DNA of 64,000 nucleotides from Escherichia phage IrisVonRoten. The stretch lies in the sequence record MZ501075. One strand, written 5' to 3'. Below, piece by piece: positions 1-64,000 of the stretch. Made by a program: the position numbers and the translations under genes. How positions within the stretch are numbered: position 1 is the stretch's first letter; every line of letters begins with the position of its first letter. The notes below the pieces were generated by a model. It had not been told where the DNA came from. It searched no databases and saw only the letters and a program-made list of their open reading frames with translations.

Positions 1-689
1 TGCTTTGAGGAAAATCTTTTAGCAAAAAGATAATCTTCTGCTTTAACTTCTCGCCAATTGCCTGTGGCTAAATCGCGATGAAATCCTGCATGACCTTGTA
101 GGATTGAAAACACAACAATACTCCTGTGTTGGAAATGAAATAAGTTTTCTTTAGGACTATTCAGAAAGAATAGAACAACTGTTACTGTCAATTTCTCAAC
201 AAATTAATTGCAAATACTGAAGTGGGGTGGCAACTTCCACTTTCACGCTGCGCTGCTGCCTCATTATATCGCACAAATCCTTGAGGATGGCCGCTAAGCC
301 AGATTTGCTCACCTAATGCTTCATATACTAGCTCATACTAGATGCAATATAACTTACAGAATCACGTCTCGGTAGTTTTTCACTCCTCCCATCTCACTTC
401 ACAACCACCTCATACTAGGTTGCTTCGAGGCCTTACCAGGGTTCCTATGGGACGCAGATCGCTAAGTATTCTATTAACTATTTGTTTAAAAACTAACACG
501 TAACAGTTAAAACAACCCTTAATGGGGCAGCCTAACTGTTCCGTATCGCGGATTGTAAACAAGAAAAATTAGTAAAACCAATTTTTACTAATGTCTCTCA
601 ATTCAATATAAATATTATATCAAGATTTTGAGTATCATGCAAGTAAAATTTTCCGGATGGTGCTATCAGTGTCTTTGAGTACAGAGAAA

Positions 690-715
690 ACCGAGCCAAA
701 ATGACTCGGTTATAC
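690..715 (-). terminator. Rho-independent terminator (minus strand) ending the minus-strand operon
   Basis: Hairpin aaccgagccaaaatgactcggtt; on minus strand followed by TTTTCTCT. Confidence 0.5.
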
Positions 716-718
716 GGA

Positions 719-913
719 TTAATCATAAAAAAGACCACGAATAGTATTAGCAAATTTAAGTATAATAGCGCGGTTTGAGCTACTTAACTTTTTAATATCG
801 AAAGTGGGATCAGTCAAATATCTCGCCATAAATTTTACTTGTTTAGCGGAAAGTTGACCCTTATTCCACTTTTTAATTTTACCATAACATACCCAATATT
901 CTTTATTCATCAT
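719..913 (-). CDS. hypothetical protein (64 aa)
   Basis: ORF track; start overlaps stop of upstream gene (operon-like packing). Confidence 0.35.
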   Translation of the reverse strand: MMNKEYWVCYGKIKKWNKGQLSAKQVKFMARYLTDPTFDIKKLSSSNRAIILKFANTIRGLFYD

Positions 914-1295
914 TTAGTCCCGGAACATAGATTCCAACACGATTTAATTGTTCTTTAGCTTCTTTGAGAATACCTGGAGTGTACTCCCAAATATCATCTT
1001 CCACCTGTAAAAGATGGGGCGAACAACCGTCACCAGGCACACGACATATGGCCAAACCACGTGGATGGAACAAAGAGAAATTTAGTGCAACAATTAAACC
1101 CATAGCAGACAATTCATTCCAATCCAATTCCCATTCCCTAGCGTAGCCTGATAGGAAAACACCAACACAGGGATCATCTATTTGCTGCTCTGGAAAAGTG
1201 AAGGAGGCTTGTCTTACCCCCAACCAACGTTGTAGCAGCTTCTCCGCACGCTTCACCAAACTAGGATCAATCTGACGCCAATATACTTGTTTCAT
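903..1295 (-). CDS. hypothetical protein, paralog of 1304..1732
   Basis: ORF track; shared motifs with neighbour (MGL[IV]xALN, W-Y-PG, C-terminal PGL). Confidence 0.5.
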   Translation of the reverse strand: MKQVYWRQIDPSLVKRAEKLLQRWLGVRQASFTFPEQQIDDPCVGVFLSGYAREWELDWNELSAMGLIVALNFSLFHPRGLAICRVPGDGCSPHLLQVEDDIWEYTPGILKEAKEQLNRVGIYVPGLNDE

Positions 1296-1303
1296 TGTGC
1301 CCC

Positions 1304-1732
1304 TTAGGCAGTTAAACCCGGAATTTGATAACCAAAACGACGAAGTTTTTGGATACCATCATTTACTTCTTCCGGTGAGTAAGACCAACCGTAATGTTCA
1401 TTAATTTGAAAGCCTGGAGATTCACTGGTTTTATAATTAACAACAATACGGTGTTTATTGGGCATAAATAGCTTATAGTTTAATGCAAAAACCAAGCCCA
1501 TTTCATCTAACTCTTTCCAGCCGACAATCTCTTCAAGACCATCCTCTACCTGCACAATTAAACCAATACAGGGAGCTTCTTCAATCTCACCTTTAAAAGC
1601 AAAGGAGATTTCATTATTCTCACACCATATTTTCAGAGCATTAATAGCCTCATTGTACAGGTTGTCTGGAAGAGTACGCCAAAAATTAACCAATATTGGG
1701 TTAGCTTCTTTAGAGAATACATTATTGAACAT
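1304..1732 (-). CDS. hypothetical protein, paralog of 903..1295
   Basis: ORF track; tandem paralog pair. Confidence 0.5.
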   Translation of the reverse strand: MFNNVFSKEANPILVNFWRTLPDNLYNEAINALKIWCENNEISFAFKGEIEEAPCIGLIVQVEDGLEEIVGWKELDEMGLVFALNYKLFMPNKHRIVVNYKTSESPGFQINEHYGWSYSPEEVNDGIQKLRRFGYQIPGLTA

Positions 1733-1734
1733 AT

Positions 1735-2241
1735 TTACACCTTAAATTGTTGTAGGGCTTTACACATTTCAAGATCTGGACTAAATTCTAACATATAGCT
1801 AACAGCTTTTAAATCTTGAAGATTTATTCCAGTTCTACCGTTGACTATAACCGTTGGATACTGGTACATCATAGCACCAGCGTCATCCAGCACACACCAA
1901 TGTTTGAGCTTATGCTTTTCAACAAAGCGAAGAACAGAATTACCCCTAGATAGCCCACCACCAGTAAAATCCGTTGTACCAAGAAAACGATCGATAAGAT
2001 CTAATCCGGTCATAATCTGAACGTTCTCCATCTCATTCCTAACAGAGAACCATGAAGATACCCCAACAATCATTATTGGAGAAGGACTAATAAAGTCCTG
2101 AAAAGCCTTGAGAAGCGGTTTAAAAACCCAGTCACTTCCAAAGAAAATCTTTTCATCATCAGGTGCATGGTGATGGGAGATGCTCGAGTTGAGCACCCCA
2201 TCAATATCTAGAAAAATAATTGGAGTATTACTTATTTCCAT
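1735..2241 (-). CDS. HAD-superfamily phosphatase-like protein
   Basis: N-terminal IFLDIDGVLN (DxDG motif) and later VLDD; manual motif reading only. Confidence 0.45.
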   Translation of the reverse strand: MEISNTPIIFLDIDGVLNSSISHHHAPDDEKIFFGSDWVFKPLLKAFQDFISPSPIMIVGVSSWFSVRNEMENVQIMTGLDLIDRFLGTTDFTGGGLSRGNSVLRFVEKHKLKHWCVLDDAGAMMYQYPTVIVNGRTGINLQDLKAVSYMLEFSPDLEMCKALQQFKV

Positions 2242-2410
2242 TTTTGTTCCTTTCTAAGAACGTATCATACTCAACTGTATCAACATATATGACACCATAG
2301 TCATCGGATTTATAGTCCATTTCCCATAGCTCACATCGATAGCACCAACTACCATCCGCCCATACAAATATATCATCGGGATGTGTATATACAGATTTAA
2401 CTATGGACAT
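2228..2410 (-). CDS. hypothetical protein (60 aa)
   Basis: ORF track; overlaps neighbours by few codons. Confidence 0.3.
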   Translation of the reverse strand: MSIVKSVYTHPDDIFVWADGSWCYRCELWEMDYKSDDYGVIYVDTVEYDTFLERNKNGNK

Positions 2411-3225
2411 ATCTGTTTCCCCGGCATATAAGGTCTACCCTCTAGATGAGCTTCCACACGAGCAATAAAACCAGGGTCACTGAAAGCATCTACCGCACCT
2501 TTACTCCAGTAAGGAATACCACGATCTTCCAGTTGGTACATATCACTACGAGTCATACCTTGATAGCCTGGTTCCGCCGCTAAGGCACTATCGTAGTAGT
2601 TAACTACCATAAGTTTCGCAGCAGTCCGATTAAGAACAGGGAATAATTCCCAGTAGAAGTTAATTACTTGGTTAGAGCAACCAACCACCACAATCATATC
2701 TTGACTGGTAATACCATCAAAAACATTGTACATCTCAGCGTATGCTGGAGCACACTCCCCAAAGAAGATTACATTAGGTTTAACCCATTTATAATCATCA
2801 GGGTCAATAGAGCTATACCCAACATCAATAACTCGTTTATTACTACTATTGTAGCTATCAGCTACAACAACCTCTTTTAAATACCCGTGAATGTGCAGAA
2901 TGTCACTATGTGGAACGCCAGCACGCTCAATAAGGTCATCAACGTTGGTAGTTAAGTTTACTACTTGACCCGGATATTTCTTATACCATTCACCAATACG
3001 CAGGTGTGCAAGATTGGGCTCAACAGTTTCTAACTCTTCACGACGTTTGTTGTAAAACATGTGGGTTTTATGATAAAAGTTACCACGAAAGGCATGAATA
3101 TTACATACCTCTTCTAAGTCATAATCATCCCACAATGCTTTACCACTAGCAGTATCAGTACGAAAAGCTCGTACACCACTTTCAACACTCAAACCCGCAC
3201 CGCTAATAATAATTAATCTACGCAC
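2401..3225 (-). CDS. Sir2-like (sirtuin family) NAD-dependent protein
   Basis: ISGAGLSVESGVRAFR...LW, NVDDLIERAG and HIHG motifs typical of SIR2 family. Confidence 0.7.
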   Translation of the reverse strand: MRRLIIISGAGLSVESGVRAFRTDTASGKALWDDYDLEEVCNIHAFRGNFYHKTHMFYNKRREELETVEPNLAHLRIGEWYKKYPGQVVNLTTNVDDLIERAGVPHSDILHIHGYLKEVVVADSYNSSNKRVIDVGYSSIDPDDYKWVKPNVIFFGECAPAYAEMYNVFDGITSQDMIVVVGCSNQVINFYWELFPVLNRTAAKLMVVNYYDSALAAEPGYQGMTRSDMYQLEDRGIPYWSKGAVDAFSDPGFIARVEAHLEGRPYMPGKQICP

Positions 3226-3419
3226 TATACGATTCCTTGCTTAAATCCTTCGATAATATTTCGGAGTAAAATTGCTTCCTCCGGGCGTACCTTTTCTTGT
3301 TTAATAAGCATATCCAATCTAGCAATACAAGTAGCTACACCAGCATTATAACCAAAGTTCCACTGCTCAATAAGCATGTTTTCTGGATTACTTTTTAGAT
3401 TCTGATTCAAGAAGTCCAT
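3225..3419 (-). CDS. hypothetical protein (64 aa)
   Basis: ORF track. Confidence 0.3.
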   Translation of the reverse strand: MDFLNQNLKSNPENMLIEQWNFGYNAGVATCIARLDMLIKQEKVRPEEAILLRNIIEGFKQGIV

Positions 3420-3591
3420 AAAGTTTCTCCTCTAGTTCCATAACACGATTTTCATAAGAAGCACGCAACTTTTCAATTGCCAGTGCACGCACTGTAACCT
3501 CATTAGAATTAATAGCTAGTTGGGCCAGATCTTCTGTTTCCATACGTCCGTTGTAAATTAAGCGATATTTAAGATGTTTTACGTTTTTCAT
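3388..3591 (-). CDS. hypothetical protein (67 aa)
   Basis: ORF track. Confidence 0.3.
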   Translation of the reverse strand: MKNVKHLKYRLIYNGRMETEDLAQLAINSNEVTVRALAIEKLRASYENRVMELEEKLYGLLESESKK

Positions 3592-3899
3592 TCTTGTTCC
3601 TCAAACATTTCAATTTCTGCATTAGCAATAGAAAGGGCGGGCTCAGATAAGCACAATCACGCCCTAAGATCAATCTTCTCTTCGTCCATCCAAGTATTTA
3701 CTAAACATAATTTAGTTATACCCTCACGGAGAATGGAACCATATGCCCCAGAATCCATAATAAAATAGATACGTTCTTTATCTACCTTGTGAACTCTCAT
3801 ATCTTTCTCCTCTCAAATTTATAAATCTATTATATATAAATTTTTGGCTGAAAGCAAATAAAATAAAAGCCAGGTCGACTAGCAACCCGGCTGATTAGC

Positions 3900-5774
3900 T
3901 TATTTAGCTCGAATATCCTGATGTTTCACCCTGCCCATAACCTCGTGCTGTTTGCCGGGGTTAAATGGACGAGCACCTGGATTTCCAAGATACCCACAAA
4001 CTCGACGAGTTACTTCAAGAGTTTCGGGGTCATGATTACCACAGATAGGGCACTTAAACCCATCTTCGGATGCTACTGTTTCACCTAAGAATCCACATTT
4101 ACCGCAAGAATCCACTGGAGTATTAATACCGAAGTAATGAACTTTACTAGCAGCATAATTAATAACCCATTCCAGTGCATCTGGGAATCGTTTCATATCT
4201 GGTAGTTCTACATAGGAAATACACCCACCAGAAGCAATAGGAGTAAAGTTAGATTCATAATCAAATTTCACGTTAGGAGCAACTTTACGTTCCACATCAA
4301 GGTGGTGAGAGTTGGTGTAGTATCCTTTGGACAGAATATCTTCATGCTCCGGGAAATATTCACGGTCTAGACGACAAAAGCGATCACATAGGGACTCTGA
4401 TGGTGTAGCATACAGGCTATAACCTAACTTAGTCTCTTCCTTCTTCTGATCGACCCTATCCCGCATGTACTGCAATACACGCTGAACAAACTTGATGCAG
4501 GTCTCAGACATTGTATCTACATCTTTGCCAAACATGAACTGTAGCATTTCATGGCAACCAATATACCCCAGAGATACAGAAGCACGGTTATAGAAATGAT
4601 CGAATACATATTCATCCGGCCCTAAGCGTAGTCCAAAGGCTCCTGACATATAGAGGATGGGTGCGGCTTTAGCTTGAATGTACTTTAAGCGATCAACTCT
4701 CCACTCCAATGCTTTTAACGCTGTATCCACACGTAGCTCGAGCAAATCAAAGAATAGATCAATATTCCCTTCAGCTTCGATAGCAATTCTAGGCAGGTTT
4801 ACAGAAACAACACCTAAGTTATTACGACCTGCAGTTTCACCATCTTCTGTAGCAGCCAGGAATGAACGGCAGCCCATAGAAACTTTATAGTCACCAGTAA
4901 CTTCCACAACCTTATCGTAGCTGATATAGTCGGGATACATACGTTCAGCAGTACATTTCATAGCTAACTTCTTGACGTCATAATTAACATCTCCTGGCTT
5001 CATATTTACGCCATCACGCAGAACAAACACCAGTTTCGGGAAGATAGCTGTACGTTTATTGATACCTAAACCATCCATGCGTACTTTCAGTATTGCTTTC
5101 TGTACTAGACGTGCTTCCCAAGAAGTTCCTAGACCAAAACCAAAGGTAATAAATGGACTCTGACCATTAGAGTTGAACATGGTATTGATTTCATATTCTA
5201 AACCCTGACAAGCGTCATAGACTTCTTTTTCAGTCATCTCCGTAGCCATTACGGATGCTTTGGCTTCATCCTTAGTCCAACGTTTTGCAAACGCATGATT
5301 TTTGTCATAGGATTTACGAACATAAGGGGCTAATACTTCATCAAGGCGATCTACAGAAGTACCACCATACTGATGGGAGCTAACCTGAGTGATAATCTGA
5401 GCAGTAATAGCCGCCGCAGTAGTGATAGAGTTTGGAGTGCTAATTTCAGCATTACCAACCTTCATACCATTCTTCAACATATCTTCCAAAGCTACCAGAC
5501 AACAGTTAGTCATACCTAATGCAGCATAATCAGCATCATGGAAATGAATATCTCCAATCATATGAGCATTTCGAATCTGAATTGGCATTTCTTCTAGAAT
5601 CAGATATTTACTTAACTCCCCTGCAAGCATATCCCTTTGTGTAGGGAAACGCTCAGAGGGTTTATTCGCATTATTAAAGAGAAGCTCTTCATCAGCAGAA
5701 CCCTCAATAATTTCTTTGCAGTTTCTAATCAAGGACTGCATTTCCTTGTATTTTAGTTCATCATTGCGATTCAT
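3900..5774 (-). CDS. nrdD: anaerobic ribonucleoside-triphosphate reductase (class III RNR)
   Basis: 624 aa; C-terminal Cys cluster CGKCGF...CPICG and glycyl-radical motif RRVCGYLG. Confidence 0.9.
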   Translation of the reverse strand: MNRNDELKYKEMQSLIRNCKEIIEGSADEELLFNNANKPSERFPTQRDMLAGELSKYLILEEMPIQIRNAHMIGDIHFHDADYAALGMTNCCLVALEDMLKNGMKVGNAEISTPNSITTAAAITAQIITQVSSHQYGGTSVDRLDEVLAPYVRKSYDKNHAFAKRWTKDEAKASVMATEMTEKEVYDACQGLEYEINTMFNSNGQSPFITFGFGLGTSWEARLVQKAILKVRMDGLGINKRTAIFPKLVFVLRDGVNMKPGDVNYDVKKLAMKCTAERMYPDYISYDKVVEVTGDYKVSMGCRSFLAATEDGETAGRNNLGVVSVNLPRIAIEAEGNIDLFFDLLELRVDTALKALEWRVDRLKYIQAKAAPILYMSGAFGLRLGPDEYVFDHFYNRASVSLGYIGCHEMLQFMFGKDVDTMSETCIKFVQRVLQYMRDRVDQKKEETKLGYSLYATPSESLCDRFCRLDREYFPEHEDILSKGYYTNSHHLDVERKVAPNVKFDYESNFTPIASGGCISYVELPDMKRFPDALEWVINYAASKVHYFGINTPVDSCGKCGFLGETVASEDGFKCPICGNHDPETLEVTRRVCGYLGNPGARPFNPGKQHEVMGRVKHQDIRAK

Positions 5775-5803
5775 TATACTCTCCTTCTCTAACTAAGACT
5801 ACT

Positions 5804-5832
5804 ATTATAGCTTATTCAAGGGCAAATGTCAA
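5804..5832 (-). promoter_or_regulatory. consensus sigma70 promoter for nrdD (TTGACA-17-TATAAT on minus strand)
   Basis: Minus-strand reading ttgacatttgcccttgaataagctataat just upstream of nrdD start. Confidence 0.6.
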
Positions 5833-5901
5833 TATAATTTTTCTCTTAGATATTGTATTTTGATCTGTGCTAAAAGGTTAGCAAATTGTTAAAAAATTTA
5901 T

Positions 5902-5930
5902 TTGCTATTTTGTACTTAAAATAGTATAAT
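5902..5930 (+). promoter_or_regulatory. T5-type early promoter (TTGCTA-17-TATAAT)
   Basis: tttgctattttgtacttaaaatagtataat. Confidence 0.55.
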
Positions 5931-6042
5931 CACGCGCCTATGTACGCGGTATAAAATGATTATCTAATACCATACATTTCCCATTAAAAGCAAGCAAATT
6001 TTTTATTTAAATGCAATATCATAGGCTTATTTAAAATTGTAG

Positions 6043-6071
6043 TTGCTTTTTACTGTATATACTGGTATAAT
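6043..6071 (+). promoter_or_regulatory. T5-type early promoter upstream of phoH-like gene
   Basis: ttgctttttactgtatatactggtataat then ATTTGTAAGTTGATAAAC. Confidence 0.55.
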
Positions 6072-6144
6072 ATATTTGTAAGTTGATAAACAAGATCTTT
6101 TTGTTGATCCTCTGTTAGCGAAGTACACTATAGGAGTGTTATTT

Positions 6145-6897
6145 ATGGGAAAAGCACGTCAAAAAAGAGAGAACCGCAATGGTTCAAGAAAGCGTGGCAA
6201 CAAATATGAGAATAACGTAATTCAGGCTGATTTTTCTAATGATTACGCTAACCCAGTTGCTAAATCCCTAGTAGGTAAAAACCGAGAGCAAAAATCATAT
6301 ATCAATATGATCAAGAACAACACAGTGACTGTGGGTATCGGTGAGCCAGGTACTGGTAAAACCTTTATCCCGTCTGTTCTTGCAGCTCAGGAACTCGTAG
6401 ACATTCACTCAGATATTGAGCAAGTGATCCTCGTACGTCCTAACGAACCTCTAGGTAAGTCTCTTGGTATGCTTCCTGGTGACCTAGCAGAAAAGCTAGA
6501 GCCTTGGTTAGAGCCAATAGCTGATGGTATGAAATGGGCCATCGGTGATCATGCCTATAAGGGATATGTCGAACGTCAGAAAATTAAATTTTTGGCTATA
6601 GAACATGCTCGTGGCAGAACTTTCAACAACTCCTATGTAATTGTCGATGAAGCTCAGAATATTTCCGTTGAGGCAATGGTTTGTCTCCTAACTCGTGTAG
6701 GACAAGACTGCCGTTTAATTATCTGCGGGGATATAGCTCAAAAAGACATTAAAGGTGACTCAGGTCTAGCACTTCTTATGGAAGTTTATGAGAAATATGA
6801 AAATGCTCCATTCTCAATGATCGAATTAATTGATAACGTTCGTTCTGCTGAGTCTAAAGCATTCTACGATATTTTTAAAGACATGGGGAAGGTGTAA
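6145..6897 (+). CDS. phoH: PhoH-like ATPase
   Basis: Walker A GEPGTGKT, Walker B-like VIVDEAQN; start chosen at ATG after RBS taggag. Confidence 0.8.
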   Translation: MGKARQKRENRNGSRKRGNKYENNVIQADFSNDYANPVAKSLVGKNREQKSYINMIKNNTVTVGIGEPGTGKTFIPSVLAAQELVDIHSDIEQVILVRPNEPLGKSLGMLPGDLAEKLEPWLEPIADGMKWAIGDHAYKGYVERQKIKFLAIEHARGRTFNNSYVIVDEAQNISVEAMVCLLTRVGQDCRLIICGDIAQKDIKGDSGLALLMEVYEKYENAPFSMIELIDNVRSAESKAFYDIFKDMGKV

Positions 6898-6898
6898 T

Positions 6899-7096
6899 AT
6901 GGGAGACGTTGTACATCTACACCGAAAAACTAAAATACATCGTACTTCACTGAGTGCTGCTAATATGATTACACGTAAGGAAGGGGAAGAAAGTCCTAAG
7001 ACTACCCTAGCGTGGAAAATTGTAACCTCAAATCCAAATCGGCCCTTCAATTATAATGAACTAAGTACCTCAATAGATATTCTGCTGAGAACTTAA
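6899..7096 (+). CDS. hypothetical protein (65 aa)
   Basis: ATG 1 nt after phoH stop; in ORF track frame 6830..7096. Confidence 0.3.
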   Translation: MGDVVHLHRKTKIHRTSLSAANMITRKEGEESPKTTLAWKIVTSNPNRPFNYNELSTSIDILLRT

Positions 7097-7240
7097 GTGG
7101 CCAAAAACTAGACTGACAACACAGAAGGCCTGGGTATGAAAATACTCGGGCCTTTTCTATCAGAAAATTTTATTTGCCAAATGACTGAGAATAAAGTAGA
7201 ATATTCCTTAAATCCTGATAACTATAAAAAGGAAAACCAA

Positions 7241-9571
7241 ATGAGCCATCGCATTGAAAAAGTAATTAAACGTGACGGTACTGTAGAAGACTTTGCTCCT
7301 GAAAAACTCAATGGTTGGGCAGAGTATGGTTGCAAAACAGTTGATGTAAGTTGGTCAGCCATTACTATGGCTGCTCAAAAAACTCTGCCTAAAGGGGTTG
7401 TAGATTCCGACACTCTGATGGATGCTTTAATTAAGGCTGCTGAAAGTCTTATCAAAGATAATCCAGCATACGACGTGCCAGCAAAGGAATTACGTCTTGC
7501 GCAAATGCGTAAACGCCTTTATGATTCCTTCGAACCACCTTCTCTGCGCTTTTTCCACGATCATATGGTTAGTGTAGGTGCATGGGAAGACATGAGTGCA
7601 TGGATTACCAATGAGCAATTTGAAGCTCTGAATCAGGTTATCGACCATGATCGCGACCGTCTTTTCACTAGCGGAGGATTGAAACAATTCTTTGATAAGT
7701 ATTCTCGTCGTAATATCGCAACTGGCGAAATTTACGAAACCCCGCAATTTGCCTATATGGGTATGGCAATGGCGATGTTATCTCAACCTAATTGGACAAT
7801 TCTAGATGCAATCGACCTCTACAACGCAATGTCGCTACACAAAATCAACGTTCCTACGCCGCCATTGGTTGGCTTGCGCTCTAGTGACCGTGGATTTGCT
7901 AGTTGCTGCCTCGTGGATTCCACTGACACGTTGGATTCAATCGACACAGCCGAGCACATCGTCTTCAAAATGGTCGCAGCCAGAGCGGGAATCGGGTATC
8001 ATCTTGAAAGCCGATCAATTGCTGATCCGGTGCGAAATGGGGCATTCCCGCATTCCGGAAAACTGCCATATTATCGACACATTGACCGATCAGTAAAGGC
8101 TAATACTCAGCAAACTCGTGGCGGTTCTGCTACAGTGTCTTATCCTTACTTTGACCCTGAAATCATTCAGTTGATGCAGGTTAAGCAACAACGTGCTACA
8201 GATGAGAATAAAATCGATAAGATGGATTATTCTCTGAGCTTCAACAATCTTTTGTTAAAACGTTATCTGAAAAATGAAGATATTACGCTAATGTCATACT
8301 TCTATGCTCCAGAAGTTCATGAAGCGTTTTATAGTGATGACGAGGCTAAATTTGAAGAAATCTATGTGGCAGCGGAGAAACGTGTGGCATCTCTTACAAA
8401 GATCGACCACGAAGGAAAAACAGTTCCAGCAGCTCCTAAAGTCTCTGCAAAAGAAATCCTAGATACTTGGCTACGTATCCGAATGGAAACAGGACGTATG
8501 TATGCTCACCACATCGGGGAATCTAATCGTCATGGTAACTTCCTTGATCCGATCCGTATGACAAACCTTTGTGTTGAAATTACTCAGCCTACACGCCCAT
8601 TCCACCACATTACAGAGCTGTATAAAACAAAAGAACAACTTGATCAAATGAAGCCGGAGGATATTGGGGAAGTATCTCTGTGTAACTTAGGTGGTGTTGT
8701 ACTAGGACGCATGGAATCTCTGGCTGAGTGGGAAAAGACTTGCTATATTCTTCTGAAATTCGTTGATACCATCATTGAAATTCAGGACTATCCGTTCCCA
8801 ACTATGGAATATACAGCTAAGAAACGTCGTAACGTTGGTATTGGCCTTATGAACGCAGCAGGTGCAATGGCAGCAGAAGGTCTGGCTTATGAAGGCGTTG
8901 AAGCACGTAACTGGATCCATCGTGAAGCTGAAAAACTGTCCTACTTCCTGCATAAAGCTTCTGTACGTCTGGCTAAAGAACAAGGTGCATGTGAATGGTT
9001 TAATCGTACTAAACCATCTAAAGGAACTCTGGTAATCGATACGTATAAGAAAACTGTTGATGAGCTGGTATCAGTAGGCCTAGAAATGGATTGGGAATCT
9101 CTGCGTGCAGATATTCTGAAATACGGTATGCGTAACTCTGTTCTGACGGCACAGATGCCGGGAGAAAGTTCTTCCGTTCTGTTAGGGGTTACTAACTCTA
9201 TTGAACCACCTCGTAAGATTGTATCTATCAAGGGTAGTGCAGTGAATAAAGTAATTGCAATTGCTCCCGGTGCAACCGATTGGGAAACTTTAATGAGCTA
9301 TAAACTGGCTTATGATGTGGATCGTATTGAATGGATCAAATGGGTAGCAACTATGCAGAAATTCTTCAGCCAGTCTATCAGTACTAATATGTACTACGAC
9401 TACACCAAGTTTGAGAATGAAATCATTCCTGGCCCAGTAGTAGTTCGTGATTTCATGACTGCTGTTAAATATGGTTGGAAGACTTGGTACTACGCAAACT
9501 TCAACACTGCGAATGGTGGAGGAGCGGGTGAAGAAGCAGCGGGTTGTGCTTCTGGTGGTTGCCAGTTGTAA
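7241..9571 (+). CDS. nrdA: ribonucleoside-diphosphate reductase alpha subunit (class I)
   Basis: ATP-cone start MSHRIEKVIKRDG; catalytic motifs NLCxEI and PGESSS; start set at ATG after RBS aaggaaaa. Confidence 0.9.
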   Translation: MSHRIEKVIKRDGTVEDFAPEKLNGWAEYGCKTVDVSWSAITMAAQKTLPKGVVDSDTLMDALIKAAESLIKDNPAYDVPAKELRLAQMRKRLYDSFEPPSLRFFHDHMVSVGAWEDMSAWITNEQFEALNQVIDHDRDRLFTSGGLKQFFDKYSRRNIATGEIYETPQFAYMGMAMAMLSQPNWTILDAIDLYNAMSLHKINVPTPPLVGLRSSDRGFASCCLVDSTDTLDSIDTAEHIVFKMVAARAGIGYHLESRSIADPVRNGAFPHSGKLPYYRHIDRSVKANTQQTRGGSATVSYPYFDPEIIQLMQVKQQRATDENKIDKMDYSLSFNNLLLKRYLKNEDITLMSYFYAPEVHEAFYSDDEAKFEEIYVAAEKRVASLTKIDHEGKTVPAAPKVSAKEILDTWLRIRMETGRMYAHHIGESNRHGNFLDPIRMTNLCVEITQPTRPFHHITELYKTKEQLDQMKPEDIGEVSLCNLGGVVLGRMESLAEWEKTCYILLKFVDTIIEIQDYPFPTMEYTAKKRRNVGIGLMNAAGAMAAEGLAYEGVEARNWIHREAEKLSYFLHKASVRLAKEQGACEWFNRTKPSKGTLVIDTYKKTVDELVSVGLEMDWESLRADILKYGMRNSVLTAQMPGESSSVLLGVTNSIEPPRKIVSIKGSAVNKVIAIAPGATDWETLMSYKLAYDVDRIEWIKWVATMQKFFSQSISTNMYYDYTKFENEIIPGPVVVRDFMTAVKYGWKTWYYANFNTANGGGAGEEAAGCASGGCQL

Positions 9572-9580
9572 TAAAAGACA

Positions 9581-9606
9581 AGGAGATCTTCGGGTCTCCT
9601 TTTTCT
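9581..9606 (+). terminator. Rho-independent terminator after nrdA
   Basis: aggagatcttcgggtctcct followed by TTTTCTTT. Confidence 0.6.
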
Positions 9607-9618
9607 TTGAAATTTTAC

Positions 9619-9647
9619 TTGCTAATCGCTACCTGATTTGCTATAAT
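9619..9647 (+). promoter_or_regulatory. T5-type early promoter upstream of nrdB
   Basis: ttgctaatcgctacctgatttgctataat. Confidence 0.6.
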
Positions 9648-9678
9648 ATTCCTGAAATAGTGAGAAAGAGGAAAATCA

Positions 9679-10824
9679 ATGACTACTTTACTAAACCTGA
9701 ATTGGGATCATACTAACGCTGATCTTTTCCTGGGCGATTCTCTAGGTATCGCAGATTATGTACGTGTAGCACATCCAGAACTAGAACGTCTGGCACTTCT
9801 GCAACGCTCTCAATTTTGGACTGAGACAGAAATCAGTTTAGAAGCTGATAAGAAACAATGGCCTAACCTCCCACGTGAAATTCAGGAAATTACACTTCTG
9901 AATTTAGCATGGCAGACTCAAACTGATTCCTTTATCAGTCGAGCGCCTGAAGCAGCTATTATGCCACTTGTAAGTCGTCCAGAACTAGAGGGTATGCTCA
10001 AGCAGTGGAGCTACTTTGAAGACCTGCATAGTCGTGCTTATAGTAATATTATTCGTAATGTGCTGACTGATCCAGCAGAATTTATTGATTCTGTAACTAA
10101 AAACCAAGAAGCATTTGCACGTATTGCAGATTCTGTTGAACTGTTCGATGAACTGTACCAGTTAGGTCAGTATTTCATCGCAGTACGTGATCATCGTGGT
10201 GACAATACATATCCAGAAACTGAGTTCCCTGAAGTTAAGCGTGAAACTCAGGCTAAACTGTTAGATGCTTATTTTGCAATCTACGGTCTGGAAGCAATGC
10301 AGTTCTACGCATCCTTTGCGTGTACTTTTGCTCTAGCAGAGAACGATATTCTGCAGGGTATTGCTAAAAATCTGCAATTAATCGCTAAAGATGAGGCTCT
10401 GCACACCCAGATGTCTAAAGCAATCATCCAGATTATGTTCCAGCAGTTTGACAAAGATCTGGTAGATGAAGCAGTGGCTAAAGCACCAGCACAGCTCCTG
10501 AAAACTCTGAAAACTGAAATTGAATGGGGTCATTTCATCTTCAAAGGTCGTAGTCTAATCGGTTTGAATGCAGAACTTCTAGAAGAATACTTGTACTTTG
10601 TGGGGCGTAATGCATTTATGCACATTGGTGTAGAATGGCCTAGTCACTTACCAGTAATCACTAAAAACCCTATTCCGTGGATCATGAACTGGTTGGATAC
10701 TACTTCTCTACAGCCTGCTCCACAAGAAATCCAGATTGGCGCAGCCTACCGTGTAGGTCAGGTAACTGAGACCTCTACTGATACTCTGAAAGATCTGGGC
10801 AATGAATTTGGAGATTTCCTATGA
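9679..10824 (+). CDS. nrdB: ribonucleoside-diphosphate reductase beta subunit (class I)
   Basis: 381 aa; di-iron ligand motifs DEALH and FYASFA..FALAE typical of R2. Confidence 0.9.
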   Translation: MTTLLNLNWDHTNADLFLGDSLGIADYVRVAHPELERLALLQRSQFWTETEISLEADKKQWPNLPREIQEITLLNLAWQTQTDSFISRAPEAAIMPLVSRPELEGMLKQWSYFEDLHSRAYSNIIRNVLTDPAEFIDSVTKNQEAFARIADSVELFDELYQLGQYFIAVRDHRGDNTYPETEFPEVKRETQAKLLDAYFAIYGLEAMQFYASFACTFALAENDILQGIAKNLQLIAKDEALHTQMSKAIIQIMFQQFDKDLVDEAVAKAPAQLLKTLKTEIEWGHFIFKGRSLIGLNAELLEEYLYFVGRNAFMHIGVEWPSHLPVITKNPIPWIMNWLDTTSLQPAPQEIQIGAAYRVGQVTETSTDTLKDLGNEFGDFL

Positions 10825-11354
10825 TTACAGCAATGTATGCAGTTGGGCCGAATGGGGAGTTCGGCCTCCGAGGTAAGCTTCCCTGGGGTTCTTTTAAAGA
10901 AGAACTAGATGCTTTTTATTCACAATTAGATGTACTAAATCCTGATAATATTATTATTGGGGCGGGTACTTATTTAGCTCTTCCATATGCCGTTAGGGAA
11001 CGTATGATTGGAGCTTCTGACCTATTTATTCGTGCTGATCGTCCATTGCCAGACGATATTACACATGATATTTACACTCCCATATCAATGATAGGTGATA
11101 CACTACCTACTTTTCTAAAAGATCAGCAAACAGTAGTTCTAGGTGGAGCTAATCTTCTTCTAGAAATGTACCAACATGGACATATTGAAAGTGCTTTTGT
11201 ATCTACAATTTTTAGCGAGCAGAAGCTAGAGGCAGATACACACCTAGATAGTATGATACTGGATTATAACTATGAATCCACTCGATTAGTCTATGCAGTT
11301 GGCGCAAACAGTGATAACAGCCTGCGATTTGTACAGGAATTGGTTACTTATTAA
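10821..11354 (+). CDS. dihydrofolate reductase
   Basis: 177 aa; position between nrdB and thymidylate synthase; overlapping ATGA junctions; weak motif support. Confidence 0.65.
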   Translation: MITAMYAVGPNGEFGLRGKLPWGSFKEELDAFYSQLDVLNPDNIIIGAGTYLALPYAVRERMIGASDLFIRADRPLPDDITHDIYTPISMIGDTLPTFLKDQQTVVLGGANLLLEMYQHGHIESAFVSTIFSEQKLEADTHLDSMILDYNYESTRLVYAVGANSDNSLRFVQELVTY

Positions 11355-12193
11355 TGCAACAATACTTAAAAATTTTGACAGATGTAATTTTACTAGGTGA
11401 ACCCCGTAATGACCGTACAGGAACAGGCACAGTTTCAATTTTTGATTCCTATGCTAAGTTTGACCTACGTGAAGGGTTCCCGGCTGTAACTACTAAACGC
11501 CTGGCCTGGAAATCAGTAGTAGGAGAACTTTTATGGTTCTTGTCTGGCTCCACAAATCTTCATGATCTACGTGTATTCACATTTGGGCGTGACGAAGGAC
11601 AGTGGACCATCTGGACTCCAAATTATGAAGACCAAGCTATAAGTATGGGGTATGATAAGGGTAATCTAGGACCAGTATATGGTAAACAGTGGCGTAACTT
11701 TGGTGGGCGAGATCAGATTCTAGAACTTATTGAAGGACTCAAGAATAATCCTCATGGCCGCAGACATCTAGTTTCTGCGTGGAACGTAGCTGAACTTGAT
11801 AAAATGGCATTACCACCTTGTCACTACGGCTTCCAGTGTTATGTAAGTAACGATGGATACCTAGATCTTAAATGGACACAACGCTCTGTGGATTGTTTCC
11901 TCGGTTTACCTTTCAATATTGCTAGTTATGCTTTATTAACGCATATATTAGCAAAACTGACAGGATTAAAACCTCGTTATCTTATCTTTAGTGGCGGTGA
12001 TACTCATATCTATAATGACCACATGGAACAGGTAGAAGAACAGGTAAAACGCAAGCCACGCCCTCTACCAACTCTAGTAATGCCAGAGTTTGTAGATCTT
12101 TACGATTTATTAGAAAACAATACAGCAGCTTGGTCATTCCATTTAGAGGGGTACGATCCTCATCCAGCTCTTAAAGCTAAAATGTCCTCTTAA
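11354..12193 (+). CDS. thyA: thymidylate synthase
   Basis: ThyA-type motifs RxxxSAWN and PPCH..FQCYV (active-site Cys). Confidence 0.9.
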   Translation: MQQYLKILTDVILLGEPRNDRTGTGTVSIFDSYAKFDLREGFPAVTTKRLAWKSVVGELLWFLSGSTNLHDLRVFTFGRDEGQWTIWTPNYEDQAISMGYDKGNLGPVYGKQWRNFGGRDQILELIEGLKNNPHGRRHLVSAWNVAELDKMALPPCHYGFQCYVSNDGYLDLKWTQRSVDCFLGLPFNIASYALLTHILAKLTGLKPRYLIFSGGDTHIYNDHMEQVEEQVKRKPRPLPTLVMPEFVDLYDLLENNTAAWSFHLEGYDPHPALKAKMSS

Positions 12194-12199
12194 CTTAAA

Positions 12200-12222
12200 T
12201 AGCCCTTCGGGGCTATTATATT
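12200..12222 (+). terminator. putative terminator hairpin after thyA
   Basis: tagcccttcggggcta then T-rich. Confidence 0.45.
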
Positions 12223-12232
12223 TAAATTTCAT

Positions 12233-12261
12233 TTGCTTATTTAGTGAAATTTAAATATAAT
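12233..12261 (+). promoter_or_regulatory. T5-type early promoter
   Basis: ttgcttatttagtgaaatttaaatataat. Confidence 0.55.
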
Positions 12262-12286
12262 ATATTTTATAAATTGGAGGTATACA

Positions 12287-12568
12287 ATGATTTCAGCCAA
12301 AGAAGCCCAAGAACTTGCAGGATTAACAGAAGTACCTGCATTTCTAAAGTTTATAGAAGAAAAGATTGTAGAAGCTGCTAAGTCTGGAAATACAGAAGTA
12401 ATTATTCGAGATAATCCTTACGCTAGGTGGCTATATAATCCTAGAGAAATGCCAGGAGCCGCTAAATCGGTACTAAAAACCTTATCGGATAAGGGGTATC
12501 ATCTCTCACAATACTACCGAGAAGCCACCTTTGTAGACATGGGTCTTAAAATTAGTTGGGAGGTATAA
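12287..12568 (+). CDS. hypothetical protein (93 aa)
   Basis: ORF with RBS ggagg upstream. Confidence 0.45.
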   Translation: MISAKEAQELAGLTEVPAFLKFIEEKIVEAAKSGNTEVIIRDNPYARWLYNPREMPGAAKSVLKTLSDKGYHLSQYYREATFVDMGLKISWEV

Positions 12569-13044
12569 TGTCGGTTTTCCACATTTATACAGATGGTGCT
12601 TGTAAGTCTAACCCAGGTCCAGGCGCTTGGGGTTTTATTGTCTATGATGATAACGACGATCGTTTAGGTTCTAAATCTGGTTATAACCCTAAAACTACAA
12701 ATAATGAGATGGAACTCACAGCTATCGTAGAAGCCCTACGTTGGTCTGTTAAAAAAGATAATAGACCAATTGCTATCTATACTGACTCTGCTTATTGCAA
12801 AAATGGCATGGAAAGTTGGATGTTTTCTTGGCAAAGGAAAGGCTGGAAGAAAGCAGATGGTGAAGTTCCTCTTAATCTAGAACTTTGGCAGGAAGCATTT
12901 AAATTAACACAGCAGTATATCAACTTTCATAATACTAACCCTACTTTTATTAAGGTTAAAGGACATTCTGGTATTAGTGGTAATGAAGCTGTAGACGCCT
13001 TATGTAACACAGTTATTACTGAAGCTGAAATGGCTGAGATGTGA
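12568..13044 (+). CDS. rnhA: ribonuclease H
   Basis: YTDGACKSNPGPGAWG...NNEMEL...YTDS motifs of RNase HI; start at ATG after gggagg. Confidence 0.8.
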   Translation: MSVFHIYTDGACKSNPGPGAWGFIVYDDNDDRLGSKSGYNPKTTNNEMELTAIVEALRWSVKKDNRPIAIYTDSAYCKNGMESWMFSWQRKGWKKADGEVPLNLELWQEAFKLTQQYINFHNTNPTFIKVKGHSGISGNEAVDALCNTVITEAEMAEM

Positions 13045-13064
13045 TAAATAAGTTAAAAATCTTC

Positions 13065-13093
13065 TTGCTTAAAGCCCTCTAATTTAGTATAAT
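13065..13093 (+). promoter_or_regulatory. T5-type early promoter
   Basis: ttgcttaaagccctctaatttagtataat. Confidence 0.55.
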
Positions 13094-13120
13094 ATTCGTA
13101 TTGAAAGTGAGGAGGGCTTT

Positions 13121-13405
13121 ATGCGAATTTATAACTCAAATTCATTAGGATTTAAACCGTTGAGAAAACGTGCACAATCACCTCGTCAAATAAGAAAGGC
13201 TAATATTGGTGAGCCAGAAACACGTCTTCCACCTCCTCCAGAACAACGTTTAGTTTATCTGGATGAAGAATTAGCTGAACGCGAAGGAAAAGCTCAAGAA
13301 GAGATTGAGCGTAAGAAAATGTGTACTGCTCCAGCCTACTCCAAAGGGGCTTATCAGTATATCTATACAGCCGAAGAGGCTAAAGATGCGGGGCGTAAAA
13401 AATGA
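13121..13405 (+). CDS. hypothetical protein (94 aa)
   Basis: ORF after RBS gaggaggg. Confidence 0.45.
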   Translation: MRIYNSNSLGFKPLRKRAQSPRQIRKANIGEPETRLPPPPEQRLVYLDEELAEREGKAQEEIERKKMCTAPAYSKGAYQYIYTAEEAKDAGRKK

Positions 13406-13851
13406 AGATTACTGAATTTAAAGGTGCTTATAGTTTCTTATCTAACTTTTATTTATCACCAATTACTTTCGAATATCTAAATGAAATATGGCATGCTGAT
13501 ACTGTAGAACATGCTTTTCAGGCTATGAAATCCGACCAAAAAGATGATGTAGCTCATGTACTACGCTCCCTAAATGCAGGAGTTGCTAAACGTAGAGGAC
13601 GTAAATTAACTCTACGCTCTGACTGGGATAAGGTAAAAGATGATGTAATGCTAGAGCTTTTACGGTTAAAGTTTGCAATCCCTGATTTGAGAGATAAACT
13701 GTTAGCAACAGAAAATGCAACTTTGATTGAAGGAAATACCTGGGGAGATACATATTGGGGTGTTTGCCGAGGCATCGGGGATAATACTTTAGGAGTTCTT
13801 TTGATGCAGGTAAGGTCTGAAATTAAAAGAAGCTTACAGTTAATAAATTAA
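13402..13851 (+). CDS. NADAR / YbiA-like (DUF1768) domain protein
   Basis: FLSNFY, EHAFQAMK and GNTWGDTYWG motifs characteristic of the NADAR (YbiA) fold. Confidence 0.65.
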   Translation: MKITEFKGAYSFLSNFYLSPITFEYLNEIWHADTVEHAFQAMKSDQKDDVAHVLRSLNAGVAKRRGRKLTLRSDWDKVKDDVMLELLRLKFAIPDLRDKLLATENATLIEGNTWGDTYWGVCRGIGDNTLGVLLMQVRSEIKRSLQLIN

Positions 13852-13859
13852 AAATTCAT

Positions 13860-13889
13860 TTGCTAAACGCTTCAAATTCTCGTATAATA
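13860..13889 (+). promoter_or_regulatory. T5-type early promoter
   Basis: ttgctaaacgcttcaaattctcgtataat. Confidence 0.55.
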
Positions 13890-13926
13890 TACTTCATAAA
13901 TTGATAAACAAAAAGGAAAACAAATA

Positions 13927-14442
13927 ATGGCTAAGCAGAAAAACGCAAAAACTCAAGCAGCTACTACAGTTAAAACTTTCCCGCAGACTGAGGCTAACCG
14001 CAAAGCTCGTCTGGAACGCCATCTGCGCAAGCACCCTACTGATGCTCAAGCTGCACAGGCACTGAATCGTCCGGCTCCGATTCGTCAAAAGCCGAAGGCT
14101 AAGAATGCTACTCGTTCTGTAGCCCGCCTTGTGACCTATGTACAGGGTTATGGCCACAAATCTGTTCCAGTAACACTGAGTTTCAATGCTGGAGCTGAAT
14201 TGTTCTCTCGTAATGGCATGGCCATGAAAGATTATGAGAAAGCAGTTAACCAGAAGCGTAAACCAACGGCAGATGTACTGCGTGATACTCGCGGACAGTT
14301 CGGTTCTGTTAAACCAAATATCTTTGGTGTAGAATATAGCAAAGATAACGTTCGTGCTCTGTGTTATGGTGTGGGGATTAAATTCACAGGCGATTCTGCT
14401 CGTAAATCTGCTAAACCAGCTCGCAAGCGTAAAGCGAAGTAA
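13927..14442 (+). CDS. basic (Lys/Arg-rich) protein, possible nucleic-acid binding
   Basis: 171 aa; highly basic N- and C-termini. Confidence 0.45.
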   Translation: MAKQKNAKTQAATTVKTFPQTEANRKARLERHLRKHPTDAQAAQALNRPAPIRQKPKAKNATRSVARLVTYVQGYGHKSVPVTLSFNAGAELFSRNGMAMKDYEKAVNQKRKPTADVLRDTRGQFGSVKPNIFGVEYSKDNVRALCYGVGIKFTGDSARKSAKPARKRKAK

Positions 14443-14501
14443 TAGATAGGGGCGAAAGCCCCTACAGTCAACTAATTCTCTAACCAATCCAGGATATTTT
14501 T

Positions 14502-14717
14502 ATGTTCTCTAAGAAACCACGTTCCGTTACTGAAATCGTTGCTTCCTTTACTACTATTACTGATGAACTTCAAGCTCGTATTGAGGCTGATCAGAAAATT
14601 GCTGCTGATATTCAGAAACAGCAGGAAGAACTCGCTCTGAAGTTGGCTGAAACCAACAAGAGCGAAAAATCTGCCCAAACTATTATGGAAAATATCCTTA
14701 AACTGCTTGGCAAGTAA
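14502..14717 (+). CDS. hypothetical coiled-coil protein (71 aa)
   Basis: ORF track. Confidence 0.4.
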   Translation: MFSKKPRSVTEIVASFTTITDELQARIEADQKIAADIQKQQEELALKLAETNKSEKSAQTIMENILKLLGK

Positions 14718-14724
14718 TTTAAAT

Positions 14725-14750
14725 CAGGGGGCGAAAGCCCCTCTTATTTG
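14725..14750 (+). terminator. putative terminator hairpin
   Basis: gggggcgaaagcccctc followed by TTATTT. Confidence 0.45.
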
Positions 14751-14758
14751 GAGAAATT

Positions 14759-14995
14759 ATGCGTAATTTTGTAGCAAAGAATGATTTTAACCGTGCTAGC
14801 ACTCATAAGTCCGCTAGAGATTATACACGACTTTCTAGTCATGAGGTAATGGATACCTGTTATGAAGAGCTGGAAGGTAGTTGGAATGAATGGCCTGACT
14901 TCTCTATGGAAGAGAACTGGGATGTCAGTGAGGATATGCTTCCTGGTTTCAAAGACCCCAAGAAGTGGGAGTCTATTAAAGAGACAGCTCTTTAA
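14759..14995 (+). CDS. hypothetical acidic protein (78 aa)
   Basis: ORF track. Confidence 0.4.
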   Translation: MRNFVAKNDFNRASTHKSARDYTRLSSHEVMDTCYEELEGSWNEWPDFSMEENWDVSEDMLPGFKDPKKWESIKETAL

Positions 14996-15023
14996 TAGTT
15001 TTCTACACAATAAAGGATAAGTT

Positions 15024-15725
15024 ATGAAAGTAAAACCATTTGGTATGCTAGATATTGAATCTCTAGGAACTCCAGGAGATTGTGGTACTACTCATATCGC
15101 AATGCCTTCTTTCGCTTTTGTGGCTATGCACGGAATTGATAAAGACCCTGATCTAGTGTTTGTTACTTTGGATGTACAAGATCAGCTTAACTCTGGAGCT
15201 AAAGTTACGGCATCTACTCTAGCATTCTGGATGGATCAAGCTAAGAATAGCCCATCAGCTCTACATATTATGGAAGCTATGAAGGAATGCAATCCAAAGC
15301 TGATTGCTTTTCAAGATGGTAAACATCACTGTACTAATAAGCTAGGCTCTAACTATGCAGCTTATTCTATGGCTAAAAACATTATGGAGTTGGCTCTAGG
15401 TGAGAATGCTTTGTATTATGGCAATGGCCCAGAGTTTGATATGACTATCTACTCTGCAAACACTTTCCATGCTGGAACCAATGAAGAAATAGTTCCGTGG
15501 AAATTCTGGAACTTAGGCAATGTTCGATCTCTCCGCAATCTCTGGATGCAGGCTGGTTATAGTTACAAAGACCTAGAAGCAGAGGGAATTAGCTGGGCAA
15601 AAGCTAAGATGGAGAAGATGGACACTATTCGTTATGGGATCTATCCGGTTAAGCATGATCCAGCATTCGATGCCTTAGTTGAGAGCTATTGTGTTGCAGC
15701 TATGGTCGAAAAAATCAAAATTTGA
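15024..15725 (+). CDS. putative DEDDh-type 3'-5' exonuclease
   Basis: N-terminal MLDIESLG (Exo I DxE-like) and C-terminal HDPAFDA (Exo III H-x4-D-like); motif reading only. Confidence 0.4.
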   Translation: MKVKPFGMLDIESLGTPGDCGTTHIAMPSFAFVAMHGIDKDPDLVFVTLDVQDQLNSGAKVTASTLAFWMDQAKNSPSALHIMEAMKECNPKLIAFQDGKHHCTNKLGSNYAAYSMAKNIMELALGENALYYGNGPEFDMTIYSANTFHAGTNEEIVPWKFWNLGNVRSLRNLWMQAGYSYKDLEAEGISWAKAKMEKMDTIRYGIYPVKHDPAFDALVESYCVAAMVEKIKI

Positions 15726-15754
15726 TTTGCTTCCAGCTTCAAAATTCTGTATAA
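15726..15754 (+). promoter_or_regulatory. T5-type early promoter
   Basis: ttgcttccagcttcaaaattctgtataat. Confidence 0.55.
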
Positions 15755-15795
15755 TATACTCATAAATTTGAGAAAACAACAAAAGGAAAACAAAT

Positions 15796-15978
15796 ATGCC
15801 AGTATCTAAAAATGTTCGTAAAAATGGTAAGAAAGCTACTCGTAATCTGGGTATTCGTCGTATGGCTGAACGTCAATCAGGTGTCCAGAAAATCTTTGAT
15901 ATGCTAAATCGTGCTAATCCTAAAATTGATAACAGTAAAGATACTGTTCTGCGTACCTTACTGGCAATGGGTCTGTAA
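15796..15978 (+). CDS. hypothetical protein (60 aa)
   Basis: ORF after RBS aaaggaaaa. Confidence 0.4.
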   Translation: MPVSKNVRKNGKKATRNLGIRRMAERQSGVQKIFDMLNRANPKIDNSKDTVLRTLLAMGL

Positions 15979-16030
15979 TAGACCAACTTTAAACAAATTC
16001 AAATCTTAAACTTCATATAAGGAAGAAACA

Positions 16031-16669
16031 ATGACCACTCGTATTTCTAAAACTCGTGCTCTAGCAACTATCAAATCTCTGGAAGCTAAAATCCGTAAAG
16101 CTACTGAACAGCAGCTTCTGATCGCTGTTGGTGAAGGTAAGGATAAAAACCAGGTTGTAGTTGGCGCTGCAATCGAAGTAGCTGATCTGTCTACTCGTAT
16201 TAAGACTGATTTCCAGTCTCTGCTGGATATGATGTCCCAGCGTGATCGTATCAAAGCTGCTCTGATTAAGAGCAATGCGGAAACAATCGTTGAGATTGGC
16301 TCTCGTAAGATGACTGTTGCGGAAGCAATTGAAGCTAAGCGTTCTATGGAGCTTAAAGCTCAGCTGCTGGCTAACATGCGTAAGCAGTTCCATGCCGCTA
16401 CGGTTAAGTTTAATACGCAGAAAGCACAGTTTGATGCTAAATATGAGCGTTTGCAGGATAGCATGGCTACCCGCGATAAGAAAACTTCCGAAGATGAAGT
16501 TAAAATGCAGCTCAACCTGCTGGAACTCAAGAATACTCCATTCTTGATTGATCCGCTGGAACTGGAAAAGCTGATTAAGCAGCATGACGAGGAATATCAG
16601 GACTTTGCAACAAATGTTGACTTTGTTCTGTCCGAGTCTAACGCCTCTACCTTCATTGAAGTAGAGTAA
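16031..16669 (+). CDS. hypothetical coiled-coil protein (212 aa)
   Basis: ORF after RBS aaggaag; large antisense ORF 16061..16810 judged spurious. Confidence 0.5.
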   Translation: MTTRISKTRALATIKSLEAKIRKATEQQLLIAVGEGKDKNQVVVGAAIEVADLSTRIKTDFQSLLDMMSQRDRIKAALIKSNAETIVEIGSRKMTVAEAIEAKRSMELKAQLLANMRKQFHAATVKFNTQKAQFDAKYERLQDSMATRDKKTSEDEVKMQLNLLELKNTPFLIDPLELEKLIKQHDEEYQDFATNVDFVLSESNASTFIEVE

Positions 16670-17052
16670 TAATTTAAAAGCTAGTAAATCGGTAGACGAA
16701 AGCCCAAGCATCTTACCTCGCAGCAGCGGTTGAAATACGAGGTTAAATAAGACCGCTGACCATACTATAAAGTATAATCTATTGGAGATTATGTTTATTA
16801 CATCAGACATTTAATCTGACACGTAAAAACAAAGCGTCGTTGATATTACCGACACAACTTCAAAGATCAACATTTAAGTATGAAAGCTGAAAAGTTTAAA
16901 GAACTCAAACTTCTAAACTTCTAAAGCTAAAAGATGCAAAGTATTCGTTGATGATTCAAACCCTAGATCAAAGGTACATGGCTCATAAGATATGGCCTGT
17001 GGCGCCTCTAGGCTGTTTATCGGTTTACTAGTTTCACAATTTAAAAATGTAT

Positions 17053-17081
17053 TTGCTAATTTATTAAGTTATCTGTATAAT
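17053..17081 (+). promoter_or_regulatory. T5-type early promoter
   Basis: ttgctaatttattaagttatctgtataat. Confidence 0.55.
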
Positions 17082-17111
17082 ATATTTTTAAATTGATGAA
17101 ACGAGGCTATT

Positions 17112-17429
17112 ATGACTTTTCATATTTTGATTGATGATGTGCGTAATCTTCACGGAATGGACATTATCATTCGAACCCCAGAAGCCGCTGTAGAGTTTCT
17201 GAATAAAACTGATACCACAGGCCACTTCGTTTATATGGATAATGACTTGGCTGTAGATGGTATGGAAGGTTATCAAATTCTTCGTTTACTCTTAGAATTT
17301 GGGCAGAGACCAAAGAAAGTGGTACTAGTAACCTCGAACCCAGTAGCTAAGCAAAATATGCGTAATGATTTGCTTGACTTAGGGTATAAAGAAAATCCCA
17401 ATCGTGTTGAATATGATTGGCAGGAGTAA
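17112..17429 (+). CDS. stand-alone receiver (CheY/REC-like) domain protein
   Basis: ILIDDV...YMDNDL..DGMEG...VVLVTSNP pattern resembling a receiver domain; motif reading only. Confidence 0.4.
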   Translation: MTFHILIDDVRNLHGMDIIIRTPEAAVEFLNKTDTTGHFVYMDNDLAVDGMEGYQILRLLLEFGQRPKKVVLVTSNPVAKQNMRNDLLDLGYKENPNRVEYDWQE

Positions 17430-17434
17430 AAAGA

Positions 17435-17884
17435 ATGAAGGCAGCGTTGCTTTTAGTAGCTGCCCTTACCTTCAGCTTTAGTAGTCAGGCATCGCACGAT
17501 GCAAAAGAAATAGATTGCATTGCTAAAAATATCTATTTCGAAAGTCGTGGTGAGGGCATAAAGGGAATGACGGCGATTGCACATGTTACTAAAAACCGTG
17601 TAAACTCCGGTAAATTCCCAGATTCCTACTGTAAAGTAGTATATCAGTCTAACCAGTTCTCTTGGGTATCTAAGAGACCAAAAGTTGATAAAACTGATGA
17701 GGCTTGGCAAACCGCTAAGAATTTAGCTAGAGTGATATACTACGTTGATTTACCACAAGATCCTACATATGGAGCACTTTACTTCCATAGTGGTAAAGAT
17801 AAACCTTACTGGACAAAGAAGTTTAAGAAAACAACTAAGATTAAGGGACATACGTTTTATAAACCTGTTGTCACTAAAACTTAA
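17435..17884 (+). CDS. secreted cell-wall hydrolase (SleB/Hydrolase_2-like)
   Basis: Signal peptide MKAALLLVAALTFSFSSQA; NIYFESRGEG...AIAHVTKNR...YCKVVYQSNQFSW motifs. Confidence 0.55.
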   Translation: MKAALLLVAALTFSFSSQASHDAKEIDCIAKNIYFESRGEGIKGMTAIAHVTKNRVNSGKFPDSYCKVVYQSNQFSWVSKRPKVDKTDEAWQTAKNLARVIYYVDLPQDPTYGALYFHSGKDKPYWTKKFKKTTKIKGHTFYKPVVTKT

Positions 17885-17892
17885 AAATTTAC

Positions 17893-17921
17893 TTGCTTAA
17901 ATACTTAAACTTCTGTATAAT
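17893..17921 (+). promoter_or_regulatory. T5-type early promoter
   Basis: ttgcttaaatacttaaacttctgtataat. Confidence 0.55.
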
Positions 17922-17952
17922 ACTTTCATAAATTAATGAGAGGAAGCGAAAT

Positions 17953-18123
17953 ATGAAATCAGTTGTAATTATTGGTGTTAATACTCGCGGTATTCGTACT
18001 ACGAAAACTGTTAAAACTTCCAACGTTGCTGAGATCACTACGAACCCTAAAAAGTTTGATTTCGCCAAAGTCTCAGCAGTTATGACAGAACAATCTTTTA
18101 ACCAAGCGTTAGGAATGAAATAA
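17953..18123 (+). CDS. hypothetical small protein (56 aa)
   Basis: ATG after RBS gagaggaagcg; below ORF-track length cutoff. Confidence 0.4.
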   Translation: MKSVVIIGVNTRGIRTTKTVKTSNVAEITTNPKKFDFAKVSAVMTEQSFNQALGMK

Positions 18124-18566
18124 TGGAAGAGAATATTTTAGATGTTTTGCGTAGAGCTTTGCAGGATTCTAAGTTTAATGGTTCTGATAAAGAAGTCGCT
18201 AAAAGCTACCAGACCATAATCGGGGATCTTCAGCGTATTGATAAAGATTTCATCACTTCTGAACAATTTGTGTCTTATCTCAAAGCTCAACTAAAAAGCA
18301 TTAACCAGATGAAAGCTAAACTTCATGGTCAAGATCTTGATAGTTATAGCTTGCAGTCCGCTCAGTATGAATACATTCTAAATAAGTGGTTGCAGGAGTA
18401 TCTGCCTCCTCAGTTATCTGATACTGAGATTCGTAAATACTTTGCAGAATTAGTTAAGCTAAACCCTGGAATTACAAAAGGTATGCTGATGAAAGCGATT
18501 AAGGAAGAATTTCCTGGGCGTTATGATGGTGGTACTGCTGCTCAGATTGCTGGCGAATTTAATTAA
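18123..18566 (+). CDS. GatB/YqeY-domain protein
   Basis: C-terminal KYFAELVKLNPGITKGMLMKAIKEEFPGRYDGG resembles YqeY family. Confidence 0.5.
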   Translation: MEENILDVLRRALQDSKFNGSDKEVAKSYQTIIGDLQRIDKDFITSEQFVSYLKAQLKSINQMKAKLHGQDLDSYSLQSAQYEYILNKWLQEYLPPQLSDTEIRKYFAELVKLNPGITKGMLMKAIKEEFPGRYDGGTAAQIAGEFN

Positions 18567-18574
18567 AAATTTAT

Positions 18575-18603
18575 TTGCTAAATGCCTATAAATTCTGTAT
18601 AAT
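18575..18603 (+). promoter_or_regulatory. T5-type early promoter driving an ORF-less RNA region
   Basis: ttgctaaatgcctataaattctgtataat; no ORF for about 900 bp downstream. Confidence 0.55.
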
Positions 18604-18826
18604 ATATTCATAAATTAGAGAACAGCGAGCCGATTACGCTGAGTGCAGAATCCCAACCGGAGCGCATTGAATAGAGTCGGTGGGTTAGTTGGAAAACTAG
18701 TACACAGGGGGCGGCAATCCCGGTTAGTGGCTAGAACGTGTAAAATGGGGCGTCTGAAACCTCTCCCCTAAACTCTTCTTTAATTTACTGATAGTGGGGT
18801 GTGGAAATCACTTATGTAGTAACACT

Positions 18827-18899
18827 GCCGATCTAGTATAAAACGGTATTATCAAGCCGTAACTGGTGGAAGATGTAGGTTCGAATCCTACGGTCGGTA
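18827..18899 (+). tRNA. tRNA-like gene; canonical acceptor and T-arm, anticodon arm unresolved
   Basis: Acceptor gccgatc/ggtcggt; T-arm gtagg-ttcgaat-cctac. Confidence 0.45.
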
Positions 18900-19401
18900 A
18901 GAACTGGATAACTGGTGCTTTTAATGTAAAAGCTTCCGAGGTTAGTTGCGCACTGCCTAAACCACGCGGTAGTTGGTTCCAGACTAACCAACCAGTCTGC
19001 TGAATAGTTTTATTACGATTTAACTATGTCCAGGCTAAAGAAGAACTTTAGAAGGTATTCTAGGATAGTGAAGTTCTTTCTCCATATCGGAGTAGTTTTT
19101 CAAACTATCCACAAAGTGGGAAATGCTGGCATGAGAGATGCCACTAATGGTGCACAATAGCACAGGTAATTCGCGATAACTCCTGTTGAGTAGCAGCAAA
19201 AAGGTGGGGAGTCATGACCCTAACCTAACCGAGTCCTCAGTATACCGCAGGACATAACCACTAAGTCACCTTGACTTAAACTGGAAAATAATAGACGTTA
19301 CTGTATTTTGTCTTGAAATACTTAATGAGTGAGACTTATGACTCTCCCGGTATCGTCTGTATTTTTAAGAGTTTTTACGAGAGTTCTTAAAAATACTTAA
19401 A

Positions 19402-19473
19402 CGGGGTGTAGTCTAAGGGAGAGGCAGGAGTCTTCTAAATTCCTTTATGCAGGTTCGAATCCTGTCACCTCGG
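19402..19473 (+). tRNA. tRNA-Arg (anticodon TCT)
   Basis: Acceptor cggggtg/cacctcg, T-arm gcagg-ttcgaat-cctgt, anticodon loop cttctaa, encoded CCA. Confidence 0.65.
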
Positions 19474-19510
19474 CCAATTTTATTAACTGTAACTAAAACA
19501 AAGGAAATAT

Positions 19511-20458
19511 ATGTCTAATACTAAAAATATGAAAGAACTGACTTCTGAGCAAAAAGTAATTCGCACTATTAAACGTTGGAGTATTGGTGCTGTAGTTGGT
19601 TTAGCAGGTTTAATCCTAGCTTTTAATTCATATACTATTGTTTCTGATGGTACGGTTAAAACCCAAACATTTCTAGGTAAAGTAGATCCTAACCCAGTAT
19701 TACCTGGTTTCCATCTTGTAAACCCATTTGCATCTTTCGATACTTTTAGTACAAAAGATATTGCTGTAAAATTAGATAAACTTCAGGTTCCTAGCCAGGA
19801 TAAGTTTAAATCCACTGTTGACCTGACTGTTATGTTGCAGTTTGATGGTTCTAAGGCACCGATCAACCGTATTAATGCGGGTACTCAAGATCAGGCTCTA
19901 GATAAGTATGTAACTGAAAAATTACTGTCTACTATTCGTGAGTTTGGTAAGTCTGTACCTAAAGCACAAGATTTGTTTGATGCTAAAATTCAAGCACAAT
20001 TGCAAACTGCAATTCAACAGGAAGTTGAAGAGTATGCACGCCCCTATGGTTACACAGTTAAGCAAGTGTTCCTTCAGGATATTACATTGCCACCGGTAAT
20101 TATGGAACAGGTACAGAATACCAAAGTTCGCGAAGAACAAGTTAATGCTGCGAAAGCTGAATTAGCTCGCGTTGAACAAGAAGCACAGCAGAAGGTTAAA
20201 CAAGCAGAAGCAGATCGTGAAGCTCGTAACAACCAAGCTATTGCAAACGAACGTGATGCAGATGCTAAACTGTATGCAGCTAAGAAAGAAGCTGAAGCTA
20301 ACGCTGCTCTGCAACGTACCATTACTCCTGAGATGATTCGCTGGAAGCAACTAGAAGTTGAAATGATTCGTGCTCAGAAGTATCAAGGTGGTGTACCGCA
20401 GACTGTGGTTGGCACTGGTTATGATGGCCAGATGATTATGGATATGCGTAACAAGTAA
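19511..20458 (+). CDS. SPFH/band-7 (prohibitin/HflC-like) membrane protein
   Basis: N-terminal TM helix then SPFH-like core; C-terminal coiled-coil. Confidence 0.6.
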   Translation: MSNTKNMKELTSEQKVIRTIKRWSIGAVVGLAGLILAFNSYTIVSDGTVKTQTFLGKVDPNPVLPGFHLVNPFASFDTFSTKDIAVKLDKLQVPSQDKFKSTVDLTVMLQFDGSKAPINRINAGTQDQALDKYVTEKLLSTIREFGKSVPKAQDLFDAKIQAQLQTAIQQEVEEYARPYGYTVKQVFLQDITLPPVIMEQVQNTKVREEQVNAAKAELARVEQEAQQKVKQAEADREARNNQAIANERDADAKLYAAKKEAEANAALQRTITPEMIRWKQLEVEMIRAQKYQGGVPQTVVGTGYDGQMIMDMRNK

Positions 20459-20482
20459 TACCCACACGTAATATTCGAAGTA

Positions 20483-20518
20483 AGCCCTGCGTTCCCTGGA
20501 GAGCGCAGGGCTTTTCTG
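20483..20518 (+). terminator. Rho-independent terminator
   Basis: gccctgcg..cgcagggc hairpin then TTTTCTG. Confidence 0.6.
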
Positions 20519-20534
20519 TATTTAAGATAAGAGA

Positions 20535-20572
20535 AAAGCCCCTAAGTCTTTCGACTAGGGGCTTTTTATTAT
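20535..20572. terminator. bidirectional terminator hairpin
   Basis: agcccctag..ctaggggct flanked by T-tracts on both strands. Confidence 0.6.
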
Positions 20573-20579
20573 TGGTTCT

Positions 20580-20774
20580 TTAGAACCATATACTCTTGTT
20601 ACAGCAACCACCCATACGGGAGGCCAATCTTGACTGAAAATCTACTCTAGGGGGCAGGATAAGAGTAGGCTTAAAGGCAAAGGGATTGAACGCCGGTATT
20701 TGTGTAAACATTGCTGGAGAGCAACAACGTGCTACAGGCATTGGGCAGCACGAAACAGATTTTCTGCAACACAT
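20580..20774 (-). CDS. Cys-rich small protein (64 aa, 9 Cys)
   Basis: Strong RBS taaggagg upstream on minus strand. Confidence 0.45.
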   Translation of the reverse strand: MCCRKSVSCCPMPVARCCSPAMFTQIPAFNPFAFKPTLILPPRVDFQSRLASRMGGCCNKSIWF

Positions 20775-20783
20775 AATTCCTCC

Positions 20784-21200
20784 TTAGGAGTTATTACCAC
20801 CATTTTGAGCTTTTGCAACTTGGCTTTGGCAGAAGCTATTAAACTTACCCATAAGTGATACAAGCTGCTTCCCATCCTCTGTCTTTGCGAAGTCTTCGAA
20901 AAGGGCTAGTACTGCTTGTCCTTCCGTAGAAACCTGCGGTTGTTGGGTTTGCTGCTGAACTTGCTGCTGAGGCACCTGTTGCTGCATTTGTTGAGGCATT
21001 TGCGACTGCCCGCTCATTTGCTGCATCATTTGCATAGGACTCACACTTCCAGGGTTTTGCTGGAAGTGTTGCTGCATCTGTTGCGCTTCTGCTAAACGCT
21101 GTTGCAACTGTTGTAGGTAAGGATTATCCAGACCCGGAACGGGCTGCTGGGAGCCCATTGGTTGATTAAATCCGTTGTTTACAAAACCATATTTACTCAT
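20784..21200 (-). CDS. Gln-rich low-complexity protein
   Basis: 138 aa, long Q/M-rich repeats. Confidence 0.5.
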   Translation of the reverse strand: MSKYGFVNNGFNQPMGSQQPVPGLDNPYLQQLQQRLAEAQQMQQHFQQNPGSVSPMQMMQQMSGQSQMPQQMQQQVPQQQVQQQTQQPQVSTEGQAVLALFEDFAKTEDGKQLVSLMGKFNSFCQSQVAKAQNGGNNS

Positions 21201-21221
21201 AATGGGCTCCTCCCCTTAATT

Positions 21222-22202
21222 TTAAGCCGGCAGTTTAGCCTGCAGACCAGCCAGAGTCTGAGTGATAGCACCAAGACTTACAGCGATTTGATTAATTACC
21301 TGACCGTTAGCACCACTACCTGCAGCGATTGCTTCGCGCAGACGGCATTCATTCAGTTCGTCCTGGATACGTGCAGTAGTTACACCAGCGATTGCAGTCT
21401 GAAGCTCACAGCAACATTCAGCAAGCTGACGTTCGATAGCGTTCTGGTTAGCACACATCTGAGCCTGAACAGCGGCAAACTGGTTGTTGGTCTGAATAGA
21501 CTGCTGGAAAGCAATCTGAGCAGAGTCAAACTTATCTTGAGCACGTGCGATCTGGTTAGCAGCGAAAGATTGATCCATCTGACGAGAAAGATCGAATTGA
21601 CCCTGAATAACGTTACGAGTTTCAGCACAGATCTGGTTTGACAGATTAGCACCTGTACCATAGATAGTAGTCAGAACTTGCTGAGTGCTAGCAGCTTGAG
21701 CAGCTCCCACACCGTTTACTGCGCTTAGAACAGCCCCAGTGCCCTGGTTAGCTTCTGTACGAGTAGTATTGATTGCAGCTAGAATACTTGCAGTATCTTG
21801 GTTAGAAAGGATCGCGTCCACAGCAGTCCCTTCAGCGGCAACGCCAGCACCACGGCCAAAACCACCAAAACCACCAAATCCGCCCGTTAATAGAGCACCG
21901 ATTAGGATAGCTCCGAATAGACCCATACCTTCTCCACCGAAAGCACTTGCGTTAGCTGGGAATGCACCCATGCCAGGGAAGCCGTTAGTAAATACGTTTA
22001 CTGGTTCTTGCATTTTATGTTTTCCATATTTATGACAATGTTCATCATAGTCATCTTCTTCATCTTTATCATCGTGTTCACGATGTTCTTCTTCGTAGGC
22101 TTTGACTTTCTCCCACTTTTTCTTATCTGATTCCTCGTGACGGTGCAGTTCTGCTGCTACGCTAGCGACGGTTTCAGGACTCTTAGCTACTTCTTCTGTC
22201 AT
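21222..22202 (-). CDS. Gly-rich membrane-associated protein with acidic/His-rich N-terminus
   Basis: Start set at MTEEV after RBS aggaggtg; GGFGGFGGFGRG segment and TM stretch. Confidence 0.5.
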   Translation of the reverse strand: MTEEVAKSPETVASVAAELHRHEESDKKKWEKVKAYEEEHREHDDKDEEDDYDEHCHKYGKHKMQEPVNVFTNGFPGMGAFPANASAFGGEGMGLFGAILIGALLTGGFGGFGGFGRGAGVAAEGTAVDAILSNQDTASILAAINTTRTEANQGTGAVLSAVNGVGAAQAASTQQVLTTIYGTGANLSNQICAETRNVIQGQFDLSRQMDQSFAANQIARAQDKFDSAQIAFQQSIQTNNQFAAVQAQMCANQNAIERQLAECCCELQTAIAGVTTARIQDELNECRLREAIAAGSGANGQVINQIAVSLGAITQTLAGLQAKLPA

Positions 22203-22409
22203 TTTTTGACACCTCCTAGTATATAGAAAATGTGTGTCTCTTTGATCACTCATCCATAACATATACTTTACACTACCCTGGCAAAAATGTCAAGGGGTCT
22301 TTAAAAATTGCCCCCAGATTTTTAGTGGGGTCACAAATTTCGGTCCTGACCACTTACCTGCTACCCTTAAGCACCCTGTGATTTTCCTCTAAAAAGTTAA
22401 AAAATTCAA

Positions 22410-22438
22410 TTGCTTGAATGCTAAATTCTCTGTATAAT
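22410..22438 (+). promoter_or_regulatory. T5-type early promoter
   Basis: ttgcttgaatgctaaattctctgtataat. Confidence 0.55.
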
Positions 22439-22468
22439 ATATTTATAAATTTGAGAGAGGAATCTAGT

Positions 22469-22987
22469 ATGACTGTTGATGAACTAACAGAACACCTCTT
22501 ATCTAGAGGGTTTGATGCAGATAAATATCATTGCTGGTTAAGCCCGGAAGGATGGCTAACAGTACCATTGTATGACTTCTCTGGGATGTTGAGAGGCTAT
22601 CAGACGTATAATCCTTCTGCTCCAAAAGGTCATGGTAAATCTCCTTTTGAAGCTAAGTATTTTACTTATTCTACTACACAGTGTGTATGGGGGCTGGAAA
22701 CTCTCAATGGGGATGAAAAAGTAGTATTGGTTGCGGAATCTGTATTTAAGGCTGTAGCATTACATAACGCTGGTTATCCAGCCCTGGCAATGTTGGGTTC
22801 TTCTCCAGGAAAAGCGTTGTTAAAGCAATTGAAATTACTACCTTTTAAATTGGTAGCTGTTGGGGATAATGATCCTGCTGGTGAAAAATTTGCTAGACAA
22901 TTAAATGGATTTGTTTCTCCTGTAGATGTGGATGAGATGTCTACCGAAAACTTGAAAAATTTTCTTGCTATGAAGCTAAATTTCTAA
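22469..22987 (+). CDS. Toprim-domain-like protein
   Basis: VVLVAESVFKA...VAVGDNDPAG (E ... DxD Toprim-like); start at ATG after RBS gagagagg. Confidence 0.45.
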   Translation: MTVDELTEHLLSRGFDADKYHCWLSPEGWLTVPLYDFSGMLRGYQTYNPSAPKGHGKSPFEAKYFTYSTTQCVWGLETLNGDEKVVLVAESVFKAVALHNAGYPALAMLGSSPGKALLKQLKLLPFKLVAVGDNDPAGEKFARQLNGFVSPVDVDEMSTENLKNFLAMKLNF

Positions 22988-22993
22988 TATAAT
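22965..22993 (+). promoter_or_regulatory. T5-type promoter embedded in 3' end of preceding CDS, driving tRNAs
   Basis: ttgctatgaagctaaatttctaatataat. Confidence 0.5.
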
Positions 22994-23008
22994 ATATCTT
23001 ATAAATTC

Positions 23009-23094
23009 GGAAGAATAGCATAACGGTATTGCAGCAGATTGCTAATCTGTCGGTTTGAAATATAGCCTTGTGGGTTCGATTCCCACTTCTTCCG
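23009..23094 (+). tRNA. tRNA-Ser (anticodon GCT), long variable arm
   Basis: Acceptor ggaagaa/ttcttcc, T-arm gtggg-ttcgatt-cccac, anticodon loop ttgctaa, encoded CCA. Confidence 0.65.
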
Positions 23095-23103
23095 CCAAAT
23101 TCT

Positions 23104-23178
23104 GGTTCTCAAGCTCATATGGTATGAGCACCCGGCTCATAACCGGAAGGTACGTAGGTTCGAATCCTCGGGGAGCCA
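23104..23178 (+). tRNA. tRNA (anticodon CAT; Met or Ile2)
   Basis: Acceptor ggttctc/gggagcc, D-arm gctc..gagc, anticodon loop ctcataa; T-stem imperfect. Confidence 0.55.
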
Positions 23179-23202
23179 CCATCTTGATTAGAGAGGTTAC
23201 AA

Positions 23203-23391
23203 GTGGAACTATACCTAGTTTGTGTTGTGTTTATTCCAGATAGGGAATACCCGGATGAATATAAAAAAGGATATAGGTTAGCTAGGGCTACCTCTGAAGC
23301 TCAGGCTATGGATAAAGTGGCAGATTATATGATTACGGTAGAAAACGTACACTATATCGACTCCCTTGAAGCCTCAAAAGTAATTGAATAA
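23203..23391 (+). CDS. hypothetical protein (62 aa)
   Basis: ORF track. Confidence 0.3.
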   Translation: MELYLVCVVFIPDREYPDEYKKGYRLARATSEAQAMDKVADYMITVENVHYIDSLEASKVIE

Positions 23392-23400
23392 GGAAACTAT

Positions 23401-23586
23401 ATGTCTAAGTTTCAAGAACTCAAGCAAGAGCTAGAAGAATGTGCCTGCCCTGAATGTCGGGGGATTGGAGAAAGTTCTGATGCAGAAGCAGGGGATACTT
23501 TTTGCAATATCTGGGTTTGCCCTACATGCAAAGGCACAGGCATTAATCCTACCTGTGGTATTTCTCTAGATATTGAACGAGGTTGA
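23401..23586 (+). CDS. zinc-ribbon small protein (CPECRG..CPTCKG)
   Basis: Two CxxC pairs. Confidence 0.4.
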   Translation: MSKFQELKQELEECACPECRGIGESSDAEAGDTFCNIWVCPTCKGTGINPTCGISLDIERG

Positions 23587-23688
23587 TACCCGTGAAACTA
23601 AAAGATTATTATATTGGTTGGTTTGTAGGATTAGTAGTAGGGTTTTCTCTAGGCTATAATATGTATCAACTAATAAACTGATTACATG

Positions 23689-23762
23689 GGGGGTGTAATC
23701 GAATTGGCATAGGTACTGGACTTAAAATTCAGGTTTTGTGGGTTCGAATCCCACCACCCCTA
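23689..23762 (+). tRNA. tRNA, anticodon tentatively TAA (Leu) but class-I length
   Basis: Acceptor gggggtg/cacccct, T-arm gtggg-ttcgaat-cccac, anticodon loop cttaaaa. Confidence 0.5.
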
Positions 23763-23940
23763 CCAACTTAAGGAAATAAGATGTATAGACATCCACCTCC
23801 GCCAACACGTCGTTCTAGGGAAGTCATCCTCATGGAATTGACGAAAAACTTCAAGGCGACCCTTGAGGATAGAGACTTAGGCACAGATGAAGACGTTGAT
23901 TTCATCTGTAAACTATTAAAAATGAAACTGGAGAAACAAC

Positions 23941-24147
23941 ATGGCTAATCCTGAAATTACCATGCAACGATTCATGGCTAAAGGCATGATAGCCGAGGCA
24001 GGCATTGAACAAGAAGTAAAAAGTTATTACGAACAGATTAAGGATATTATAGACTCTGCTAAAAACACCGGAGAAAAAGAACACGGTGCGGCAATTATGG
24101 CTATAACTCTTATTAGTCTAGACTTGGCCGAAGAATCCGGAGTTTAG
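23941..24147 (+). CDS. hypothetical protein (68 aa)
   Basis: ORF track. Confidence 0.4.
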   Translation: MANPEITMQRFMAKGMIAEAGIEQEVKSYYEQIKDIIDSAKNTGEKEHGAAIMAITLISLDLAEESGV

Positions 24148-24177
24148 CTCCTCCAAACAGAATTTTTAAAAATGTAC

Positions 24178-24207
24178 TTGCCTTTTGCTTTAAATCTCTG
24201 ATATAAT
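24178..24207 (+). promoter_or_regulatory. T5-type early promoter
   Basis: ttgccttttgctttaaatctctgatataat. Confidence 0.5.
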
Positions 24208-24237
24208 AGTTATATAAATTGATGAAGGAGTTAACTA

Positions 24238-24513
24238 ATGCAAAATCGTGTTGTAGCAACTGGTATTGAAAGTGCAATCTGTAAATCCTGGGAAGACTGG
24301 GAAGGTGAGATTGAGTGGCTCTATCTCTATAACGTAGAACTCCTGCCGGAAGTTAAAGCTAAATGTGTTGAAGCTGGCATGGCTCCAGATGCAAAAGCTG
24401 ATATTGATATTTCAATGCCTGAACTTAAAGGTCGTGTAGTTACCGTTAGTAATGAGGGCGAAGAAGTTTTTGAACTTCCGTTCTCCTTAACTGTCACTCC
24501 TAAGTTCGACTAA
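24238..24513 (+). CDS. hypothetical protein (91 aa)
   Basis: ORF after RBS aaggag. Confidence 0.45.
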   Translation: MQNRVVATGIESAICKSWEDWEGEIEWLYLYNVELLPEVKAKCVEAGMAPDAKADIDISMPELKGRVVTVSNEGEEVFELPFSLTVTPKFD

Positions 24514-24549
24514 CTAATACAGCACTGAGCAAGTTCTTCAAAATCTGAC

Positions 24550-24578
24550 TTGCTCAGTGCCTTAAAACTTGATATAAT
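24550..24578 (+). promoter_or_regulatory. T5-type promoter driving tRNA cluster
   Basis: ttgctcagtgccttaaaacttgatataat. Confidence 0.5.
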
Positions 24579-24641
24579 AGTTATCTAATTTGGAAACATA
24601 TTTAAAAGTGTTTAAACAAGTATTTGAATGCTTCTAAATAT

Positions 24642-24726
24642 GGGCGTTTATTCCGTAAGTGGTAGCGGAGGGGATTGTAAATCCCCGGTCATTGCGACTC
24701 GAGTGGTTCGACTCCATTAACGCCCA
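24642..24726 (+). tRNA. tRNA-Tyr (anticodon GTA), long variable arm
   Basis: Acceptor gggcgtt/aacgccc, anticodon arm gggga-ttgtaaa-tcccc, encoded CCA. Confidence 0.65.
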
Positions 24727-24737
24727 CCAAATTTAAT

Positions 24738-24809
24738 ACACCTATCGTCTAAAGGCTAGGACATCAGGATTTCAATCTGAGAATCGGAGTTCAATTCTCC
24801 GTGGGTGTA
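24738..24809 (+). tRNA. tRNA-Glu (anticodon TTC)
   Basis: Acceptor acaccta/tgggtgt, T-arm cggag-ttcaatt-ctccg, anticodon loop atttcaa. Confidence 0.65.
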
Positions 24810-24820
24810 CCAATTTCTGC

Positions 24821-24894
24821 ATTCCTAGAGTGTTACTGGACAGCATGTCGGTCTCCAAAACCGTACGGTCTAGGTTCGAGTCCTAGTAGGTTTG
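24821..24894 (+). tRNA. tRNA-Trp-like (anticodon CCA) with mismatched acceptor stem
   Basis: T-arm ctagg-ttcgagt-cctag; anticodon loop ctccaaa; acceptor has two U-U mismatches. Confidence 0.4.
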
Positions 24895-24903
24895 CCAAAA
24901 TTT

Positions 24904-24975
24904 GCACCTTTAGCTGAGATGGATTAGCGCTTGCCTGAAGAGCTTGAGAGGTTCGTTCGATACGAACAGGGTGCA
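24904..24975 (+). tRNA. tRNA (tentatively Phe, GAA)
   Basis: Acceptor gcacctt/agggtgc, T-arm gttcg-ttcgata-cgaac; anticodon stem imperfect. Confidence 0.45.
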
Positions 24976-24980
24976 CCAAA

Positions 24981-25259
24981 TTGAAGGAGATGCTGATGCA
25001 TCCTGAAAACTTCTTTATTTACTGCGCGGATAAGTCGCTGAAACGTAGAATTAACAAAGTCTATCATTATCGTGCTAGTCAACAGCCTTATGTATACGCT
25101 TTTGACGGCGATCACATTCCACTAGAACAATTATCCTGTGATTACATGATATTGAAGAACTTTGACGAGACAAAGATCTCAAGCGTTTATAATCGACAAA
25201 ATCCATTAACGTGGAAATATAAGAAGAAAAAGAAAGGCATCAAATCCTTAAAAATGTAG
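24981..25259 (+). CDS. hypothetical protein (92 aa)
   Basis: ORF track. Confidence 0.35.
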   Translation: MKEMLMHPENFFIYCADKSLKRRINKVYHYRASQQPYVYAFDGDHIPLEQLSCDYMILKNFDETKISSVYNRQNPLTWKYKKKKKGIKSLKM

Positions 25260-25288
25260 TTGCTTAGTTTCCAAAAGTTCTATATAAT
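25260..25288 (+). promoter_or_regulatory. T5-type promoter
   Basis: ttgcttagtttccaaaagttctatataat. Confidence 0.5.
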
Positions 25289-25336
25289 AATTACATAAAT
25301 TGAACTGGAGAAGCAACATGACAGAACAAGATAAAC

Positions 25337-25409
25337 CGACCGTTGGCTGAATGGCTTAGGCGAAGGATTGCAAATCCTTTTTATGTGAGTTCAAATCTCA
25401 TGCGGTCGT
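25337..25409 (+). tRNA. tRNA-Cys (anticodon GCA)
   Basis: Acceptor cgaccgt/gcggtcg, anticodon arm aagga-ttgcaaa-tcctt, T-loop ttcaaat. Confidence 0.65.
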
Positions 25410-25414
25410 CCAAT

Positions 25415-25555
25415 TTGCTGAAAGAATTGTTAAATCAATTCAGGCACGCGTAGGAACACTGTCTCCGTAATTGAAAGATGAGGCACGGTTTGGAGAGGTA
25501 TGCCGCTACACGCTACGGTGCTAACTCCGTCTAGGTGAAAATCCTAGTCAGCAAT
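25415..25555 (+). ncRNA. approx. 140-nt tRNA-like structured RNA (possible tRNA with insertion)
   Basis: 5' ttgctga pairs with 3' tcagcaa; T-arm-like ctagg-tgaaaat-cctag adjacent to 3' end. Confidence 0.3.
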
Positions 25556-25564
25556 ATAAATTTA

Positions 25565-25644
25565 GGGTCGTTAGCCAAGCGGTTTGGCGGCGGATTGTTA
25601 ATCCGTGTCGAAAGACAACGTAGGTTCGAATCCTACACGGCCCG
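25565..25644 (+). tRNA. tRNA-Asn (anticodon GTT) with unusually long variable region
   Basis: Acceptor gggtcgt/acggccc, anticodon loop ttgttaa, T-arm gtagg-ttcgaat-cctac. Confidence 0.5.
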
Positions 25645-25749
25645 CCAAATTCTGTGTAGAGTTAAGTAAACCGGTAGCCAACCAGCTATCATTGCTGACA
25701 TCGAATTCAGCCACAGATACCATTTTCATTAATAACTGAGGAAACAAGC

Positions 25750-25935
25750 ATGTCCAAGAATGTGATTGCGCAGCTAGAAGTTCATCGTGATAGTACTATC
25801 AACAATATTGAAGTTGAGAAGAAATACATCGAAGAACTTAAACATGATATACTAGTAAGTCTCAATCGTCTTAATGTACGAAAAGAGTTTCTTAAAGAAC
25901 TTAATGCAGCTATTGAAAAACTCAAAGCTGAGTAA
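25750..25935 (+). CDS. hypothetical protein (61 aa)
   Basis: ORF after RBS tgaggaaa. Confidence 0.4.
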   Translation: MSKNVIAQLEVHRDSTINNIEVEKKYIEELKHDILVSLNRLNVRKEFLKELNAAIEKLKAE

Positions 25936-25944
25936 ATAAATTAT

Positions 25945-26018
25945 GCGACCGGGGCTGGCTTGGTAATGGTACTCCCCTGTCACGGGAGGGAATGTGGGTT
26001 CAAATCCCATCGGTCGCG
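25945..26018 (+). tRNA. tRNA-Asp (anticodon GTC)
   Basis: Acceptor gcgaccg/cggtcgc, anticodon arm ctccc-ctgtcac-gggag, T-loop ttcaaat. Confidence 0.65.
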
Positions 26019-26039
26019 CCAAATAAGGTAGGTTAGCTA

Positions 26040-26198
26040 TGGAACGTAGGGAGTTTACTCCAGAAGAGATAGAGCAGATAAAAGAATCTGCTATGAAAAA
26101 TGCTAGAATATCTCTGTCACTGGAAGGTATCATTATTAGTGATGTAAACTTTGAAAAAATCAAAGCCATAGCTGATGAACTGGAAAAAGTAATTTAAT
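26040..26198 (+). CDS. hypothetical small protein (52 aa)
   Basis: Manual ORF MERREFTPEE...; below track cutoff. Confidence 0.35.
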
Positions 26199-26271
26199 AC
26201 ATCCATAGCTCAATGGTTAGAGCTACCGCCTCTTAAGCGGAGGGTTCTAGGTTCAAGTCCTAGTGGGTGTA
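26199..26271 (+). tRNA. tRNA-Lys (anticodon CTT)
   Basis: Acceptor acatcca/tgggtgt, T-arm ctagg-ttcaagt-cctag, anticodon loop ctcttaa. Confidence 0.6.
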
Positions 26272-26300
26272 CCAAATTAAACTAGCACGAGAAATATGCT

Positions 26301-26648
26301 ATGATTAATGCTAAAGAAGAGTTGTTACTTGCCCTAAAGAATACTAAGTCTGAAGTTAAGTGTATTAAGATAGAATTCGGTTATTATGGGGACAAAGAAG
26401 TTTGGGTATTACCAGTAGGTTATACAGAAAAAGATATTGAAGATTTTCTAAATAACCTAGACTTTAAATATGATTCTGGTTTTGGTGGACAATTGCTTTA
26501 TGGTAACGTATGGTTTACTGATGGAACTTGGTTAGAACGTGGTGAATATGATGGTTCTGAATGGTGGGAGTATAAGACTACGCCAGCAATCCCAGAAGAA
26601 TGCCGAACAATTAATGGTGAAGTAGATAATACTTTACGGTTAAACTAA
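26301..26648 (+). CDS. hypothetical protein (115 aa)
   Basis: ORF track. Confidence 0.45.
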   Translation: MINAKEELLLALKNTKSEVKCIKIEFGYYGDKEVWVLPVGYTEKDIEDFLNNLDFKYDSGFGGQLLYGNVWFTDGTWLERGEYDGSEWWEYKTTPAIPEECRTINGEVDNTLRLN

Positions 26649-26770
26649 TAAAATTTCAGTGCAGAACACGGAGCTAGCAATTCGGAAGTGCTGACTCATG
26701 ATAAGCTGCCTATGTACTTGCTAAGCGGTCGTGTCCAAGACTCGGACTCTTGCACTGAAAACAATCAAAC

Positions 26771-26891
26771 ATTCTAGCGTGGTTGATGGGGAAACCAGCT
26801 TGGCGAGGGCAGAAGCTCGTTCGATTCGAGTGAAAGAATGGTTCTCGTAAGTCCGCACAAGTGATAACAGGTTCGAGTCCTGTCTAGAATG
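26771..26891 (+). ncRNA. approx. 120-nt tRNA-like element (acceptor and T-arm canonical, large internal insertion)
   Basis: 5' attctag pairs 3' ctagaat; T-arm acagg-ttcgagt-cctgt; internal about 50 nt extra. Confidence 0.3.
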
Positions 26892-27040
26892 ACACTATAA
26901 AGTTTACTTATTATGTAGGTTCCGATAGATCGGCGGGTCTATTCTGGCATTTAAGAGAGGTCTCGCAAACTTCTTTGTCAGCCGTGGGGTTGGTAGCCTC
27001 CAGGTGGCCTACACAATAAGTAAATTTATTAAAAATTCAT

Positions 27041-27069
27041 TTGCTATTTTGCTTAATTCTCTGTATAAT
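27041..27069 (+). promoter_or_regulatory. T5-type early promoter
   Basis: ttgctattttgcttaattctctgtataat. Confidence 0.55.
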
Positions 27070-27101
27070 ATATCTTATAAAGTGAAGAGAAGGAAAGCTA
27101 A

Positions 27102-27260
27102 ATGAAGTATAAAATTGCATCAGTATTCATGTGTACTTGGGTTATTCCTATAGTAATAGTAGGGTTTAACATAGATAACTTTTCTATCATAGAAAAGTTA
27201 TTAGGACTAAGTACAGGCTTTACAATGCTAGGATTAAGCATGTTGTGGCTGAAGAAATAA
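27102..27260 (+). CDS. small membrane protein (52 aa)
   Basis: ATG after RBS aaggaaag; hydrophobic. Confidence 0.4.
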   Translation: MKYKIASVFMCTWVIPIVIVGFNIDNFSIIEKLLGLSTGFTMLGLSMLWLKK

Positions 27261-27264
27261 TTTT

Positions 27265-27338
27265 CTCCGATTAGCTCAATTGGCTAGAGTACACCGTTTG
27301 GGGCGGTGGGGTTGAAGGTTCGAGTCCTTCATTGGAGA
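27265..27338 (+). tRNA. tRNA-Pro (anticodon TGG)
   Basis: Acceptor ctccgat/attggag, anticodon arm caccg-tttgggg-cggtg, T-arm gaagg-ttcgagt-ccttc. Confidence 0.65.
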
Positions 27339-27348
27339 CCAAACAATT

Positions 27349-27420
27349 GCGGGTGGGAGGCATAGAGTTCTTCTTAGTCTCATAAGCTAAGTAAGTCCAG
27401 GGCAGTACTGGAACCCGCTA
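27349..27420 (+). ncRNA. tRNA-sized tRNA-like element with non-canonical T-loop and 9-nt anticodon-like loop
   Basis: Acceptor gcgggt/acccgc; loop ggcagta in T position. Confidence 0.3.
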
Positions 27421-27444
27421 CCATTTTAATAGGGGATTTCGAAA

Positions 27445-27609
27445 TGAAAGTATTTCGATTAGTAGTAAGTGATCGACGTTCTAGCAAAGATCGTTCGAAG
27501 TATACCTTAGCCCATTATGGTAAAGATGAAAATGAAGTAATGGCTGAATTTGGTATTAACCATCCTTACTTAAAAGTCTACTCTATTAAGGAAGTTTATG
27601 CTTATTAAC
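27445..27609 (+). CDS. hypothetical small protein (54 aa)
   Basis: Manual ORF after RBS aggggatttcgaaATG. Confidence 0.3.
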
Positions 27610-28071
27610 AGGGTACTTCAAGCCCTGGATCTTCCAAGGCACTTTACTATTACTGACTCCTTAATACGTAGGTATATGGAGAAGTATAACGAAATATCTG
27701 GTAAAGAAGGTAAACTAAAGTCCTCGGAGTTTAAGTTCTGTTATAGAATGGCAGCGTTAAACCTGCTGAAGTATAAAAGGGAGCATAAAATCCCTATAAC
27801 AGAAGGGTTTGTATATGTAATAGGTAATCCAGCATGGCCTGGACTCTATAAGATAGGTATGACAGTAGACGTAAATGAAAGACTGTCTAGTTATCAAACA
27901 TATTCTCCCTATCGTGATTACAAGTTATACCATTTTAGATTCTCCTCGGACAAGAGAAGAACTGAAAAAGCATTACATAGTCTTCTGAAAGACTACAAAG
28001 TATCAGGAGAATGGTTTGAAGTACCTCTGTTAGACGCTTTCAAACTATTAGTAGAGAATTTGGATTGCTAG
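27598..28071 (+). CDS. T5orf172 (MUG113-like) domain protein
   Basis: GFVYVIGNPAWPGLYKIGMT...SGEWFEV pattern. Confidence 0.55.
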   Translation: MLINRVLQALDLPRHFTITDSLIRRYMEKYNEISGKEGKLKSSEFKFCYRMAALNLLKYKREHKIPITEGFVYVIGNPAWPGLYKIGMTVDVNERLSSYQTYSPYRDYKLYHFRFSSDKRRTEKALHSLLKDYKVSGEWFEVPLLDAFKLLVENLDC

Positions 28072-28146
28072 CTCAACTGGATAAGAGTAGCGGACCTTTA
28101 ATCCGTCAGTTCTGGGTTCGAATCCCAGGCAATCCACCAAATTTTT
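28072..28146 (+). tRNA. tRNA-Lys (anticodon TTT)
   Basis: Acceptor ggattgc/gcaatcc, anticodon loop cctttaa, T-arm ctggg-ttcgaat-cccag. Confidence 0.65.
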
Positions 28147-28156
28147 GCTCGGTTAG

Positions 28157-28227
28157 TTTAATGGGAGAACCCCGTCTTTACACGGCGGTTGCGATAGTTC
28201 GATTCTATCACCGAGTACCAAGTACAA
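28157..28227 (+). tRNA. tRNA-Val (anticodon TAC)
   Basis: Acceptor gctcggt/accgagt, anticodon stem ccgtc/ggcgg, loop tttacac. Confidence 0.6.
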
Positions 28228-28245
28228 GAAATTTCAAAAACTCAT

Positions 28246-28274
28246 TTGCTTAATGCTTAATTTCTTGTTATAAT
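28246..28274 (+). promoter_or_regulatory. T5-type promoter driving structured RNA and tRNAs
   Basis: ttgcttaatgcttaatttcttgttataat. Confidence 0.55.
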
Positions 28275-28289
28275 ATTTATATAAATTGA

Positions 28290-28510
28290 TGAGGAGAAAT
28301 CCTCATCATAGTTCACTAAGGTATTAGCTCGACCTAGGACTGGCTGCCAAAAAGCACGATCCCTACGATTTGGGAGAAGTTCTAGATTAGTCCACTAGAT
28401 TCAGCGGCAACTGAATAGTGTATCGGGTTTGCGAGATGACGTAGTTCCTTCCGCTCGAAGCGAAGGTGCTGTAGTTACGCCGAGCTAATAGCCTTAGTAA
28501 ACTAAAGAAT
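28290..28510 (+). ncRNA. ORF-free structured transcript (leader or small RNA)
   Basis: Hairpin gatgaggagaaatcctcatc; long-range pairing attagctcg (28323) with cgagctaat (28480). Confidence 0.3.
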
Positions 28511-28512
28511 TT

Positions 28513-28588
28513 GGGGAATGGGTCTGCATGGAGTGGACACCTCGCTTGCACCGAGGACATCAGAACGGTTCGATTCCGTTATTCTCCA
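28513..28588 (+). tRNA. tRNA-Ala (anticodon TGC)
   Basis: Acceptor ggggaat/attctcc, anticodon arm cctcg-cttgcac-cgagg, T-arm aacgg-ttcgatt-ccgtt. Confidence 0.6.
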
Positions 28589-28596
28589 CCAAATAC

Positions 28597-28670
28597 GCGT
28601 GATTGATGGAATGGGCATACATACCGTCCTTAGAAGTCGGGTTTTGAGGGTTCGAATCCCTTGTCACGCA
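28597..28670 (+). tRNA. tRNA, anticodon tentatively TAG (Leu) but class-I length
   Basis: Acceptor gcgtgat/gtcacgc, T-arm gaggg-ttcgaat-ccctt, anticodon loop cttagaa. Confidence 0.5.
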
Positions 28671-28785
28671 CCAAATTTGATGGTCAGAGTAAATTAAACC
28701 TACTATCTCGGTTGAGCTGTTTTAATGGGTTCGAATCCCAGCGAGGCGTAACTGCCTGGTGTGATAGAGGCATCATCTTATTATT

Positions 28786-28873
28786 GGAAGAGCAAATCGA
28801 ATTGGCGACGAAAACCGCTTGGAAAGCGGCTGACTGGTAAAACGGCTTGAGAGTTCAAATCTCTCCTCTTCCG
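28786..28873 (+). tRNA. tRNA-Ser (anticodon GGA), long variable arm
   Basis: Acceptor ggaagag/ctcttcc, anticodon loop ttggaaa, T-arm gagag-ttcaaat-ctctc. Confidence 0.6.
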
Positions 28874-28895
28874 CCAAACAATTGAGGTAATAATA

Positions 28896-29243
28896 ATGCT
28901 AGCAAAAGATAAAGCTCTAGAGTTTTTAGCATCTTTAGATGAAGATAAGATTATAGATGCAGCTGAAAAAGCTGGAATGCCTGATTTAACATATCTGGAA
29001 CGTGCTATTATTGCTCGTGATAAACTACAGAAAGAATTTGCTATTGCTCAGGAGGAGTTTTATACTCGCTATAACGCTCTTACTAAGCAAATTGAAAATG
29101 AGTGTTCTCATACTTGGGGAGTAACAGAAAACCTAGGTAATGATCACGATGGCTGGTCTAAAGTAAAAATTACCTATTATCATCGTAGGACTTGTAAAAT
29201 CTGTGGAAAAGTAGAAAACTTCACTAGTACGAGTGACTATTAG
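28896..29243 (+). CDS. hypothetical protein with C-terminal CxxC pairs
   Basis: ORF track. Confidence 0.4.
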   Translation: MLAKDKALEFLASLDEDKIIDAAEKAGMPDLTYLERAIIARDKLQKEFAIAQEEFYTRYNALTKQIENECSHTWGVTENLGNDHDGWSKVKITYYHRRTCKICGKVENFTSTSDY

Positions 29244-29256
29244 TATAATAAATACT

Positions 29257-29343
29257 AGAAGATAGGACGTAGTGGTACGTAACTGGTCTTGAAAACCAGC
29301 CCGCTGTAGTGATACGGTGATGGTTCGACTCCATTATCTTCTG
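29257..29343 (+). tRNA. tRNA-Ser (anticodon TGA), long variable arm
   Basis: Acceptor agaagat/atcttct, anticodon arm ctggt-cttgaaa-accag, T-arm gatgg-ttcgact-ccatt. Confidence 0.65.
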
Positions 29344-29362
29344 CCAACTTATAGGGTAATAT

Positions 29363-29545
29363 ATGTCTTTAACGAAAACTGTGAAGGTTACACTAACTGA
29401 TGGCACAGAGTTTAGTGCACAAATAACCTTACTAGAAGACGGTTATTGGGAAGTATATCTTCCACACGTTAATTCTACTGGTAGAGGATGGACTCAACAA
29501 CAGGCTATTGTTGATGCTTTAAATGAGGCTTCCGCTGGTTTATAA
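29363..29545 (+). CDS. hypothetical protein (60 aa)
   Basis: ORF track. Confidence 0.35.
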   Translation: MSLTKTVKVTLTDGTEFSAQITLLEDGYWEVYLPHVNSTGRGWTQQQAIVDALNEASAGL

Positions 29546-29552
29546 AAATTCT

Positions 29553-29683
29553 TGGAATATGCCGGAATTGGTAGACGGGACTGCCCAATAGGTTTACTAG
29601 GAACATCCACTCCTAGAAATATACCTTAAAAGCGGTTGAGTTAAATGGTCTAACTCATGAAGGTTCAAGTCCTTCTATTCCTT
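29553..29683 (+). ncRNA. approx. 130-nt tRNA-like element with Leu-like D-arm and internal insertions
   Basis: D-arm ccggaattggtagacgg; T-arm gaagg-ttcaagt-ccttc; hairpin ctaggaacatccactcctag. Confidence 0.3.
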
Positions 29684-29922
29684 GATACATCAATGGCTCA
29701 AAGTGTAACGGTGCTATTTGATGCGCTTGGAAAGACTTTCCCGACATGCGTTCGGGGGTAAGCTTCTGAGGCTAGAATAGAAGAGTTTCTGAGAGCCGCC
29801 ACAATTGAAAATTCGTACTCGTCTTGAGCTGCGTGCAATAGGAGATAACTTGATTAGTATTCTAGAACATGCTAATTGAGGATGGTTTCGCTAACCCTGC
29901 GAGTTTTCAATTGTGGCTATAT

Positions 29923-29996
29923 CATAATTGGTTAATGATCCTGATTGTGAATCAGGCCTATGTGGATTCGAATTCCACTAGCCACCCCAAATTAAC
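29923..29996 (+). tRNA. tRNA-His (anticodon GTG)
   Basis: Acceptor gtggcta/tagccac, anticodon arm cctga-ttgtgaa-tcagg, T-arm gtgga-ttcgaat-tccac. Confidence 0.65.
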
Positions 29997-30014
29997 TTAA
30001 ATAGGAAATAAAAT

Positions 30015-30215
30015 ATGGCTGATTTCTGCAAACAATGCTCCATTGATATGTGGGGCAGAGATACTGGTGACTTAGCTGGTCTGATTACAGAAGCCGAAGT
30101 CAAAGAAGGTTATGGTGCAGTTGTGGTTTGCGAAGGATGCGGAGTCATTCGAGTAGACCATGAAGGTAAGCGCCTTGAAGAACCTGAGCCAATCGCAACG
30201 GTTCCTGTAGAGTGA
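30015..30215 (+). CDS. hypothetical protein with CxxC pairs (66 aa)
   Basis: ORF track. Confidence 0.35.
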   Translation: MADFCKQCSIDMWGRDTGDLAGLITEAEVKEGYGAVVVCEGCGVIRVDHEGKRLEEPEPIATVPVE

Positions 30216-30216
30216 A

Positions 30217-30798
30217 ATGAAATTAGAGAATTTTAAAGTAATCCCAGAATATCCAGAATACTTAATCTCTCCATACGGAGAGGTTTACTCTACCAAGAGT
30301 AATAAATTACTTACACATCATTTAGGCAGTGCAGGATACCCGTTTGTAACGTTCTATGAACAGGGTAAAAATGTTTCTGTTGTACTGCATAGATTATTGG
30401 CTAGAGTATTTAAAGATTTACCTTCGCTAGAATCTGAACTAGAGGTGGATCACAAAGATAGGAATAAATTGAACTTTGCCCTGGATAATCTAGTTGTCAT
30501 GACCAAGGAAGATCACAGAGTAAAAACTACACTTGAAAGAGGACATATAATAGGTGGTAACAAGTGCCCTTATTGTAGTAAACAAATAAATTCTTCAGCT
30601 AAAACTTGTTTTAATTGTAAACCTAAGAGTAACCCTGCTATTACAGCAGAGCAAATAGAATATTGGGTAATAAATTATTCGTGGGTTAAAGCATCAAAAG
30701 AGCTGGGACTATCTGATAATGGTCTACGTAAACGTTATAAATCCTTAACAGGTAAAGATCCAAAAAGTATTAAGAAGAAGGTTAGCCAAGTCGGTTAA
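30217..30798 (+). CDS. HNH homing-endonuclease-like protein
   Basis: EVDHKDRNKLNFALDNLVVMTKEDH (HNH core) plus zinc-finger CPYC..CFNC. Confidence 0.55.
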   Translation: MKLENFKVIPEYPEYLISPYGEVYSTKSNKLLTHHLGSAGYPFVTFYEQGKNVSVVLHRLLARVFKDLPSLESELEVDHKDRNKLNFALDNLVVMTKEDHRVKTTLERGHIIGGNKCPYCSKQINSSAKTCFNCKPKSNPAITAEQIEYWVINYSWVKASKELGLSDNGLRKRYKSLTGKDPKSIKKKVSQVG

Positions 30799-30848
30799 GG
30801 CTGGGGTCTCTGAAATCCTGATCAGTGGTTCAAATCCACTACCTTCTG
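30776..30848 (+). tRNA. tRNA-Gln (anticodon CTG), overlapping 3' end of HNH gene
   Basis: Acceptor agaaggt/accttct, anticodon loop ctctgaa, T-arm agtgg-ttcaaat-ccact. Confidence 0.55.
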
Positions 30849-30857
30849 CCAAACAAT

Positions 30858-30932
30858 TGGGGATTAGCTTAGCTTGGCCTAAAGCTTCGGCCTTTGAAGT
30901 CGAGATCATTGGTTCAAATCCAATATCCCCTG
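30858..30932 (+). tRNA. tRNA (anticodon unresolved, possibly CCT)
   Basis: Acceptor ggggat/atcccc, T-arm attgg-ttcaaat-ccaat; anticodon loop non-canonical. Confidence 0.45.
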
Positions 30933-30946
30933 CCAGCCAAATTAAT

Positions 30947-31018
30947 GCGTGATTAGTTCAGTGGCTAGAATAACTGGCTTCCAACCAGTAGACACGAGTT
31001 CGACTCTCGTATCCCGCA
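30947..31018 (+). tRNA. tRNA-Gly (anticodon TCC)
   Basis: Anticodon arm actgg-cttccaa-ccagt, T-arm acgag-ttcgact-ctcgt, one acceptor mismatch. Confidence 0.6.
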
Positions 31019-31035
31019 CCAAATAAGGAATCTCT

Positions 31036-31287
31036 ATGCACGTTTTTGAGTTTCGTAATAAAAGTACCGATAAACGAGTTATCATTATTGGGGAAACATA
31101 CCGAGCTTATGAACAAACTGACGGCTCTGTTATCTTGAATGATGAAAAAGGAGGTTTTAGCTTTTATCCAGAAGAACCTTACGAAGAGTTTCGAAAACAA
31201 TTTAACCTAGACTGGAGAAAGCATTTAAACACTGTTGCTTCATCTGTAGTATTGCCAACTACCAGTACTGTACTCTCTAATGGCTGA
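31036..31287 (+). CDS. hypothetical protein (83 aa)
   Basis: ORF track. Confidence 0.35.
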   Translation: MHVFEFRNKSTDKRVIIIGETYRAYEQTDGSVILNDEKGGFSFYPEEPYEEFRKQFNLDWRKHLNTVASSVVLPTTSTVLSNG

Positions 31288-31454
31288 CAACCTAAAAGTA
31301 AAGATTGATAAACAAAAGAAACGTGTAGAAGTAGAGATTGGTGAAGAACGTGTTGCCTTTACTTTTGAATTTCTACAGCAAATGGCAATGACAGTTATGA
31401 CTGATAAGTCCCCTGTTATTGAAAAAGAAATCCCGTTGAAATAACGGGATTATC

Positions 31455-31526
31455 GCTCCTAAAGCATTGCTGGCGATGCAGTTGCCTTGTAAGCATCTGA
31501 ACCGGGTTCGATTCCTGGTGGGAGCA
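31455..31526 (+). tRNA. tRNA-Thr (anticodon TGT)
   Basis: Acceptor gctccta/tgggagc, D-stem gcat/atgc, anticodon loop cttgtaa, T-arm ccggg-ttcgatt-cctgg. Confidence 0.6.
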
Positions 31527-31544
31527 CCAAATTTAAAAATTCAT

Positions 31545-31573
31545 TTGCTTTCTCTCTTATTTATCGCTATAAT
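31545..31573 (+). promoter_or_regulatory. T5-type early promoter
   Basis: ttgctttctctcttatttatcgctataat. Confidence 0.55.
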
Positions 31574-31603
31574 ATTTATATAAATTAATGAGAGGGAAAC
31601 CAA

Positions 31604-31897
31604 ATGAAACGTTATCTTTCTGTAGTATTCCAAACTGGTGGCCAAAGATACACCTATGAATTTCCATCTTCTTGGAAAATCAAAGAGGGTGATCAAGTAG
31701 TAGTGCTAACACCGCGTGAAGAGTATAAAGTAGTAACGGTTAAACAAGTATTTCCAAAAGATCATGAACCAGCTAAAGGCATCCGCTATAAGATGATTCA
31801 TGGTGTGGTTCGTCAAGTACCACGAACTGAGGTAGAAGTAGATAAGACTGGAGAAGCTAAATTTCATTATACTTCTTACCTAAACGAGAGGCGATAA
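31604..31897 (+). CDS. hypothetical protein (97 aa)
   Basis: ORF after RBS gagagggaaacc. Confidence 0.45.
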   Translation: MKRYLSVVFQTGGQRYTYEFPSSWKIKEGDQVVVLTPREEYKVVTVKQVFPKDHEPAKGIRYKMIHGVVRQVPRTEVEVDKTGEAKFHYTSYLNERR

Positions 31898-32103
31898 TGA
31901 GAATTTCTTTTACAGAAAAGATCATGAGTAATGGTGTTATGATCATTACCGCGTGGGATGGTAATCAGTGGTGCAGTATTTCAGGTATTAAGCCTGCAGA
32001 TCAAACACCTGAAAACATCCGTAAAGTAAAACGAAAGATGGCGGAATGTGCCCGACTTCCCGGTGCGCCTAGAAATGGTAAACGTTCTACAATTAAATGT
32101 TAA
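31897..32103 (+). CDS. hypothetical protein (68 aa)
   Basis: ORF track; ATGA overlap. Confidence 0.35.
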   Translation: MRISFTEKIMSNGVMIITAWDGNQWCSISGIKPADQTPENIRKVKRKMAECARLPGAPRNGKRSTIKC

Positions 32104-32104
32104 T

Positions 32105-32178
32105 GCTTCGGTAGCTTAGCGATCTAAAGCACTCGGCCGATAACCGAGAGATCGGGGGTTTAAATCCCTCCCGGAGTA
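32105..32178 (+). tRNA. tRNA-Ile (anticodon GAT)
   Basis: Acceptor gcttcgg/ccggagt, anticodon arm ctcgg-ccgataa-ccgag; T-loop tttaaat atypical. Confidence 0.55.
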
Positions 32179-32277
32179 CCAAATTTAGGAATTAAGACTA
32201 TGCGTCCAGGAAAGTTTAAAAAAGCTAATTGGTCTATAGAGTATAAAGAATACTTACTTAGTCTAATAAAACATAAT

Positions 32278-32350
32278 AGTTAGTTGGCAGAGTGGTTATG
32301 CACCTCCTTCATACGGAGCGACTACAGTGGTTCAAATCCACTACTAACTA
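32278..32350 (+). tRNA. tRNA (anticodon CAT; Met or Ile2)
   Basis: Acceptor agttagt/actaact, anticodon loop ttcatac, T-arm agtgg-ttcaaat-ccact. Confidence 0.55.
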
Positions 32351-32390
32351 CCATTAACAGAGCTAGAGATAGCTAAATATAGGAGCAATT

Positions 32391-32585
32391 ATGTTAACAG
32401 TTAAAATAATGTCCACTGATGGTGGTGAGCAGATTCATGTTGGTAAAAGCGTAGGGTTTAATCCCAGAAATAAAAGCATAGCTATTTCTGGAATAGATCA
32501 AGCAATCTTCTTAAAAGAAGATGAAGTAGCATACGTTATGAACCAAACTGGTAAGACAGTTTCTGTATATCGTGGTAAACTATAA
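32391..32585 (+). CDS. hypothetical protein (64 aa)
   Basis: ORF after RBS taggag. Confidence 0.4.
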   Translation: MLTVKIMSTDGGEQIHVGKSVGFNPRNKSIAISGIDQAIFLKEDEVAYVMNQTGKTVSVYRGKL

Positions 32586-32627
32586 AGAATAAAGAGCTGA
32601 GCCAATTTCTAACATCGGGGAGAGCTA

Positions 32628-32996
32628 ATGAAAGCATATCAAAATCTTAAGTCTGGCGTAATTAATCTTGTTCATGATAATCAGATTATTCAACTATACT
32701 CTAAAGATGGTGAACTTAAACAAAAAGTTCTGGTTGAGGATCTAGAAGGTATCACACCACATTTTGACCCCGAATCCTTCCGTGAAGTCAAGGTGGAAGT
32801 AGTTCCTCAAATCGAGGGAGGTCAGCACCTAAATGTCAATGTGTTAAGTCGTGATCAGCTTTTGGATGCACAGAAACATCCTGAAAAATACCCTCAATTA
32901 ACTATCCGTGTTTCAGGGTATGCTGTACGTTTTAACTCACTGACGCGTGAACAGCAGAACGACGTTATTAGTCGTACATTTACTCAGGCGATGTAA
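32628..32996 (+). CDS. grcA: autonomous glycyl-radical cofactor (GrcA/YfiD-like)
   Basis: C-terminal half [38 protein letters not shown] closely matches GrcA/PFL C-terminal glycyl-radical domain. Confidence 0.8.
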
Positions 32997-33077
32997 TGGG
33001 GCTTGGATACGGTTTCTACGAACTACGTAAGGTAGTCGAGCAAACTCCATTTATCTCCCAAGTTTTAGGAGAAATGT

Positions 33078-33392
33078 GTGGATCGAGCATTAAGACGTCA
33101 TCACCGGCAACGTGTAAAGAATAACCGCAAGAAGTATTGGACAGTCTTCCCACATGAAGAAAGCCCTAAACGGTTAGGTATTATCACTACTACTCCTTGT
33201 ATCTGTTCTTGTTGGATGTGCGGGAATCCTCGCAAACACTTTAAGAATAGTAAAGCAGGGATGAAAACCTCGGAGATTAGGAAAATGGAAGCAATGATTA
33301 CGGATATTTCAAATGATGAATTTGATGGCTTCGTAGGATTCGGAGAAGGAATTAGCTCAGGCTGTTTCGAAGATGACCACCCCGATCTGTAA
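33078..33392 (+). CDS. hypothetical Cys-containing protein (104 aa)
   Basis: ORF track; CICSCWMCGNP. Confidence 0.4.
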   Translation: MDRALRRHHRQRVKNNRKKYWTVFPHEESPKRLGIITTTPCICSCWMCGNPRKHFKNSKAGMKTSEIRKMEAMITDISNDEFDGFVGFGEGISSGCFEDDHPDL

Positions 33393-33401
33393 TTAATAAC
33401 A

Positions 33402-33438
33402 AACCCCAGCTATTGAATAAGTAGTCTGGGGTTTTTCT
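33402..33438 (+). terminator. Rho-independent terminator
   Basis: aaccccag..ctggggtt hairpin + TTTTTCT. Confidence 0.6.
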
Positions 33439-33513
33439 ATATACAGGTAAATAATTTATGTATAATAAAATTCATCCACATTAGGTTAATTTAAAAGACT
33501 TAATGGAGGTAAT

Positions 33514-33861
33514 ATGAGCCGTACTTATCGTAAACAATCTGGTGATCAGTGGTGGAAGTCTAAAGAACAATTCTCTCAAGAATATTCTTTCCTCAAAGAA
33601 AATGGCTACTGGATTCGTGTTACTTATGCTAAATCCTGGGACGACATCAAAAAAGAAATGAAGGAAGCAACCATTCGTAATGAGAAAAAGGATGGTTATA
33701 GCTGGAATTCTGTTAGTAAGAATGTTAAGTGGCATTCTAATAAAATGGTTCGTCAAGGAAATCGTCAAGAACTCCACCGCGTGATGAAAGATCCAGAAAA
33801 TTACGACTATAATCGCGATCATGACATGCGTAAGCGTGGATTATGGTGGTGCTATGACTAA
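33514..33861 (+). CDS. hypothetical protein (115 aa)
   Basis: ORF after RBS ggaggtaat. Confidence 0.45.
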   Translation: MSRTYRKQSGDQWWKSKEQFSQEYSFLKENGYWIRVTYAKSWDDIKKEMKEATIRNEKKDGYSWNSVSKNVKWHSNKMVRQGNRQELHRVMKDPENYDYNRDHDMRKRGLWWCYD

Positions 33862-33878
33862 ATTCTGAAATAATTCAT

Positions 33879-33907
33879 TTGCTAAACCTCTCTTTTCTTG
33901 CTATAAT
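33879..33907 (+). promoter_or_regulatory. T5-type early promoter
   Basis: ttgctaaacctctcttttcttgctataat. Confidence 0.55.
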
Positions 33908-33937
33908 ATATTTATAAATTGATGAGAGAGGTTTGAA

Positions 33938-34219
33938 ATGAAAACTCGTCTAGACTGTGCCATTCATGTTCTTGAACATGATGTTGCGGGAACCTGTATG
34001 TCTTACCACGAAGCAGGTCGTTTAATTAAAGAACGTGTGGCAGATGTGTGCGGATTGAAGATTACTGCTGAGGAAGCTGATGATCTTTTAGGTCAAGCAC
34101 TGGAGAAAACCGAAATGTTTCTCTGCGATTCTTGTTCTTGGTGGTGTGAAGCTCACGAACATTCTTTCAACGATTATGATGTATGTCGTGATTGTAGTGG
34201 GGAGGATGAAGATGAATAA
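33938..34219 (+). CDS. Cys-rich small protein (93 aa)
   Basis: ORF after RBS gagagagg; CDSCSWWC..CRDCSG. Confidence 0.45.
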   Translation: MKTRLDCAIHVLEHDVAGTCMSYHEAGRLIKERVADVCGLKITAEEADDLLGQALEKTEMFLCDSCSWWCEAHEHSFNDYDVCRDCSGEDEDE

Positions 34220-34508
34220 GTTTATTATTGCACTGATGATCTCCGCAGTTAGTTTCGGTTCTCTGGCATCTACCAAAGTTTCTATGAAAAATGGTAATGT
34301 TAAAGTCCAACAGAACGGCATTATTACCGAGTATGGTAAAGTTCGTGATGTTAAAGAACGTAATGGTAAAGTAGAGGTATACACTAACAAAAATTTCTCT
34401 ACACCAGCAGTAACTATTCACCGTAATGGTAATATTACTACCCAGCGTTCGAACAATTCAGACTCCTTCACTTGCCGTTACGACTGTGATATTGAGATGG
34501 AAGAATGA
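34212..34508 (+). CDS. secreted small protein (signal peptide)
   Basis: MNKFIIALMISAVSFGSLAS signal-like N-terminus; start after RBS ggagg. Confidence 0.45.
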   Translation: MNKFIIALMISAVSFGSLASTKVSMKNGNVKVQQNGIITEYGKVRDVKERNGKVEVYTNKNFSTPAVTIHRNGNITTQRSNNSDSFTCRYDCDIEMEE

Positions 34509-35014
34509 TTACACAAGAAAGGTTAAAAGAACTGCTGATATATGATCCAGAAACAGGATTATTTTCTAGACGTCTAAAAAGTGGTAGAATAAAACCTATA
34601 AATAATAAGCCTAATAACTATGGGTATATTCAGATTAGAGTTGGAGATGGACACAGGGAACTAGCGCATAGATTAGCCTTCTTGTTTATGGAAGGGTATA
34701 TTCCTGAATTTGTTGATCATATCAATAGAATTAGGGATGATAATAGGTGGAGTAATCTCAGAGATAGTTCTAGGCAGGAAAATAATAGAAATAGGACTGC
34801 TACTAGCAATTCGGGATACTTAGGAGTATCTTGGGATACTCATCTCCAGAAAGGGAGAGTTTATACTAATAATAACGAAGGTATTAGAGTTTACGGTGGT
34901 CTATTCGATTATGAAGACTTAGAATCTGCAGTATACAAAGCTAATGGATTACGATTAGAATTGCACGGAACTCTAGCAGTCATCGAAGAGTTTAATGGGT
35001 TTCCTAAAGAATAA
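34505..35014 (+). CDS. HNH homing-endonuclease-like protein (paralog family, copy 1)
   Basis: MITQERLKELL..HRLAFLFMEGYIPEFVDHINRIRDDNRWSNLR; paralogous to 41913 and 45863 ORFs. Confidence 0.6.
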   Translation: MITQERLKELLIYDPETGLFSRRLKSGRIKPINNKPNNYGYIQIRVGDGHRELAHRLAFLFMEGYIPEFVDHINRIRDDNRWSNLRDSSRQENNRNRTATSNSGYLGVSWDTHLQKGRVYTNNNEGIRVYGGLFDYEDLESAVYKANGLRLELHGTLAVIEEFNGFPKE

Positions 35015-35324
35015 CAGAGAGAAGAACGTGAAAAGACTAAACATCAATAGCACAGTGCAGATTCCAGCAACTAAGGATGTTTTAACATTCCTACGTAGTG
35101 AAAACGCTCAGTTTTGGCATGACTATATTCAGGAAAATAAAAATAATCCAGGTGTAGTTGCCTTTGCCAAAAAACGTATCGAAGAATATAAAGATCCAGA
35201 GATTAAAGATGGGATGATTACTATGCAATTGTGGGTAGCCATGAATACGTTTGGACCCACTATGAGTCTAGGAGTTACTCCACTGTTTACTAATATTCTA
35301 ATTAATGAAAAGGATCTGAAATGA
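34995..35324 (+). CDS. hypothetical protein (109 aa)
   Basis: ORF track. Confidence 0.35.
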   Translation: MGFLKNNREKNVKRLNINSTVQIPATKDVLTFLRSENAQFWHDYIQENKNNPGVVAFAKKRIEEYKDPEIKDGMITMQLWVAMNTFGPTMSLGVTPLFTNILINEKDLK

Positions 35325-35605
35325 TTATTTCTCCGTTTGCTCTTTGGTTCGTCATTGGCTCTGTGGTTGCTATTTACAGCTGTGTTGACGATGTGTTCTT
35401 CTCGAAAAACAAGGCTGTATTATTAGAGCATCTGTGGCGAACTTCCCCAGATACTTTAATCTTCTTTGGTGCGGAAAAGGGATACAAGATCGCCCTAGTG
35501 ATGTTTATTATAATTGACACATTATTAGGGCCAGTAGCTCTCTACGGATTCTATCGTAAAACCCGCAAGATGAAACAACTCGAAGCTAAATACTTTGGGA
35601 AGTAA
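35321..35605 (+). CDS. small membrane protein (94 aa)
   Basis: Hydrophobic segments; ATGA overlap. Confidence 0.4.
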   Translation: MIISPFALWFVIGSVVAIYSCVDDVFFSKNKAVLLEHLWRTSPDTLIFFGAEKGYKIALVMFIIIDTLLGPVALYGFYRKTRKMKQLEAKYFGK

Positions 35606-35715
35606 AGAACTCGCGTAGGACCGAGTTGCGTCACCTGCAACTGTTACGGATAAGGGAGTCGTGCCCCTTAGTGCGGTAAGTGGTGAGGTTGCTGCTAGCA
35701 CTAACTGGAGATAAT

Positions 35716-36060
35716 ATGAGCTTTATTTTATTCATTGTAGCAGCATGGTTTATTATTGGTTTAGGCTATGCTATTGCAGTTATTCGTCATCTGGATGAAT
35801 ATTCTGCTGAATGGTTTATTAAGTACCTACGTTTAGACGATCAAGAATACGAGTTCGACAGTGATGAGGAAAGGCAGGCTGTCCAGTCAATGACTCCCAA
35901 AGAATGCTTGCTCTACATGCGTGTAATTGGTTTCTTTGGACTGTTGGTAGCAGGACCGCTAGGTCTTACTATTGCTCCTTACAAAGAAGTTATTGACGAC
36001 ATTAAACTATGGAGAACCGCTGGATCGCTACGCAAAGCTAGAGAAACTAATATTACATAA
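35716..36060 (+). CDS. membrane protein (about 114 aa)
   Basis: Start at ATG after RBS ctggag; two hydrophobic helices. Confidence 0.4.
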   Translation: MSFILFIVAAWFIIGLGYAIAVIRHLDEYSAEWFIKYLRLDDQEYEFDSDEERQAVQSMTPKECLLYMRVIGFFGLLVAGPLGLTIAPYKEVIDDIKLWRTAGSLRKARETNIT

Positions 36061-36104
36061 GATTGACACTAAGTCAACTTACTAGCAAAAGCAAATAATG
36101 ACAA

Positions 36105-36140
36105 AGCCCAGCCTGCACTTTTGCGACTGGGCTATTTTTA
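36105..36140 (+). terminator. Rho-independent terminator
   Basis: agcccag..ctgggct hairpin + TATTTTTAT. Confidence 0.55.
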
Positions 36141-36154
36141 TAATAAAATTTTAG

Positions 36155-36183
36155 TTGCTTAGATGCCCAAACTTTTGTATAAT
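36155..36183 (+). promoter_or_regulatory. T5-type early promoter
   Basis: ttgcttagatgcccaaacttttgtataat. Confidence 0.55.
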
Positions 36184-36214
36184 ATGTTTATAGATTGAGG
36201 CAAGAGGATTAAAT

Positions 36215-36913
36215 ATGAGGATTATTTCTAAGTTCTCCGATGTGTATGATTTGCAGAACAGTTTGTTTGACCCCGATCGTGTTTGGGAGCGTAAAACTGA
36301 AGAGTTACTGGTTAAGGTAACTGATGATGCAGAAAAGAACATTGTGCATACTCGCCAAGTATTTCGTGAAGGTTCACTATCTTTCCGTGGCGACTTCGAA
36401 TACTTTGTAAACCCACTGTTTGTTGCAGGTGAAGTTTACTGGTTACACGAGTTGTACTGCTGGCATCCAGCGTTTAGCTTTAAAACGTTCGACCTCGACA
36501 CTATGTTCGATAAAATGAAAGAGATGGGATTGCATGCTCGCTCTTACTTAATGGATAAGAGTCGCGGAGATGTTCGTGAAACAATGCGTGATCTGCTAGC
36601 TGAAGCAAAACCTAAAGCAGAACGTATCTTATCCGAACTACGTGTACCGATTGCATATGTGAAAGGTATTAAGAAGAACGATAACGATGATGTTCGTAAC
36701 TTCGTGATTCAGACTAACATTCGTTTTCATCAGTCAGGTATTCCGTGGCAGGAAATTGAAAGTAACTTATACCGTTTACACCAGATGATCGAGCAATATA
36801 TCTGGGGCGTGTTAGGAACCGGTGAACCAAATACCATTACGATTTCCGATAAGGATCGCTTAGCTGCACATGGATTTGATACTGTTACTTCTTTTAGGAA
36901 TATGAAAAGATGA
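36215..36913 (+). CDS. hypothetical protein (232 aa)
   Basis: ORF after RBS aagaggatt. Confidence 0.45.
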   Translation: MRIISKFSDVYDLQNSLFDPDRVWERKTEELLVKVTDDAEKNIVHTRQVFREGSLSFRGDFEYFVNPLFVAGEVYWLHELYCWHPAFSFKTFDLDTMFDKMKEMGLHARSYLMDKSRGDVRETMRDLLAEAKPKAERILSELRVPIAYVKGIKKNDNDDVRNFVIQTNIRFHQSGIPWQEIESNLYRLHQMIEQYIWGVLGTGEPNTITISDKDRLAAHGFDTVTSFRNMKR

Positions 36914-37335
36914 TAAAAAACTTTATTAGTTCTCTATGGCAAGGTAAATGGTATATCCTGGGAGCAGGTCTAGCGATAGGCATCGGGTTCGGTGCTTATC
37001 ACTTAGTAAATAAAGTGGAGACTTTGGCGGGAGATCTTGCGGTAGCTACTAAAAAGATTTCTTCTCTAGAGACTTCCCTTAATAAGGTGAAAGCTGAAAG
37101 CGAGCTTCGTGAGACTAGAATGAATCAGTATTTCACTATGAATAATATTTCGCAAGCAGATCTAGACAAAAAGATTAAGCAGTTAGATAAAGCTCTTAGT
37201 CGACAAGATATTATAGCTGCAAAGCCTGGATTGGTAACATTAATTGCTAAAAAGCAGAGTAAAGAGTTCGAGGAAAGATTAGCATGTCTTTCTGGTAGCC
37301 TGGAATACTGTGGGAATGAGCATAAAAATAAATAA
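36910..37335 (+). CDS. type-II membrane coiled-coil protein (i-spanin-like candidate)
   Basis: N-terminal TM helix then coiled-coil. Confidence 0.4.
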   Translation: MIKNFISSLWQGKWYILGAGLAIGIGFGAYHLVNKVETLAGDLAVATKKISSLETSLNKVKAESELRETRMNQYFTMNNISQADLDKKIKQLDKALSRQDIIAAKPGLVTLIAKKQSKEFEERLACLSGSLEYCGNEHKNK

Positions 37336-38014
37336 AGAAATCTTTAATAATGATTTAGAAGCTCAGGGCAGAACAGTAAGATTAGTTGGAGAGTATAAGC
37401 ATAATAAGACAAAAGCACAATTTAAGTGCCTTATATGTTCTAATATATGGTTAACAGCCCCTACAAATGTTAGGAATAAGGGTAGAGGGTGTCCAAAGTG
37501 TGCTGGCAATGAAAAATTAACCAAAGATAAGATTAACTTACTTCTTAGTCCTAGAAAAATCACATTACTAAGTGAATATACTAATTCTGCTTCTAAGTTA
37601 AAATTTTTATGTAATACGTGCTCCCATCAATGGGAGACAACTACCAACCATGTTTTACATGGTAGTGGTTGCCCAAATTGTGCTAAAACAGCTTGGGATA
37701 CTCAAGGATTTTTATACATATTTATATCTGATAAAGGTATAAAAATAGGAATAAGTAAGAATGTACAAAAGAGACTTTTAGAAGTTAGGTCTTGCAGTGG
37801 ATTTAAAGACTTGAGAATACTATCTTACTATCTTTGTGGTAATGGTTCAAAAGAAGAAACAGCTAAAATAGAAGCTGACCTACATAGTATCTATAAAGCT
37901 AAAAGATGCAATTATACAGGGTTTAGTGGTAGTACAGAGTTTTTCAATGTTCCCCCAAAAGAAGTAGAACAGTATATAGAAGCACATTATGAGGTGCGTA
38001 AATGCGCAAAATAA
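37310..38014 (+). CDS. zinc-ribbon repeat plus T5orf172-like domain protein
   Basis: Repeated CxxC..CPKC/CPNC units; C-terminal GFLYIFISDKGIKIGISKN..EFF. Confidence 0.5.
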   Translation: MGMSIKINKEIFNNDLEAQGRTVRLVGEYKHNKTKAQFKCLICSNIWLTAPTNVRNKGRGCPKCAGNEKLTKDKINLLLSPRKITLLSEYTNSASKLKFLCNTCSHQWETTTNHVLHGSGCPNCAKTAWDTQGFLYIFISDKGIKIGISKNVQKRLLEVRSCSGFKDLRILSYYLCGNGSKEETAKIEADLHSIYKAKRCNYTGFSGSTEFFNVPPKEVEQYIEAHYEVRKCAK

Positions 38015-38355
38015 AACTTGGAATACTGCTCGCAGCCGCAATCACAATCACAGGCTGTGCACAAGAAATAAAGCCAGAACCTACACATGAGCTACCAACA
38101 GCCCATGTGGATTGGCCTAAAGGACTTCAGCCTTGTAGCTTTGATTTCAAATTCGAAAAGAAATTAGCTACAAATGGCGAAGATGGCGTAGTAGTTGTTG
38201 TACCATATAAAGATTGGAATATGTTGGCAAAATGCCGGGAGGCAGAATATTCATATATCTCACGATTGACTAGTATGGTTTGCTTCTATCGCCAAGATTT
38301 ACAAGAAAAACGTTGCTTAGTTTACTATCCACCCATTAACAATAGGAAAGATTAA
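38002..38355 (+). CDS. lipoprotein (o-spanin-like candidate)
   Basis: Signal peptide with lipobox ITGC. Confidence 0.45.
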   Translation: MRKIKLGILLAAAITITGCAQEIKPEPTHELPTAHVDWPKGLQPCSFDFKFEKKLATNGEDGVVVVVPYKDWNMLAKCREAEYSYISRLTSMVCFYRQDLQEKRCLVYYPPINNRKD

Positions 38356-39107
38356 TGTCAGTATTAGTAGGTCTGCATGGTGAAGCTGGTTCGGGAAAAG
38401 ATACCGTTGCAAAATTAATTATCGATTGGTGTAATTACACGTATCCAACGTGTTTACCCCGTCGTTATAGTTTTGCTAAGCCCGTTTATGAACTTGCATC
38501 CGTAATCCTCGGTGTAACTCCAGAGTTTCTAGGAGAGCGCAGGGGAAAAGAGATTAACCAATGGTTTACGGTCACACAATCTCAATTGGAGCGAGCTAGA
38601 GACGTATGGTTTAAATACGGTATCGATAAGTTTGAAGACTTCTCGTACGTTTGGCCAATTTTTGAGGAAAAATATCTTAATCCTCAACAACTTATCTCAG
38701 AGAATAAAGAAGACGGACTTTATAGTTTATTTATTTCTACGAGAAAAATGTTACAGCTCGTAGGAACAGAGCTAGGAAGGCAGCTGGTACATGAACGCAT
38801 TTGGCTCATAATTCTGGAGCAATCCATCGCTAAAGACGACCCAGATGTCGCCGTAATAACAGATGTGAGATTCCCCAATGAAGGAGAGTTACTCAGAGAA
38901 ACGAACCATTTAGATATGGATTCTTTACTAGTAAATGTAGTGCCCGCTGAGCAGAAGTTCACTATTAAATCAGATCATCCATCTGAAAGTGGTATTCCTG
39001 CAAAATATATCACTCACGAATTAGTTAATAAATTCGATGGTATCAATAACCTTAAACTAGAAGTGTATAACTTCTGTGACTTAGAGCTAGAACCACTAGT
39101 TGGATAA
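38355..39107 (+). CDS. deoxynucleoside monophosphate kinase-like P-loop protein
   Basis: Walker A GLHGEAGSGKDT at N-terminus; 250 aa. Confidence 0.6.
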   Translation: MSVLVGLHGEAGSGKDTVAKLIIDWCNYTYPTCLPRRYSFAKPVYELASVILGVTPEFLGERRGKEINQWFTVTQSQLERARDVWFKYGIDKFEDFSYVWPIFEEKYLNPQQLISENKEDGLYSLFISTRKMLQLVGTELGRQLVHERIWLIILEQSIAKDDPDVAVITDVRFPNEGELLRETNHLDMDSLLVNVVPAEQKFTIKSDHPSESGIPAKYITHELVNKFDGINNLKLEVYNFCDLELEPLVG

Positions 39108-39119
39108 TCAAGGATCGCT

Positions 39120-39719
39120 ATGACTAATAAAAAAGAAGAAAAGACTAACCTGTTCCACTCCATTCGCCAATCTAATGAGTATACCTTCTTCTTTGATGAA
39201 GAACTTGGTCCGCCGGATGAATACCGTGATTTATCAATGGTACTTATGCAGGCAAATGAGGACGATGAAATTAATCTGATGATTAATGGCCCTGGTGGTT
39301 ATGTTGATACTGCTGCACAGTTATCTAACTTAATTGCTAATTGCCGTGGAACAGTTATAGGACACCTGATTGGCCCTAGTGCTTCTGCTTACTGCACAAT
39401 TTTTCTATCTTGTCATGGATGGGTAGTACATCCACATGCTACGCTAATGGGACACACGTTCTCTGGCGGGTTCTGTGAGAAAGGTCAAGAAATCAAGAAA
39501 GCCTATGAATCTTACAACAAGTTCGTAGAAGATATGATGCTAGATGTCTACTATCCGTTCTTCTCAATAGATGAAATCGACGAGATGGTAAAAGACAACA
39601 AAAATATCTATCTAGATAGCAAGGAAATCCATAAGCGTATTGAAATCTTGGCAAAATATCGATCTGAGCAATATAATAAAGCCCAGTTACCTCAATCCGA
39701 GGAGCATAACGAAGAGTAA
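39120..39719 (+). CDS. ClpP-like serine peptidase family protein
   Basis: INGPGGYVDTAAQ and GPSASAYCTIF resemble ClpP NSPGG / active-site Ser region. Confidence 0.45.
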   Translation: MTNKKEEKTNLFHSIRQSNEYTFFFDEELGPPDEYRDLSMVLMQANEDDEINLMINGPGGYVDTAAQLSNLIANCRGTVIGHLIGPSASAYCTIFLSCHGWVVHPHATLMGHTFSGGFCEKGQEIKKAYESYNKFVEDMMLDVYYPFFSIDEIDEMVKDNKNIYLDSKEIHKRIEILAKYRSEQYNKAQLPQSEEHNEE

Positions 39720-39728
39720 GTAATTTTA

Positions 39729-39758
39729 AGCCAGGGTTAAGTACCCTGGCTTTTCTTT
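39729..39758 (+). terminator. Rho-independent terminator
   Basis: gccagggttaagtaccctggc + TTTTCTTTT. Confidence 0.6.
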
Positions 39759-39821
39759 TATCTAAAATTCTTCTTGACAACGACAAAATTTTGTGCTCCA
39801 AAGAAAATCTTTAAAAACACA

Positions 39822-39850
39822 TTGTAATTTTCCTCCAAAATTAGTATAAT
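39822..39850 (+). promoter_or_regulatory. promoter upstream of holin gene (TTGTAA-17-TATAAT)
   Basis: ttgtaattttcctccaaaattagtataat. Confidence 0.5.
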
Positions 39851-39875
39851 GGTACTGGTTAGAGGAGGTTACAAA

Positions 39876-40532
39876 TTGGAAAAGTTCTTACAATTATTAA
39901 CAGTACTGCTCCAAGAAGCGAAAGACCCAGCATCGCTTCTTAAACGTCTGCTAACTATCTTAGTTGCTGTCATTATTTTCTTATTTGTTAGTAATACTAG
40001 TGAAGTGATGTCATTCTTAAAGACTTTTTCCACGTCTGCAGTTTTACAAGATTTACAAACCCAGAGGATAGATAACTTCCCTAATGTGGCGAGGGAAAAG
40101 AGCATGGTTCTCTTCTCTCAGACGGGTGCAGATGCTGTTTTTGTAGTCAAGTATAAACCAGATGCTATCAATGATTATTCCAATATTATTGCATGGGAAA
40201 GTAATGCGCAATTAGATAGGGCTGACTTGGCCGATAAAGCGGTAAATAAAACGTCTGAATTATACAGACGTCATTTAGAGGGCTTTAACTACGCATCGGA
40301 TTTAAGTGTAAGAGTAAATAAATATATGGGGTTAAATATACCTGCGTTTAAGAACGTTACTTTTAATTACATATACACTTGTCCGTACTTCAATCTAAAC
40401 AATATCTATGCTGGATATATTGGTATTGCTTGGAAAGATAATCCTGTAGATGCAGCCGATTCTGAGAAATTTAACGAGTATTTAACAAAGCTCTGTTCCC
40501 CACAACAGAGATCTTTAGGTAGATCAATATGA
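39876..40532 (+). CDS. holin (T5-type), likely TTG start
   Basis: 218 aa from TTG after RBS agaggagg; N-terminal TM helix; immediately upstream of endolysin with overlapping stop/start. Confidence 0.55.
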   Translation: MEKFLQLLTVLLQEAKDPASLLKRLLTILVAVIIFLFVSNTSEVMSFLKTFSTSAVLQDLQTQRIDNFPNVAREKSMVLFSQTGADAVFVVKYKPDAINDYSNIIAWESNAQLDRADLADKAVNKTSELYRRHLEGFNYASDLSVRVNKYMGLNIPAFKNVTFNYIYTCPYFNLNNIYAGYIGIAWKDNPVDAADSEKFNEYLTKLCSPQQRSLGRSI

Positions 40533-40942
40533 GTTTTAAATTTGGTAAAAATAGCGAAAAACAATTAGCTACCGTTAAGCCAGAGCTACAAAAAGTAGCT
40601 CGTAGAGCTTTAGAATTATCTCCTTATGATTTCACGATCGTACAGGGTATTCGTACAGTAGCACAAAGTGCCCAGAATATTGCTAATGGTACTTCATTCT
40701 TAAAAGATCCTAGTAAAAGCAAGCATATTACTGGGGATGCTCTTGATTTTGCTCCATACATTAATGGTAAGATTGATTGGAATGATTTAGAAGCATTTTG
40801 GGCAGTTAAAAAGGCTTTTGAACAAGCAGGTAAAGAACTAGGCATTAAACTTCGTTTTGGTGCTGATTGGAATGCTTCGGGAGATTATCACGATGAAATA
40901 AAACGTGGTACCTATGATGGCGGTCATGTCGAACTAGTTTAA
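40529..40942 (+). CDS. endolysin, L-alanyl-D-glutamate peptidase type
   Basis: 137 aa; matches T5 endolysin size; H..D..H zinc-peptidase-like residues. Confidence 0.75.
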   Translation: MSFKFGKNSEKQLATVKPELQKVARRALELSPYDFTIVQGIRTVAQSAQNIANGTSFLKDPSKSKHITGDALDFAPYINGKIDWNDLEAFWAVKKAFEQAGKELGIKLRFGADWNASGDYHDEIKRGTYDGGHVELV

Positions 40943-40953
40943 TTAATAACTTA

Positions 40954-40978
40954 GGCGGGAATATTCCCGCCTTTTTAG
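40954..40978 (+). terminator. Rho-independent terminator after lysis genes
   Basis: ggcgggaatattcccgcc + TTTTT. Confidence 0.65.
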
Positions 40979-41019
40979 GCAAAGGGGGCTTTAATAACTT
41001 TTGAAGATAGGAGAAAGCC

Positions 41020-41436
41020 ATGTTTGCAGAACTATTCACTATGATGCTACTAGGTATCTGGAAAATAAGTCTAGTAGTATTCGTTTTAATGATAGTCTTT
41101 ACTATCGTTGCATTAACTACCCGAAATAGCTTATTAATAAAGGTTATTCACGGACTAGAGTATATAATTATGGGTTCATTCGGCGTTTGTAAATGCAATT
41201 GCCATAGAGATACGAAATATTGTTGGTTATGGATGGAACTAGAGAATCCTATATCCATAGCTTTGGCTGTTTCATTCGGTATGATTCTTATGGCCCTTAC
41301 TCTAGCATTAATACCTTTGATGTTAGCTGGGGGAGTTACAGCGTATTTCACCCTTTTCTCCCCGATACTTATGTACTCAATTTATCCAATAACTATGTAT
41401 CTAGTTAGGAAAAGATTTATACATGCAGTAGATTAA
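41020..41436 (+). CDS. multi-pass membrane protein (138 aa)
   Basis: Several hydrophobic helices. Confidence 0.4.
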   Translation: MFAELFTMMLLGIWKISLVVFVLMIVFTIVALTTRNSLLIKVIHGLEYIIMGSFGVCKCNCHRDTKYCWLWMELENPISIALAVSFGMILMALTLALIPLMLAGGVTAYFTLFSPILMYSIYPITMYLVRKRFIHAVD

Positions 41437-41449
41437 GATAAAAAAGTAG

Positions 41450-41478
41450 TTGACTTTTAGCCCTAGTTATTATATAAT
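41450..41478 (+). promoter_or_regulatory. promoter (TTGACT-17-TATAAT)
   Basis: ttgacttttagccctagttattatataat. Confidence 0.55.
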
Positions 41479-41511
41479 ATATACATAAATTAGTTAAGAA
41501 AGGTATATATT

Positions 41512-41916
41512 ATGTCTGATCGTTTCTACACTCAAATGGCGGAACATTATAACATGGCCCCATATGAGTTGAACATCGCATTACGTGACCTCAATTCACC
41601 AGAGCGTAAAAAACTTGAGAAGAGGGCAGGAACTACTATGTCTAAAGGCAAGAAACTTACTCGTATTGATCTTAATAACATGCTGACCGAAATGCTTGGT
41701 GTGAATATTGAGGGTGCGAAGTTGCCTCTCAATGTTCTTGAAGCTATGTTGGATAAAGTAAAGAATAAAACCTACAAAAAGGTAGAAGTCCCTGAAGGGC
41801 GTTTAAAAGCGCCTTACCAGGCAGCATTAACAGAATGTTTAGGAACTACTCTAGATCTCAGCACTGCAACTGTTAGGTGCATGAAAAACTTCTTGGAGGC
41901 CATTAATAAATTGTGA
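41512..41916 (+). CDS. hypothetical protein (134 aa)
   Basis: ORF after RBS aaaggtat. Confidence 0.45.
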   Translation: MSDRFYTQMAEHYNMAPYELNIALRDLNSPERKKLEKRAGTTMSKGKKLTRIDLNNMLTEMLGVNIEGAKLPLNVLEAMLDKVKNKTYKKVEVPEGRLKAPYQAALTECLGTTLDLSTATVRCMKNFLEAINKL

Positions 41917-42452
41917 TAACACAAGAAAGATTAAAGGAATTACTAGATTATAACCCGGAAACGGGTGTGTTTACCCGGTTAATAAGTGTTGGAGGCCAAA
42001 AAGTAGGTAGTATTGCTGGTACTCTAAGGAAAGATGGATATATACAAATCCGAGTTGATAGAAATCGTTATTATGCCCATCAGCTAGCTTTTCTTTTTAT
42101 GGAAGGTTATTTACCAGAAATAGTAGATCATATAAATCGTATACGAAATGATAATAGGTGGGTCAATCTTAGGGAATCCAATAGTCAGAAGAACAACAGA
42201 AATAGGAACACTAAAAGTAAATCTGGCTACTTGGGGGTCTTCTGGGATACCCAAAAACAAAAGTGGAGAATAACTATTAGAGATTCTACAGGTAAAAATA
42301 TTCATGGTGGTTATTTTAACTACTTAGACCTAAGATTAGCAGTCCAAAGAGCTAACGAACTCAGATTAAAATTACACGGACCCGATGCTATTCTAGAAAC
42401 TTTCAACCCTACCAAGCTATTACCAACTTTAGAGGATTTAAATAATGAGTAA
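41913..42452 (+). CDS. HNH homing-endonuclease-like protein (paralog family, copy 2)
   Basis: MITQERLKELLDYNPETG..HQLAFLFMEGYLPEIVDHINRIRNDNRW. Confidence 0.6.
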   Translation: MITQERLKELLDYNPETGVFTRLISVGGQKVGSIAGTLRKDGYIQIRVDRNRYYAHQLAFLFMEGYLPEIVDHINRIRNDNRWVNLRESNSQKNNRNRNTKSKSGYLGVFWDTQKQKWRITIRDSTGKNIHGGYFNYLDLRLAVQRANELRLKLHGPDAILETFNPTKLLPTLEDLNNE

Positions 42453-42738
42453 TAAATTAGTCTATCTATTAAAAGGTTCCACGTGTCGTCCTTGTGCTCT
42501 TTTTGAGCCAGTATTTGATAAAGTAGTCAATGAATATAATTTGGAAGTCCATAAAGAGACTGATAATACAGAATTAATGCAGAAGTTCGGAGTAAGAGCT
42601 GTTCCTGTAGTAGTTCTGGCGGATCGCTTACCTAATGGTCGAGTAGAAGCTAATCATATTTTGATTGGACGTCAGCTTCGTAAAGAAACTATGCACGAAG
42701 CTATTAAAAATTTCCTGGACGATAATCCAGAGGATTAA
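42445..42738 (+). CDS. thioredoxin/glutaredoxin-fold protein
   Basis: CRPC redox-like motif near N-terminus; 97 aa. Confidence 0.45.
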   Translation: MSNKLVYLLKGSTCRPCALFEPVFDKVVNEYNLEVHKETDNTELMQKFGVRAVPVVVLADRLPNGRVEANHILIGRQLRKETMHEAIKNFLDDNPED

Positions 42739-42745
42739 TAAACCA

Positions 42746-42778
42746 AGCCTGATCTTAGCGGATCAGGCTTTTATTTTA
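42746..42778 (+). terminator. Rho-independent terminator
   Basis: agcctgatcttagcggatcaggct + TTTTATTTT. Confidence 0.65.
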
Positions 42779-42779
42779 C

Positions 42780-42808
42780 TTGCTTTTTGCTAAAAATTTT
42801 GGTACAAT
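42780..42808 (+). promoter_or_regulatory. promoter (TTGCTT-17-TACAAT)
   Basis: ttgctttttgctaaaaattttggtacaat. Confidence 0.5.
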
Positions 42809-42898
42809 ACTTATATAAATTGATGAGAAGGCTATCTTCGTATGGGTTCTAGTCATACTAAGGGCTATCTACGCACTACAAGAAATAGGAGTATTCCA

Positions 42899-43276
42899 AT
42901 GAACTATGCATATCTTATTATTAATAATAACGTAGTTTGTGGTACTCGCGCTGTTGAGATGGGTATTACAGAAGAAAAGTATAAGTCACTTCCAGAAAAG
43001 GAACAACAATATTATGTTGAAGAAGCTGCTTGGGAGTATGCTGAGGTTTATCCCGAAGAACGTGAAGATCGTCTTACTCTTGTTGTGTCTCTGGGTTTGG
43101 TTGGCTATGATACCGAAGTTGATACAGACCTAGAGACTTTGGAGGAGTGGGAAGAGTTAGATATCTCAGCTAAAAACTCCTTAATCCGTGAAGCCTTTTG
43201 GGAAGCTGTAGATTGCCACGTAGTATTTGAGCCTAATGATGAAGAGGCTGAAAAACATACCAACCATTGGAGATAA
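42899..43276 (+). CDS. acidic hypothetical protein
   Basis: Start at ATG after RBS aataggag. Confidence 0.4.
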   Translation: MNYAYLIINNNVVCGTRAVEMGITEEKYKSLPEKEQQYYVEEAAWEYAEVYPEEREDRLTLVVSLGLVGYDTEVDTDLETLEEWEELDISAKNSLIREAFWEAVDCHVVFEPNDEEAEKHTNHWR

Positions 43277-43280
43277 TTAA

Positions 43281-43526
43281 ATGTTAGCAGAGCAAGCAAA
43301 ACATTTAGCTAGGGTTAATAGAGCTGCTCTTCTCAAGAGCAGAAAGAAACCGTATAGATACGTTAAAAGACGGATTATATCTTCTGTAGAATGTGGTGGT
43401 TCTTATGTGCAGTTTAACCGTGATGAAATTAGTTATGAGGCCATAAAAGCCATTTATAAAGAGGGTTATACTCTCAAACTATCTAATAACTATGGTACAA
43501 CTATTTTAAATGTTATTTGGGAATAA
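43281..43526 (+). CDS. hypothetical protein (81 aa)
   Basis: ORF track. Confidence 0.35.
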   Translation: MLAEQAKHLARVNRAALLKSRKKPYRYVKRRIISSVECGGSYVQFNRDEISYEAIKAIYKEGYTLKLSNNYGTTILNVIWE

Positions 43527-43528
43527 TT

Positions 43529-44392
43529 ATGAAAAAAGAATTTAATGTGCATAAAACACTAGTAGTACCTGATGATGTTAACTTATTTTTTGTTGGTGAT
43601 ATTCATGGATGTAACGATTTACTAGAAGATGCACTACAATTAGCTGGCTATAACGGCAAGAAAGATTGCGTTGTATGCGTGGGAGATTTAATTGATCGAG
43701 GCACGCAGAACCTACAAGTTCTAGCTAAATTCTTATATAATCCACGTTTCTGTAGTGTTCGTGGAAATCATGACCAGTTTATGATTGTAGGAGATTGGGC
43801 TAACTGGATGTATAATGGTGGTATGTGGGCTATGAATGAGCTGGACGCAGATACCATTAAAAATATTGCCGAAGACATGGCTGAAAAACTTCCAGTATTT
43901 CTGACTGTGCTGCATCGTGGCAAGAAGTATGGTGTTGTTCATGGTGGTGTACCTTTTACATACAAAGAATGTGGTAACGAAGTAGAAACTCCAGTATGGG
44001 ATAACCTTATTGCACAAGTAGAAGCAGCTAAGGAAGACCCACATGACCATCCTGGATACCATGTTGAACCATATTTATGGGATCGAGATGTAATACAAGA
44101 AATAGGCTTCCATTTGTCCAAAAATGGTGAGGAACACCCCTACTTCCAGCGTTATGCAGGATTTAAAGAAAAATACATGGTAGAAGTACCTTCAGTTAGT
44201 GGGGTAGACTTTGTGTTTCATGGACATACTGGAGTACCTTACCCTATTTTACACCAAAATCGTGTTTACCTAGATACTGGCGGTGTCTTCAACGGGCAGT
44301 TGACGGTTGCGCAAGTTAATGATGAAACTGGGAAAATCACAACATTTACCACGCTTCGAGAAGATAGCTGTGGCATACAGAGGATTCTTTAA
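43529..44392 (+). CDS. Ser/Thr protein phosphatase (calcineurin-like metallophosphatase)
   Basis: GDIHG..GDLIDRG..RGNHD motifs. Confidence 0.75.
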   Translation: MKKEFNVHKTLVVPDDVNLFFVGDIHGCNDLLEDALQLAGYNGKKDCVVCVGDLIDRGTQNLQVLAKFLYNPRFCSVRGNHDQFMIVGDWANWMYNGGMWAMNELDADTIKNIAEDMAEKLPVFLTVLHRGKKYGVVHGGVPFTYKECGNEVETPVWDNLIAQVEAAKEDPHDHPGYHVEPYLWDRDVIQEIGFHLSKNGEEHPYFQRYAGFKEKYMVEVPSVSGVDFVFHGHTGVPYPILHQNRVYLDTGGVFNGQLTVAQVNDETGKITTFTTLREDSCGIQRIL

Positions 44393-44913
44393 TGAAAGTC
44401 TGCTTTTGGAGTGATCTACACTTAGGACATGCAAATATTACTAAATTCAGGCCAATCTTTTCTAGTATGGAAGAGCATGACGAATTTATTATGGATACCA
44501 TTACATCCATGAAGGATAAGCGTACAGTATTCTATATTTTAGGGGATGCATTTGTATCTAGAGATGGTTTGGAGAAGTTTGGGAAACTCTTCAGCAATGT
44601 TAGAACTACATTAGTTTTGGGGAACCACGACTTAGAACGAGAGGGGTTATCTTTCAAAGACTTAGTAGGAGTAGTAGATAGTGTACAATCCCTAGTTAAG
44701 TATAAAAACTTTTGGCTTTCCCATGCTCCAGTACATCCAGAAGAGTTAAGAGGCAAGAAGAACTTACACGGACATACTCACTTTGAGTTAATGGGAGACC
44801 CTCGTTATATTAACGTTTGTGTAGAGTATGCAAAATCACCGGTACGCCTGGAAGACATCATGAATGGTAAGTACACTTCTCATGATAAAACTAGCTGGAT
44901 GTTAAATGTCTAA
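44392..44913 (+). CDS. metallophosphoesterase (second, smaller)
   Basis: SDLHLGH..GD..GNHD..GHTH motifs. Confidence 0.55.
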   Translation: MKVCFWSDLHLGHANITKFRPIFSSMEEHDEFIMDTITSMKDKRTVFYILGDAFVSRDGLEKFGKLFSNVRTTLVLGNHDLEREGLSFKDLVGVVDSVQSLVKYKNFWLSHAPVHPEELRGKKNLHGHTHFELMGDPRYINVCVEYAKSPVRLEDIMNGKYTSHDKTSWMLNV

Positions 44914-45021
44914 GTATATAGCTGAGGCTATCATTAAACGAGTCATACAAGCAGTAGCAATACTTATAATCATTTGTATTGCTATTGGTACAGGATTAGG
45001 CATTTTAATTAAAAGTTTTAT

Positions 45022-45050
45022 TTGCTAAAATGCTTAAGTTTCTGTATAAT
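45022..45050 (+). promoter_or_regulatory. T5-type early promoter
   Basis: ttgctaaaatgcttaagtttctgtataat. Confidence 0.55.
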
Positions 45051-45080
45051 TACTTTATAAATTGATGAGAAGGAAACAAA

Positions 45081-45512
45081 ATGAACAAAGTTGATAAAGC
45101 TCTAGTTTTCGCAGCAGCAGATAAGTTTGAACAAGTTAAGGCAACTTTCCGAACCTTGTTTCAGTCTTACGTTCAGGATAAGTCTAACCCTATCTCTGAA
45201 CGATTAATGGTCTGGGAATGTCATGCTTGCAATGCCCTGCTAATTGCTGATTACCGTAGTGATATAGATAAAGATCTTTGTGAAATCCTTATCCCCGAGG
45301 AAGCAGAACGTTATCAGCTAATCTCTTTCCAAGATTTGGCAGAGCAGATCATCCCTGATGATCTTTGGGACAAATATTACGGTGATCCTGAAGACGAAGG
45401 AATGGCTCCAGAAGCATGTATTGAGTTAATCTGTAAAGATTATCCTGAAATTGCGGAAAAATTTGAAAAAGTTTTTGCTTCTGAGTTCTCTGGTGTTGTT
45501 AACGATTGGTAA
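45081..45512 (+). CDS. hypothetical acidic protein (143 aa)
   Basis: ORF after RBS gagaaggaaac. Confidence 0.45.
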   Translation: MNKVDKALVFAAADKFEQVKATFRTLFQSYVQDKSNPISERLMVWECHACNALLIADYRSDIDKDLCEILIPEEAERYQLISFQDLAEQIIPDDLWDKYYGDPEDEGMAPEACIELICKDYPEIAEKFEKVFASEFSGVVNDW

Positions 45513-45529
45513 GTAATTAAAAAATTCAG

Positions 45530-45558
45530 TTGCTTTAAGCCTTAAAATTCTGTATAAT
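45530..45558 (+). promoter_or_regulatory. T5-type early promoter
   Basis: ttgctttaagccttaaaattctgtataat. Confidence 0.55.
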
Positions 45559-45590
45559 AAGTTCATAAATTAATGAGAGAGGAAATTCTA

Positions 45591-45869
45591 ATGGAAAACA
45601 TGACTAAAGACTTCGACGCCTCTAACCTTACCAAGACTGAAATGGCCAATGTATTAGCAATTCTCCTCGACATGCAAGGATTTGAGGGGCAACTGATGAA
45701 AATGTCTATTCCGGCGATGAAGAAGATGTACGATTCTCTTAACAAGAACGCTATGGCCTTTAATTTAGCAAAACAAGAGGCACGCTTTGCTAAGGAGCAT
45801 CAAGCAGTGGCAGAACGCCGAGCAGCTAGCTTTGAGCGTGAAGTCAAGCAATTAAAGAAAAAATGTTAA
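45591..45869 (+). CDS. hypothetical protein (about 92 aa)
   Basis: Start after RBS gagagagg. Confidence 0.4.
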   Translation: MENMTKDFDASNLTKTEMANVLAILLDMQGFEGQLMKMSIPAMKKMYDSLNKNAMAFNLAKQEARFAKEHQAVAERRAASFEREVKQLKKKC

Positions 45870-46399
45870 CACAAGAAAGATTAAAAGAGTTATTTGAATA
45901 CCGCCCGGAAACGGGCGAGTTTATTAGATTAGTAAGTATAGGTAATCAAAAAGCTGGTAGTATTGCTGGCTGTCTAAGAAAGACTGGGTATATAGAAATA
46001 AGAGTAGATAAAGTAGGCTACAAAGCACATCGACTAGCCTTCCTCTATATGGAAGGTTATATTCCCAAAGTAATAGACCACGTAAATCGTATACGGAGTG
46101 ATAATAGGTGGTCTAACCTTAGAGAATCTAATAACCAAGAAAATTCTAGAAATAGAACAGCAAGAAGCAAATCAGGGTATTTGGGAATCTTTTGGCATAA
46201 ACAAAAGCAAAAATGGGAAGTAAGGGTTGTAGATTCATACAAAAAGTTAGTACATGGCGGGTATTTTGATTTCCTAGATCTAGAATTAGCGGTTCAAAGA
46301 GCTAATGAACTACGTTTAGAACTACAGGGGGCTAACGCTGTTATAGAAACTTTTGACCATACAAAACCCTTACCTACTTTAGAGGAATTAAATAAATGA
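45863..46399 (+). CDS. HNH homing-endonuclease-like protein (paralog family, copy 3)
   Basis: MLTQERLKELFEYRPETG..HRLAFLYMEGYIPKVIDHVNRIRSDNRW. Confidence 0.6.
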   Translation: MLTQERLKELFEYRPETGEFIRLVSIGNQKAGSIAGCLRKTGYIEIRVDKVGYKAHRLAFLYMEGYIPKVIDHVNRIRSDNRWSNLRESNNQENSRNRTARSKSGYLGIFWHKQKQKWEVRVVDSYKKLVHGGYFDFLDLELAVQRANELRLELQGANAVIETFDHTKPLPTLEELNK

Positions 46400-46677
46400 T
46401 TACAGAAATTCTTATTGGGTTACTAATTCTTACTACGCTAGTAGCGATTGGTGGAATTATTGGGATTGTAAACGCGCGAAAAAACATGGAAAGTATGCTT
46501 ATTACTAATGATGGACTACACCACCGTTTGCTAGAGCAAGAGCAAGATATTGAAATAGCCCAAAGACGCTCGGATATTCTTAAGGAAAAACTAAGTAATA
46601 TAGAAGCAATAGTTGGGAATAATAAATTACCTGCTAAAGTAATGCGTACACAGATAATCATGGAGATTAAAAAATGA
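46396..46677 (+). CDS. small membrane/coiled-coil protein (93 aa)
   Basis: ORF track; ATGA overlaps. Confidence 0.35.
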   Translation: MITEILIGLLILTTLVAIGGIIGIVNARKNMESMLITNDGLHHRLLEQEQDIEIAQRRSDILKEKLSNIEAIVGNNKLPAKVMRTQIIMEIKK

Positions 46678-46919
46678 TGATGTTTATTCTAGCATTTTAT
46701 TTGGTTGTGGTAGGGGTTCTAGTTACTAAGTACCATACATGGGCACCAAAGAATATAGCTAAGGTAGCATTATTTGTTATTCCAGTCCCACTTATTATAC
46801 TTTCTATGTTACTGGTGATGTTAATCGGTAAAGTGACGAAGACCGATACTAAGCGCATTGCTGACGAATTGCAACAGTCCTGTGATATGATTGAGGATAT
46901 TCTTAAAGATGAAACTTAA
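46674..46919 (+). CDS. small membrane protein (81 aa)
   Basis: Two hydrophobic helices. Confidence 0.4.
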   Translation: MMMFILAFYLVVVGVLVTKYHTWAPKNIAKVALFVIPVPLIILSMLLVMLIGKVTKTDTKRIADELQQSCDMIEDILKDET

Positions 46920-47235
46920 TTTTAACGAATTAAATACTTTGCATGAGCTGTTACAGTTTGTAAATAATAATATTAGTATTCCAGATGACACACTAGAAGT
47001 TCTCATGGTAATCGAGAAAAAGGTAGGAATTGCAATTGAGGACTCTTGGAAACCGCTCTCTGAACTGACACCTCTCAAAATGAAGGTGGTTGTTAAAAAT
47101 ATTGAAACTGGAGAAGAACGTGAGATGGTTCGTACAGAACTGGCGAATAGTTACTCTCCAACGTCTGTAGTAATGCAACATGATGATGTTTCCGAAGTTC
47201 TACAGACAGCTAATTACGTATGGCGTCTCCCATGA
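46909..47235 (+). CDS. hypothetical protein
   Basis: ORF track frame 46891..47235, start at overlapping ATG. Confidence 0.35.
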   Translation: MKLNFNELNTLHELLQFVNNNISIPDDTLEVLMVIEKKVGIAIEDSWKPLSELTPLKMKVVVKNIETGEEREMVRTELANSYSPTSVVMQHDDVSEVLQTANYVWRLP

Positions 47236-47334
47236 TTGATTTAGTACCAATTACTGCAGGGCTAATAGCACTATTAGTGCTCGCAGTTTTCATTATTGTG
47301 GAGCAGGCCAAAGTAATAAGGAGACTTAAAAACA

Positions 47335-47535
47335 ATGATAAAACGTCTTGTTTATCAGGCACCAAAGATTGTAACTGAGTATTTTGTATTACTTCCCCAG
47401 ATTGTATTTCTAACAGCATTATTTAATATACTTTTTCGACATCTAGGAATAACGGAAAATATATTCTACACTTCTGGGTTACTTCCTTTTATGTACGAAG
47501 GCATCATTATGGCAATTAACGGGGTTCGTAAATGA
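47335..47535 (+). CDS. small membrane protein (66 aa)
   Basis: ORF track. Confidence 0.35.
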   Translation: MIKRLVYQAPKIVTEYFVLLPQIVFLTALFNILFRHLGITENIFYTSGLLPFMYEGIIMAINGVRK

Positions 47536-47993
47536 CAGCACTACAACAACTACAGAATTATTGGTTTGATAACCAATTTAACGATCTCTTCATCCAGTTA
47601 TTTGTCGAAACGAATGGACGCTTCAATTACCGATTCTTTAATAAGTTTCATGAAACAAAGTTCTCACATACAGAAATTAATGCAGCGATTCAAGACCTAA
47701 CTGGTTCTAAAGTAATTCAATATCGCGAAGTAGACTTTACACCAGATTGTTTTGGATTTGAATTGTTTAAGAAAGCGTATAAATTTGGTAAGTTTGAAGA
47801 TGCTCGTCAATGGGTTCACGATTTTTGGTATAACACCGATATTGTTCCTAGTCGCGTGCTGATTCTTAACTGGATTGCTAAACAACATCCTCCTAAGACA
47901 CAATCATCCTTCTTACCCACAGATACAGGAAACCTCTACCATGACAGAAAAGAAAAATCCATTGCTGGAACAGATGAAGGAGTGGGAGAGTAA
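47532..47993 (+). CDS. hypothetical protein (153 aa)
   Basis: ORF track. Confidence 0.4.
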   Translation: MTALQQLQNYWFDNQFNDLFIQLFVETNGRFNYRFFNKFHETKFSHTEINAAIQDLTGSKVIQYREVDFTPDCFGFELFKKAYKFGKFEDARQWVHDFWYNTDIVPSRVLILNWIAKQHPPKTQSSFLPTDTGNLYHDRKEKSIAGTDEGVGE

Positions 47994-48312
47994 TATTGAA
48001 TTTGGTCTAATAGACGGTGAAGATATTGTTAACTCCATGCTAGAAGTAACAGTAGATAATATTAATCCTATTTTGGCTGGAGAAACCTCAGATCTTATAG
48101 GACTCTCTAGCACATTTGATTCTTTGGCTAAATTAGCTTTAGACGATGAAGAGATAACCAAAGAAGATCTCGCTACAGCTATGAATATGGCTATTAATGC
48201 TTACATCAGTAAACGTACTGATGAACTTGGTAAACAGATCAATAAGCGTGATACTACGCTAGGTCTTATGGAAACGGCCACTATGTTAAGAAGTGGTAAA
48301 CAACTTCATTAA
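47941..48312 (+). CDS. hypothetical acidic protein
   Basis: ORF track frame 47875..48312, start at internal ATG; overlaps previous CDS. Confidence 0.35.
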   Translation: MTEKKNPLLEQMKEWESNIEFGLIDGEDIVNSMLEVTVDNINPILAGETSDLIGLSSTFDSLAKLALDDEEITKEDLATAMNMAINAYISKRTDELGKQINKRDTTLGLMETATMLRSGKQLH

Positions 48313-48320
48313 TTTTAGGA

Positions 48321-48350
48321 GGCCAGGACTTAATTGTTCTGGCCTTTTAT
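48321..48350 (+). terminator. Rho-independent terminator
   Basis: ggccaggacttaattgttctggcc + TTTTATGTTTT. Confidence 0.6.
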
Positions 48351-48368
48351 GTTTTCAAGGAACTTCAA

Positions 48369-48572
48369 ATGCAAGTATATGTCCTTACTAGAGATATAAA
48401 TGAGTATAATCAGGATGGCGAGTATTTTGTAAAAGTATTCGCTGAAAAGCCAAGTAAACAACAATTATTAGATGCTGGAGTACCGGAAGACCAGGCTAAG
48501 TGTTTACTACAAGATAAAGAGTTTACTGGGGATGCTTACGAATGTTTCCACCTTAGTTGTGAGAGTATCTAA
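48369..48572 (+). CDS. hypothetical protein (67 aa)
   Basis: ORF track. Confidence 0.4.
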   Translation: MQVYVLTRDINEYNQDGEYFVKVFAEKPSKQQLLDAGVPEDQAKCLLQDKEFTGDAYECFHLSCESI

Positions 48573-48573
48573 T

Positions 48574-49020
48574 ATGAGAGAGAAAGTAAATGAATTATTA
48601 ATCGAGGAAGCTAACAACTTCCCAATAAATAGGTTCATCAAATCGGATGGATCTATTAATAGAACTAAGATTAAGCAGCTACACCCCGACTTTCAACAAG
48701 AAGCACTAAACCTTATATTTATCAAGAAAGCCGTTGCAGCTCATGGGGCTTTCTTCGGGTATGAGCGTGTAAATTATAAGACAATGCAACAGCAAGTCGA
48801 GATCTATTGTCCCGACCATGATGGTTATTACTGGCAAACTGCTAGATCTCATTTAGAAGGGCATGGTTGTCGACTGTGTGCACACAAGGTTGTGCAGCGT
48901 GTCACAGATTATGGAACTTATACCGTACCAGCATGTTACCATAAATTTGTAATTGACGATAATCATATAGTTTGGTATAATAAGTTTTCAAAGTTAAGAA
49001 TGGAGATAAATAGTGAGTAG
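48574..49020 (+). CDS. hypothetical protein with His/Cys cluster
   Basis: Internal start of track ORF 48472..49020; CPDHDG..HGCRLCAHK. Confidence 0.4.
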   Translation: MREKVNELLIEEANNFPINRFIKSDGSINRTKIKQLHPDFQQEALNLIFIKKAVAAHGAFFGYERVNYKTMQQQVEIYCPDHDGYYWQTARSHLEGHGCRLCAHKVVQRVTDYGTYTVPACYHKFVIDDNHIVWYNKFSKLRMEINSE

Positions 49021-49303
49021 CTATATTGTATGGTCAAACCCACTAGCAGCACTTAGTAACAAACTATTTAAAACAACGTGGGGATATAATGAAATAGACT
49101 TAGGTAGTCGCCCAATACCAAACAAACACCCCTTAGTTCCAGAGCTGTATAGGGTAGTGATAAATGGCACGGAGTATTTGGTTGATAAATTTGACAGAAA
49201 ACGTTTACTAGAGGGTATCTACGATAATTCTACATCGATAAATGAATTAGTAGAACATGCCCAAATATACGATAAGAGCTGGATGTTAATATGGAGATCA
49301 TAG
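49013..49303 (+). CDS. hypothetical protein (96 aa)
   Basis: ORF track. Confidence 0.4.
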   Translation: MSSYIVWSNPLAALSNKLFKTTWGYNEIDLGSRPIPNKHPLVPELYRVVINGTEYLVDKFDRKRLLEGIYDNSTSINELVEHAQIYDKSWMLIWRS

Positions 49304-49524
49304 TAATTATTTTAGCAGTTATGTTATTTATTGTAACATTTGTATCATTTGCTATTATGCGCAGAGCTAGAGAACTAGCGGAAGATATAACAAAATTACG
49401 TGGTGAGTTAGCTGCTCTTAAATTACAGCGTGAGGCTTTAAAGTTGTTTGTAGCTCAAGGTAGTGTGGAGCATACAGCAGAAGACTTCGTCATATATCTC
49501 AAACGTTACATGGGAATTAAATAA
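49291..49524 (+). CDS. small membrane protein (77 aa)
   Basis: ORF track. Confidence 0.4.
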   Translation: MEIIVIILAVMLFIVTFVSFAIMRRARELAEDITKLRGELAALKLQREALKLFVAQGSVEHTAEDFVIYLKRYMGIK

Positions 49525-49709
49525 TGGAAACTCTTTTTCTTTTAATGCTCGTAGGTTCCCTACTAGTTATACTAGCACTTCTACTAATCTGCAATATTCT
49601 TAATAATAAGAATTTAGAGTTAAAGTGTGAGAACCAAATCCTTAACCGTGAGGTTAAACAATATAATCTAGCAGCTCATAAGCTGTTAGACAAACTGGAG
49701 AATAAATAA
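49524..49709 (+). CDS. small membrane protein (61 aa)
   Basis: ORF track. Confidence 0.4.
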   Translation: METLFLLMLVGSLLVILALLLICNILNNKNLELKCENQILNREVKQYNLAAHKLLDKLENK

Positions 49710-50326
49710 TGACTTTATATACACAACAACCTATTCAAGTAGTACCAGACCATGAACTGAACACATGGGATTATAGCTTTAAAGATTTAACTGCTACTGT
49801 ACAATTCAAATCTATGAAGCTAACATTTGCACACACTGACCTTAGAGCATGTAAAGATCTTGAAGGTAAGCTCGAAGATGCTCGTAAGATTTTTGGCACG
49901 GCTCGCATCCCGGCTGATAACCTGATTAATGCACTGATCGATGCAGGATACAAACTCGTGAAGGCTGAGGTGAACCGCCCTAGTACTCCAGTGACTATTA
50001 GAGATCCGTGGCAGTCAGGGACAATCTCAATGCTGAATAACTCCGATAAAAGATTAATGTCGGATTTGCACAATGTTCCTTGTGGGGGTGTGGTAAGTAG
50101 TACGAAGTCATATAAGTTTGGTGAAGATTACGGCCCTTCTGTACAGTTGCAACATACTCAAGAAGCTTTTGAATCTGATATGCGAAGCGTAGCACCTGCG
50201 GATACTGAAGGTTTTAGAAGCCCCATCTATGTTACTCACTTTAATAATCTTAGACCTGGAGGTATAAATGATGCAATTATGGAAGCACTAGGGGCTGCTC
50301 TTAGCGAAGATAAGAGAGGTAGTTAA
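49709..50326 (+). CDS. hypothetical protein (205 aa)
   Basis: ORF track. Confidence 0.45.
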   Translation: MTLYTQQPIQVVPDHELNTWDYSFKDLTATVQFKSMKLTFAHTDLRACKDLEGKLEDARKIFGTARIPADNLINALIDAGYKLVKAEVNRPSTPVTIRDPWQSGTISMLNNSDKRLMSDLHNVPCGGVVSSTKSYKFGEDYGPSVQLQHTQEAFESDMRSVAPADTEGFRSPIYVTHFNNLRPGGINDAIMEALGAALSEDKRGS

Positions 50327-50814
50327 TGAAAGAAGCATTTAAATTTGCTAATATACTGTTTGAACCGACAGAGGATTCGTCGGTTTACTTTCTACAAATA
50401 ACCGATGGTTCTAATGTACGGCGTTATCTAACTGTACTAACTTTTGAAGCTATTAACCTTATTGAAGCTATCAGAAAAATCTCCTATGATTCAGAAGATG
50501 TCCAAACTATCGGATTCCTGAATTTCTTGAAAGAACAGAAATGTGCTGTGATCCCTATGAAAGAACATATTCCTATTGATAGTACGGGAATACTAGAGTC
50601 TTTCCCACTTACTAAATATACTCAATTACATTTGAAAGAGTATACTATATGTCTTGGGGAGGAAGAGTTTGAGGTTCCTAACCCAAGATTCTTATTTGAC
50701 CTAATAAAGAAAACAGCCAAAAATAAATCTGATGCAAAAGATATTATTAATAATATCTTGAGACGTGAAAAAAGATTAGCAGCAACAGCTAGTGGACAGG
50801 CGGATGATATATGA
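50326..50814 (+). CDS. hypothetical protein (162 aa)
   Basis: ORF track. Confidence 0.45.
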   Translation: MKEAFKFANILFEPTEDSSVYFLQITDGSNVRRYLTVLTFEAINLIEAIRKISYDSEDVQTIGFLNFLKEQKCAVIPMKEHIPIDSTGILESFPLTKYTQLHLKEYTICLGEEEFEVPNPRFLFDLIKKTAKNKSDAKDIINNILRREKRLAATASGQADDI

Positions 50815-51536
50815 GTATTAAAAAGAATTTAGCAGAGATTATTAAATTAGCTAGAGCTTGTAATGGAAAATGTGTTTCTCAGCTTAATGAACTAGAAGCA
50901 CATGCAGTAGCGTTTTGTGCAGAGTTTTATCCTGCATACCTTAATGCTAGTGGACAGCCCAAATATAATAAAGATGCAGAAGAAGTTACTTTAGCACCTT
51001 CTTATATTAGTTTACGTCGTTTAATTCAAACCGTTGATCCTACTATTAAAGGGTTCTCAGCAGATTCATTCCATGTCTTTGCGGATAAAGAACTCCCACA
51101 TTTTAAAGAAGGAAATGCAAAGGCTTGTCTAGAATGTTATCCTAATATTTTGATGGTTCCACCTAAGCAATGTAAGTATGATCATCTCCCTAGGCTCACT
51201 AAGAAAGTAGCACCACCTTATTCTTCTCTATCTGAATTAAAGCTAGGAATTGTATCTACACTTGCGCAGATTCATCTAAGTATAGTTGACGACTCAACAA
51301 CATCTAACCCTATTCTAGATGCTGCACATTATGAAATCTTACGTGATCCTGAGCAGGCTAGAAAAGTTGCGAAGTCTGTTAAGTTTGACATCTCAACAAT
51401 TCTTGATACGATGCAAGATACGAGACCTAGGGGAAGTGTAGATTATTCTGCGCTTAATTCTGAGTCATCTTACCTAGCAACATTCCTTTTCATGGCATCG
51501 AAGGGAATCATACTCAAAGTCAATCACGATGTATAA
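50811..51536 (+). CDS. hypothetical protein (241 aa)
   Basis: ORF track. Confidence 0.45.
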   Translation: MSIKKNLAEIIKLARACNGKCVSQLNELEAHAVAFCAEFYPAYLNASGQPKYNKDAEEVTLAPSYISLRRLIQTVDPTIKGFSADSFHVFADKELPHFKEGNAKACLECYPNILMVPPKQCKYDHLPRLTKKVAPPYSSLSELKLGIVSTLAQIHLSIVDDSTTSNPILDAAHYEILRDPEQARKVAKSVKFDISTILDTMQDTRPRGSVDYSALNSESSYLATFLFMASKGIILKVNHDV

Positions 51537-51553
51537 ACGTTAACGAAAAATTC

Positions 51554-51582
51554 TTGACATTATTTGAGCTGCATGTTATAAT
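51554..51582 (+). promoter_or_regulatory. perfect-consensus sigma70 promoter (TTGACA-17-TATAAT) with no downstream ORF
   Basis: ttgacattatttgagctgcatgttataat. Confidence 0.55.
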
Positions 51583-51936
51583 AATCTCATAGATTAAAAA
51601 CATCAACTTGTTTTTACCTCTAGGCCGTAGATTTACATCATTCCTCGTAGGAAAACACTTGATGACGGTTCTGTTCGCAGGTTCTCGTCAATTGTTCTTC
51701 CACACCGAGACTTAGGAGGATGTATCAAATCGCACGCGCCTAGAGGGGCTAACTCTCATGAAATGGGGGTATATTAACTTTTAAATAACTGATAAATATT
51801 TAAAGGCAATATCTGTGTTCAAGATGATACACTTGTTGCCGCTCATCTGCTAGGATGGCATAACACTTTCTTCTAGACTCCTAAGTTTCTAGGAAATTGA
51901 TAAGCACAAATTCTAGAGATCACATAAAAATATTCA

Positions 51937-52674
51937 TCGGATTTGCACATATTCTAGGGCAGTTTTCATGTTCCTAGAAACTCCAGCAATAGGCGGTTTA
52001 ATACAGGGCGGTTATAGGGAGGGCGGTTATTTCTAGGAGACATTTTTCGAAAACACATTTCTGGATTTTACTGTCGGATTTGCACATTGATATTCTAGAA
52101 ATTTATGGTCGGATTTGCACAAATGCCTAAGTTTTTAGGAACTCATACTCTCTTGAGAATAGCAGCATTATTTCGGGCCGAAGGCCCATGATTGCCTGAG
52201 TTTTTAGAGCCACAAGAATTTTCACTTGTCAAGCTATTTTGCCCCATTTTGCTAATAAAATTTTACTTTTTCTGCACCTATCTCAAATTTCCCCAAATTA
52301 TCTCAACTCTTCCCCAAAATCCCCGCAAATCAGGTGCTCCGCACCAATCCTGCGCCCCCACCATTCTAGCCCCCAAATTTCTCTCGCTCTCTCATCTTCT
52401 CCTCAAACCTATACAATCACACACCCTCCAATCGAAGTCACAAAAATCTTGTCGGATTCGCACATCTTAATCCTAGAAAAACCGTGTCGGATTTGCACAT
52501 ATCCCATAGGATTCGAACGCAGTTCGTGATTGCTGGAGTTTTTGGGAAAATTCGTCGTCGGATTCGCACATTACAAAAGTTTTTGGGGTCGGATTTGCAC
52601 ACTACCAAAAATTGTCGGATTCGCACATACATGCCCGCACGTAACACCCGTGGAGCAATGTCGGATTTGCACAA
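51937..52674. repeat. array of nine dispersed copies of a 14-bp motif GTCGGATT(T/C)GCACA
   Basis: Copies near 51937, 52073, 52108, 52451, 52486, 52557, 52588, 52614, 52660. Confidence 0.75.
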
Positions 52675-52731
52675 AAGCGCAGGGCAATTGCCCTGCTCGC
52701 CTGAATGCGAATGATAATGAGAATCAATCTT

Positions 52732-52890
52732 ATTTAAAAAGCGGAATGAGAATGATAATGATTCGCATTTAAAAAGCGGAATGAGAATCAATCTCATTTA
52801 AAAAGCGGAATGATTCTCATTTAAGAAGTGGAAGGATTCTCATTTAAAAAGCGGAATGAGAATCAATCTCATTTAAGAACGGAAGTGAGA
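52732..52890. repeat. iteron-like tandem repeats (about 6 copies of CATTTAARAAGCGGAATGA-like unit)
   Basis: Direct repeats with variable spacers; degenerate copies at 52820 and 52870. Confidence 0.7.
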
Positions 52891-52892
52891 AA

Positions 52893-53010
52893 CACTGTTA
52901 TTTAAGTTATCCACAGACTTATCAACAGCACGATTTGCCTTGACAGAATTCTAGCCATTTTGAGGCGTTATCAACAGACTTATCAACAGCTTATCCTACT
53001 GTATAAATAT
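52893..53010. repeat. left arm of approx. 120-bp imperfect inverted repeat (contains DnaA-box-like TTATCCACA)
   Basis: Reverse complement of 55215-55345 aligns (atttaagttatccaca ... ttatcctactgtataaatatacag). Confidence 0.65.
52907..52915 (+). promoter_or_regulatory. DnaA box consensus TTATCCACA
   Basis: Exact 9-mer. Confidence 0.5.
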
Positions 53011-53162
53011 ACAGTATTCCTATGCAGTGAATAATTCTAATATAGGCTTAAAACGTCCTGAATCGCATTCTAACGCGTTTTATTTTGGAGGAGGTATTTT
53101 AATAAGGGGAAATTTGTTTGCAGGCAGAAAAGGCGGGGCCAGATAGTTGCGCCCCGTTATTA

Positions 53163-53357
53163 TTAGTCCGGTATTTGATGGGAGAACTCTACGCTTTCAC
53201 CGTAGGAATCTACTAGATTAGTGTAGTAACCATACTCATCATATATAAGTTTGTCATACTCTTGATTCTCACAAATTGCGCGGTTTTCTTTTGTATCTTC
53301 TACATAGAATGTATCCACGGTAACACTAGTTTTACTAATAACAATTTTATCACTCAT
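53163..53357 (-). CDS. hypothetical protein (64 aa)
   Basis: ORF track; motif aacggggcgttact immediately upstream of ATG. Confidence 0.4.
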   Translation of the reverse strand: MSDKIVISKTSVTVDTFYVEDTKENRAICENQEYDKLIYDEYGYYTNLVDSYGESVEFSHQIPD

Positions 53358-53598
53358 AGTAACGCCCCGTTATTAATAGATGTATTGTTGAAAATAGCGG
53401 CGGATATTGTCGCCACCGTTGGGATCATTAGCAGGCTTAATATTACCCACGAAAATATATAGTCTCATAACGCCATCGCTCCTAGAATGAGAATGATTAT
53501 CAATATCATTGTAAAGCCATTACCAAATCGTAAACGCTGGGAATGTTTCCCAGCGGTATTATTAGATTTGTGACTTTGCGTTTTACGCCACCAGCTAT

Positions 53599-53811
53599 TC
53601 ACGGTTTTAAATTCTCTATAGTTAATTTTGCGCGAATAGTGATTCCATATAATTCGCCTCCCTTGTTTCTTACATCAGGTAGCCAGTCCCACAATTCAGG
53701 GTATCCGCTTAAAATTCCTAGCGATGCAAGATTAGCAATAAAACCGGCTATAGTAACCGCTTCCAGTGAAATAGTTACACGATTATTAATAACTAAAGTA
53801 AACTTTTTCAT
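53599..53811 (-). CDS. hypothetical protein (70 aa)
   Basis: ORF track. Confidence 0.4.
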   Translation of the reverse strand: MKKFTLVINNRVTISLEAVTIAGFIANLASLGILSGYPELWDWLPDVRNKGGELYGITIRAKLTIENLKP

Positions 53812-54167
53812 TGCGCCACCTTTCGAAACGCTGTTTCGATACTTTCAGCGGTTGATTGAATATACGCGCCTTTCATAATTAGACGCTCCGTACATACTTT
53901 GCGGAAAATGTCAATAAATTCATTTTCATTTTCCGCTATTAACGCTTCCCCCATAACCTGAACGTCACAAGACCCAAAAGTTAAAAATTGAAACGCTAGT
54001 TCACGGGCGACAACGGCATTAATTTTATAGTGCGCCTTGCCCTCATAAATATTAATAACGCCCTTATATGCTGGTGAAAGCTGATTTAAATAGTTTGCTA
54101 ATAATGCCGGACGGCAATTAGTAATAAAGCGATTGCCTTCATAAATAACCATTTTATAACCTCCCAA
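53808..54167 (-). CDS. hypothetical protein (119 aa)
   Basis: ORF track. Confidence 0.45.
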   Translation of the reverse strand: MGGYKMVIYEGNRFITNCRPALLANYLNQLSPAYKGVINIYEGKAHYKINAVVARELAFQFLTFGSCDVQVMGEALIAENENEFIDIFRKVCTERLIMKGAYIQSTAESIETAFRKVAQ

Positions 54168-54275
54168 TCAGGTATCCAGATAAAAGCATAAAAATCCCCA
54201 GTAAAAGGGGATCATTCTTAAATAAGGTGGCGGTAAAACCGCCAACCATTGCAAGGAGAATAACAATAACGCTTT

Positions 54276-54488
54276 TCATAGTACCCCACGAAAGGCCGCG
54301 TAAAAGGTGGCAAAATATTTAACCGTTTCAGCTATCACGTTGCCGCGCTTATCAAATTTCTTTTCTGTAACACGAAAGGCGTTTTTATTCCGTGCTACAT
54401 ATTCGATTTTACAATCCTCCCGCTCGAACGTGTTAACGTCCACCAGCTTAAAACCTTTTGAACGGGCAAGAGAAACGTTGCGGATCAT
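54276..54488 (-). CDS. hypothetical protein (70 aa)
   Basis: ORF track. Confidence 0.4.
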   Translation of the reverse strand: MIRNVSLARSKGFKLVDVNTFEREDCKIEYVARNKNAFRVTEKKFDKRGNVIAETVKYFATFYAAFRGVL

Positions 54489-54683
54489 TTTTATTCTCCT
54501 TTACTCATGCAGCCCAGCAAGTAAGAAAAAACAGCGATACCCGCGCCAATAATAACCGCGTGAACGTCGAAAGCTATTGCAAACAACGATAAAATAGCGC
54601 CCAAGATACCCGCTAGAATAGCTCGAAAAATAACCATTTTTATTCCCCTAGTTAGTGGGGCGAAAGTAACGCCCCGTTATTAA

Positions 54684-54947
54684 TTACATTAAAACGATTT
54701 TGGCGGCTTGTTTTTTGGTGCAATGTTCCGCCTTCAGGGTATCCAGCAAAAAGCCAGCCGTTTGCTGATCGATTTGATCATTATCATAAAGCGCCTGAAT
54801 GGTAGTGTATGTTTTAGCAATGCCGTATTCTTGCACCATTTCTTGAATGATCCAGCGATTTGATACCCAACCTTTTCCAGTGAAAAGAGCGTCAGAAGAA
54901 GAATAAGCAACCATTTTAAGCCTCCAATTTTTTGGGAAAATTTTCAA
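54684..54947 (-). CDS. hypothetical protein (87 aa)
   Basis: ORF track. Confidence 0.4.
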   Translation of the reverse strand: MKIFPKNWRLKMVAYSSSDALFTGKGWVSNRWIIQEMVQEYGIAKTYTTIQALYDNDQIDQQTAGFLLDTLKAEHCTKKQAAKIVLM

Positions 54948-55214
54948 CCGTCCTCGAACGGTGTAAAGGCATTATAACAAAAAAGGCCGCTATAAAAGGC
55001 GACCTTTACAAAACTTTACATTAGGTTAGTTATTACTCTCTTTCTCTTTCTAGTTACTTGGGGCATATTGGTCAACCGCGCAGCGGTACAGTAAAGAGCA
55101 AAACACGGTGAAGCCACCAGGGCGACGGGTGAAGGCTTCACTTTAATATTACCCCACCGCATTTAGCTCGTTAGAAAGCGTTTTAGGCCGCCTAAAATTG
55201 ATTGCAGTTGTTAA

Positions 55215-55345
55215 CACTACCCATTTACCCTGTATATTTATACAGTAGGATAACATGTGGATAAGTCTGTGGATAAGTCCTTATATCGCCGCCTATCGTG
55301 TCAAATCATTTTGTGCTGTTAATAACATTGTGGATAACTTAAATG
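55215..55345. repeat. right arm of approx. 120-bp imperfect inverted repeat with three DnaA boxes
   Basis: tgtggataag x2 and tgtggataa (reverse-complement TTATCCACA). Confidence 0.65.
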
Positions 55346-55371
55346 ATAGTGGTTCTCACTTAGGACGATAG

Positions 55372-55424
55372 TTTCTTATAGTTATTATTTCTATCGGTTA
55401 CGATTTCTTATAATTATTATTTCT
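55372..55424. repeat. 21-bp direct repeat pair (TTTCTTATARTTATTATTTCT)
   Basis: Two near-identical copies 11 bp apart. Confidence 0.6.
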
Positions 55425-55620
55425 CATTAATTTATAAGTATATTATATATCATGAAATAGTTAGTTGGCTAATGAGATTTTCCGTGATTAATAGTCTGCT
55501 AATAGTTCCGGCTGTTACAATCCACCAGCATGATTATCATCCTAGCAACTATTAGTCTGCTATCTTTCCGATGCATACTAACAAATAAAAGTCAATTAAT
55601 TTATTTCATAAAATAAGTAG

Positions 55621-55653
55621 TTATCCACTGGAAAATAAAAGTCAAGTGGATAA
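55621..55653. promoter_or_regulatory. pair of convergent DnaA-box-like sites (TTATCCACT / AGTGGATAA)
   Basis: 8/9 matches to TTATCCACA in inverted orientation. Confidence 0.4.
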
Positions 55654-56109
55654 CTAGGAAAATTTCATTTTTGCTTTTGGGGATAAGTTATCAACAAGGC
55701 TAGAATGCGCCTAAAACGCCCTAGAACGCGATGAAAGTTTTAGCCATGCCATTGCATTGCCTACCCTCGTTTATCGCTACCACGAGCTTTTTAGTTTTTG
55801 TCAAGTAGGGCAAGGCAAATATAAATGAAAAAATTACTTGCCAACCTGCTCGGTTTTATGGTATTCGCGCGCCCGTTTCCTTTAATTTTAGTGCGCCGCG
55901 CCCAGGTCGCCGCACGGTGTCCGGTGGCATTTTGTCTTTACGTTTCTTTACAAAAATAAGGTTGCGCCATTTTTACTATTTGCTATTATTTATCTCGTAG
56001 GGCGGCAATGACGAACTACACGGCGGGAAGTTTACCGCCGCGCTCTTTAAAAATTGGGTACATCTTAAAGTCTATCGGCGGTAAACTTATATTATAAGGA
56101 ATCGCAGAT

Positions 56110-56313
56110 ATGAAACAAACTTTATTGATCACTGGTAAACCAGCTAAAAAATTAGATGGTACTACTAAAAAATTGTTGACAATAGCCCAGCAATCCGTAA
56201 AATACCGATTTGCTCAGTACAAGAAAGGCCGCCAGCAGGGTTTAGAAATGATCTGGCGTAATATTATGATCGACCTGAAAGAAAATCATAAAAAACTGCA
56301 AAAAACAGTTTGA
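56110..56313 (+). CDS. hypothetical basic protein (67 aa)
   Basis: ORF after RBS taaggaatcgcagatATG. Confidence 0.4.
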   Translation: MKQTLLITGKPAKKLDGTTKKLLTIAQQSVKYRFAQYKKGRQQGLEMIWRNIMIDLKENHKKLQKTV

Positions 56314-56542
56314 CACTCTAGCCGATAGGCTTTAAGATGTACCCAGTTCGATGAGAGCGATAACTTGATACAATTTGACGGCCGGTACTTGCCATAATGT
56401 GCCCCGCCCCCCTAACTGGGATATAGCGGCCCGCGTGGAGTTCCTTAAATTGATTATAATGGCGAGTGGATTTTTTCTTATTATCTGCTAGAAAGTAGCA
56501 GATAATGCGGAACAATCCGTTTAATAAACTGGAGTTTATACC

Positions 56543-56794
56543 ATGAAAAACGTTATTAATACGCCTAAAATTGGTCAATCCGTTTTCATCCCTTTCGTTA
56601 CTAAAACGGATGAACTAACCGGAAAAGCCGAACGTATTAAAGGTGCGGCGCTTATGCCGTTTGATACAATCGACGCGGTATACGCTGAAAATGAACGTAG
56701 TAACAACGGCAAAACCGTTTTTAGCGTTCGCGTTAAATCCGGCGACGTTGTAAAGGTTGTACAGCGTAACGAAAAATGGGAAGCTGTAGCGTAA
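56543..56794 (+). CDS. hypothetical protein (83 aa)
   Basis: ORF after RBS ctggagttt. Confidence 0.45.
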   Translation: MKNVINTPKIGQSVFIPFVTKTDELTGKAERIKGAALMPFDTIDAVYAENERSNNGKTVFSVRVKSGDVVKVVQRNEKWEAVA

Positions 56795-56890
56795 TAGTGT
56801 TACTTTTATATCCCCCAGTAGTTCGGGGGATATAACGATTAACATTATGTTAATCTTATCCCTTAAATTAAACTAATAGGAGTTTTTACC

Positions 56891-57298
56891 ATGACTAACG
56901 TTAAAACCGCAAAATTTGCTTGGAATGAAGAAAACACTCAAAAAGCTGTTTCTATGTACCAGCAGTTAATTAATGAAAACGGTTTAGATTTCGCAAATAG
57001 CGACGGTTTAAAAGAGATTGCAAAAGCAGTGGGCGCGTCTTCTCCCGTGTCTGTTCGCTCAAAATTGACCAGCGCAAAAGCGTATCAGAAAAGCGATAAG
57101 CCTCGCAAAGTTGGCGGCGGTAGCTCAATCCGCAAAGCTCACTATGTACGCGTTATCGCTAAACATGCTATTGATTCCGGCATTATTAAAGACGCCGACG
57201 ATCTGGCAAGTCTGGAAAGTGCAAAACTTGAAACGCTGGACGCCGTAGCGCAACTGTTAGGCGTTGCCGATGAAGTAAAACAGGCCGCAGGTGAATAA
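56891..57298 (+). CDS. A2: A2-like pre-early protein (candidate)
   Basis: 135 aa protein just upstream of A1-like gene; identification by size/position only. Confidence 0.4.
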   Translation: MTNVKTAKFAWNEENTQKAVSMYQQLINENGLDFANSDGLKEIAKAVGASSPVSVRSKLTSAKAYQKSDKPRKVGGGSSIRKAHYVRVIAKHAIDSGIIKDADDLASLESAKLETLDAVAQLLGVADEVKQAAGE

Positions 57299-57306
57299 AT
57301 TTAATT

Positions 57307-57332
57307 AGTGGGGAATATTCCCCACTATAATT
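57307..57332 (+). terminator. terminator-like hairpin
   Basis: agtggggaatattccccact. Confidence 0.45.
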
Positions 57333-57354
57333 TCCCTTTGACTGGAGTTTTAAA

Positions 57355-57552
57355 ATGATCTTTTACCCCACTGAATCGTTAATTCTAGGCTTATTTATTA
57401 TGGCGGCCTCGTTATTATTCGCTTATTTTCAAAATGATTTAGACTCATATTATTTTAAACGTAAGTCTAAATTGGCAAAGCGTTTAGGTCTGATTTGTTT
57501 TATTGCCGCCATTGCTTGTGGTGTTAGTTCTAGCCTAGTGCCTTTAAATTAA
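57355..57552 (+). CDS. small membrane protein (65 aa)
   Basis: Two hydrophobic helices. Confidence 0.4.
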   Translation: MIFYPTESLILGLFIMAASLLFAYFQNDLDSYYFKRKSKLAKRLGLICFIAAIACGVSSSLVPLN

Positions 57553-57642
57553 TGTTGCAAATTATAACGCCTATTGTTCGAGGCGTTATATTTGGCAATA
57601 TTGCCGTTATTAACCTAATCCCTTTAATGGAGTTTTATTACT

Positions 57643-59313
57643 ATGATTATTTCCGCAGAAAAACAAACCGTTATCCTGAAAATGGCCGCTGACTTTAACT
57701 TCTACGGTAAACGCCTGCGCGCCACTAAATTGGAAGTTTGTGACGATATTTCGAAAGCGGTATACGATACTACTAAACACTCCACCGCCATTTGTGATTG
57801 GTTGGAAGCAAATAAACCAGCGAAACCAAAAGCGGCAAAAGTAGCAAAAGCCATTAAAAATGATGAGCGCCCAGAAGCGGCTGGGATTGTTTCTAGTACG
57901 GTGGAGCAATGGGAAGTAAAACAAGGTAAACGCTTTATTATTACATCGATTCAGAATAATACTTTCCCGCATAAAAACTTTTTAGCCTCACTGGAGCAAT
58001 TTGCTAAATATATCGGTGCTGATTTGCTTGTTTCTAAGTATATTTATAATAAAAACGGTTTTCAAAATGGGGAAGGTGCGGATGGAATCAAATATGATTC
58101 CGCGTTCGATAAATATATTTGCAGCAAAAACGTGTTTTTAAATAACCGCCGCTTTGCTTTCATGGCTGAAATTAATGTTTTGCCAACCGCAGATTATCCG
58201 CTTTCTGGATTCGCCGAGACTGCAACGGCTTTAAATATTGAGGGGCTGGCAATTGGTCACGCTAAAATTACCGCTGAAAGCGTGCCAGCTTTAAAAGGTG
58301 AAGTAGTGCGCCGTATGTATTCAACCGGAACGGCAACGTTAAAAAACTACATTCAGCAGAAAGCAGGACAAAAGGCCGAGGCGCTGCATAACTTCGGTGC
58401 GCTAATTGTCGAGTTCGACGAGGACGGGGAATTTTTTGTTCGCCAGCTTGAAACAATGGACGAAAGCGGGGTGTTTTATGATCTGAACGTTTGCGCTACT
58501 CCTGCCGGATGCTATGAGACATCGGGGCATGTTTTAGGCTTGCAGTATGGCGATATTCACGCCGAAAAATTAGATGAGGAGTGCGCCGCCGCATCTTGGG
58601 GGCATGGTGATACTTATGGGCTAGTAGATATTCTTAAACCAAAATATCAGTTTGTGCATGACGTTCACGATTTTACATCCCGCAATCATCATAACCGCGC
58701 ATCCGGTGTATTCCTAGCTAAACAATACGCCGCCGGACGTGATAAAGTTCTGGATGATCTTATCGATACGGGGCGCGTGCTGGAATCAATGGAACGTGAT
58801 TTTAGTCAAACAATCATTGTTGAATCTAATCACGATTTGGCGCTATCCCGTTGGCTTGATGATCGTAATGCTAACATCAAAGACGATCCAGCAAACGCCG
58901 AGTTATATCACCGCCTGAATGCTGCAATTTACGCGGCAATCGGTGAACACGACGAAACGTTTAACGTGCTAGATTATGCGTTGCGCAAGGTTGCAGGTTG
59001 TGAATTTAACGCCATTTTCCTGACCACTGATCAATCTTTCAAGATTGCAGGCATTGAATGCGGCGTACACGGTCACAATGGCATTAACGGCAGTCGTGGC
59101 AATCCTAAACAATTTAAAAAATTGGGCAAGTTAAACACGGGGCATACCCATACCGCCAGCATTTATGGCGGCGTATATACCGCTGGCGTTGCTGGTAGTC
59201 TGGATATGGGTTACAACGTTGGCGCGTCAAGCTGGACGCAAACGCATTTAATTACCTATGCAAATGGTCAACGCACTTTGATTGACTTTAAAAACGGTAA
59301 ATTCTTTGCATAA
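57643..59313 (+). CDS. A1: A1-like pre-early protein with metallophosphoesterase motifs
   Basis: 556 aa; GDIHAEKLD, GHGDTYG, HDVHDF, GHTHT phosphoesterase-like motifs. Confidence 0.55.
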   Translation: MIISAEKQTVILKMAADFNFYGKRLRATKLEVCDDISKAVYDTTKHSTAICDWLEANKPAKPKAAKVAKAIKNDERPEAAGIVSSTVEQWEVKQGKRFIITSIQNNTFPHKNFLASLEQFAKYIGADLLVSKYIYNKNGFQNGEGADGIKYDSAFDKYICSKNVFLNNRRFAFMAEINVLPTADYPLSGFAETATALNIEGLAIGHAKITAESVPALKGEVVRRMYSTGTATLKNYIQQKAGQKAEALHNFGALIVEFDEDGEFFVRQLETMDESGVFYDLNVCATPAGCYETSGHVLGLQYGDIHAEKLDEECAAASWGHGDTYGLVDILKPKYQFVHDVHDFTSRNHHNRASGVFLAKQYAAGRDKVLDDLIDTGRVLESMERDFSQTIIVESNHDLALSRWLDDRNANIKDDPANAELYHRLNAAIYAAIGEHDETFNVLDYALRKVAGCEFNAIFLTTDQSFKIAGIECGVHGHNGINGSRGNPKQFKKLGKLNTGHTHTASIYGGVYTAGVAGSLDMGYNVGASSWTQTHLITYANGQRTLIDFKNGKFFA

Positions 59314-59369
59314 TTAAATTATTCCCCTAGCGGCTTGAAATATAGCCGCTATTACAGGAGTCACAAAAA

Positions 59370-59627
59370 ATGAAAGTTACATTACCCAAAACATTGGACG
59401 AAAAAGTATTCATTTCACCGGATGAAATGGAATCTGATAAAGTTTACAGCTTCGGGCCTATCCTAGCCGCTAAAACTAACACTGATGGTATTATTTCCGT
59501 CGATTCCCGTGATAATGATGTTGTTCCTTTTGATGACGATGGCGCTTTTTATGAGTGGCTGAGCGATAATAATTTACCCGTAAACGGTGAATTAACGCCG
59601 TACCAGATGCAGATTATTATCAAATAA
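59370..59627 (+). CDS. hypothetical acidic protein (85 aa)
   Basis: ORF track. Confidence 0.4.
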   Translation: MKVTLPKTLDEKVFISPDEMESDKVYSFGPILAAKTNTDGIISVDSRDNDVVPFDDDGAFYEWLSDNNLPVNGELTPYQMQIIIK

Positions 59628-59665
59628 ATTAAATCAATTATTAAACTAATTGGAGTTTTATAAAC

Positions 59666-60064
59666 ATGAAAAAGCAAAATATTCCATTTGACCGCGCTCA
59701 GTCTTCCATTGTTCTGGTTTATTCTAATGGCGAACGTTACCACGTCGAGGCGGGGCACGTTATTGATGAATTACTAGACTTTAATGACGCTTTGCAGGTT
59801 ACAACATTTGCATATACGCAGGGCAAACTAACCAGCCATATTAAAGCAAAAGGCGTTTATGTTGACACGGTGAAACAAGAAACGACCATTATTGACGCCG
59901 TAAAATCCGGCCTAGCCTTTGCAGTTGTAGCGCCTTGCCTCGCTTGCCTCGATGATCAATTGATCAGCGCAAAGGTATACACCTGCGCGGGTATTCGTTC
60001 CAGCGTATCCGGTGAGGATGTTAGTTTTATCGCTGATGCGTTGGCTTTTGGTCTGGCGTTCTAA
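59666..60064 (+). CDS. hypothetical protein (132 aa)
   Basis: ORF track. Confidence 0.4.
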   Translation: MKKQNIPFDRAQSSIVLVYSNGERYHVEAGHVIDELLDFNDALQVTTFAYTQGKLTSHIKAKGVYVDTVKQETTIIDAVKSGLAFAVVAPCLACLDDQLISAKVYTCAGIRSSVSGEDVSFIADALAFGLAF

Positions 60065-60144
60065 TAGTTAATTTATTATTACCCGCTATCTATAAGCGGG
60101 TAATGCTGAATTAATCTAATCCCTTAAATGGAGAACGTAACAAA

Positions 60145-60879
60145 ATGAATCAAGTTAAGACGAATATTACCCGTAATTTCCCGCATATTTCCCGCGTCAT
60201 GATTTGGGATCTGGACGGCACTATCATTAACTCTTTCCATCGTGTAGCGCCTTGCTTTGATAGCGAGGGCAATTTAGATTTAAATAAGTATAAAAATGAA
60301 GCCTGCAAACATGATTTAATAATGCAAGATACACTATTGCCCCTTGTTACATATATGCGCCAGTGCATGAATGACGCAAATACTTTAAACATTATTTGCA
60401 CCGCTCGACTAATGAGCAAGTCGGACTATTATTATTTGCGTAAACAAGGGTTGCGCGGTCGTGGTGATAGTAATATCCGTGTATTTTCCCGCGATACACT
60501 ACACAAATATTTTGAAGCTGATAAAGTTAGCGAGATATACCACAGCAAAGACGCAGTTTATAAAAGTTACTATTTTGGGCTATTCAAACAATTATATCCG
60601 AACGCTGATTTTACAATGATTGATGATCATAAAGGCGTGCTATCAGCGGCAGCGTCATACGGATTTAAAACGCTGGACGCACAAGCCGTTAACGATATTC
60701 TATCAATCGGCGTGACATTGATAGGTGAAACCTTTATTGATGAATCTCTTGAGGATGATAATGATTATCAGTTCCTAGCCGACCGCCTGCAATTATGTTG
60801 GGAAGGTATGACCGAAGAAGAACGCGCAGAATATAGTTGCAGCCCGCAACAATATATTGAGAAATTAAAAGTTGCGTAA
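60145..60879 (+). CDS. dmp: deoxyribonucleoside-5'-monophosphatase-like HAD protein (Dmp-like)
   Basis: 244 aa; HAD motif I MIWDLDGTIINS; location next to A1-like gene. Confidence 0.55.
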   Translation: MNQVKTNITRNFPHISRVMIWDLDGTIINSFHRVAPCFDSEGNLDLNKYKNEACKHDLIMQDTLLPLVTYMRQCMNDANTLNIICTARLMSKSDYYYLRKQGLRGRGDSNIRVFSRDTLHKYFEADKVSEIYHSKDAVYKSYYFGLFKQLYPNADFTMIDDHKGVLSAAASYGFKTLDAQAVNDILSIGVTLIGETFIDESLEDDNDYQFLADRLQLCWEGMTEEERAEYSCSPQQYIEKLKVA

Positions 60880-61039
60880 TAATTAAAGTTGAAATTGTTT
60901 CACCTTGCAATTAAAATGGTTGCAGGGTGAAACAGTTAGCATGGTAATAGTAACGGGCGGTAATGAGACTCATTCTCATCTGAGAGGCCACTGGACACAC
61001 CCACGCGTACGTAATCCAAAGAAATTGGCAAAAGTCAAA

Positions 61040-61285
61040 TTAGCGCATAGAAGGGTCATCAAACCTGTGCTCTGGTCTGAACTCACGGAATCTCTTCCGC
61101 GACGCCCGAGATCCATCCGACCACTCCCGCTCAAACTCCGCACGTTTCTCGTCAAACTTCCGCTCCCTTTCCGCAATCTCCCGCGATACTTCCGCAGTAT
61201 ACTTACGATGCTTGTTAATAGCCGCAGTCATTCCGAAAATTCCCGCAAGTACCCCGATAATAAAAGCAATTATAATACTAAACAT
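61040..61285 (-). CDS. small membrane protein (81 aa)
   Basis: N-terminal TM helix, charged C-terminus. Confidence 0.4.
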   Translation of the reverse strand: MFSIIIAFIIGVLAGIFGMTAAINKHRKYTAEVSREIAERERKFDEKRAEFEREWSDGSRASRKRFREFRPEHRFDDPSMR

Positions 61286-61472
61286 CTAATTCCCTCTCAA
61301 TTTGCAGAATACGGGTACTATCACAACGTTGGAGTTCTACTAATTTTTCTATAGCAAATTGTTGCTGTTTTACCCGAGCCTCTAGAGTTTTTAGGCGAAC
61401 GTATACGGTGCAAGAAGCAATGAAAATTGTCCAGACTAGTATTACTGTTACTATAGCTACTACTTCCATCAT
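61278..61472 (-). CDS. small membrane protein (64 aa)
   Basis: N-terminal TM helix; overlapping start/stop with neighbours. Confidence 0.4.
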   Translation of the reverse strand: MMEVVAIVTVILVWTIFIASCTVYVRLKTLEARVKQQQFAIEKLVELQRCDSTRILQIERELDV

Positions 61473-61880
61473 TTACGTTTCTCCGTTAATAAAGTTTCAA
61501 TTCTAGCTAAGTGATTATCTAAAATACATTGCCCGATAATCACAACCCCTAGTAGTGCAATAATTATCCATTCCATTAAATCCACCCCGCCATAGCGGCT
61601 AACCAAAAACCTACGAAAATAAAGAATAGGATAGTTCCGAACCCAAAACTATTTATCCAACTCTCATACACTTCTCCACGCCTGCTCTTTCTTTTGTTTG
61701 ACATATCTTTCATGCTCCTATAAATGTGGTATTTAAAATATTTTATAATTTGGGCATAACCAACCGTGCCTGTGAACTCCTAGAAGGACTCCTATTTTTC
61801 TTACCTAGTGGTTTCTGCCAATATACCATCCAAGAAATAAAAAATTTAGTTTACTTGGATGTCTTTTTGTTTTATACTAA

Positions 61881-62147
61881 TTACAGGTAATTAGATTGCT
61901 CTAGTTTAAATTTACAATCACCATATTTAAGGTCAAACTGACTGAGATCCCACCACCCAAATTTAGTACGGAGCTGTACTACTGGGAAGCGATCTCCCTT
62001 AATACGAACTTTTTGAACCTTGAGGCCGTAATGTTCTTCTCCCGCACCACCAAAAGATTTTACAAATCCAGTACAAAATGGTTTGGGAGCAGGTGCACAA
62101 CCAGATAACATAACTGTGGCAACTAGTGCAATTACAAACTTTTTCAT
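61881..62147 (-). CDS. llp: lipoprotein, Llp-like (candidate superinfection-exclusion lipoprotein)
   Basis: Signal peptide + lipobox LSGC; divergent from adjacent receptor-binding-protein candidate. Confidence 0.5.
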   Translation of the reverse strand: MKKFVIALVATVMLSGCAPAPKPFCTGFVKSFGGAGEEHYGLKVQKVRIKGDRFPVVQLRTKFGWWDLSQFDLKYGDCKFKLEQSNYL

Positions 62148-62232
62148 ATTTATCTCTCCATTTCTAATTTATGAATTTATTATAGCAAAATAGAGGGATG
62201 AAAGCAAATACATTTTTATAATAGGAGATTAT

Positions 62233-63990
62233 ATGGGTTTTTTCGCTGGAAAGTATAGCGATGGTAAGACCGTACTATCCTTAAATACTGAATCTGGTGG
62301 TGACATTAATCGTCACTATAGTCCAAATGCCAATAGTATTTTTCATAGTGATATGCCATTTGTCCTAGTTGATGGTACTTACGAGGCTGGGCTAGGTAAT
62401 GCCGGAAATGGGTTTTTTGTATGTCAGATGCCTTCTGACATAATAAATATTAAATCCAATGACCCAGGTAGAGTTATACTAACTGCTATTGAAATTAATG
62501 GTACTCACAGAGCTTTTCTTAATGGTACTCAGAGTAAAGTTGGTCAAACTATAGTTGCCACTCAGGCAGATCCCTTTAGATCTTTTGCTAGTGTTTCTCA
62601 AACCAGTGGGTTTGCATTTGGTAATAGTCTAGCATCTGGCACTTATAATTATAATCCCTCGATAGGGCATGAAGAATCTATCTCTAGGAGTGGTACAGGG
62701 GGTACTACGTTACATAGTACCTATCATGGGATAGTTAGGCCCGGTGCGGGAGCTCCTGTAGGTGTTACTGTTGCAGAAGCCTTTGCACAATTAGGTTTTC
62801 CTACTAATAGTAGCACAGTACCTGTAGATGGCAATAACCCGTACTATTGGGATCCTGGATGGATGTCGCCTCTAGGAGCAGCGCATAGAGGGCATGATTG
62901 GTTTTATGTCTGCAATTCTAATATACGTGGATATGGTGGGGTTAGACAAGGGCTCCCAGGTAATGTAAATACTATGTACCACGACGGTGGGAACAGATTT
63001 GTTTGTAGGGGATCTACTACTAATTTAGCTAACCAGTCGGGTGACTCTACAATACTACAGGATTGGTATAATATAACTCCTACTAAGGTTATTTGGTATG
63101 TTCTTAATTTAAGGTACTCTAATGGTGGAATGAGTATTTCAGGCAACCCCTTTACTGGTTCCGATATTCTTATATCTCCTTCTAATTTCATAATTAAAGG
63201 GGTAAGTCTCCCCAATACCGGGTATAAATTTATAAATCAGAATGCTTTTGGTAACCTAGGTTACCGTCCTGATATGGAGTATATAGGGAATAACGCAGCG
63301 TATACTGGGGTTTTTGGGGATACTACTGCAAGGTGTGAACTTGTAGGGTCTAGTAATGGAGGATTATGGTCTCCTGTAGACTATGGTGGAGCTAAATCAC
63401 AGATTAGCATTTATAAGTTCGGAGTAGGTAAACAGTGGTATGTAAACTCAAATAATAATACTATTGGTAATGAACATGGGGTTGTTTGGGGGCCCTCAGC
63501 AGTTCCACTGCGACTTTTTGGTGGAAATGTAGGTAGTTCTTATATGGGAGATGATATTACACCCCACTATCCAGGAACTGGGGATAGATACGTTGGTTTA
63601 TCAACTATTGGGCTGGGTATACCAGGCGGAAATGCTACAGTAATTCTTACTACTGAAGTTATATCAGGTAATCTTAATTGTGCAGGTGTTCCCGCTAATA
63701 CATGGAATAATGGTGTGTTTCAGGTGCAAGGAAGAAGAGCATATAGCTATAGCGGCGGGGATGCAATATTCCACCAGATTTTAACGCTACCTGTGGGCTA
63801 TCTAGTACCTTTTCATACTACATCTGCTTTTAGATACACGCCTAACAATGCTCTTAGTAGAAACAGTTTTATATATACCGTTAAAAATCTAGGAAATGGA
63901 AATGTAGAGTTAGGAGTAGTTATGCACGTGAGTTTGGGTAGCGCAGTTTTCCTACCTAGATTAAGAGTAACAGTTCAACGCCTTACCTAA
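62233..63990 (+). CDS. candidate receptor-binding tail protein (pb5/Oad-like)
   Basis: 585 aa Gly/Asn/Ser-rich protein adjacent to Llp-like gene; assignment by context. Confidence 0.45.
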   Translation: MGFFAGKYSDGKTVLSLNTESGGDINRHYSPNANSIFHSDMPFVLVDGTYEAGLGNAGNGFFVCQMPSDIINIKSNDPGRVILTAIEINGTHRAFLNGTQSKVGQTIVATQADPFRSFASVSQTSGFAFGNSLASGTYNYNPSIGHEESISRSGTGGTTLHSTYHGIVRPGAGAPVGVTVAEAFAQLGFPTNSSTVPVDGNNPYYWDPGWMSPLGAAHRGHDWFYVCNSNIRGYGGVRQGLPGNVNTMYHDGGNRFVCRGSTTNLANQSGDSTILQDWYNITPTKVIWYVLNLRYSNGGMSISGNPFTGSDILISPSNFIIKGVSLPNTGYKFINQNAFGNLGYRPDMEYIGNNAAYTGVFGDTTARCELVGSSNGGLWSPVDYGGAKSQISIYKFGVGKQWYVNSNNNTIGNEHGVVWGPSAVPLRLFGGNVGSSYMGDDITPHYPGTGDRYVGLSTIGLGIPGGNATVILTTEVISGNLNCAGVPANTWNNGVFQVQGRRAYSYSGGDAIFHQILTLPVGYLVPFHTTSAFRYTPNNALSRNSFIYTVKNLGNGNVELGVVMHVSLGSAVFLPRLRVTVQRLT

Positions 63991-64000
63991 AGGAGGAAAT

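What the first reader, a model, noticed from the sequence alone, without database searches (positions are those of the whole stretch)
28290..28510. Promoter-driven 220-nt structured, ORF-free RNA preceding tRNA-Ala
A canonical early promoter (28246-28274) is followed by a hairpin (gatgaggagaaatcctcatc) and a long-range helix (28323 with 28480) before the first tRNA of the cluster. This suggests a discrete small RNA or processing scaffold rather than a simple leader.
Basis: seen in the sequence. Interest (0 to 1): 0.45.

Follow-up and report, generated by a model that had tools for sequence, protein, structure and literature searches.

The report
Phage T5 stable RNA "RNA2H" ortholog
The flagged stretch is the counterpart of "RNA2H", a small non-coding RNA of phage T5 long annotated as having unknown function; comparison with relatives shows an intricate conserved fold with two pseudoknots in most T5-family phages tested.

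Summary
The window is the tRNA region of a T5-like phage. Bases 28322-28493 are 97.7% identical to the T5 feature "rna2H / RNA2H, stable RNA with unknown functions". The promoter at 28246-28274 matches annotated T5 promoter P13b. So the element is already known as an annotated RNA, but it has no Rfam family and I found no paper on it.

New here: a structure backed by compensatory changes. It has a 21-bp closing helix P1 with a conserved bulged purine. Helix P2a carries three hairpins (P2-P4), and a long hairpin P5 follows. The strand between P1 and P2a pairs with the loops of P3 and P4, giving two pseudoknots.

A covariance model built from T5-like copies finds homologs in Klebsiella, Pectobacterium, Proteus, Providencia and Aeromonas phages of the Demerecviridae. 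It finds none in Vibrio phage pVp-1, T4 or bacterial genomes. One natural isolate has lost the core.

Most likely mechanism: early transcription, then excision by a staggered double-strand cut in P1 (RNase III-like, inferred), giving a compact stable RNA that acts in trans on an unknown partner. A simple leader, a riboswitch and a tRNA-processing scaffold are less likely.

The parts
28246..28274 (+). Early sigma-70-type promoter, ortholog of T5 promoter P13b (TTGCTT, 17 bp, TATAAT). The transcription start is inferred near 28281.
   Evidence: Sequence. 28226-28300 is 97.3% identical to the T5 annotated P13b. The same promoter sits directly before P1 in Klebsiella phage Roth39. The start site is inferred, not measured.
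28288..28307 (+). 5' leader hairpin (8 bp, GAAA loop). It lies outside the annotated mature RNA and is not a conserved part of the family.
   Evidence: It is replaced by a ~115-nt insert in TrudiRoth, 1-23, SP33, phiR2-01 and phage 5, and is absent in Roth39.
28311..28331 (+). P1, 5' strand (GTTCACTAAGG | TATTAGCTCG). The annotated T5 5' end corresponds to 28322.
   Evidence: The inner half covaries in every lineage (1 of 720 permutations as good). The outer half is nearly invariant.
28322..28493 (+). Equivalent of the annotated 172-nt mature RNA2H of T5.
   Evidence: blastn gives 172/172 nt aligned at 97.7% identity to T5 rna2H. T5 annotation.
28332..28353 (+). J1, the single strand between P1 and P2a (ACCTAGGACTGGCTGCCAAAAA). 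It carries the 5' strands of both pseudoknots: GGACT at 28337-28341 and TGCC(A) at 28345-28349.
28354..28357 (+). P2a 5' strand (GCAC); pairs with 28418-28421.
   Evidence: Five pair sets seen: GCAC/GUGU, ACAC/GUGU, AUGU/GCAU, AUGC/GCAU, AAGA/UCUU.
28358..28376 (+). P2, a variable hairpin (19 nt here, about 41 nt in many Epseptimavirus and in Roth39).
   Evidence: (helix 5: 3 pairs changed on both sides).
28381..28399 (+). P3 hairpin (TCTAG-ATTAGTCCA-CTAGA). Loop bases 28389-28393 (AGTCC) pair with J1 28337-28341 to form pseudoknot PK1.
   Evidence: Stem compensations in SE3 and EH3 (helix 6). PK1 sets: GGACU/AGUCC, GAGCC/GGCUC, GAACC/GGUUC, GAACU/GGUUC, GAACC/GGUUU. In the Aeromonas phage I read GACG/CGUC from the cmsearch alignment.
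28400..28415 (+). P4 hairpin (TTCAG-CGGCAA-CTGAA). Loop bases 28406-28409 (GGCA) pair with J1 28345-28348 to form pseudoknot PK2.
   Evidence: PK2 sets: UGCC/GGCA, UACCA/UGGUA, CGCCA/UGGCG, UGCCA/UGGCG, ACCA/UGGU. It is weakened in phiR2-01.
28418..28421 (+). P2a 3' strand (GTGT).
28422..28430 (+). Junction between P2a and P5 (ATCGGGTTT). It is purine-rich and single-stranded in the model.
28431..28480 (+). P5, a long irregular hairpin. Its base (GCG/CGC) abuts P1. It exists in at least two sequence versions.
   Evidence: Base pair 155:203 is C-G, U-A or A-U. Helix 10 has 8 pairs changed on both sides. Also.
28481..28502 (+). P1, 3' strand (CGAGCTAATA-G-CCTTAGTAAAC) with a conserved bulged purine at 28491. 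The annotated T5 3' end corresponds to 28493.
   Evidence: The bulge is G in T5-like, Klebsiella, Pectobacterium, Proteus and Providencia phages and A in the Aeromonas phage.
28513..28591 (+). tRNA-Ala(UGC), the first downstream gene of the same transcription unit. It is context, not part of the RNA.

Best explanation
The element is the ortholog of phage T5 RNA2H, a discrete stable non-coding RNA of the tRNA region.

Shown:
- It sits behind the ortholog of early promoter P13b.
- It folds into a structure supported by compensatory substitutions. P1 is a 21-bp closing helix with one bulged purine. Helix P2a carries hairpins P2, P3 and P4. P5 is a long hairpin that abuts P1.
- The strand J1 pairs with the loops of P3 and P4, giving two pseudoknots.
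- P2 and P5 are exchangeable peripheral modules. P1, J1, P2a, P3, P4 and both pseudoknots form the conserved core.
- The family is present in seven of the eight Demerecviridae lineages tested.

Inferred:
- The primary transcript starts near 28281.
- P1 is cut on both strands with a 2-nt 3' overhang, between 28321|28322 and 28493|28494, the geometry of RNase III.
- This releases a 172-nt RNA whose ends are protected by the remaining 10-bp helix.
- It also leaves a 19-nt leader on pre-tRNA-Ala for RNase P to remove.

Hypothesis: the released compact RNA acts in trans by binding a conserved host or phage partner, most probably a protein of the RNA or tRNA metabolism machinery, as a decoy or scaffold. 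It is an accessory function, not an essential one.
For: Identity:
- 172/172 nt at 97.7% identity to T5 rna2H, and P13b at 97.3%.
- The same label appears in DT57C, DT571/2 and Salmonella phage 5.
- The order promoter, RNA, tRNA-Ala, tRNA-Leu is conserved.

Structure:
- z = -6.07.
- On 40 T5-like sequences, 94.4% of cells are paired against 30-41% when partners are slid. 14 pairs change on both sides. 0 of 500 shuffles reach the covariation score.
- Across six lineages every helix stays paired with different sequences. Exact permutation counts are: P1 inner 1/720, P1 outer 6/720, P2a 12/720, PK1 24/720, PK2 36/720.

Family:
- Model R1 scores are Roth39 84 bits, DU_PP_V 76, Providencia 50-53, Aeromonas 45 and Proteus 33-35, each inside the tRNA cluster.

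Processing:
- The T5-annotated ends fall in the middle of P1, 10-11 bp from either end of the helix. If U28322 pairs with G28491, the 3' end overhangs by exactly 2 nt. This is my reading of the geometry.

Against a purely cis role:
- The downstream gene differs: tRNA-Ala, tRNA-Leu, or unrelated ORFs.
- The leader is variable or absent.

Accessory nature:
- One isolate keeps P1 but has lost 126 nt of the core between two GCTCGA repeats.
Against: - No experiment was available here. 'Stable RNA' and the 172-nt ends rest on GenBank annotation whose basis I could not read; no paper in the library mentions RNA2H.
- RNase III cleavage is inferred from geometry alone.
- No binding partner is identified, and no protein gene is consistently adjacent.
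- The outer half of P1, which the model says is discarded, is the most sequence-conserved part of the element. Simple RNase III recognition does not explain that.
- phiR2-01 has a J1 variant (GGCCUCC) that leaves only about 3 bp of PK2.
- The minimum-free-energy fold prefers a competing helix, CUAGGACU with AGUUCUAG, over P3 plus PK1. Two T5-like variants also fit that helix.
- Covariation cannot tell intramolecular from intermolecular loop pairing.
Confidence: 0.6

Rival explanations
1. Cis-acting processing scaffold. The structure exists only to direct cleavage of the polycistronic early transcript and correct maturation of the downstream tRNAs. The excised piece is a by-product that happens to be stable.
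For: P1 brings both flanks together like an rRNA processing stalk. The element always lies inside the tRNA cluster. It sits immediately upstream of tRNA-Ala in T5-likes and Roth39, and of tRNA-Leu in DU_PP_V.
Against: A processing stem does not need a conserved four-way junction and two covarying pseudoknots. In Eps7, NG_S8, Proteus and Providencia phages the next gene is an unrelated ORF, not a tRNA. The natural core deletion keeps P1, so processing could persist without the core.
Confidence: 0.15
2. Riboswitch-like cis regulator. The pseudoknotted core is an aptamer for a metabolite or ion that controls expression of what follows.
For: The architecture resembles an aptamer: a closing helix, a multi-helix junction, loop-to-strand pseudoknots, conserved junction bases and variable peripheral hairpins. 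In Eps7, NG_S8, Proteus and Providencia phages a ribosome-binding site and start codon follow P1 within about 10-20 nt.
Against: P1 is 21 bp, far too stable to act as a switching helix. There is no terminator, anti-terminator or sequestering helix between P1 and the downstream gene. In most phages the downstream genes are tRNAs. The RNA is annotated as an accumulating stable species. No Rfam riboswitch matches.
Confidence: 0.08
3. Self-assembling or catalytic RNA. The J1-to-loop pairings are intermolecular and build multimers, as in phi29 pRNA or the ROOL and GOLLD assemblies. Alternatively, the core is a ribozyme that makes its own ends.
For: Covariation is blind to whether pairing is within or between molecules. 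The outer P1 and the bulge next to both annotated ends are unusually conserved. GOLLD and ROOL are also phage-borne and tRNA-adjacent; this point rests on my own knowledge and was not tested.
Against: No match to any ribozyme, pRNA, ROOL or GOLLD model in Rfam. Intramolecular pairing is the simpler reading, because J1 and both loops lie within 75 nt. The annotated ends lie within a regular helix, which is atypical for known self-cleaving motifs.
Confidence: 0.07
4. No function: a leader sequence with a fortuitous stable fold.
For: One isolate has lost the core. The tRNA region of T5 tolerates deletions; this rests on my own knowledge and was not tested.
Against: The element is conserved with compensatory changes across seven lineages infecting six host genera. 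The core is invariant while the flanking tRNA-Ala diverges.
Confidence: 0.02

Closest known systems
Phage T5 RNA2H (GenBank misc_RNA rna2H, locus tag T5s04, NC_005859 31808-31979; also annotated in DT57C, DT571/2 and Salmonella phage 5)
   Same: The same gene: 97.7% identity over all 172 nt, the same promoter (P13b), and the same neighbours tRNA-Val upstream and tRNA-Ala and tRNA-Leu downstream.
   Different: Five substitutions only. The databases give no structure, family or function for it.
Other small stable RNAs of phage tRNA clusters: T4 species 1 and 2 RNAs (rnaC, rnaD), and T5 RNAI, RNAIII, RNAIV, RNA1-3 and RNAX
   Same: They are co-transcribed and co-processed with phage tRNAs, accumulate as stable RNAs, and are labelled function unknown.
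   Different: Model R1 finds no detectable relationship to T4 rnaC or rnaD (best 9.7 bits, outside both genes). RNA2H is not tRNA-like, whereas T5 RNA1, RNA2 and RNA3 are annotated as tRNA-like.
RNase III processing stalks of rRNA operons and T7 early transcripts
   Same: The flanks of the mature RNA pair into a helix of about 2 turns. The annotated ends lie mid-helix, staggered by 2 nt.
   Different: Cleavage by RNase III is not demonstrated. The outer helix and the bulge are sequence-conserved far beyond what RNase III is known to need; that comparison rests on my own knowledge.
Large ornate phage-associated RNAs found next to tRNA genes (GOLLD, ROOL) and phi29 pRNA
   Same: All are phage-borne, non-coding and elaborately folded. 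The loop pairings could in principle be intermolecular.
   Different: RNA2H is much smaller than GOLLD or ROOL. No Rfam model matches. It belongs to a different phage family and is expressed early with tRNAs.

Membership tests
T5 RNA2H (annotated stable RNA) | Sequence homology to T5 rna2H over its full length | tested here: met
   172/172 nt aligned at 97.7% identity, window 28322-28493; alignment.
T5 RNA2H (annotated stable RNA) | Synteny: promoter P13b, then RNA2H, then tRNA-Ala, then tRNA-Leu | tested here: met
T5 RNA2H (annotated stable RNA) | Accumulates as a discrete stable ~172-nt RNA in infected cells | not testable with these tools
   Only the GenBank label is available. No paper was found.
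Any Rfam 15 family | Covariance-model score at or above the gathering threshold | tested here: not met
   Only tRNAs pass in the window. With E up to 10, nothing credible falls over 28281-28512. Nothing falls over the homologs in L039, L075 or L081.
tRNA or tRNA-like RNA | Cloverleaf recognised by ARAGORN or the Rfam tRNA model | tested here: not met
RNase III processing stalk | Double helix of about 20 bp or more formed by the 5' and 3' flanks of the mature RNA | tested here: met
   21 pairs, 28311-28331 with 28481-28502, kept in all lineages.
RNase III processing stalk | Mature ends staggered with a 2-nt 3' overhang | tested here: inconclusive
   True for the T5-annotated ends mapped onto P1. 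However, the origin of those coordinates is unknown.
RNase III processing stalk | Cleavage depends on RNase III | not testable with these tools
   Needs an rnc mutant host or an in vitro assay.
Riboswitch | Conserved aptamer-like core closed by a helix | tested here: met
Riboswitch | Expression platform (terminator or anti-terminator, or a helix that sequesters the ribosome-binding site) overlapping the closing helix | tested here: not met
   No + strand terminator lies between 28481 and 28513. P1 is 21 bp. The downstream genes are mostly tRNAs.
T4 rnaC / rnaD | Detectable sequence and structure homology | tested here: not met
   R1 with filters off on the T4 tRNA region: best 9.7 bits, not over rnaC or rnaD.
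Protein-coding gene | Conserved open reading frame | tested here: not met
   No + strand ORF of 20 aa or more. Substitutions are paired across helices rather than showing codon periodicity.

The most novel reading that the evidence does not exclude
RNA2H is the founding member of an undescribed class of structured RNA conserved in most Demerecviridae lineages tested. Its doubly pseudoknotted core would have a specific molecular activity: binding a small ligand or a defined host protein, catalysis, or self-assembly through its loop pairings. That is, it would be more than a stable by-product of tRNA-operon processing.
Probability: 0.25. Interest if true: 0.75.

Novelty: already known. Interest (0 to 1): 0.4.

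Why it matters
T5 is a classic model phage, yet its "stable RNAs" have carried the label "unknown functions" in the sequence databases for about two decades. This analysis gives RNA2H a structure tested by covariation, with two pseudoknots and a conserved bulged processing helix. It shows that the RNA is retained in phages of Escherichia, Salmonella, Klebsiella, Pectobacterium, Proteus, Providencia and Aeromonas. It also identifies a natural core-deletion variant.

That turns a vague annotation into concrete experiments: compensatory pseudoknot mutants, end mapping in an rnc host, pull-downs, and fitness tests against defence-carrying hosts. Phage tRNA clusters are now known to counter tRNA-targeting host immunity (for example PMC11464382). 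A conserved non-tRNA RNA embedded in the same cluster is therefore a reasonable candidate for a further layer of that conflict. It would also merit an Rfam family so that genome annotators stop calling spurious ORFs over it. At least one record does so (SmurfNell).

Tried and rejected
1. Rfam, at gathering and permissive thresholds, on the window and on three distant homologs gave no family.

2. Literature searches found nothing. 'RNA2H' returned 0 papers, and three broader T5 searches plus one paper read gave nothing on this RNA.

3. Exact or degenerate pattern scans of IMG/VR returned only T5-likes, DU_PP_V and Proteus phages plus chance hits in coding DNA (chance hits checked).
   - The metagenome scan returned only T5-type copies.
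   - The bacterial and archaeal genome scan returned 0.

4. A search for a conserved partner gene failed. The ORFs directly downstream in Eps7, PR1 and Proteus phage 2 are unrelated to each other.

5. Fetching loci around the YqeY-like gene brought only T5-likes and PM135.

6. The promoter-only match in Klebsiella phages lies before the DNA ligase gene, not an RNA2H copy. The real Klebsiella copy was found with the model instead.

7. I suspected that the ~115-nt leader insert of some phages is a partial duplicate of RNA2H. The local alignment is no better than shuffles (289 of 500 at least as good), so I rejected the idea.

8. The MFE helix CUAGGACU/AGUUCUAG was rejected as the main fold. By my inspection it has no counterpart in DU_PP_V, and it competes with P3 and PK1, which covary. 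It may be an alternative conformer in T5-likes.

The cross-lineage pair statistics therefore come from my own hand-curated strand table, not from an automatic alignment.

10. T4 rnaC and rnaD homology: none.

11. Vibrio phage pVp-1: no hit.

Full report
**What the window is.** ARAGORN finds 25 tRNA genes on the + strand between 18.8 and 32.4 kb. The flagged region matches several hundred T5-like phage genomes (Tequintavirus and Epseptimavirus; 541 records for the promoter-containing query, 434 for the core alone). The window is therefore the tRNA region of a T5-like phage, read on the strand opposite to the T5 reference.

**Checking the observation.**
- The promoter TTGCTT-17-TATAAT is at 28246-28274.
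- The hairpin GATGAGGA-GAAA-TCCTCATC is at 28288-28307.
- A long-range helix is present.
- The generic promoter scan missed the promoter because its -35 box matches TTGACA at only 3 of 6 positions. However, 28226-28300 is 97.3% identical to the T5 feature 'promoter P13b'.
- The fold of 28281-28512 is far more stable than shuffled sequence: -83.6 against -56.3 +/- 4.5 kcal/mol, z = -6.07.
- No + strand ORF of 20 aa or more lies inside.
- The one error in the finding: tRNA-Ala is not the first tRNA of the cluster. tRNA-Lys and tRNA-Val end 26 nt upstream of the -35 box.

**What it is.** In the T5 reference, the interval between P13b and tRNA-Ala carries a misc_RNA feature, 'rna2H / RNA2H, stable RNA with unknown functions', 172 nt long.
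- Window 28322-28493 aligns to it over all 172 nt at 97.7% identity.
- The same feature is annotated in DT57C, DT571/2 and Salmonella phage 5.
- All the other annotated T5 stable RNAs also map in the window.
- The element is thus already known as an annotated RNA.
- It matches no Rfam family, and the paper library holds nothing under its name.

**Structure within T5-like phages.** Forty distinct copies were aligned (A3). Three features stand out.
- The core sequence is almost invariant, while the neighbouring tRNA-Ala diverges strongly.
- Two hairpins, P2 and P5, exist in different versions that are exchanged between phages.
- Where sequences differ, the differences are paired.

I wrote a structure from these comparisons and counted it on A3.
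- 94.4% of cells are paired, against 30-41% when the 3' partners are slid by 1-3 columns.
- 14 pairs change on both sides.
- 0 of 500 column shuffles reach the observed covariation score.
- Examples: the P5 base pair is C-G, U-A or A-U. P3 is UCUAG/CUAGA in most copies but UCUGAU/AUCAGA in SE3 and EH3. The base of P2 is UCCC/GGGA or UUGC/GCAA.

**Distant homologs.**
- A weak blastn hit led to Pectobacterium phage DU_PP_V, where a 193-nt element lies a few nt upstream of tRNA-Leu, after a CDS that follows tRNA-Val.
- A covariance model built from A3 (R1) scores DU_PP_V at 76 bits.
- R1 then finds full-length matches inside the tRNA clusters of the following phages:

| Phage | Lineage | R1 score | Position |
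|---|---|---|---|
| Klebsiella phage Roth39 | not assigned in its record | 84 bits | directly upstream of tRNA-Ala |
| Providencia phages PR1 and PSTCR5 | Priunavirus | 50-53 bits | inside the tRNA cluster |
| Aeromonas phage AhP_Mru1 | Shenzhenvirus | 45 bits | head of the tRNA cluster |
| Proteus phages 2, Stubb and PM135 | Novosibvirus | 33-35 bits | inside the tRNA cluster |

- Nothing was found in 50 kb of Vibrio phage pVp-1 that includes its tRNA cluster, nor in the T4 tRNA region with rnaC and rnaD.
- One representative genome per bacterial and archaeal species gave no hit with a family-level pattern. The same pattern scan of metagenomes returned only T5-type copies.

**The cross-lineage model**.
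- P1 is a 21-bp helix.
  - Its outer half is nearly invariant in sequence: GUUNRYUAARG with CYUUARYNAAY.
  - Its inner half is different in every lineage yet perfectly complementary. Only 1 of 720 permutations of the 3' strands among six lineages pairs as well.
  - One purine is always bulged on the 3' strand between the two halves: G in most lineages, A in the Aeromonas phage.
- P2a is a 4-bp helix that encloses P2, P3 and P4. Its pair sets are GCAC/GUGU, ACAC/GUGU, AUGU/GCAU, AUGC/GCAU and AAGA/UCUU (12 of 720).
- The single strand J1 between P1 and P2a pairs with the 3' part of the P3 loop, forming PK1. Its sets are GGACU/AGUCC, GAGCC/GGCUC, GAACC/GGUUC, GAACU/GGUUC and GAACC/GGUUU (24 of 720). 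In the Aeromonas phage I read GACG/CGUC from the alignment.
- J1 also pairs with the P4 loop, forming PK2. Its sets are UGCC/GGCA, UACCA/UGGUA, CGCCA/UGGCG and UGCCA/UGGCG (36 of 720).
- An A-rich run follows PK2.
- The RNA is thus a compact, doubly pseudoknotted fold with two variable peripheral arms.

Caveats on the model:
- phiR2-01 carries a J1 variant that weakens PK2.
- The thermodynamic MFE prefers a competing helix. The comparative nested structure evaluates to -55.8 kcal/mol against -66.1 for the MFE, before adding about -5.4 and -4.2 for the two pseudoknot duplexes.

**How it probably works.**
- Shown: the promoter, the fold, the conservation, and the position inside early tRNA transcription units.
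- Inferred, processing:
  - The T5-annotated ends, mapped on P1, lie mid-helix, 10-11 bp from each end.
  - If U28322 pairs with G28491, the 3' end at 28493 overhangs by 2 nt. That is the product geometry of RNase III.
  - Cleavage there would free the 172-nt RNA with its ends locked in a 10-bp helix.
  - It would discard the variable 5' leader and leave a 19-nt leader on pre-tRNA-Ala for RNase P.
- Inferred, trans action:
  - The 5' leader is a hairpin here, a ~115-nt insert in other phages, and absent in Roth39, where P1 starts about 3 nt after the predicted start site.
  - The downstream gene also varies: tRNA-Ala, tRNA-Leu, or unrelated ORFs.
  - So the conserved unit is the RNA itself, which argues for a trans-acting product rather than a cis element tied to one neighbour.
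- Hypothesis, the partner:
  - Retention in seven of the eight lineages tested, with an invariant core, points to a conserved host or phage component rather than a sporadic one. I cannot name it.
  - The strong sequence conservation of the outer P1 and the bulge is not explained by simple RNase III recognition. It may mark a protein-binding site, or mean that the mature RNA keeps all of P1.
- Accessory nature: one IMG/VR genome retains the promoter, leader and P1 but has lost 126 nt of core between two GCTCGA repeats.

**Rivals.**
- A pure processing scaffold does not explain the pseudoknotted core.
- A riboswitch is disfavoured by the very stable P1, the lack of any expression platform, the tRNA genes downstream and the 'stable RNA' label.
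- Ribozyme or self-assembly readings are not excluded, but nothing supports them beyond the fact that covariation cannot distinguish intramolecular from intermolecular pairing.
- A chance structure is excluded.

**Verdict.** The element is not new: it is the RNA2H gene of T5-like phages. What this analysis adds is a covariation-supported double-pseudoknot structure, a family that extends across most of the Demerecviridae lineages tested, a natural deletion variant, and a testable processing model. Function remains unproven.

Noticed in passing
window 18771-19401; 25650-25722; 26770-26894; 26913-27015; 29551-29694; 29695-29801; 29806-29911: Orthologs of all the other T5 RNAs annotated as 'stable RNA, unknown function' are present at 92-100% identity: RNAX (~630 of 719 nt, in two pieces), RNA3, RNA2, RNAIV, RNA1, RNAI and RNAIII. 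None matches a non-tRNA Rfam family at gathering threshold. ARAGORN's odd tRNA-Ser(act) call at 18826-18900 lies inside the RNAX ortholog. The 719-nt RNAX next to tRNA-Arg would deserve the same comparative treatment.
   Followed up: partly
window 28674-28875: Between tRNA-Leu(tag) and the next ORF lie about 200 nt with T-arm-like pieces (GGTTCGAATCCC, GAGTTCAAATCTC) that ARAGORN does not call. Rfam gives only a sub-threshold tRNA-Sec hit (24 bits) at 28786-28872. blastn with T5 tRNA-Ser(GGA) finds nothing here. The region may hold degenerate or unusual long-arm tRNAs.
   Followed up: partly
L088:20069-20134 (IMG/VR contig IMGVR_UViG_2706796640_000001): A T5-like genome has lost 126 nt of the RNA2H core by deletion between two GCTCGA repeats, one in P1 and one at the P5 tip. 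The promoter, leader hairpin, P1 and tRNA-Ala remain intact.
   Followed up: yes
L063:30661-30782 (phiR2-01); also L004, L008, L010, L124: In a subset of T5-like phages the short leader hairpin is replaced by a ~115-nt insert closed by its own long-range helix (GATATCAG...CTGATATC). By eye it resembled part of RNA2H, but the local alignment is no better than shuffles. It may be a separate small structured module.
   Followed up: partly
L064:24960-25117 and L081:430-606: Upstream of the Proteus and Providencia homologs there is a shared segment (CGACGCCTTAAGTGGC). Just before P1 lies a copy of the P1 3'-strand motif (CTTTAATTAAC / CTTTAGTCAAC) that could pair with the P1 5' strand as an alternative hairpin. 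This could be a second RNA or a folding competitor.
   Followed up: no
window 24159-24230, 31529-31592, 42780-42830, 33894-33926, 17038-17099, 45029-45075, 598-642 (minus strand): Further copies of the P13b-type early promoter, including its initial transcribed sequence, are scattered through the window (blastn at 75-91% identity to T5 P13b). This explains the multiple 'places per record' seen in the phage search.
   Followed up: no
L126:23891-24228 (Vibrio phage pVp-1): A 337-nt unannotated gap lies upstream of tRNA-Leu(tag), in the position where RNA2H sits in other Demerecviridae. It has no P1 motif and no hit with model R1. It might hold an unrelated or very divergent RNA.
   Followed up: partly
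window 28896-29243 and L039:2153-2479: The 115-aa ORF downstream of the tRNA-like stretch ends in a CxxC...CxxC-like motif. By eye it resembles the 109-aa ORF at the corresponding position in Pectobacterium phage DU_PP_V. It looks like a small conserved zinc-finger-like protein of the tRNA region.
   Followed up: no
L005:650-787 (SmurfNell), minus strand: The SmurfNell record annotates a 'hypothetical protein' CDS on the opposite strand that overlaps the 3' end of RNA2H and tRNA-Ala. It is probably an annotation artefact caused by the missing RNA family. In many other records the upstream CDS only reaches the promoter part of my query, not the RNA.
   Followed up: partly

What the first reader, a model, noticed from the sequence alone, without database searches (positions are those of the whole stretch)
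30217..46399. Four HNH endonuclease genes, three of them close paralogs, plus two T5orf172-domain genes
ORFs at 34505, 41913 and 45863 share an N-terminal MxTQERLKEL..ETG motif and an HNH core (HRLAFLxMEGY..DH.NRIR.DNRW). A fourth HNH gene (30217-30798) overlaps the 5' end of tRNA-Gln. T5orf172-type domains occur at 27598 and 37310. Such density suggests active homing or intron-less mobile endonuclease cassettes, or site-specific nickases.
Basis: partly seen in the sequence, partly recalled or inferred. Interest (0 to 1): 0.5.

Follow-up and report, generated by a model that had tools for sequence, protein, structure and literature searches.

The report
Free-standing homing endonuclease genes, T5-like phage
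The window comes from a T5-like phage whose early and tRNA gene region carries six selfish, mobile nuclease genes (four HNH, two T5orf172); this kind of element is already well described in T5 and its relatives, so the finding is real but ordinary.

Summary
All six ORFs exist, are intact and carry the stated domains.

**What the six genes are**
- 30217-30798 is the ortholog (94% aa) of T5 hegD, which one T5 record names F-TflII.
- 34505, 41913 and 45863 are paralogs, 57-68% identical. Each has an I-HmuI-like HNH nuclease domain fused to an AP2 DNA-binding domain.
- 27598 and 37310 (start probably 37316) are T5orf172 (GIY-YIG-type) genes.

**Why they look mobile**
- The window is a Tequintavirus (T5-like) early/tRNA region.
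- Each gene is present at its locus in only 0.7-19% of related phage records.
- The insert boundaries coincide with gene boundaries.
- Start/stop overlaps and an SD-carrying 3' tail keep the neighbouring genes translated.
- Several loci hold alternative HNH alleles or other inserts in other phages.

**Site signatures**
- hegD travels with a diverged tRNA-Gln pair.
- hegD is flanked by a 16-bp imperfect repeat, across which it has been deleted in phiAPCEc03 and DT57C.
- The 41913 allele is linked to a 74%-diverged allele of the upstream gene.
- Alleles at one locus share near-identical ends but have very different cores.

**Verdict**
These are free-standing homing endonuclease genes, as already described for T5 F-Tfl enzymes and T5orf172/HNH-AP2 genes. 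Cleavage activity, nick versus double-strand cut, and current mobility were not testable here. Interest is low.

The parts
27598..28071 (+). T5orf172 (GIY-YIG-type) putative homing endonuclease no. 1, 157 aa. It is inserted between the T5.065 ortholog and tRNA-Lys. Its start overlaps the upstream ORF by 11 nt and its stop lies 10 nt inside tRNA-Lys.
   Evidence: Pfam MUG113 8e-19 and T5orf172 2e-14; phrog_5032. Relative to T5 the insert is window 27600-28061, replacing 12 bp. 82 of 442 related records cover at least 80% of gene plus flanks.
30177..30192 (+). Left copy of the imperfect 16-bp direct repeat GAAGAAnnTnAGCCAA that flanks hegD. It lies in the 3' end of the T5.062 ortholog.
   Evidence: The pattern has only two matches in the 64-kb window. 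phiAPCEc03 and DT57C lack hegD and are joined exactly within this repeat, at different crossover points.
30217..30798 (+). hegD ortholog, which T5 record AY543070 names F-TflII. The protein has NUMOD4, HNH_3, a zinc ribbon and a C-terminal tail, 193 aa.
   Evidence: 94% aa identity to T5 hegD at the same locus. Pfam HNH_3 and NUMOD4. 17 of 444 records cover at least 80% of gene plus flanks.
30774..30789 (+). Right copy of the 16-bp repeat. It forms the 5' end of tRNA-Gln(CUG).
30776..30935 (+). tRNA-Gln(CUG) plus tRNA-Gln(UUG). This allele pair travels with hegD and is only about 55-60% identical to the tRNA-Gln pair of phages without hegD.
   Evidence: ARAGORN and Rfam at 56.9 and 54.5 bits. 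Alignment A3. The window-type pair occurs in 30 records and the alternative pair in 332.
34505..35014 (+). HNH-AP2-type endonuclease paralog, 169 aa, at the T5 hegE (F-TflV) locus. It is a mosaic allele: the 3' end is identical to T5 hegE while the core is only 37-75% identical.
   Evidence: Pfam HNH_3 8.4e-14. 67% aa identity to T5 hegE. DNA identity profile. The insert 34496-35006 replaces 5 bp in VSe12. 16 of 439 records. 100% identical in vB_Sen_I1.
37301..37310 (+). Left copy of the 10-bp duplication TGGAATACTG that flanks T5orf172 gene no. 2. The sequence is single-copy in T5, where it sits inside the i-/o-spanin overlap.
37316..38014 (+). Putative homing endonuclease no. 2, with CapR/DUF4379 zinc fingers plus a T5orf172 domain. 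The ORF opens at GTG 37310; the likely start is ATG 37316. It is inserted between the normally overlapping i-spanin and o-spanin genes and supplies a new i-spanin C-terminus and a new SD and N-terminus for the o-spanin.
   Evidence: Pfam CapR 2.3e-16, DUF4379 2.8e-13, MUG113 1.6e-12 and T5orf172 7e-9; phrog_681. Junction sequences. 17 of 444 records.
38019..38028 (+). Right copy of the 10-bp duplication TGGAATACTG.
41512..41916 (+). Upstream gene (T5.038 ortholog), present here as a diverged allele linked to the 41913 HNH gene. The boundary is sharp: about 99-100% identity to all relatives before about 41548, then about 74% to the HEG-less phages but 99% to vB_Sen_H9.
   Evidence: Only 2 of 283 records carry this allele together with the HNH gene.
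41913..42452 (+). HNH-AP2 endonuclease paralog, 179 aa, inserted between the T5.038 ortholog and the thioredoxin gene. Its GTG start overlaps the upstream TGA stop. Its 3' tail (..LPTLEDLNNE) carries a GAGG SD and overlaps the thioredoxin ATG.
   Evidence: Pfam HNH_3 1.2e-12; AP2 weak, 0.18, over model positions 2-53. Junctions. Absent from T5, oldekolle, VSe12 and pork29. Other HNH alleles occupy the same site in DaisyDussoix, Shivani and SHSML-45.
45573..45869 (+). Upstream gene (T5.032 ortholog) in its 'type A' allele, which has a 27-bp extra segment. Every sampled phage with the HNH gene at this locus has type A, but some phages without it do too.
   Evidence: Alignment. About 84 records are at least 95% identical, against 60 records with an HNH gene at this locus.
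45863..46399 (+). HNH-AP2 endonuclease paralog, 178 aa. It replaces the small gene T5.031 (window 45852-46404 against 190 bp in T5). Its ATG overlaps the upstream stop (ATGTTAA). Its 3' tail (..LPTLEELNK) carries a GAGG SD and the ATG of the downstream gene.

Best explanation
The six genes are free-standing (intron-less) homing endonuclease genes (HEGs) of two nuclease superfamilies, embedded in the early operons and tRNA cluster of a T5-like phage.

**Shown here**
1. They encode intact nuclease-plus-DNA-binding proteins:
   - an I-HmuI-like HNH domain with an AP2 domain (34505, 41913, 45863);
   - NUMOD4 with HNH and a zinc ribbon (30217, the F-TflII ortholog);
   - T5orf172, with or without CapR-type zinc fingers (27598 and 37310).
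2. Each is present in a minority of otherwise syntenic relatives.
3. The inserts begin and end at gene borders and keep their neighbours translatable. This is achieved by overlapping start/stop codons, a 3' tail that supplies an SD and start context, and a duplicated 10-bp segment that lets both spanin genes survive.
4. The same sites hold other HNH alleles, other small genes or nothing in other phages.
5. HEG-bearing alleles are linked to diverged neighbouring sequence.

**Inferred mechanism**
- In a mixed infection, the enzyme made from the HEG-bearing genome recognises a long degenerate site in or next to the HEG-less allele. That site is probably disrupted or diverged in its own genome.
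- The enzyme nicks or cuts the site. By analogy with I-HmuI/I-BasI, the HNH enzymes probably nick one strand.
- Recombination-dependent repair or replication then copies the HEG, together with adjacent markers, from the HEG-bearing genome.
- For hegD the co-transferred and presumably resistant cargo is the tRNA-Gln pair.
- Loss occurs by recombination between short flanking repeats, as seen in phiAPCEc03 and DT57C.
- New specificities probably arise by exchange or rapid divergence of the gene core between conserved, locus-specific ends.
- Placing the HEG stop codons inside tRNA genes probably limits expression through tRNA processing of the transcript. This was proposed earlier for SegB and the F-Tfl genes.
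For: **Domains and fold**
- Pfam and PHROGs assign the nuclease and DNA-binding domains.
- The AF2 model of the 45863 protein has pLDDT 93.3.
- Of 656 homologs, many carry PF00847 plus PF13392.
- H73, N81, N94 and N97 are invariant and D72 nearly invariant in 35 family members.

**Orthology**
- The 30217 protein is 94% identical to T5 hegD, named F-TflII in AY543070.

**Presence/absence, gene plus flanks covered at least 80%**
- 41913: 2 of 283 records.
- 45863: 60 of 356.
- 34505: 16 of 439.
- 30217: 17 of 444.
- 37310: 17 of 444.
- 27598: 82 of 442.

**Breakpoints and coupling**
- Breakpoints at gene borders and translational coupling.

**Alternative occupants of the same sites**
-.

**Linked diverged flanks**
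- tRNA-Gln pair.
- Upstream gene of 41913 at 74% identity, with a sharp boundary.
- Upstream gene of 45863.

**HEG loss**
- Loss through the 16-bp repeat.

**Mosaic alleles**
- Ends 95-100% identical, cores 50-75% identical.

**Literature**
- HEGs of the F-Tfl type are the main source of differences among T5-like genomes (PMC10644984).
- T5orf172 HEGs are abundant in T5-like phages, carry CapR-type zinc fingers and sit at recombination boundaries, and HNH-AP2 is a recognised HEG class (PMC10448857).
- Processing of the tRNA-cluster transcript was proposed to limit SegB and F-Tfl expression (PMC2330249).
Against: - No cleavage, nicking or biased-inheritance data exist for these alleles, and no target site could be identified computationally.
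- Linkage of flank alleles is one-directional. About 24 records, Shivani among them, have the HEG-type upstream allele at the 45863 locus without the HNH gene. DaisyDussoix has an HNH gene at the thioredoxin locus with the HEG-less-type upstream allele.
- At the 45863 site the HNH gene replaces another small gene (T5.031) rather than filling an empty site. Non-nuclease indels also occur nearby, for example 42842-43276. General recombination alone could therefore produce part of the pattern.
- The AP2 match in Pfam is below the gathering score.
- The N-terminal 65 aa of the 27598 protein has no recognised DNA-binding domain.
- Record counts include duplicate GenBank/RefSeq entries and come from megablast, so the occupancy fractions are approximate.
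Confidence: 0.85

Rival explanations
1. The nuclease genes are ordinary accessory ('moron'-like) genes. They are shuffled among T5-like phages by general homologous and illegitimate recombination and do not drive their own spread. Any present role would be something else, for example degrading or excluding competing phage DNA, or nothing at all.
For: - At 45863 the HNH gene is an alternative to another small gene, T5.031.
- Non-nuclease ORFs also come and go at the same or nearby sites: oldekolle 7721-8140 at the 34505 site, and 42842-43276.
- The HEG-type flank allele occurs without the HEG.
- hegD is lost by simple repeat recombination.
Against: - All six variable genes of this stretch that carry a recognisable domain are nucleases fused to DNA-binding modules, with conserved catalytic residues.
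- The hegD ortholog is named as a characterised site-specific endonuclease of T5 (Akulenko 2004, as cited).
- The same families are experimentally or comparatively tied to homing in other phages.
- Sharp identity boundaries coincide with the nuclease genes.
Confidence: 0.1
2. One or more of the HNH proteins is the enzyme that introduces the characteristic single-strand interruptions (nicks at Pu^GCGC sites) into T5-type virion DNA, or serves another conserved phage function such as packaging.
For: - The closest solved structure, I-HmuI, is a nicking enzyme.
- T5-like phages carry site-specific nicks.
- The T5 nick-site sequence in dnk is conserved in the window at about 38536.
Against: - T5 itself has the nicks but lacks the 41913 and 45863 genes.
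- Each gene is present in only 0.7-19% of related records, whereas nicks are a family trait.
- The genes lie in early operons far from the packaging genes.
- The window lacks T5 hegA, hegF and hegH, so no single heg gene is conserved.
Confidence: 0.03
3. The genes are decaying or domesticated remnants. They would be DNA-binding proteins (AP2 or zinc-finger) that act as regulators and have lost nuclease activity.
For: - CapR-type domains act as repressors in phage satellites.
- AP2 domains are transcription-factor modules in plants.
- The 34505 allele lacks the 10-aa C-terminal tail of its paralogs.
Against: - The ORFs are full length.
- The HNH D-H...N...N residues are invariant or nearly so across 35 homologs.
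- The T5orf172 and MUG113 domains score well above threshold.
- Presence remains polymorphic.
Confidence: 0.02

Closest known systems
Phage T5 F-Tfl HNH endonucleases: hegC = F-TflI, hegD = F-TflII, hegA = F-TflIV, hegE = F-TflV, hegF = F-TflVI, hegH = P-TflVIII (Akulenko et al. 2004; AY543070 annotation)
   Same: - Window 30217-30798 is the hegD/F-TflII ortholog: 94% aa identity, the same locus and the same overlap with tRNA-Gln(CUG).
- Window 34505 sits at the hegE/F-TflV locus and is 67% identical.
- 41913 and 45863 belong to the same HNH-AP2 paralog family as hegE, and are 39-42% identical to hegH over about 117-120 aa.
   Different: - 41913 and 45863 occupy loci that are HEG-free in T5: the T5.038/thioredoxin junction and the T5.031 position.
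- The 34505 allele has a diverged core.
- T5 hegA, hegC, hegF and hegH are absent from the window.
- The primary paper was not available, so the cleavage properties of the F-Tfl enzymes are not cited from it.
I-HmuI / I-BasI (intron-encoded HNH nicking homing endonucleases of Bacillus phages SPO1 and Bastille; PDB 1u3e)
   Same: - Both fall in Pfam HNH_3, His-Me finger group 2.
- Both are monomeric nuclease-plus-DNA-binding designs, expected to nick one strand.
   Different: - The window genes are free-standing rather than intron-encoded.
- The DNA-binding module is an AP2 domain, not the I-HmuI C-terminal helices/HTH.
- There is no detectable sequence match to any PDB chain.
- Nicking is untested.
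ICP1-type T5orf172 HEGs and HNH-AP2 ('IPA-HNH') HEGs (Barth, Dunham & Seed 2023, PMC10448857)
   Same: - The domain architectures are the same: CapR/zinc-finger repeats plus T5orf172, and N-terminal HNH plus C-terminal AP2.
- That paper reports T5orf172 genes as abundant in T5-like phages, HEGs at boundaries of genetic exchange, and recombination between HEG domains.
- The window shows the same patterns.
   Different: - The host phage lineage differs.
- The 27598 protein lacks any recognised zinc-finger domain.
- The insertion sites here are early accessory operons, the tRNA cluster and the spanin pair, rather than terminase, nrd or capsid neighbourhoods.
Phage T4 SegB (GIY-YIG free-standing HEG in the tRNA gene cluster; PMC2330249)
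   Same: - It is a free-standing HEG inside a phage tRNA cluster.
- Its ORF end abuts or overlaps a tRNA, so tRNA processing may curb expression.
- It gives preferential inheritance of the tRNA region in crosses.
- hegD with its linked tRNA-Gln pair, and T5orf172 gene no. 1 ending in tRNA-Lys, have the same layout.
   Different: - The nuclease family differs for hegD (HNH).
- No cross data exist for the T5-like genes.

Membership tests
HNH_3 / I-HmuI-like His-Me finger homing endonucleases | HNH_3 domain scoring above the Pfam gathering score | tested here: met
   All four HNH genes score 36.6-55.6 bits against a cut-off of 24.8.
HNH_3 / I-HmuI-like His-Me finger homing endonucleases | Catalytic beta-beta-alpha-metal residues (D-H general base pair, metal-binding and structural Asn) conserved | tested here: met
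   In the 45863 protein H73, N81, N94 and N97 are invariant and D72 nearly invariant across 35 homologs. The three window paralogs and T5 hegE/hegF share VDH...N...N. hegD has EVDHKDRN...DN...H. Equivalence to I-HmuI D74/H75/N96 is from memory and was not aligned residue by residue.
HNH_3 / I-HmuI-like His-Me finger homing endonucleases | I-HmuI-like fold of the nuclease domain | tested here: met
   [not shown]
HNH-AP2 homing endonucleases | C-terminal AP2 DNA-binding domain | tested here: met
   [not shown]
Free-standing homing endonuclease gene (functional class) | Presence/absence polymorphism at a fixed locus among close relatives | tested here: met
   Searches give 2/283, 60/356, 16/439, 17/444, 17/444 and 82/442 records. 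Locus-by-locus comparison with 10 phages agrees.
Free-standing homing endonuclease gene (functional class) | Insertion between or at the ends of genes without destroying them; boundaries coincide with the HEG ORF | tested here: met
   Searches show start/stop overlaps (GTGA, ATGTTAA, ATGA), an SD-bearing 3' tail, and the 10-bp duplication that preserves both spanin ORFs.
Free-standing homing endonuclease gene (functional class) | Co-conversion: HEG-linked alleles of flanking sequence | tested here: inconclusive
   In favour: the tRNA-Gln pair linked to hegD, and the upstream alleles of 41913 and 45863. Against: the HEG-type flank also occurs without the HEG (Shivani and about 24 records), and DaisyDussoix has an HNH gene with the other flank type.
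Free-standing homing endonuclease gene (functional class) | The enzyme cleaves or nicks the HEG-less allele near the insertion site, and the gene is over-inherited in mixed infection | not testable with these tools
   This needs in vitro cleavage mapping and phage crosses.
T5orf172 (GIY-YIG superfamily) homing endonucleases | T5orf172/MUG113 nuclease domain above threshold | tested here: met
   27598 scores 68.4 and 54.4 bits; 37310 scores 48.2 and 36.6 bits; the cut-offs are 22.3 and 20.
T5orf172 (GIY-YIG superfamily) homing endonucleases | N-terminal CapR/DUF723/DUF4397-type zinc-finger DNA-binding repeats (present in about 87% of such HEGs according to PMC10448857) | tested here: inconclusive
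   Met for 37310, with CapR 2.3e-16 (2 stretches) and DUF4379 2.8e-13 (2 stretches). Not met for 27598, whose first 65 aa have no Pfam hit.
T5 F-TflII (hegD) | Orthology: high identity, the same flanking genes, and the same overlap with tRNA-Gln(CUG) | tested here: met
   94% aa identity. The locus lies between the T5.062 ortholog and tRNA-Gln. The name comes from the AY543070 annotation.
T5 virion-DNA nicking enzyme | Conserved in all nick-bearing T5-like phages | tested here: not met
   41913 and 45863 are absent from T5. Every one of the six genes is in a minority of records.

The most novel reading that the evidence does not exclude
The HNH-AP2 genes may behave as exchangeable cassettes. 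At a given locus the first 45 nt or so and the last 90 nt or so, together with the coupling signals to the neighbouring genes, are kept 95-100% identical between phages, while the core that holds the nuclease and DNA-recognition surfaces is swapped or diverges to 50-75% identity. This would be a built-in way to switch target specificity in an arms race with resistant sites.

In parallel, hegD may move as a unit with its own cleavage-resistant tRNA-Gln gene pair. That pair persists after the HEG is deleted across a 16-bp repeat. If so, HEGs would be actively driving allelic replacement of phage tRNA genes.
Probability: 0.3. Interest if true: 0.4.

Novelty: already known. Interest (0 to 1): 0.17.

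Why it matters
The result mainly serves correct annotation. These six genes are selfish mobile nucleases, not core phage functions, and they explain most of the local mosaicism between this phage and its relatives.

They also give convenient natural material for three things:
- rare-cutting or nicking enzymes with new specificities (three HNH-AP2 alleles in one genome, plus several diverged alleles at the same loci in relatives);
- study of HEG gain, loss and core swapping;
- a test of whether a HEG can drag tRNA alleles through a phage population.

None of this changes the current understanding of homing endonucleases in T5-like phages.

Tried and rejected
- **Primary F-Tfl paper.** Akulenko 2004 (PMID 15456135) is not in the library. 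Statements about what F-TflI, II and IV cut are therefore not made. The F-Tfl names come from GenBank annotation, which corrected my initial assumption that hegD was F-TflIV.
- **More nuclease copies in the window.** tblastn with the six proteins and with T5 hegA, hegC, hegF and hegH found none. ORFs in the window-specific segments upstream are not nuclease-like by inspection but were not scanned against Pfam. The region 48-64 kb was checked only by tblastn.
- **Donor of the diverged cores at the 45863 locus.** None of the sampled paralogs (hegE, alleles at the thioredoxin locus) stood out as a donor.
- **T5 virion nickase.** Considered and rejected on distribution.
- **Possible carried-over flank in the 3' tails.** The 3' tail of 41913 and 45863 (AACTTTAGAGGAnTTAAATAA) could be a carried-over copy of the 3' end of the T5.038 gene (AACTTCTTAGAGGCCATTAATAA). 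The similarity is short and largely SD plus stop context, so it stays a weak lead.
- **Strict HEG/flank linkage at 45863.** Tested and found to be one-directional only.
- **Apparent 144-bp 'insertion' in nrdD.** It is an in-frame 50-codon difference from the T5 record and most simply a deletion in T5. It is not an intron or intein.

Full report
**What the window is**

The 17-kb stretch matches several hundred T5-like phages (Demerecviridae: Tequintavirus and relatives) at 80-94% identity. No identical record exists. The best matches are phage H8, vB_Sen_I1 and oldekolle, at 93-94% over 81-85% of the query. A 7-kb contig named 'Salmonella phage S.Inf 5-2' is 100% identical over 27200-28500. Gene order follows the T5 early region and tRNA cluster, read in reverse complement of the T5 record. 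The window carries 25 tRNA genes between 18.8 and 32.4 kb.

**Check of the observation**

- All six ORFs are present and intact.
- Pfam gives HNH_3 above threshold for 30217, 34505, 41913 and 45863, with NUMOD4 also in 30217.
- Pfam gives T5orf172 and MUG113 for 27598 and 37310, with two CapR and two DUF4379 zinc-finger stretches also in 37310.
- PHROGs agrees: HNH endonuclease families phrog_59 and phrog_99, and endonuclease phrog_681.
- The three paralogs are 57-68% identical in protein and share the quoted motifs.
- 30217-30798 overlaps tRNA-Gln(CUG) by 23 nt.
- The T5orf172 ORF at 27598 likewise ends 10 nt inside tRNA-Lys.
- The 37310 gene probably starts at ATG 37316.
- tblastn found no further copies in the window.

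**Identity of the genes**

- 30217 is the ortholog of T5 hegD (94% aa, same locus). GenBank record AY543070 names that gene F-TflII. The same record names hegC F-TflI, hegA F-TflIV, hegE F-TflV, hegF F-TflVI and hegH P-TflVIII.
- 34505 lies at the hegE/F-TflV locus and is 67% identical to it.
- 41913 and 45863 have no counterpart in T5. Near-identical genes are annotated as homing endonucleases elsewhere: oldekolle at 97% aa, and vB_Sen_H9 at 98.5% DNA identity over the whole 41913 locus.
- A homology search returned 656 relatives at E<=1e-5, many with precomputed AP2 plus HNH_3 domains.
- An AlphaFold model of the 45863 protein, built on a 35-sequence alignment, is confident (pLDDT 93.3).
- The paralogs are therefore an I-HmuI-like HNH nuclease of about 100 aa fused to an AP2 DNA-binding domain of about 55 aa. 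This is a recognised HEG architecture (the Shivani annotation says the same).
- The catalytic D-H...N...N residues are invariant or nearly so across the family.

**Distribution**

Each gene was searched with about 400 bp of flank on each side against 50,697 phage records. The counts below are the records covering at least 80% of the query, out of all records with a match.

| Gene | Records covering >=80% | Records with a match |
|---|---|---|
| 41913 | 2 | 283 |
| 45863 | 60 | 356 |
| 34505 | 16 | 439 |
| 30217 | 17 | 444 |
| 37310 | 17 | 444 |
| 27598 | 82 | 442 |

The remaining records match the flanks only, or carry something else at the site. These are megablast counts and include duplicate GenBank/RefSeq entries, so they are approximate. 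Conversely, T5 hegA, hegF and hegH are absent from the window, leaving tight junctions.

**Anatomy of the insertions**

- *T5orf172 no. 1.* Window 27600-28061 replaces 12 bp of T5 between T5.065 and tRNA-Lys.
- *34505.* Window 34496-35006 replaces 5 bp in VSe12. oldekolle and DaisyDussoix hold an unrelated ORF at this site.
- *41913.* In HEG-less phages the upstream gene ends ...GCCATTAATAACTATGAGTAA, overlapping the thioredoxin start. In the window the HNH GTG overlaps a new upstream stop (AAATTGTGA). The HNH 3' end (...TTAGAGGATTTAAATAATGAGTAA) recreates an SD and the overlapping start for thioredoxin.
- *45863.* The ATG overlaps the upstream stop (ATGTTAA). The 3' end (TTAGAGGAATTAAATAAATG) supplies the SD and ATG of the next gene. 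The cassette replaces the 165-bp gene T5.031.
- *T5orf172 no. 2.* It sits inside the overlap of the i-spanin and o-spanin genes. A 10-bp segment, TGGAATACTG, is single-copy in T5 but occurs on both sides of the insert here (37301-37310 and 38019-38028). Both spanin ORFs therefore survive, with a new i-spanin C-terminus and a new o-spanin SD and N-terminus (MRKI... in place of MFNW...).
- *Operon context.* 41913 and 45863 are each the second gene behind a T5-type early promoter. TTGACT...TATAAT occurs at about 41450-41480 and a similar box at about 45530-45558, and T5 promoters are annotated at the homologous places.

**Site signatures: hegD (30217)**

- Phages with hegD (window, T5, DaisyDussoix) carry a tRNA-Gln(CUG)/tRNA-Gln(UUG) pair only about 55-60% identical to the pair in phages without hegD (oldekolle, VSe12, vB_Sen_I1). 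The next gene, tRNA-Gly, does not co-vary.
- The window-type pair occurs in 30 records and the alternative pair in 332. A further 47 records match only the UUG half.
- hegD is bracketed by an imperfect 16-bp direct repeat, GAAGAAnnTnAGCCAA, at 30177-30192 and 30774-30789. These are the only two matches in the window.
- phiAPCEc03 and DT57C have the window-type tRNA pair but no hegD. They are joined exactly inside this repeat, at two different crossover points. The simplest reading is independent HEG loss by repeat recombination, leaving the linked tRNA allele behind.

**Site signatures: 41913**

- Identity to every relative is 99-100% up to about 41548. It then drops to about 74% across the upstream gene in HEG-less phages, while staying at 99% in vB_Sen_H9.
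- The thioredoxin site is a hot spot. It holds at least three very different HNH alleles (window/vB_Sen_H9; DaisyDussoix; Shivani/SHSML-45), a 131-aa ORF in vB_Sen_I1, or nothing.

**Site signatures: 45863**

- All sampled phages with the HNH gene share a 'type A' upstream allele, which has a 27-bp extra segment. T5, vB_Sen_I1 and pork29 have 'type B', at 82-83% identity.
- Shivani has type A without the HNH gene.
- Database-wide, about 84 records have type A at 95% identity or more, against 60 with an HNH gene at the locus. The linkage is therefore one-directional.

**Site signatures: mosaic alleles**

- At the 45863 locus the vB_Sen_H9 and DaisyDussoix genes are 95-100% identical to the window gene over the first 45 nt or so and the last 90 nt or so, but only 50-75% identical in between.
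- The 34505 gene and T5 hegE show the same pattern: 86% at the 5' end, 100% at the 3' end and 37-75% in the core.
- More broadly, abrupt changes in identity between the window and individual relatives often coincide with the nuclease genes. One example is the 97-99% block shared with vB_Sen_H9 from 38014 to 42824. This echoes the published observation that nuclease genes sit at boundaries of genetic exchange.

**Mechanism**

Shown here:
- the genes encode intact nucleases fused to DNA-binding modules;
- they are polymorphic;
- they are precisely bounded and translationally coupled to their neighbours;
- they are partly linked to diverged flanks.

Inferred from established knowledge of free-standing HEGs (T4 Seg/Mob, I-HmuI/I-BasI):
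- in co-infection the enzyme nicks or cuts the HEG-less allele near the insertion point;
- recombinational repair then copies the HEG plus neighbouring markers from the HEG-bearing genome;
- the HEG-bearing genome is protected because the site is interrupted or diverged.

By analogy with I-HmuI, the HNH enzymes may nick one strand. This was not tested. Ending the ORFs inside tRNA genes may lower expression through tRNA processing of the transcript, as proposed for SegB and the F-Tfl genes.

**Rivals**

- *Passive shuffling of accessory genes by general recombination.* This explains some features: replacement of T5.031, the neighbouring non-nuclease indels, and the one-directional linkage. It does not explain why the variable genes here are consistently nuclease-plus-DNA-binding fusions with conserved active sites.
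- *The T5 virion nickase.* This is excluded by distribution. T5 has nicks but lacks two of the genes, and no heg gene is conserved.
- *Domesticated regulators.* This is unlikely given the conserved catalytic residues.

**Comparison with what is known, and novelty**

- T5 HNH endonucleases F-TflI, II and IV were described in 2004 (cited).
- The BF23 genome paper states that such HEGs account for most differences among T5-like genomes.
- Barth et al. 2023 describe T5orf172 HEGs as abundant in T5-like phages, with CapR-type zinc fingers. They also describe HNH-AP2 HEGs, domain shuffling and positions at recombination boundaries.
- The same alleles are already annotated as homing endonucleases in public genomes.

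Four details worked out here are small additions and may not have been written up:
- the tRNA-Gln pair linked to hegD;
- hegD deletion across the 16-bp repeat;
- the un-nesting of the spanin pair by a T5orf172 gene;
- the conserved-ends, divergent-core HNH alleles.

Noticed in passing
window 27348-27423: T5 has tRNA-fMet between tRNA-Pro and the T5.065 ortholog. The window and vB_Sen_I1 instead carry a tRNA-like sequence with the same acceptor stem and CAU anticodon arm but different D and T arms. Neither ARAGORN nor Rfam calls it at E<=0.01. VSe12, which also has the adjacent T5orf172 gene, keeps the T5-type sequence.
   Followed up: partly
window 36914-36951; 23195-23759; 9649-9654: These are the sites where T5 carries hegF (F-TflVI), hegA (F-TflIV) and hegH (P-TflVIII, between nrdA and nrdB). 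The hegF and hegH genes are absent with tight junctions. At the hegA site the window has an unrelated 563 bp that includes tRNA-Leu(UAA).
   Followed up: partly
window 35250-36000: This segment covers two small membrane-protein genes (T5.049 and T5.048 orthologs). It is only 69-81% identical to each of the six relatives compared there, while the neighbouring sequence is 90-97% identical. It is an unusually diverged allele with no relation to the presence of the nuclease genes.
   Followed up: no
window 42842-43276: An acidic ORF (144 aa as listed, probably about 126 aa) lies just downstream of thioredoxin. It is present in oldekolle, vB_Sen_I1, SHSML-45 and VSe12 but absent from T5, vB_Sen_H9 and DaisyDussoix. 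It is a non-nuclease indel next to the 41913 cassette.
   Followed up: no
window about 38530-38545: The sequence around the annotated major T5 single-strand interruption in dnk (GAGAGCGCAGG, consensus Pu^GCGC) is conserved in the window.
   Followed up: no
window 18826-18900: ARAGORN calls a tRNA-Ser with the unusual anticodon ACU here. The region is syntenic with the T5 'RNAX, stable RNA of unknown function'.
   Followed up: no
window 13402-13851: A 149-aa ORF sits in a 491-bp segment that has no counterpart in T5. It is not nuclease-like by inspection and was not scanned against Pfam.
   Followed up: no
window 3900-5774 (minus strand): NrdD is 50 aa longer than in the T5 RefSeq record, through an in-frame block (DHFYNRASVSLGYIGCHEM...). 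This is most simply a deletion in the T5 record and not an intron or intein.
   Followed up: partly

What the first reader, a model, noticed from the sequence alone, without database searches (positions are those of the whole stretch)
32628..32996. Phage-encoded GrcA-like glycyl-radical spare-part protein
The C-terminal 60 residues are nearly identical in pattern to the GrcA/YfiD glycyl-radical domain ([13 protein letters not shown]). The same genome carries anaerobic RNR NrdD at 3900-5774. No radical-SAM activase (NrdG-like CxxxCxxC protein) is evident next to nrdD in this window. The phage may rely on host activases while supplying its own glycyl-radical modules.
Basis: partly seen in the sequence, partly recalled or inferred. 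Interest (0 to 1): 0.6.

Follow-up and report, generated by a model that had tools for sequence, protein, structure and literature searches.

The report
T5-like phage GrcA spare-part protein
This T5-like phage gene encodes a small copy of the radical-carrying end of the host enzyme pyruvate formate-lyase, most likely used to repair that enzyme after oxygen damage; the same kind of protein was shown to do this for phage T4 in 2001, so the finding is real but ordinary.

Summary
Window 32628-32996 (+) is an intact 122-aa gene. Residues 61-122 are a PFL-type glycyl-radical domain (Pfam Gly_radical 4.7e-18; E. coli GrcA structure 6owr 1e-30; 50 of 62 residues identical to the PflB C-terminus). The radical glycine is G97, in RVSGYAV.

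The window is a T5-like phage (Demerecviridae). The gene is the orthologue of T5.056 and a full-length homologue (53% identity) of T4 Vs.6/Y06I. Y06I was shown in 2001 to be activated by E. coli PFL activase and to restore oxygen-cleaved PFL.

Twenty-nine distinct T5-like alleles give dN/dS 0.065, so the gene is under purifying selection.

nrdD at 3900-5774 (-) is real. No radical-SAM activase was found in the window, nor in two complete related genomes, using tblastn, an NrdG profile and a CxxxCxxC scan. Reliance on host PflA and NrdG is therefore a sound inference.

None of this is new. About 1,580 phage records carry the gene, and many name it GrcA. nrdD-only phages were described in 2013.

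One modest extra: in RaK2-like jumbo phages and some Aeromonas phages grcA lies inside the nrdD-nrdG operon. That fits a link through formate, which PFL produces and NrdD uses as reductant.

Interest is low.

The parts
31546..31574 (+). Probable early promoter of the transcription unit that contains grcA (TTGCTT, 17-nt spacer, TATAAT); the equivalent of T5 promoter P11
   Evidence: Read. The region is 95% identical to the stretch annotated as promoter P11 in the T5 reference genome. The consensus scan did not report it because the -35 hexamer matches only 3 of 6 positions.
31604..31897 (+). Small early ORF (97 aa, phrog_4760, function unknown), first gene of the unit
31897..32103 (+). Small early ORF (68 aa, phrog_9814, function unknown)
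32105..32181 (+). tRNA-Ile (GAT)
32278..32353 (+). tRNA-Met (CAT), the last tRNA of the T5-type tRNA cluster
32391..32585 (+). Small ORF (64 aa, phrog_3909, function unknown); annotated in chee24 but not in the T5 reference
32617..32622 (+). Shine-Dalgarno-like GGGGAG just upstream of the grcA start codon
   Evidence: Read directly
32628..32996 (+). grcA-like gene: 122-aa autonomous glycyl-radical (spare-part) protein, orthologue of T5.056 and homologue of T4 vs.6/Y06I
   Evidence: phrog_1209, full length; dN/dS 0.065
32628..32807 (+). N-terminal half (residues 1-60). It shows no detectable similarity to the E. coli GrcA N-terminus but is homologous to T4 Vs.6 (shared MKAYQ.L start and DPE.F) and is under purifying selection. 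By analogy with YfiD residues 1-60, it is the likely element that binds cleaved PFL.
   Evidence: dN/dS 0.10; role of YfiD residues 1-60 from PMC8683613
32808..32993 (+). Glycyl-radical domain (residues 61-122), equivalent to PflB 698-759; the radical glycine G97 is at 32916-32918
   Evidence: dN/dS 0.017; 50/62 identical to PflB
33078..33392 (+). Co-transcribed downstream gene (104 aa, GTG start preceded by AGGAG; T5.055 orthologue, phrog_4499) with the motif CICSCWMCGNPRK; function unknown, no evidence that it works with GrcA
33401..33437 (+). Rho-independent terminator that ends the unit (stem AAACCCCAGCTATT / AGTAGTCTGGGGTTT followed by a T-run)
   Evidence: -19 kcal/mol, z -4.2; 97% identical to the annotated T5 terminator and promoter P10a region
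3900..5774 (-). nrdD, class III (anaerobic) ribonucleotide reductase: the phage's other glycyl-radical protein, which also has no phage-encoded activase

Best explanation
[quoted passage not shown] It is transcribed early in infection, as the second-to-last gene of a unit at the end of the T5-type tRNA cluster.

The proposed mechanism has four steps. (1) When traces of oxygen cleave host pyruvate formate-lyase (PflB) at its radical glycine (G734), the phage protein binds the cleaved enzyme through its N-terminal half. (2) Its C-terminal 62 residues take the place of PflB residues 698-759. (3) The host radical-SAM activase PflA then installs a new radical on G97. (4) PFL activity is restored, so pyruvate is again converted to acetyl-CoA and formate.

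The phage supplies only the consumable part. The activase and the 82-kDa catalytic body come from the host. The benefit to the phage is probably continued fermentative ATP and acetyl-CoA supply, plus formate, during infection in microaerobic gut-like conditions.

What is shown here: domain identity, an intact radical site, purifying selection, full-length homology to the tested T4 protein, and absence of any phage activase. What is inferred: actual binding to cleaved PFL, activation by PflA, and any fitness benefit.
For: The C-terminal domain is 50/62 identical to PflB 698-759 and 49/62 to GrcA, and every residue of the [22 protein letters not shown] stretch that carries the radical site (RVSGYAV) is invariant.

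The protein is homologous over its full length to T4 Vs.6/Y06I (53% identity, E 1e-38). Y06I was shown to receive a radical from E. coli PFL-AE and to rescue oxygen-cleaved PFL (Wagner 2001, via PMC8683613).

All 31 T5-like copies examined are intact, with dN/dS 0.065 (C-terminal half 0.017, N-terminal half 0.10).

The gene has its own ribosome-binding site. It lies within a promoter-to-terminator unit that is 95-97% identical to the annotated T5 unit.

No PflA or NrdG homologue was found in the window or in two complete related genomes. A representative host, E. coli K-12, encodes pflA, pflB and nrdG.

The YfiD N-terminal half is known to be needed for binding cleaved PFL (PMC8683613). That fits the selective constraint seen on the phage N-terminal half.
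Against: No experiment has been done on the T5-type protein. Its N-terminal half shows no detectable similarity to the E. coli GrcA N-terminus. It scores below the curated NCBIfam GrcA cut-off (122 bits against 170), although the biochemically validated T4 protein does too (151). Twelve of the 62 C-terminal residues differ from PflB, so its fit into Salmonella or E. coli PflB is assumed rather than shown. The complete genome that the window comes from is not in the collections, so absence of an activase outside the 64 kb rests on relatives.
Confidence: 0.8

Rival explanations
1. GrcA is functionally coupled to the phage's anaerobic ribonucleotide reductase. Its main purpose would be to keep host PFL producing formate, the electron donor of E. 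coli/T4-type NrdD, so that dNTP synthesis for phage DNA continues when oxygen fluctuates. This refines the main explanation by changing the selective purpose while keeping the biochemistry.
For: In RaK2-like jumbo phages the gene order is nrdD-grcA-(DUF4326)-nrdG. In Aeromonas phage PX29 and contig L061 it is nrdD-nrdG-grcA, and in PX29 grcA overlaps nrdG by 23 nt with nrdC and nrdH following. Every phage lineage seen here with grcA and enough sequence to judge (T5-like, T4-like, RaK2-like, Aeromonas T4-like) also carries nrdD. The window NrdD is 54% identical to the formate-dependent E. coli enzyme and keeps its active-site cysteines. That formate is the reductant is established knowledge for E. 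coli and T4 NrdD, not something tested here.
Against: In the window grcA is about 27 kb from nrdD and in a different transcription unit. None of the 30 T5-like loci has an nrd gene within 10 kb of grcA, and in T4 vs.6 is not beside nrdD or nrdG. The lineages are few and related, so co-occurrence is weak statistically. No paper in the searched library discusses the link.
Confidence: 0.35
2. The protein is a spare part or radical donor for the phage's own NrdD, not for PFL.
For: Both are glycyl-radical proteins in one genome that lacks an activase. grcA is embedded in nrdD-nrdG operons in other phages.
Against: There is no pairwise similarity between GrcA and the window NrdD (best E 17). The radical domain is PFL-type (81-82% identical to PflB), whereas the NrdD radical site is RRVCGYLG next to a zinc ribbon. 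The T4 homologue works on PFL.
Confidence: 0.03
3. The protein is an inhibitor or decoy. It would soak up host PflA or cap PflB in order to shut down or redirect host fermentation, not repair it.
For: The N-terminal half differs from the host GrcA N-terminus. The phage supplies a substrate for the host activase without supplying an activase.
Against: The radical site and the whole domain that contacts the PFL active site are almost invariant (dN/dS 0.017). A decoy would not need that. The T4 homologue restores PFL activity in vitro. According to PMC8683613, free YfiD is not radicalised unless it is bound to cleaved PFL.
Confidence: 0.05
4. The ORF is a decaying fragment of a captured host pflB 3' end with no function of its own.
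For: Several public records name it 'pyruvate formate-lyase' or 'acetyltransferase'. Only the last 62 residues resemble PflB.
Against: It is intact in 31 of 31 T5-like genomes, with dN/dS 0.065 and a constrained N-terminal half. It has its own ribosome-binding site and start codon. It is homologous over its full length to T4 Vs.6 and phrog_1209. About 1,580 phage records carry the gene.
Confidence: 0.01

Closest known systems
Bacteriophage T4 Vs.6 / Y06I (autonomous glycyl radical cofactor; Wagner et al. 2001)
   Same: A phage-encoded protein of about 120 aa, alignable over its full length (53% identity, E 1e-38). Both start MKAYQ, share the RVSGYAV radical site and fall in the same PHROG family (phrog_1209). 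The host range (Enterobacteria) is the same, and neither phage was found to encode a PFL activase (for T4 this rests on prior knowledge, not on a scan here).
   Different: The T4 C-terminal domain is almost identical to host GrcA (59/62), whereas the T5 type is equally distant from GrcA, PflB and T4 Vs.6 (49-50/62). T4 carries its own nrdG and the T5-likes do not. The T5 type has not been tested biochemically.
E. coli GrcA / YfiD (TIGR04365; PDB 6owr)
   Same: A stand-alone protein of about 14 kDa. The C-terminal 74 residues are 76% identical. The two-part layout is the same: a 60-residue N-terminal half followed by a glycyl-radical domain.
   Different: The N-terminal 50 residues show no detectable similarity. 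The score is below the curated family cut-off (122 against 170 bits). The last residues (TFTQAM) follow PflB (TFTQSM), not GrcA (TFTESL). The gene is expressed from a phage early promoter, not under host control.
C-terminal glycyl-radical domain of pyruvate formate-lyase PflB (residues 698-759; PDB 1h16 and others)
   Same: 81-82% identity over 61-62 residues, including the radical-glycine loop and the C-terminal helix. This is the part the protein is thought to replace.
   Different: It lacks the catalytic barrel of roughly 700 residues with Cys418/Cys419. It matches only positions 683-744 of the PFL model and scores 86 bits against a cut-off of 994. The label 'pyruvate formate-lyase' in some phage records is therefore a misnomer.
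T5.056 of the phage T5 reference genome and 'GrcA' genes of other T5-like phages (VSe12, slur09, JLBYU40, T5_ev219 and others)
   Same: Orthologues at 92-100% protein identity in the same position, after tRNA-Met and before the T5.055-like gene and the terminator. Identical proteins exist in public records: phage R2 and contigs L012-L014.
   Different: Nothing of substance. The window has one extra 64-aa ORF between tRNA-Met and grcA that the T5 reference does not annotate.

Membership tests
[quoted passage not shown] | Small stand-alone protein (about 14 kDa), not a fragment of a larger gene | tested here: met
   122-aa ORF with its own ribosome-binding site, start and stop; intact in 31 of 31 relatives
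[quoted passage not shown] | C-terminal domain homologous to PflB residues ~693-759, with the radical glycine in RVSGYAV | tested here: met
   Pfam Gly_radical 4.7e-18; 6owr 1e-30 and PflB 2.3e-27; G97 aligns with GrcA G102 and PflB G734
[quoted passage not shown] | Score at or above the curated NCBIfam cut-off for TIGR04365 (170 bits) | tested here: not met
   122.4 bits, matching residues 50-122 only. The cut-off does not separate function here: the biochemically validated T4 Y06I also falls short (151.1 bits), as do the RaK2 (134) and PX29 (102) proteins, while E. coli GrcA scores 234.
[quoted passage not shown] | N-terminal region of about 60 residues that mediates binding to cleaved PFL | tested here: inconclusive
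   A 60-residue N-terminal half is present and under purifying selection (dN/dS 0.10). It is homologous to that of T4 Vs.6 but shows no detectable similarity to the E. coli GrcA N-terminus. Binding cannot be tested here.
[quoted passage not shown] | Radical installed by PFL activase (PflA), with activity restored to oxygen-cleaved PFL | not testable with these tools
   Shown for YfiD and T4 Y06I only (PMC8683613). It needs EPR and enzyme assays.
Pyruvate formate-lyase / formate C-acetyltransferase (as some phage records label this gene) | Full-length catalytic barrel of about 760 aa with the Cys418/Cys419 pair | tested here: not met
   Only 122 aa. It matches positions 683-744 of TIGR01255 at 86.5 bits, against a cut-off of 994.
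Glycyl-radical enzyme activase (NrdG / PflA, radical SAM) encoded by the phage | A protein with a CxxxCxxC cluster that is homologous to NrdG or PflA | tested here: not met
   tblastn, an NrdG profile HMM and PflA phmmer found nothing in the window, in chee24 (complete) or in R2 (complete): best E 0.024-0.6 with no cysteine cluster, against controls at 1e-76 to 1e-80. The sole CxxxCxxC in a phage gene lies in a 104-aa protein of phrog_4499.
Class III ribonucleotide reductase NrdD (the second glycyl-radical protein cited in the finding) | NRDD catalytic domain, C-terminal zinc-ribbon cysteines and the RRVCGYLG radical site | tested here: met
   Pfam NRDD 5.9e-172 and Gly_radical 6.6e-23; 54% identical to E. 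coli NrdD with the motifs conserved, but without the N-terminal ~110 residues (ATP-cone region)

The most novel reading that the evidence does not exclude
Phage GrcA may be part of a phage strategy for dNTP synthesis in low oxygen, not a general metabolic aid. By repairing host PFL it would secure formate, the reductant of the phage's class III ribonucleotide reductase. The supporting evidence is that grcA sits inside nrdD-nrdG operons in RaK2-like jumbo phages and Aeromonas T4-like phages, and that grcA occurs together with nrdD in T5-like and T4-like phages. I found no discussion of this link in the searched literature. It applies to the gene family as a whole and not specifically to this window, where grcA and nrdD lie 27 kb apart.
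Probability: 0.35. Interest if true: 0.45.

Novelty: already known. Interest (0 to 1): 0.15.

Why it matters
It matters little as a discovery. The gene family was characterised biochemically for T4 in 2001. The T5 reference gene (T5.056) has long been flagged as carrying a glycine-radical domain. Many T5-like genome records already call the gene GrcA, and identical proteins are in public databases.

It is a clear example of a phage carrying only the consumable part of a host enzyme system and borrowing the activase and the catalytic body.

Three smaller points have practical value. The labels 'pyruvate formate-lyase' and 'acetyltransferase' in many phage records are misnomers. The curated GrcA model cut-off misses all the phage versions tested here, including the validated T4 protein. 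The nrdD-grcA-nrdG arrangement in other phages gives a testable idea of why phages keep this gene, namely formate supply for anaerobic dNTP synthesis.

Tried and rejected
(1) I looked for a phage activase four ways, and all were negative: a CxxxCxxC scan of all six frames; tblastn with E. coli NrdG and PflA; a profile HMM built from five NrdG sequences, run with filters off; and phmmer with PflA. The best hit was a 27-residue stretch in a 93-aa ORF downstream of nrdD in phage R2 (E 0.024, no cysteines). I judged it to be chance.

(2) I tested whether the only CxxxCxxC-bearing ORF (33078-33392), which lies directly after grcA, could be a miniature activase or a partner of GrcA. It is 104 aa, has no Pfam match and belongs to phrog_4499 (function unknown). 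It occurs only in T5-like phages and not next to grcA in T4-like or jumbo phages. I rejected it as a partner for lack of evidence.

(3) I tested whether GrcA could be a spare part for the phage's NrdD. There is no sequence similarity, so I rejected this.

(4) I tested whether the ORF is a decaying pflB fragment. The dN/dS values reject this.

(5) An Rfam scan of 31000-34500 found only the three tRNAs.

(6) The promoter and terminator consensus scan missed both the promoter and the terminator that the T5 annotation and folding support.

(7) Literature searches for T5 together with nrdG, and for GrcA together with nrdD, formate and phage, found nothing specific.

(8) An early script error made it look as if fetched loci were missing from the sandbox. 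In fact the files hold several records each, and the analyses were repeated on the full set.

(9) I did not run structure prediction or the large protein-database searches. Identity of 76-82% to solved structures already settles the fold of the domain that matters, and the verdict would not have changed.

Full report
**What is there.** Window 32628-32996 (+) is an intact ORF of 122 codons with an ATG start and TAA stop. A Shine-Dalgarno-like GGGGAG lies at 32617-32622. The protein matches Pfam Gly_radical (E 4.7e-18, residues 62-103) and the NCBIfam GrcA model TIGR04365 (E 1.3e-35). Among solved structures it matches E. coli GrcA (6owr, E 1e-30) and the C-terminus of pyruvate formate-lyase (E 2.3e-27). 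The radical glycine is G97 (32916-32918), which aligns with G102 of GrcA and G734 of PflB.

**Where it comes from.** The window is a T5-like phage (Demerecviridae, Tequintavirus-like). The 1.6 kb around the gene is 98.8% identical to Escherichia phage chee24, and 439 phage records match it. The right-hand 25 kb is 90-93% identical to other T5-like phages and runs through the A1 and dmp pre-early genes into the receptor-binding protein gene. No record in the collection is the same phage. A protein 100% identical to this one is encoded by Salmonella phage vB_Sen_SG_WM_RUS_R2 and by three IMG/VR contigs. In the T5 reference genome the orthologue is T5.056, annotated as 'putative acetyltransferase-related protein, identified by match to InterPro domain IPR001150'.

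**Anatomy of the locus.**
- The gene lies at the end of the T5-type tRNA cluster, which has 23 tRNA genes between 23009 and 32353.
- By direct reading and by 95-97% identity to annotated T5 features, the transcription unit starts at a promoter at 31546-31574, the equivalent of T5 P11.
- It then runs through two small ORFs, tRNA-Ile, tRNA-Met, a 64-aa ORF, grcA and a 104-aa ORF (33078-33392, the T5.055 orthologue).
- It ends at a rho-independent terminator at 33401-33437 (-19 kcal/mol, z -4.2). The next promoter, the P10a equivalent, follows.
- Rfam finds only the tRNAs in this stretch.

**Is it functional?**
- Thirty-one T5-like copies (the window plus 30 IMG/VR loci, 29 distinct nucleotide sequences) are all intact.
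- Mean pairwise dN/dS is 0.065. It is 0.017 for the C-terminal 62 residues and 0.10 for the N-terminal 60. Both halves are therefore under purifying selection, and a decaying pflB fragment is excluded.
- The C-terminal 62 residues are 50/62 identical to PflB, 49/62 to E. coli GrcA and 49/62 to T4 Vs.6. T4 Vs.6 is 59/62 identical to GrcA.
- The N-terminal half has no detectable similarity to the E. coli GrcA N-terminus. The whole protein does align with T4 Vs.6 (53% identity, E 1e-38), sharing the MKAYQ.L start and a DPE.F motif, and with phrog_1209 over its full length.

**What it most likely does.** T4 Vs.6 is Y06I. According to PMC8683613, Wagner et al. (2001) found that YfiD of E. coli and Y06I of T4 are small spare-part proteins. 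They receive a glycyl radical from the PFL activase and restore activity to oxygen-cleaved PFL, and they remain the only two validated spare parts. The same paper shows that YfiD residues 61-127 copy the fold of PFL 693-759, and that the disordered residues 1-60 are needed for binding cleaved PFL and for efficient radical installation. The window protein has the same two-part layout, the same radical site and a constrained N-terminal half. The best-supported mechanism is therefore the same. After oxygen cleaves host PflB at G734, the phage protein docks on it, host PflA puts a radical on G97, and PFL works again. The domain identity, the selection and the homology to the tested protein are shown here. 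Binding, activation and any benefit to the phage are inferred.

**The activase question.**
- nrdD at 3900-5774 lies on the minus strand and is a complete class III reductase (Pfam NRDD 5.9e-172). It is 54% identical to E. coli NrdD and keeps the active-site cysteines, the zinc-ribbon cysteines and an almost identical VTRRVCGYLG...GKQ.EV..RVKH C-terminus. It lacks the first ~110 residues, the ATP-cone region.
- The genes downstream of it are two small ORFs, a Sir2-family protein, a HAD_SAK_2 protein and two DUF7415 proteins, not an activase.
- The only CxxxCxxC motif in the 64-kb window is in the 104-aa ORF after grcA.
- tblastn with E. coli NrdG and PflA, an NrdG profile HMM with filters off, and phmmer with PflA found nothing in the window, in the complete chee24 genome or in the complete R2 genome. 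The best E-values were 0.024-0.6 with no cysteine cluster, while positive controls scored 1e-76 to 1e-80.
- E. coli K-12, a representative host, encodes nrdG beside nrdD and pflA beside pflB.
It was also anticipated: Dwivedi et al. [quoted passage not shown] The window has the same arrangement (nrdD, phoH at 6136-6897, nrdA at 7136-9571).

**Is GrcA a spare part for the phage's own NrdD?** No. The two proteins show no pairwise similarity (best E 17). The GrcA domain is PFL-type throughout.

**Comparison with the known family.** The protein meets the structural definition of a GrcA-type spare part: small, stand-alone, with a PFL-type radical domain and a conserved glycine. It falls short of the curated NCBIfam cut-off (122 against 170 bits). 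The validated T4 protein (151), the RaK2 protein (134) and the PX29 protein (102) also fall short, and only E. coli GrcA passes (234). The cut-off reflects divergence of the N-terminal half in phage versions, not loss of function. The labels 'pyruvate formate-lyase', 'acetyltransferase' and '2-ketobutyrate formate-lyase' in many phage records are misnomers, because the protein has none of the roughly 700-residue catalytic body (86 bits against a 994-bit cut-off).

**How widespread is it?** tblastn finds the gene in 1,583 phage records. About 440 are T5-like at 80% identity or more. About 1,100 are mostly T4-like (gene vs.6) and other large Enterobacteria, Klebsiella and Aeromonas phages at roughly 50-60% identity. 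Many records already name it 'autonomous glycyl radical cofactor GrcA'.

**One thing worth keeping.** In 79 IMG/VR loci with 10-kb flanks, the 30 T5-like loci have no nrd gene near grcA. Three RaK2-like jumbo-phage contigs have the order nrdD-grcA-nrdG (with a DUF4326 gene between grcA and nrdG according to public annotation). One 235-kb contig and Aeromonas phage PX29 have nrdD-nrdG-grcA, and in PX29 grcA overlaps nrdG by 23 nt and is followed by nrdC and nrdH. PFL makes formate, and formate is the reductant of E. coli/T4-type NrdD (established knowledge, not tested here). A functional link between the two phage genes is therefore plausible: GrcA keeps formate flowing to NrdD when oxygen fluctuates. 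The searched literature does not discuss this. I rate it at about one in three. It concerns the gene family as a whole and not this window in particular.

**Verdict.** Interest is low (0.15).

Noticed in passing
window 33078-33392 (+): A 104-aa ORF directly after grcA in the same transcription unit, with a GTG start preceded by AGGAG. It carries the only CxxxCxxC in the window (motif TTTPCICSCWMCGNPRK). It matches phrog_4499 (E 2.9e-41) and is the T5.055 orthologue. The first ~80 residues are nearly invariant across T5-like phages and the tail is variable. chee24 annotates only the last 43 codons. It was found only in T5-like loci, so there is no evidence of a link to GrcA. Function unknown.
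   Followed up: partly
window 32996-33124 (+): A 42-aa ORF whose ATG overlaps the grcA stop codon (TAATG). All 30 T5-like relatives with enough flanking sequence (window included) keep the overlapping ATG, and in 27 of them the ORF is 53 aa. It overlaps the start of the 33078-33392 gene in another frame. Phage R2 annotates it. Whether it is translated is unknown.
   Followed up: partly
L042-L044 (RaK2-like jumbo phages, about 8000-11300), L061, and L011 (Aeromonas phage PX29, 2359-5378): grcA homologues lie inside the class III reductase operon: nrdD-grcA-(DUF4326)-nrdG in RaK2-like phages and nrdD-nrdG-grcA in PX29 and L061. In PX29 grcA overlaps nrdG by 23 nt. This suggests a functional link between PFL repair (formate supply) and anaerobic dNTP synthesis.
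   Followed up: partly
window 3900-5774 (-): The phage NrdD (624 aa) aligns with E. coli NrdD only from E. coli residue 113 onward. It therefore lacks the N-terminal ATP-cone region, while its C-terminal radical and zinc-ribbon region is almost identical to the host's.
   Followed up: partly
window 903-3225 (-): Downstream of nrdD lie a Sir2-family protein (2401-3225, Pfam SIR2 3.8e-24), a HAD_SAK_2 domain protein (1735-2241) and two paralogous DUF7415 proteins (1304-1732 and 903-1295). This stretch varies between T5-like phages; chee24 and R2 have different small ORFs directly after nrdD.
   Followed up: no
window 32391-32585 (+): A 64-aa ORF (phrog_3909) lies between tRNA-Met and grcA. It is annotated in chee24 but not in the T5 reference, where only 13 nt separate tRNA-Met from T5.056. 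In phage R2 the tRNA cluster is reduced to a few genes, yet grcA is kept with 100% protein identity.
   Followed up: no
L079 10189-14912 (IMG/VR contig with E. coli pflB): A P2-like prophage (ogr-like zinc-finger gene, gpD, gpU and tape-measure genes) lies directly 3' of an E. coli pflB gene, where pflA is normally found. Several 'viral' hits to the GrcA query (L072-L087) are host pflB genes at prophage borders of this kind, not phage genes.
   Followed up: no
window 39001-64000: The right end of the window runs through the pre-early region (A1 DNA-transfer protein, dmp) and on into the receptor-binding tail protein gene. The source sequence is therefore arranged or permuted differently from records such as chee24, which begin at the terminal repeat. 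No record in the phage collection is the same phage (best 87% coverage at 92.8% identity).
   Followed up: no
NCBIfam TIGR04365 (GrcA equivalog model): The curated cut-off of 170 bits excludes every phage GrcA tested: the window protein 122, T4 Y06I 151, RaK2 134 and PX29 102. This probably explains why many phage records leave the gene as hypothetical or misname it.
   Followed up: yes
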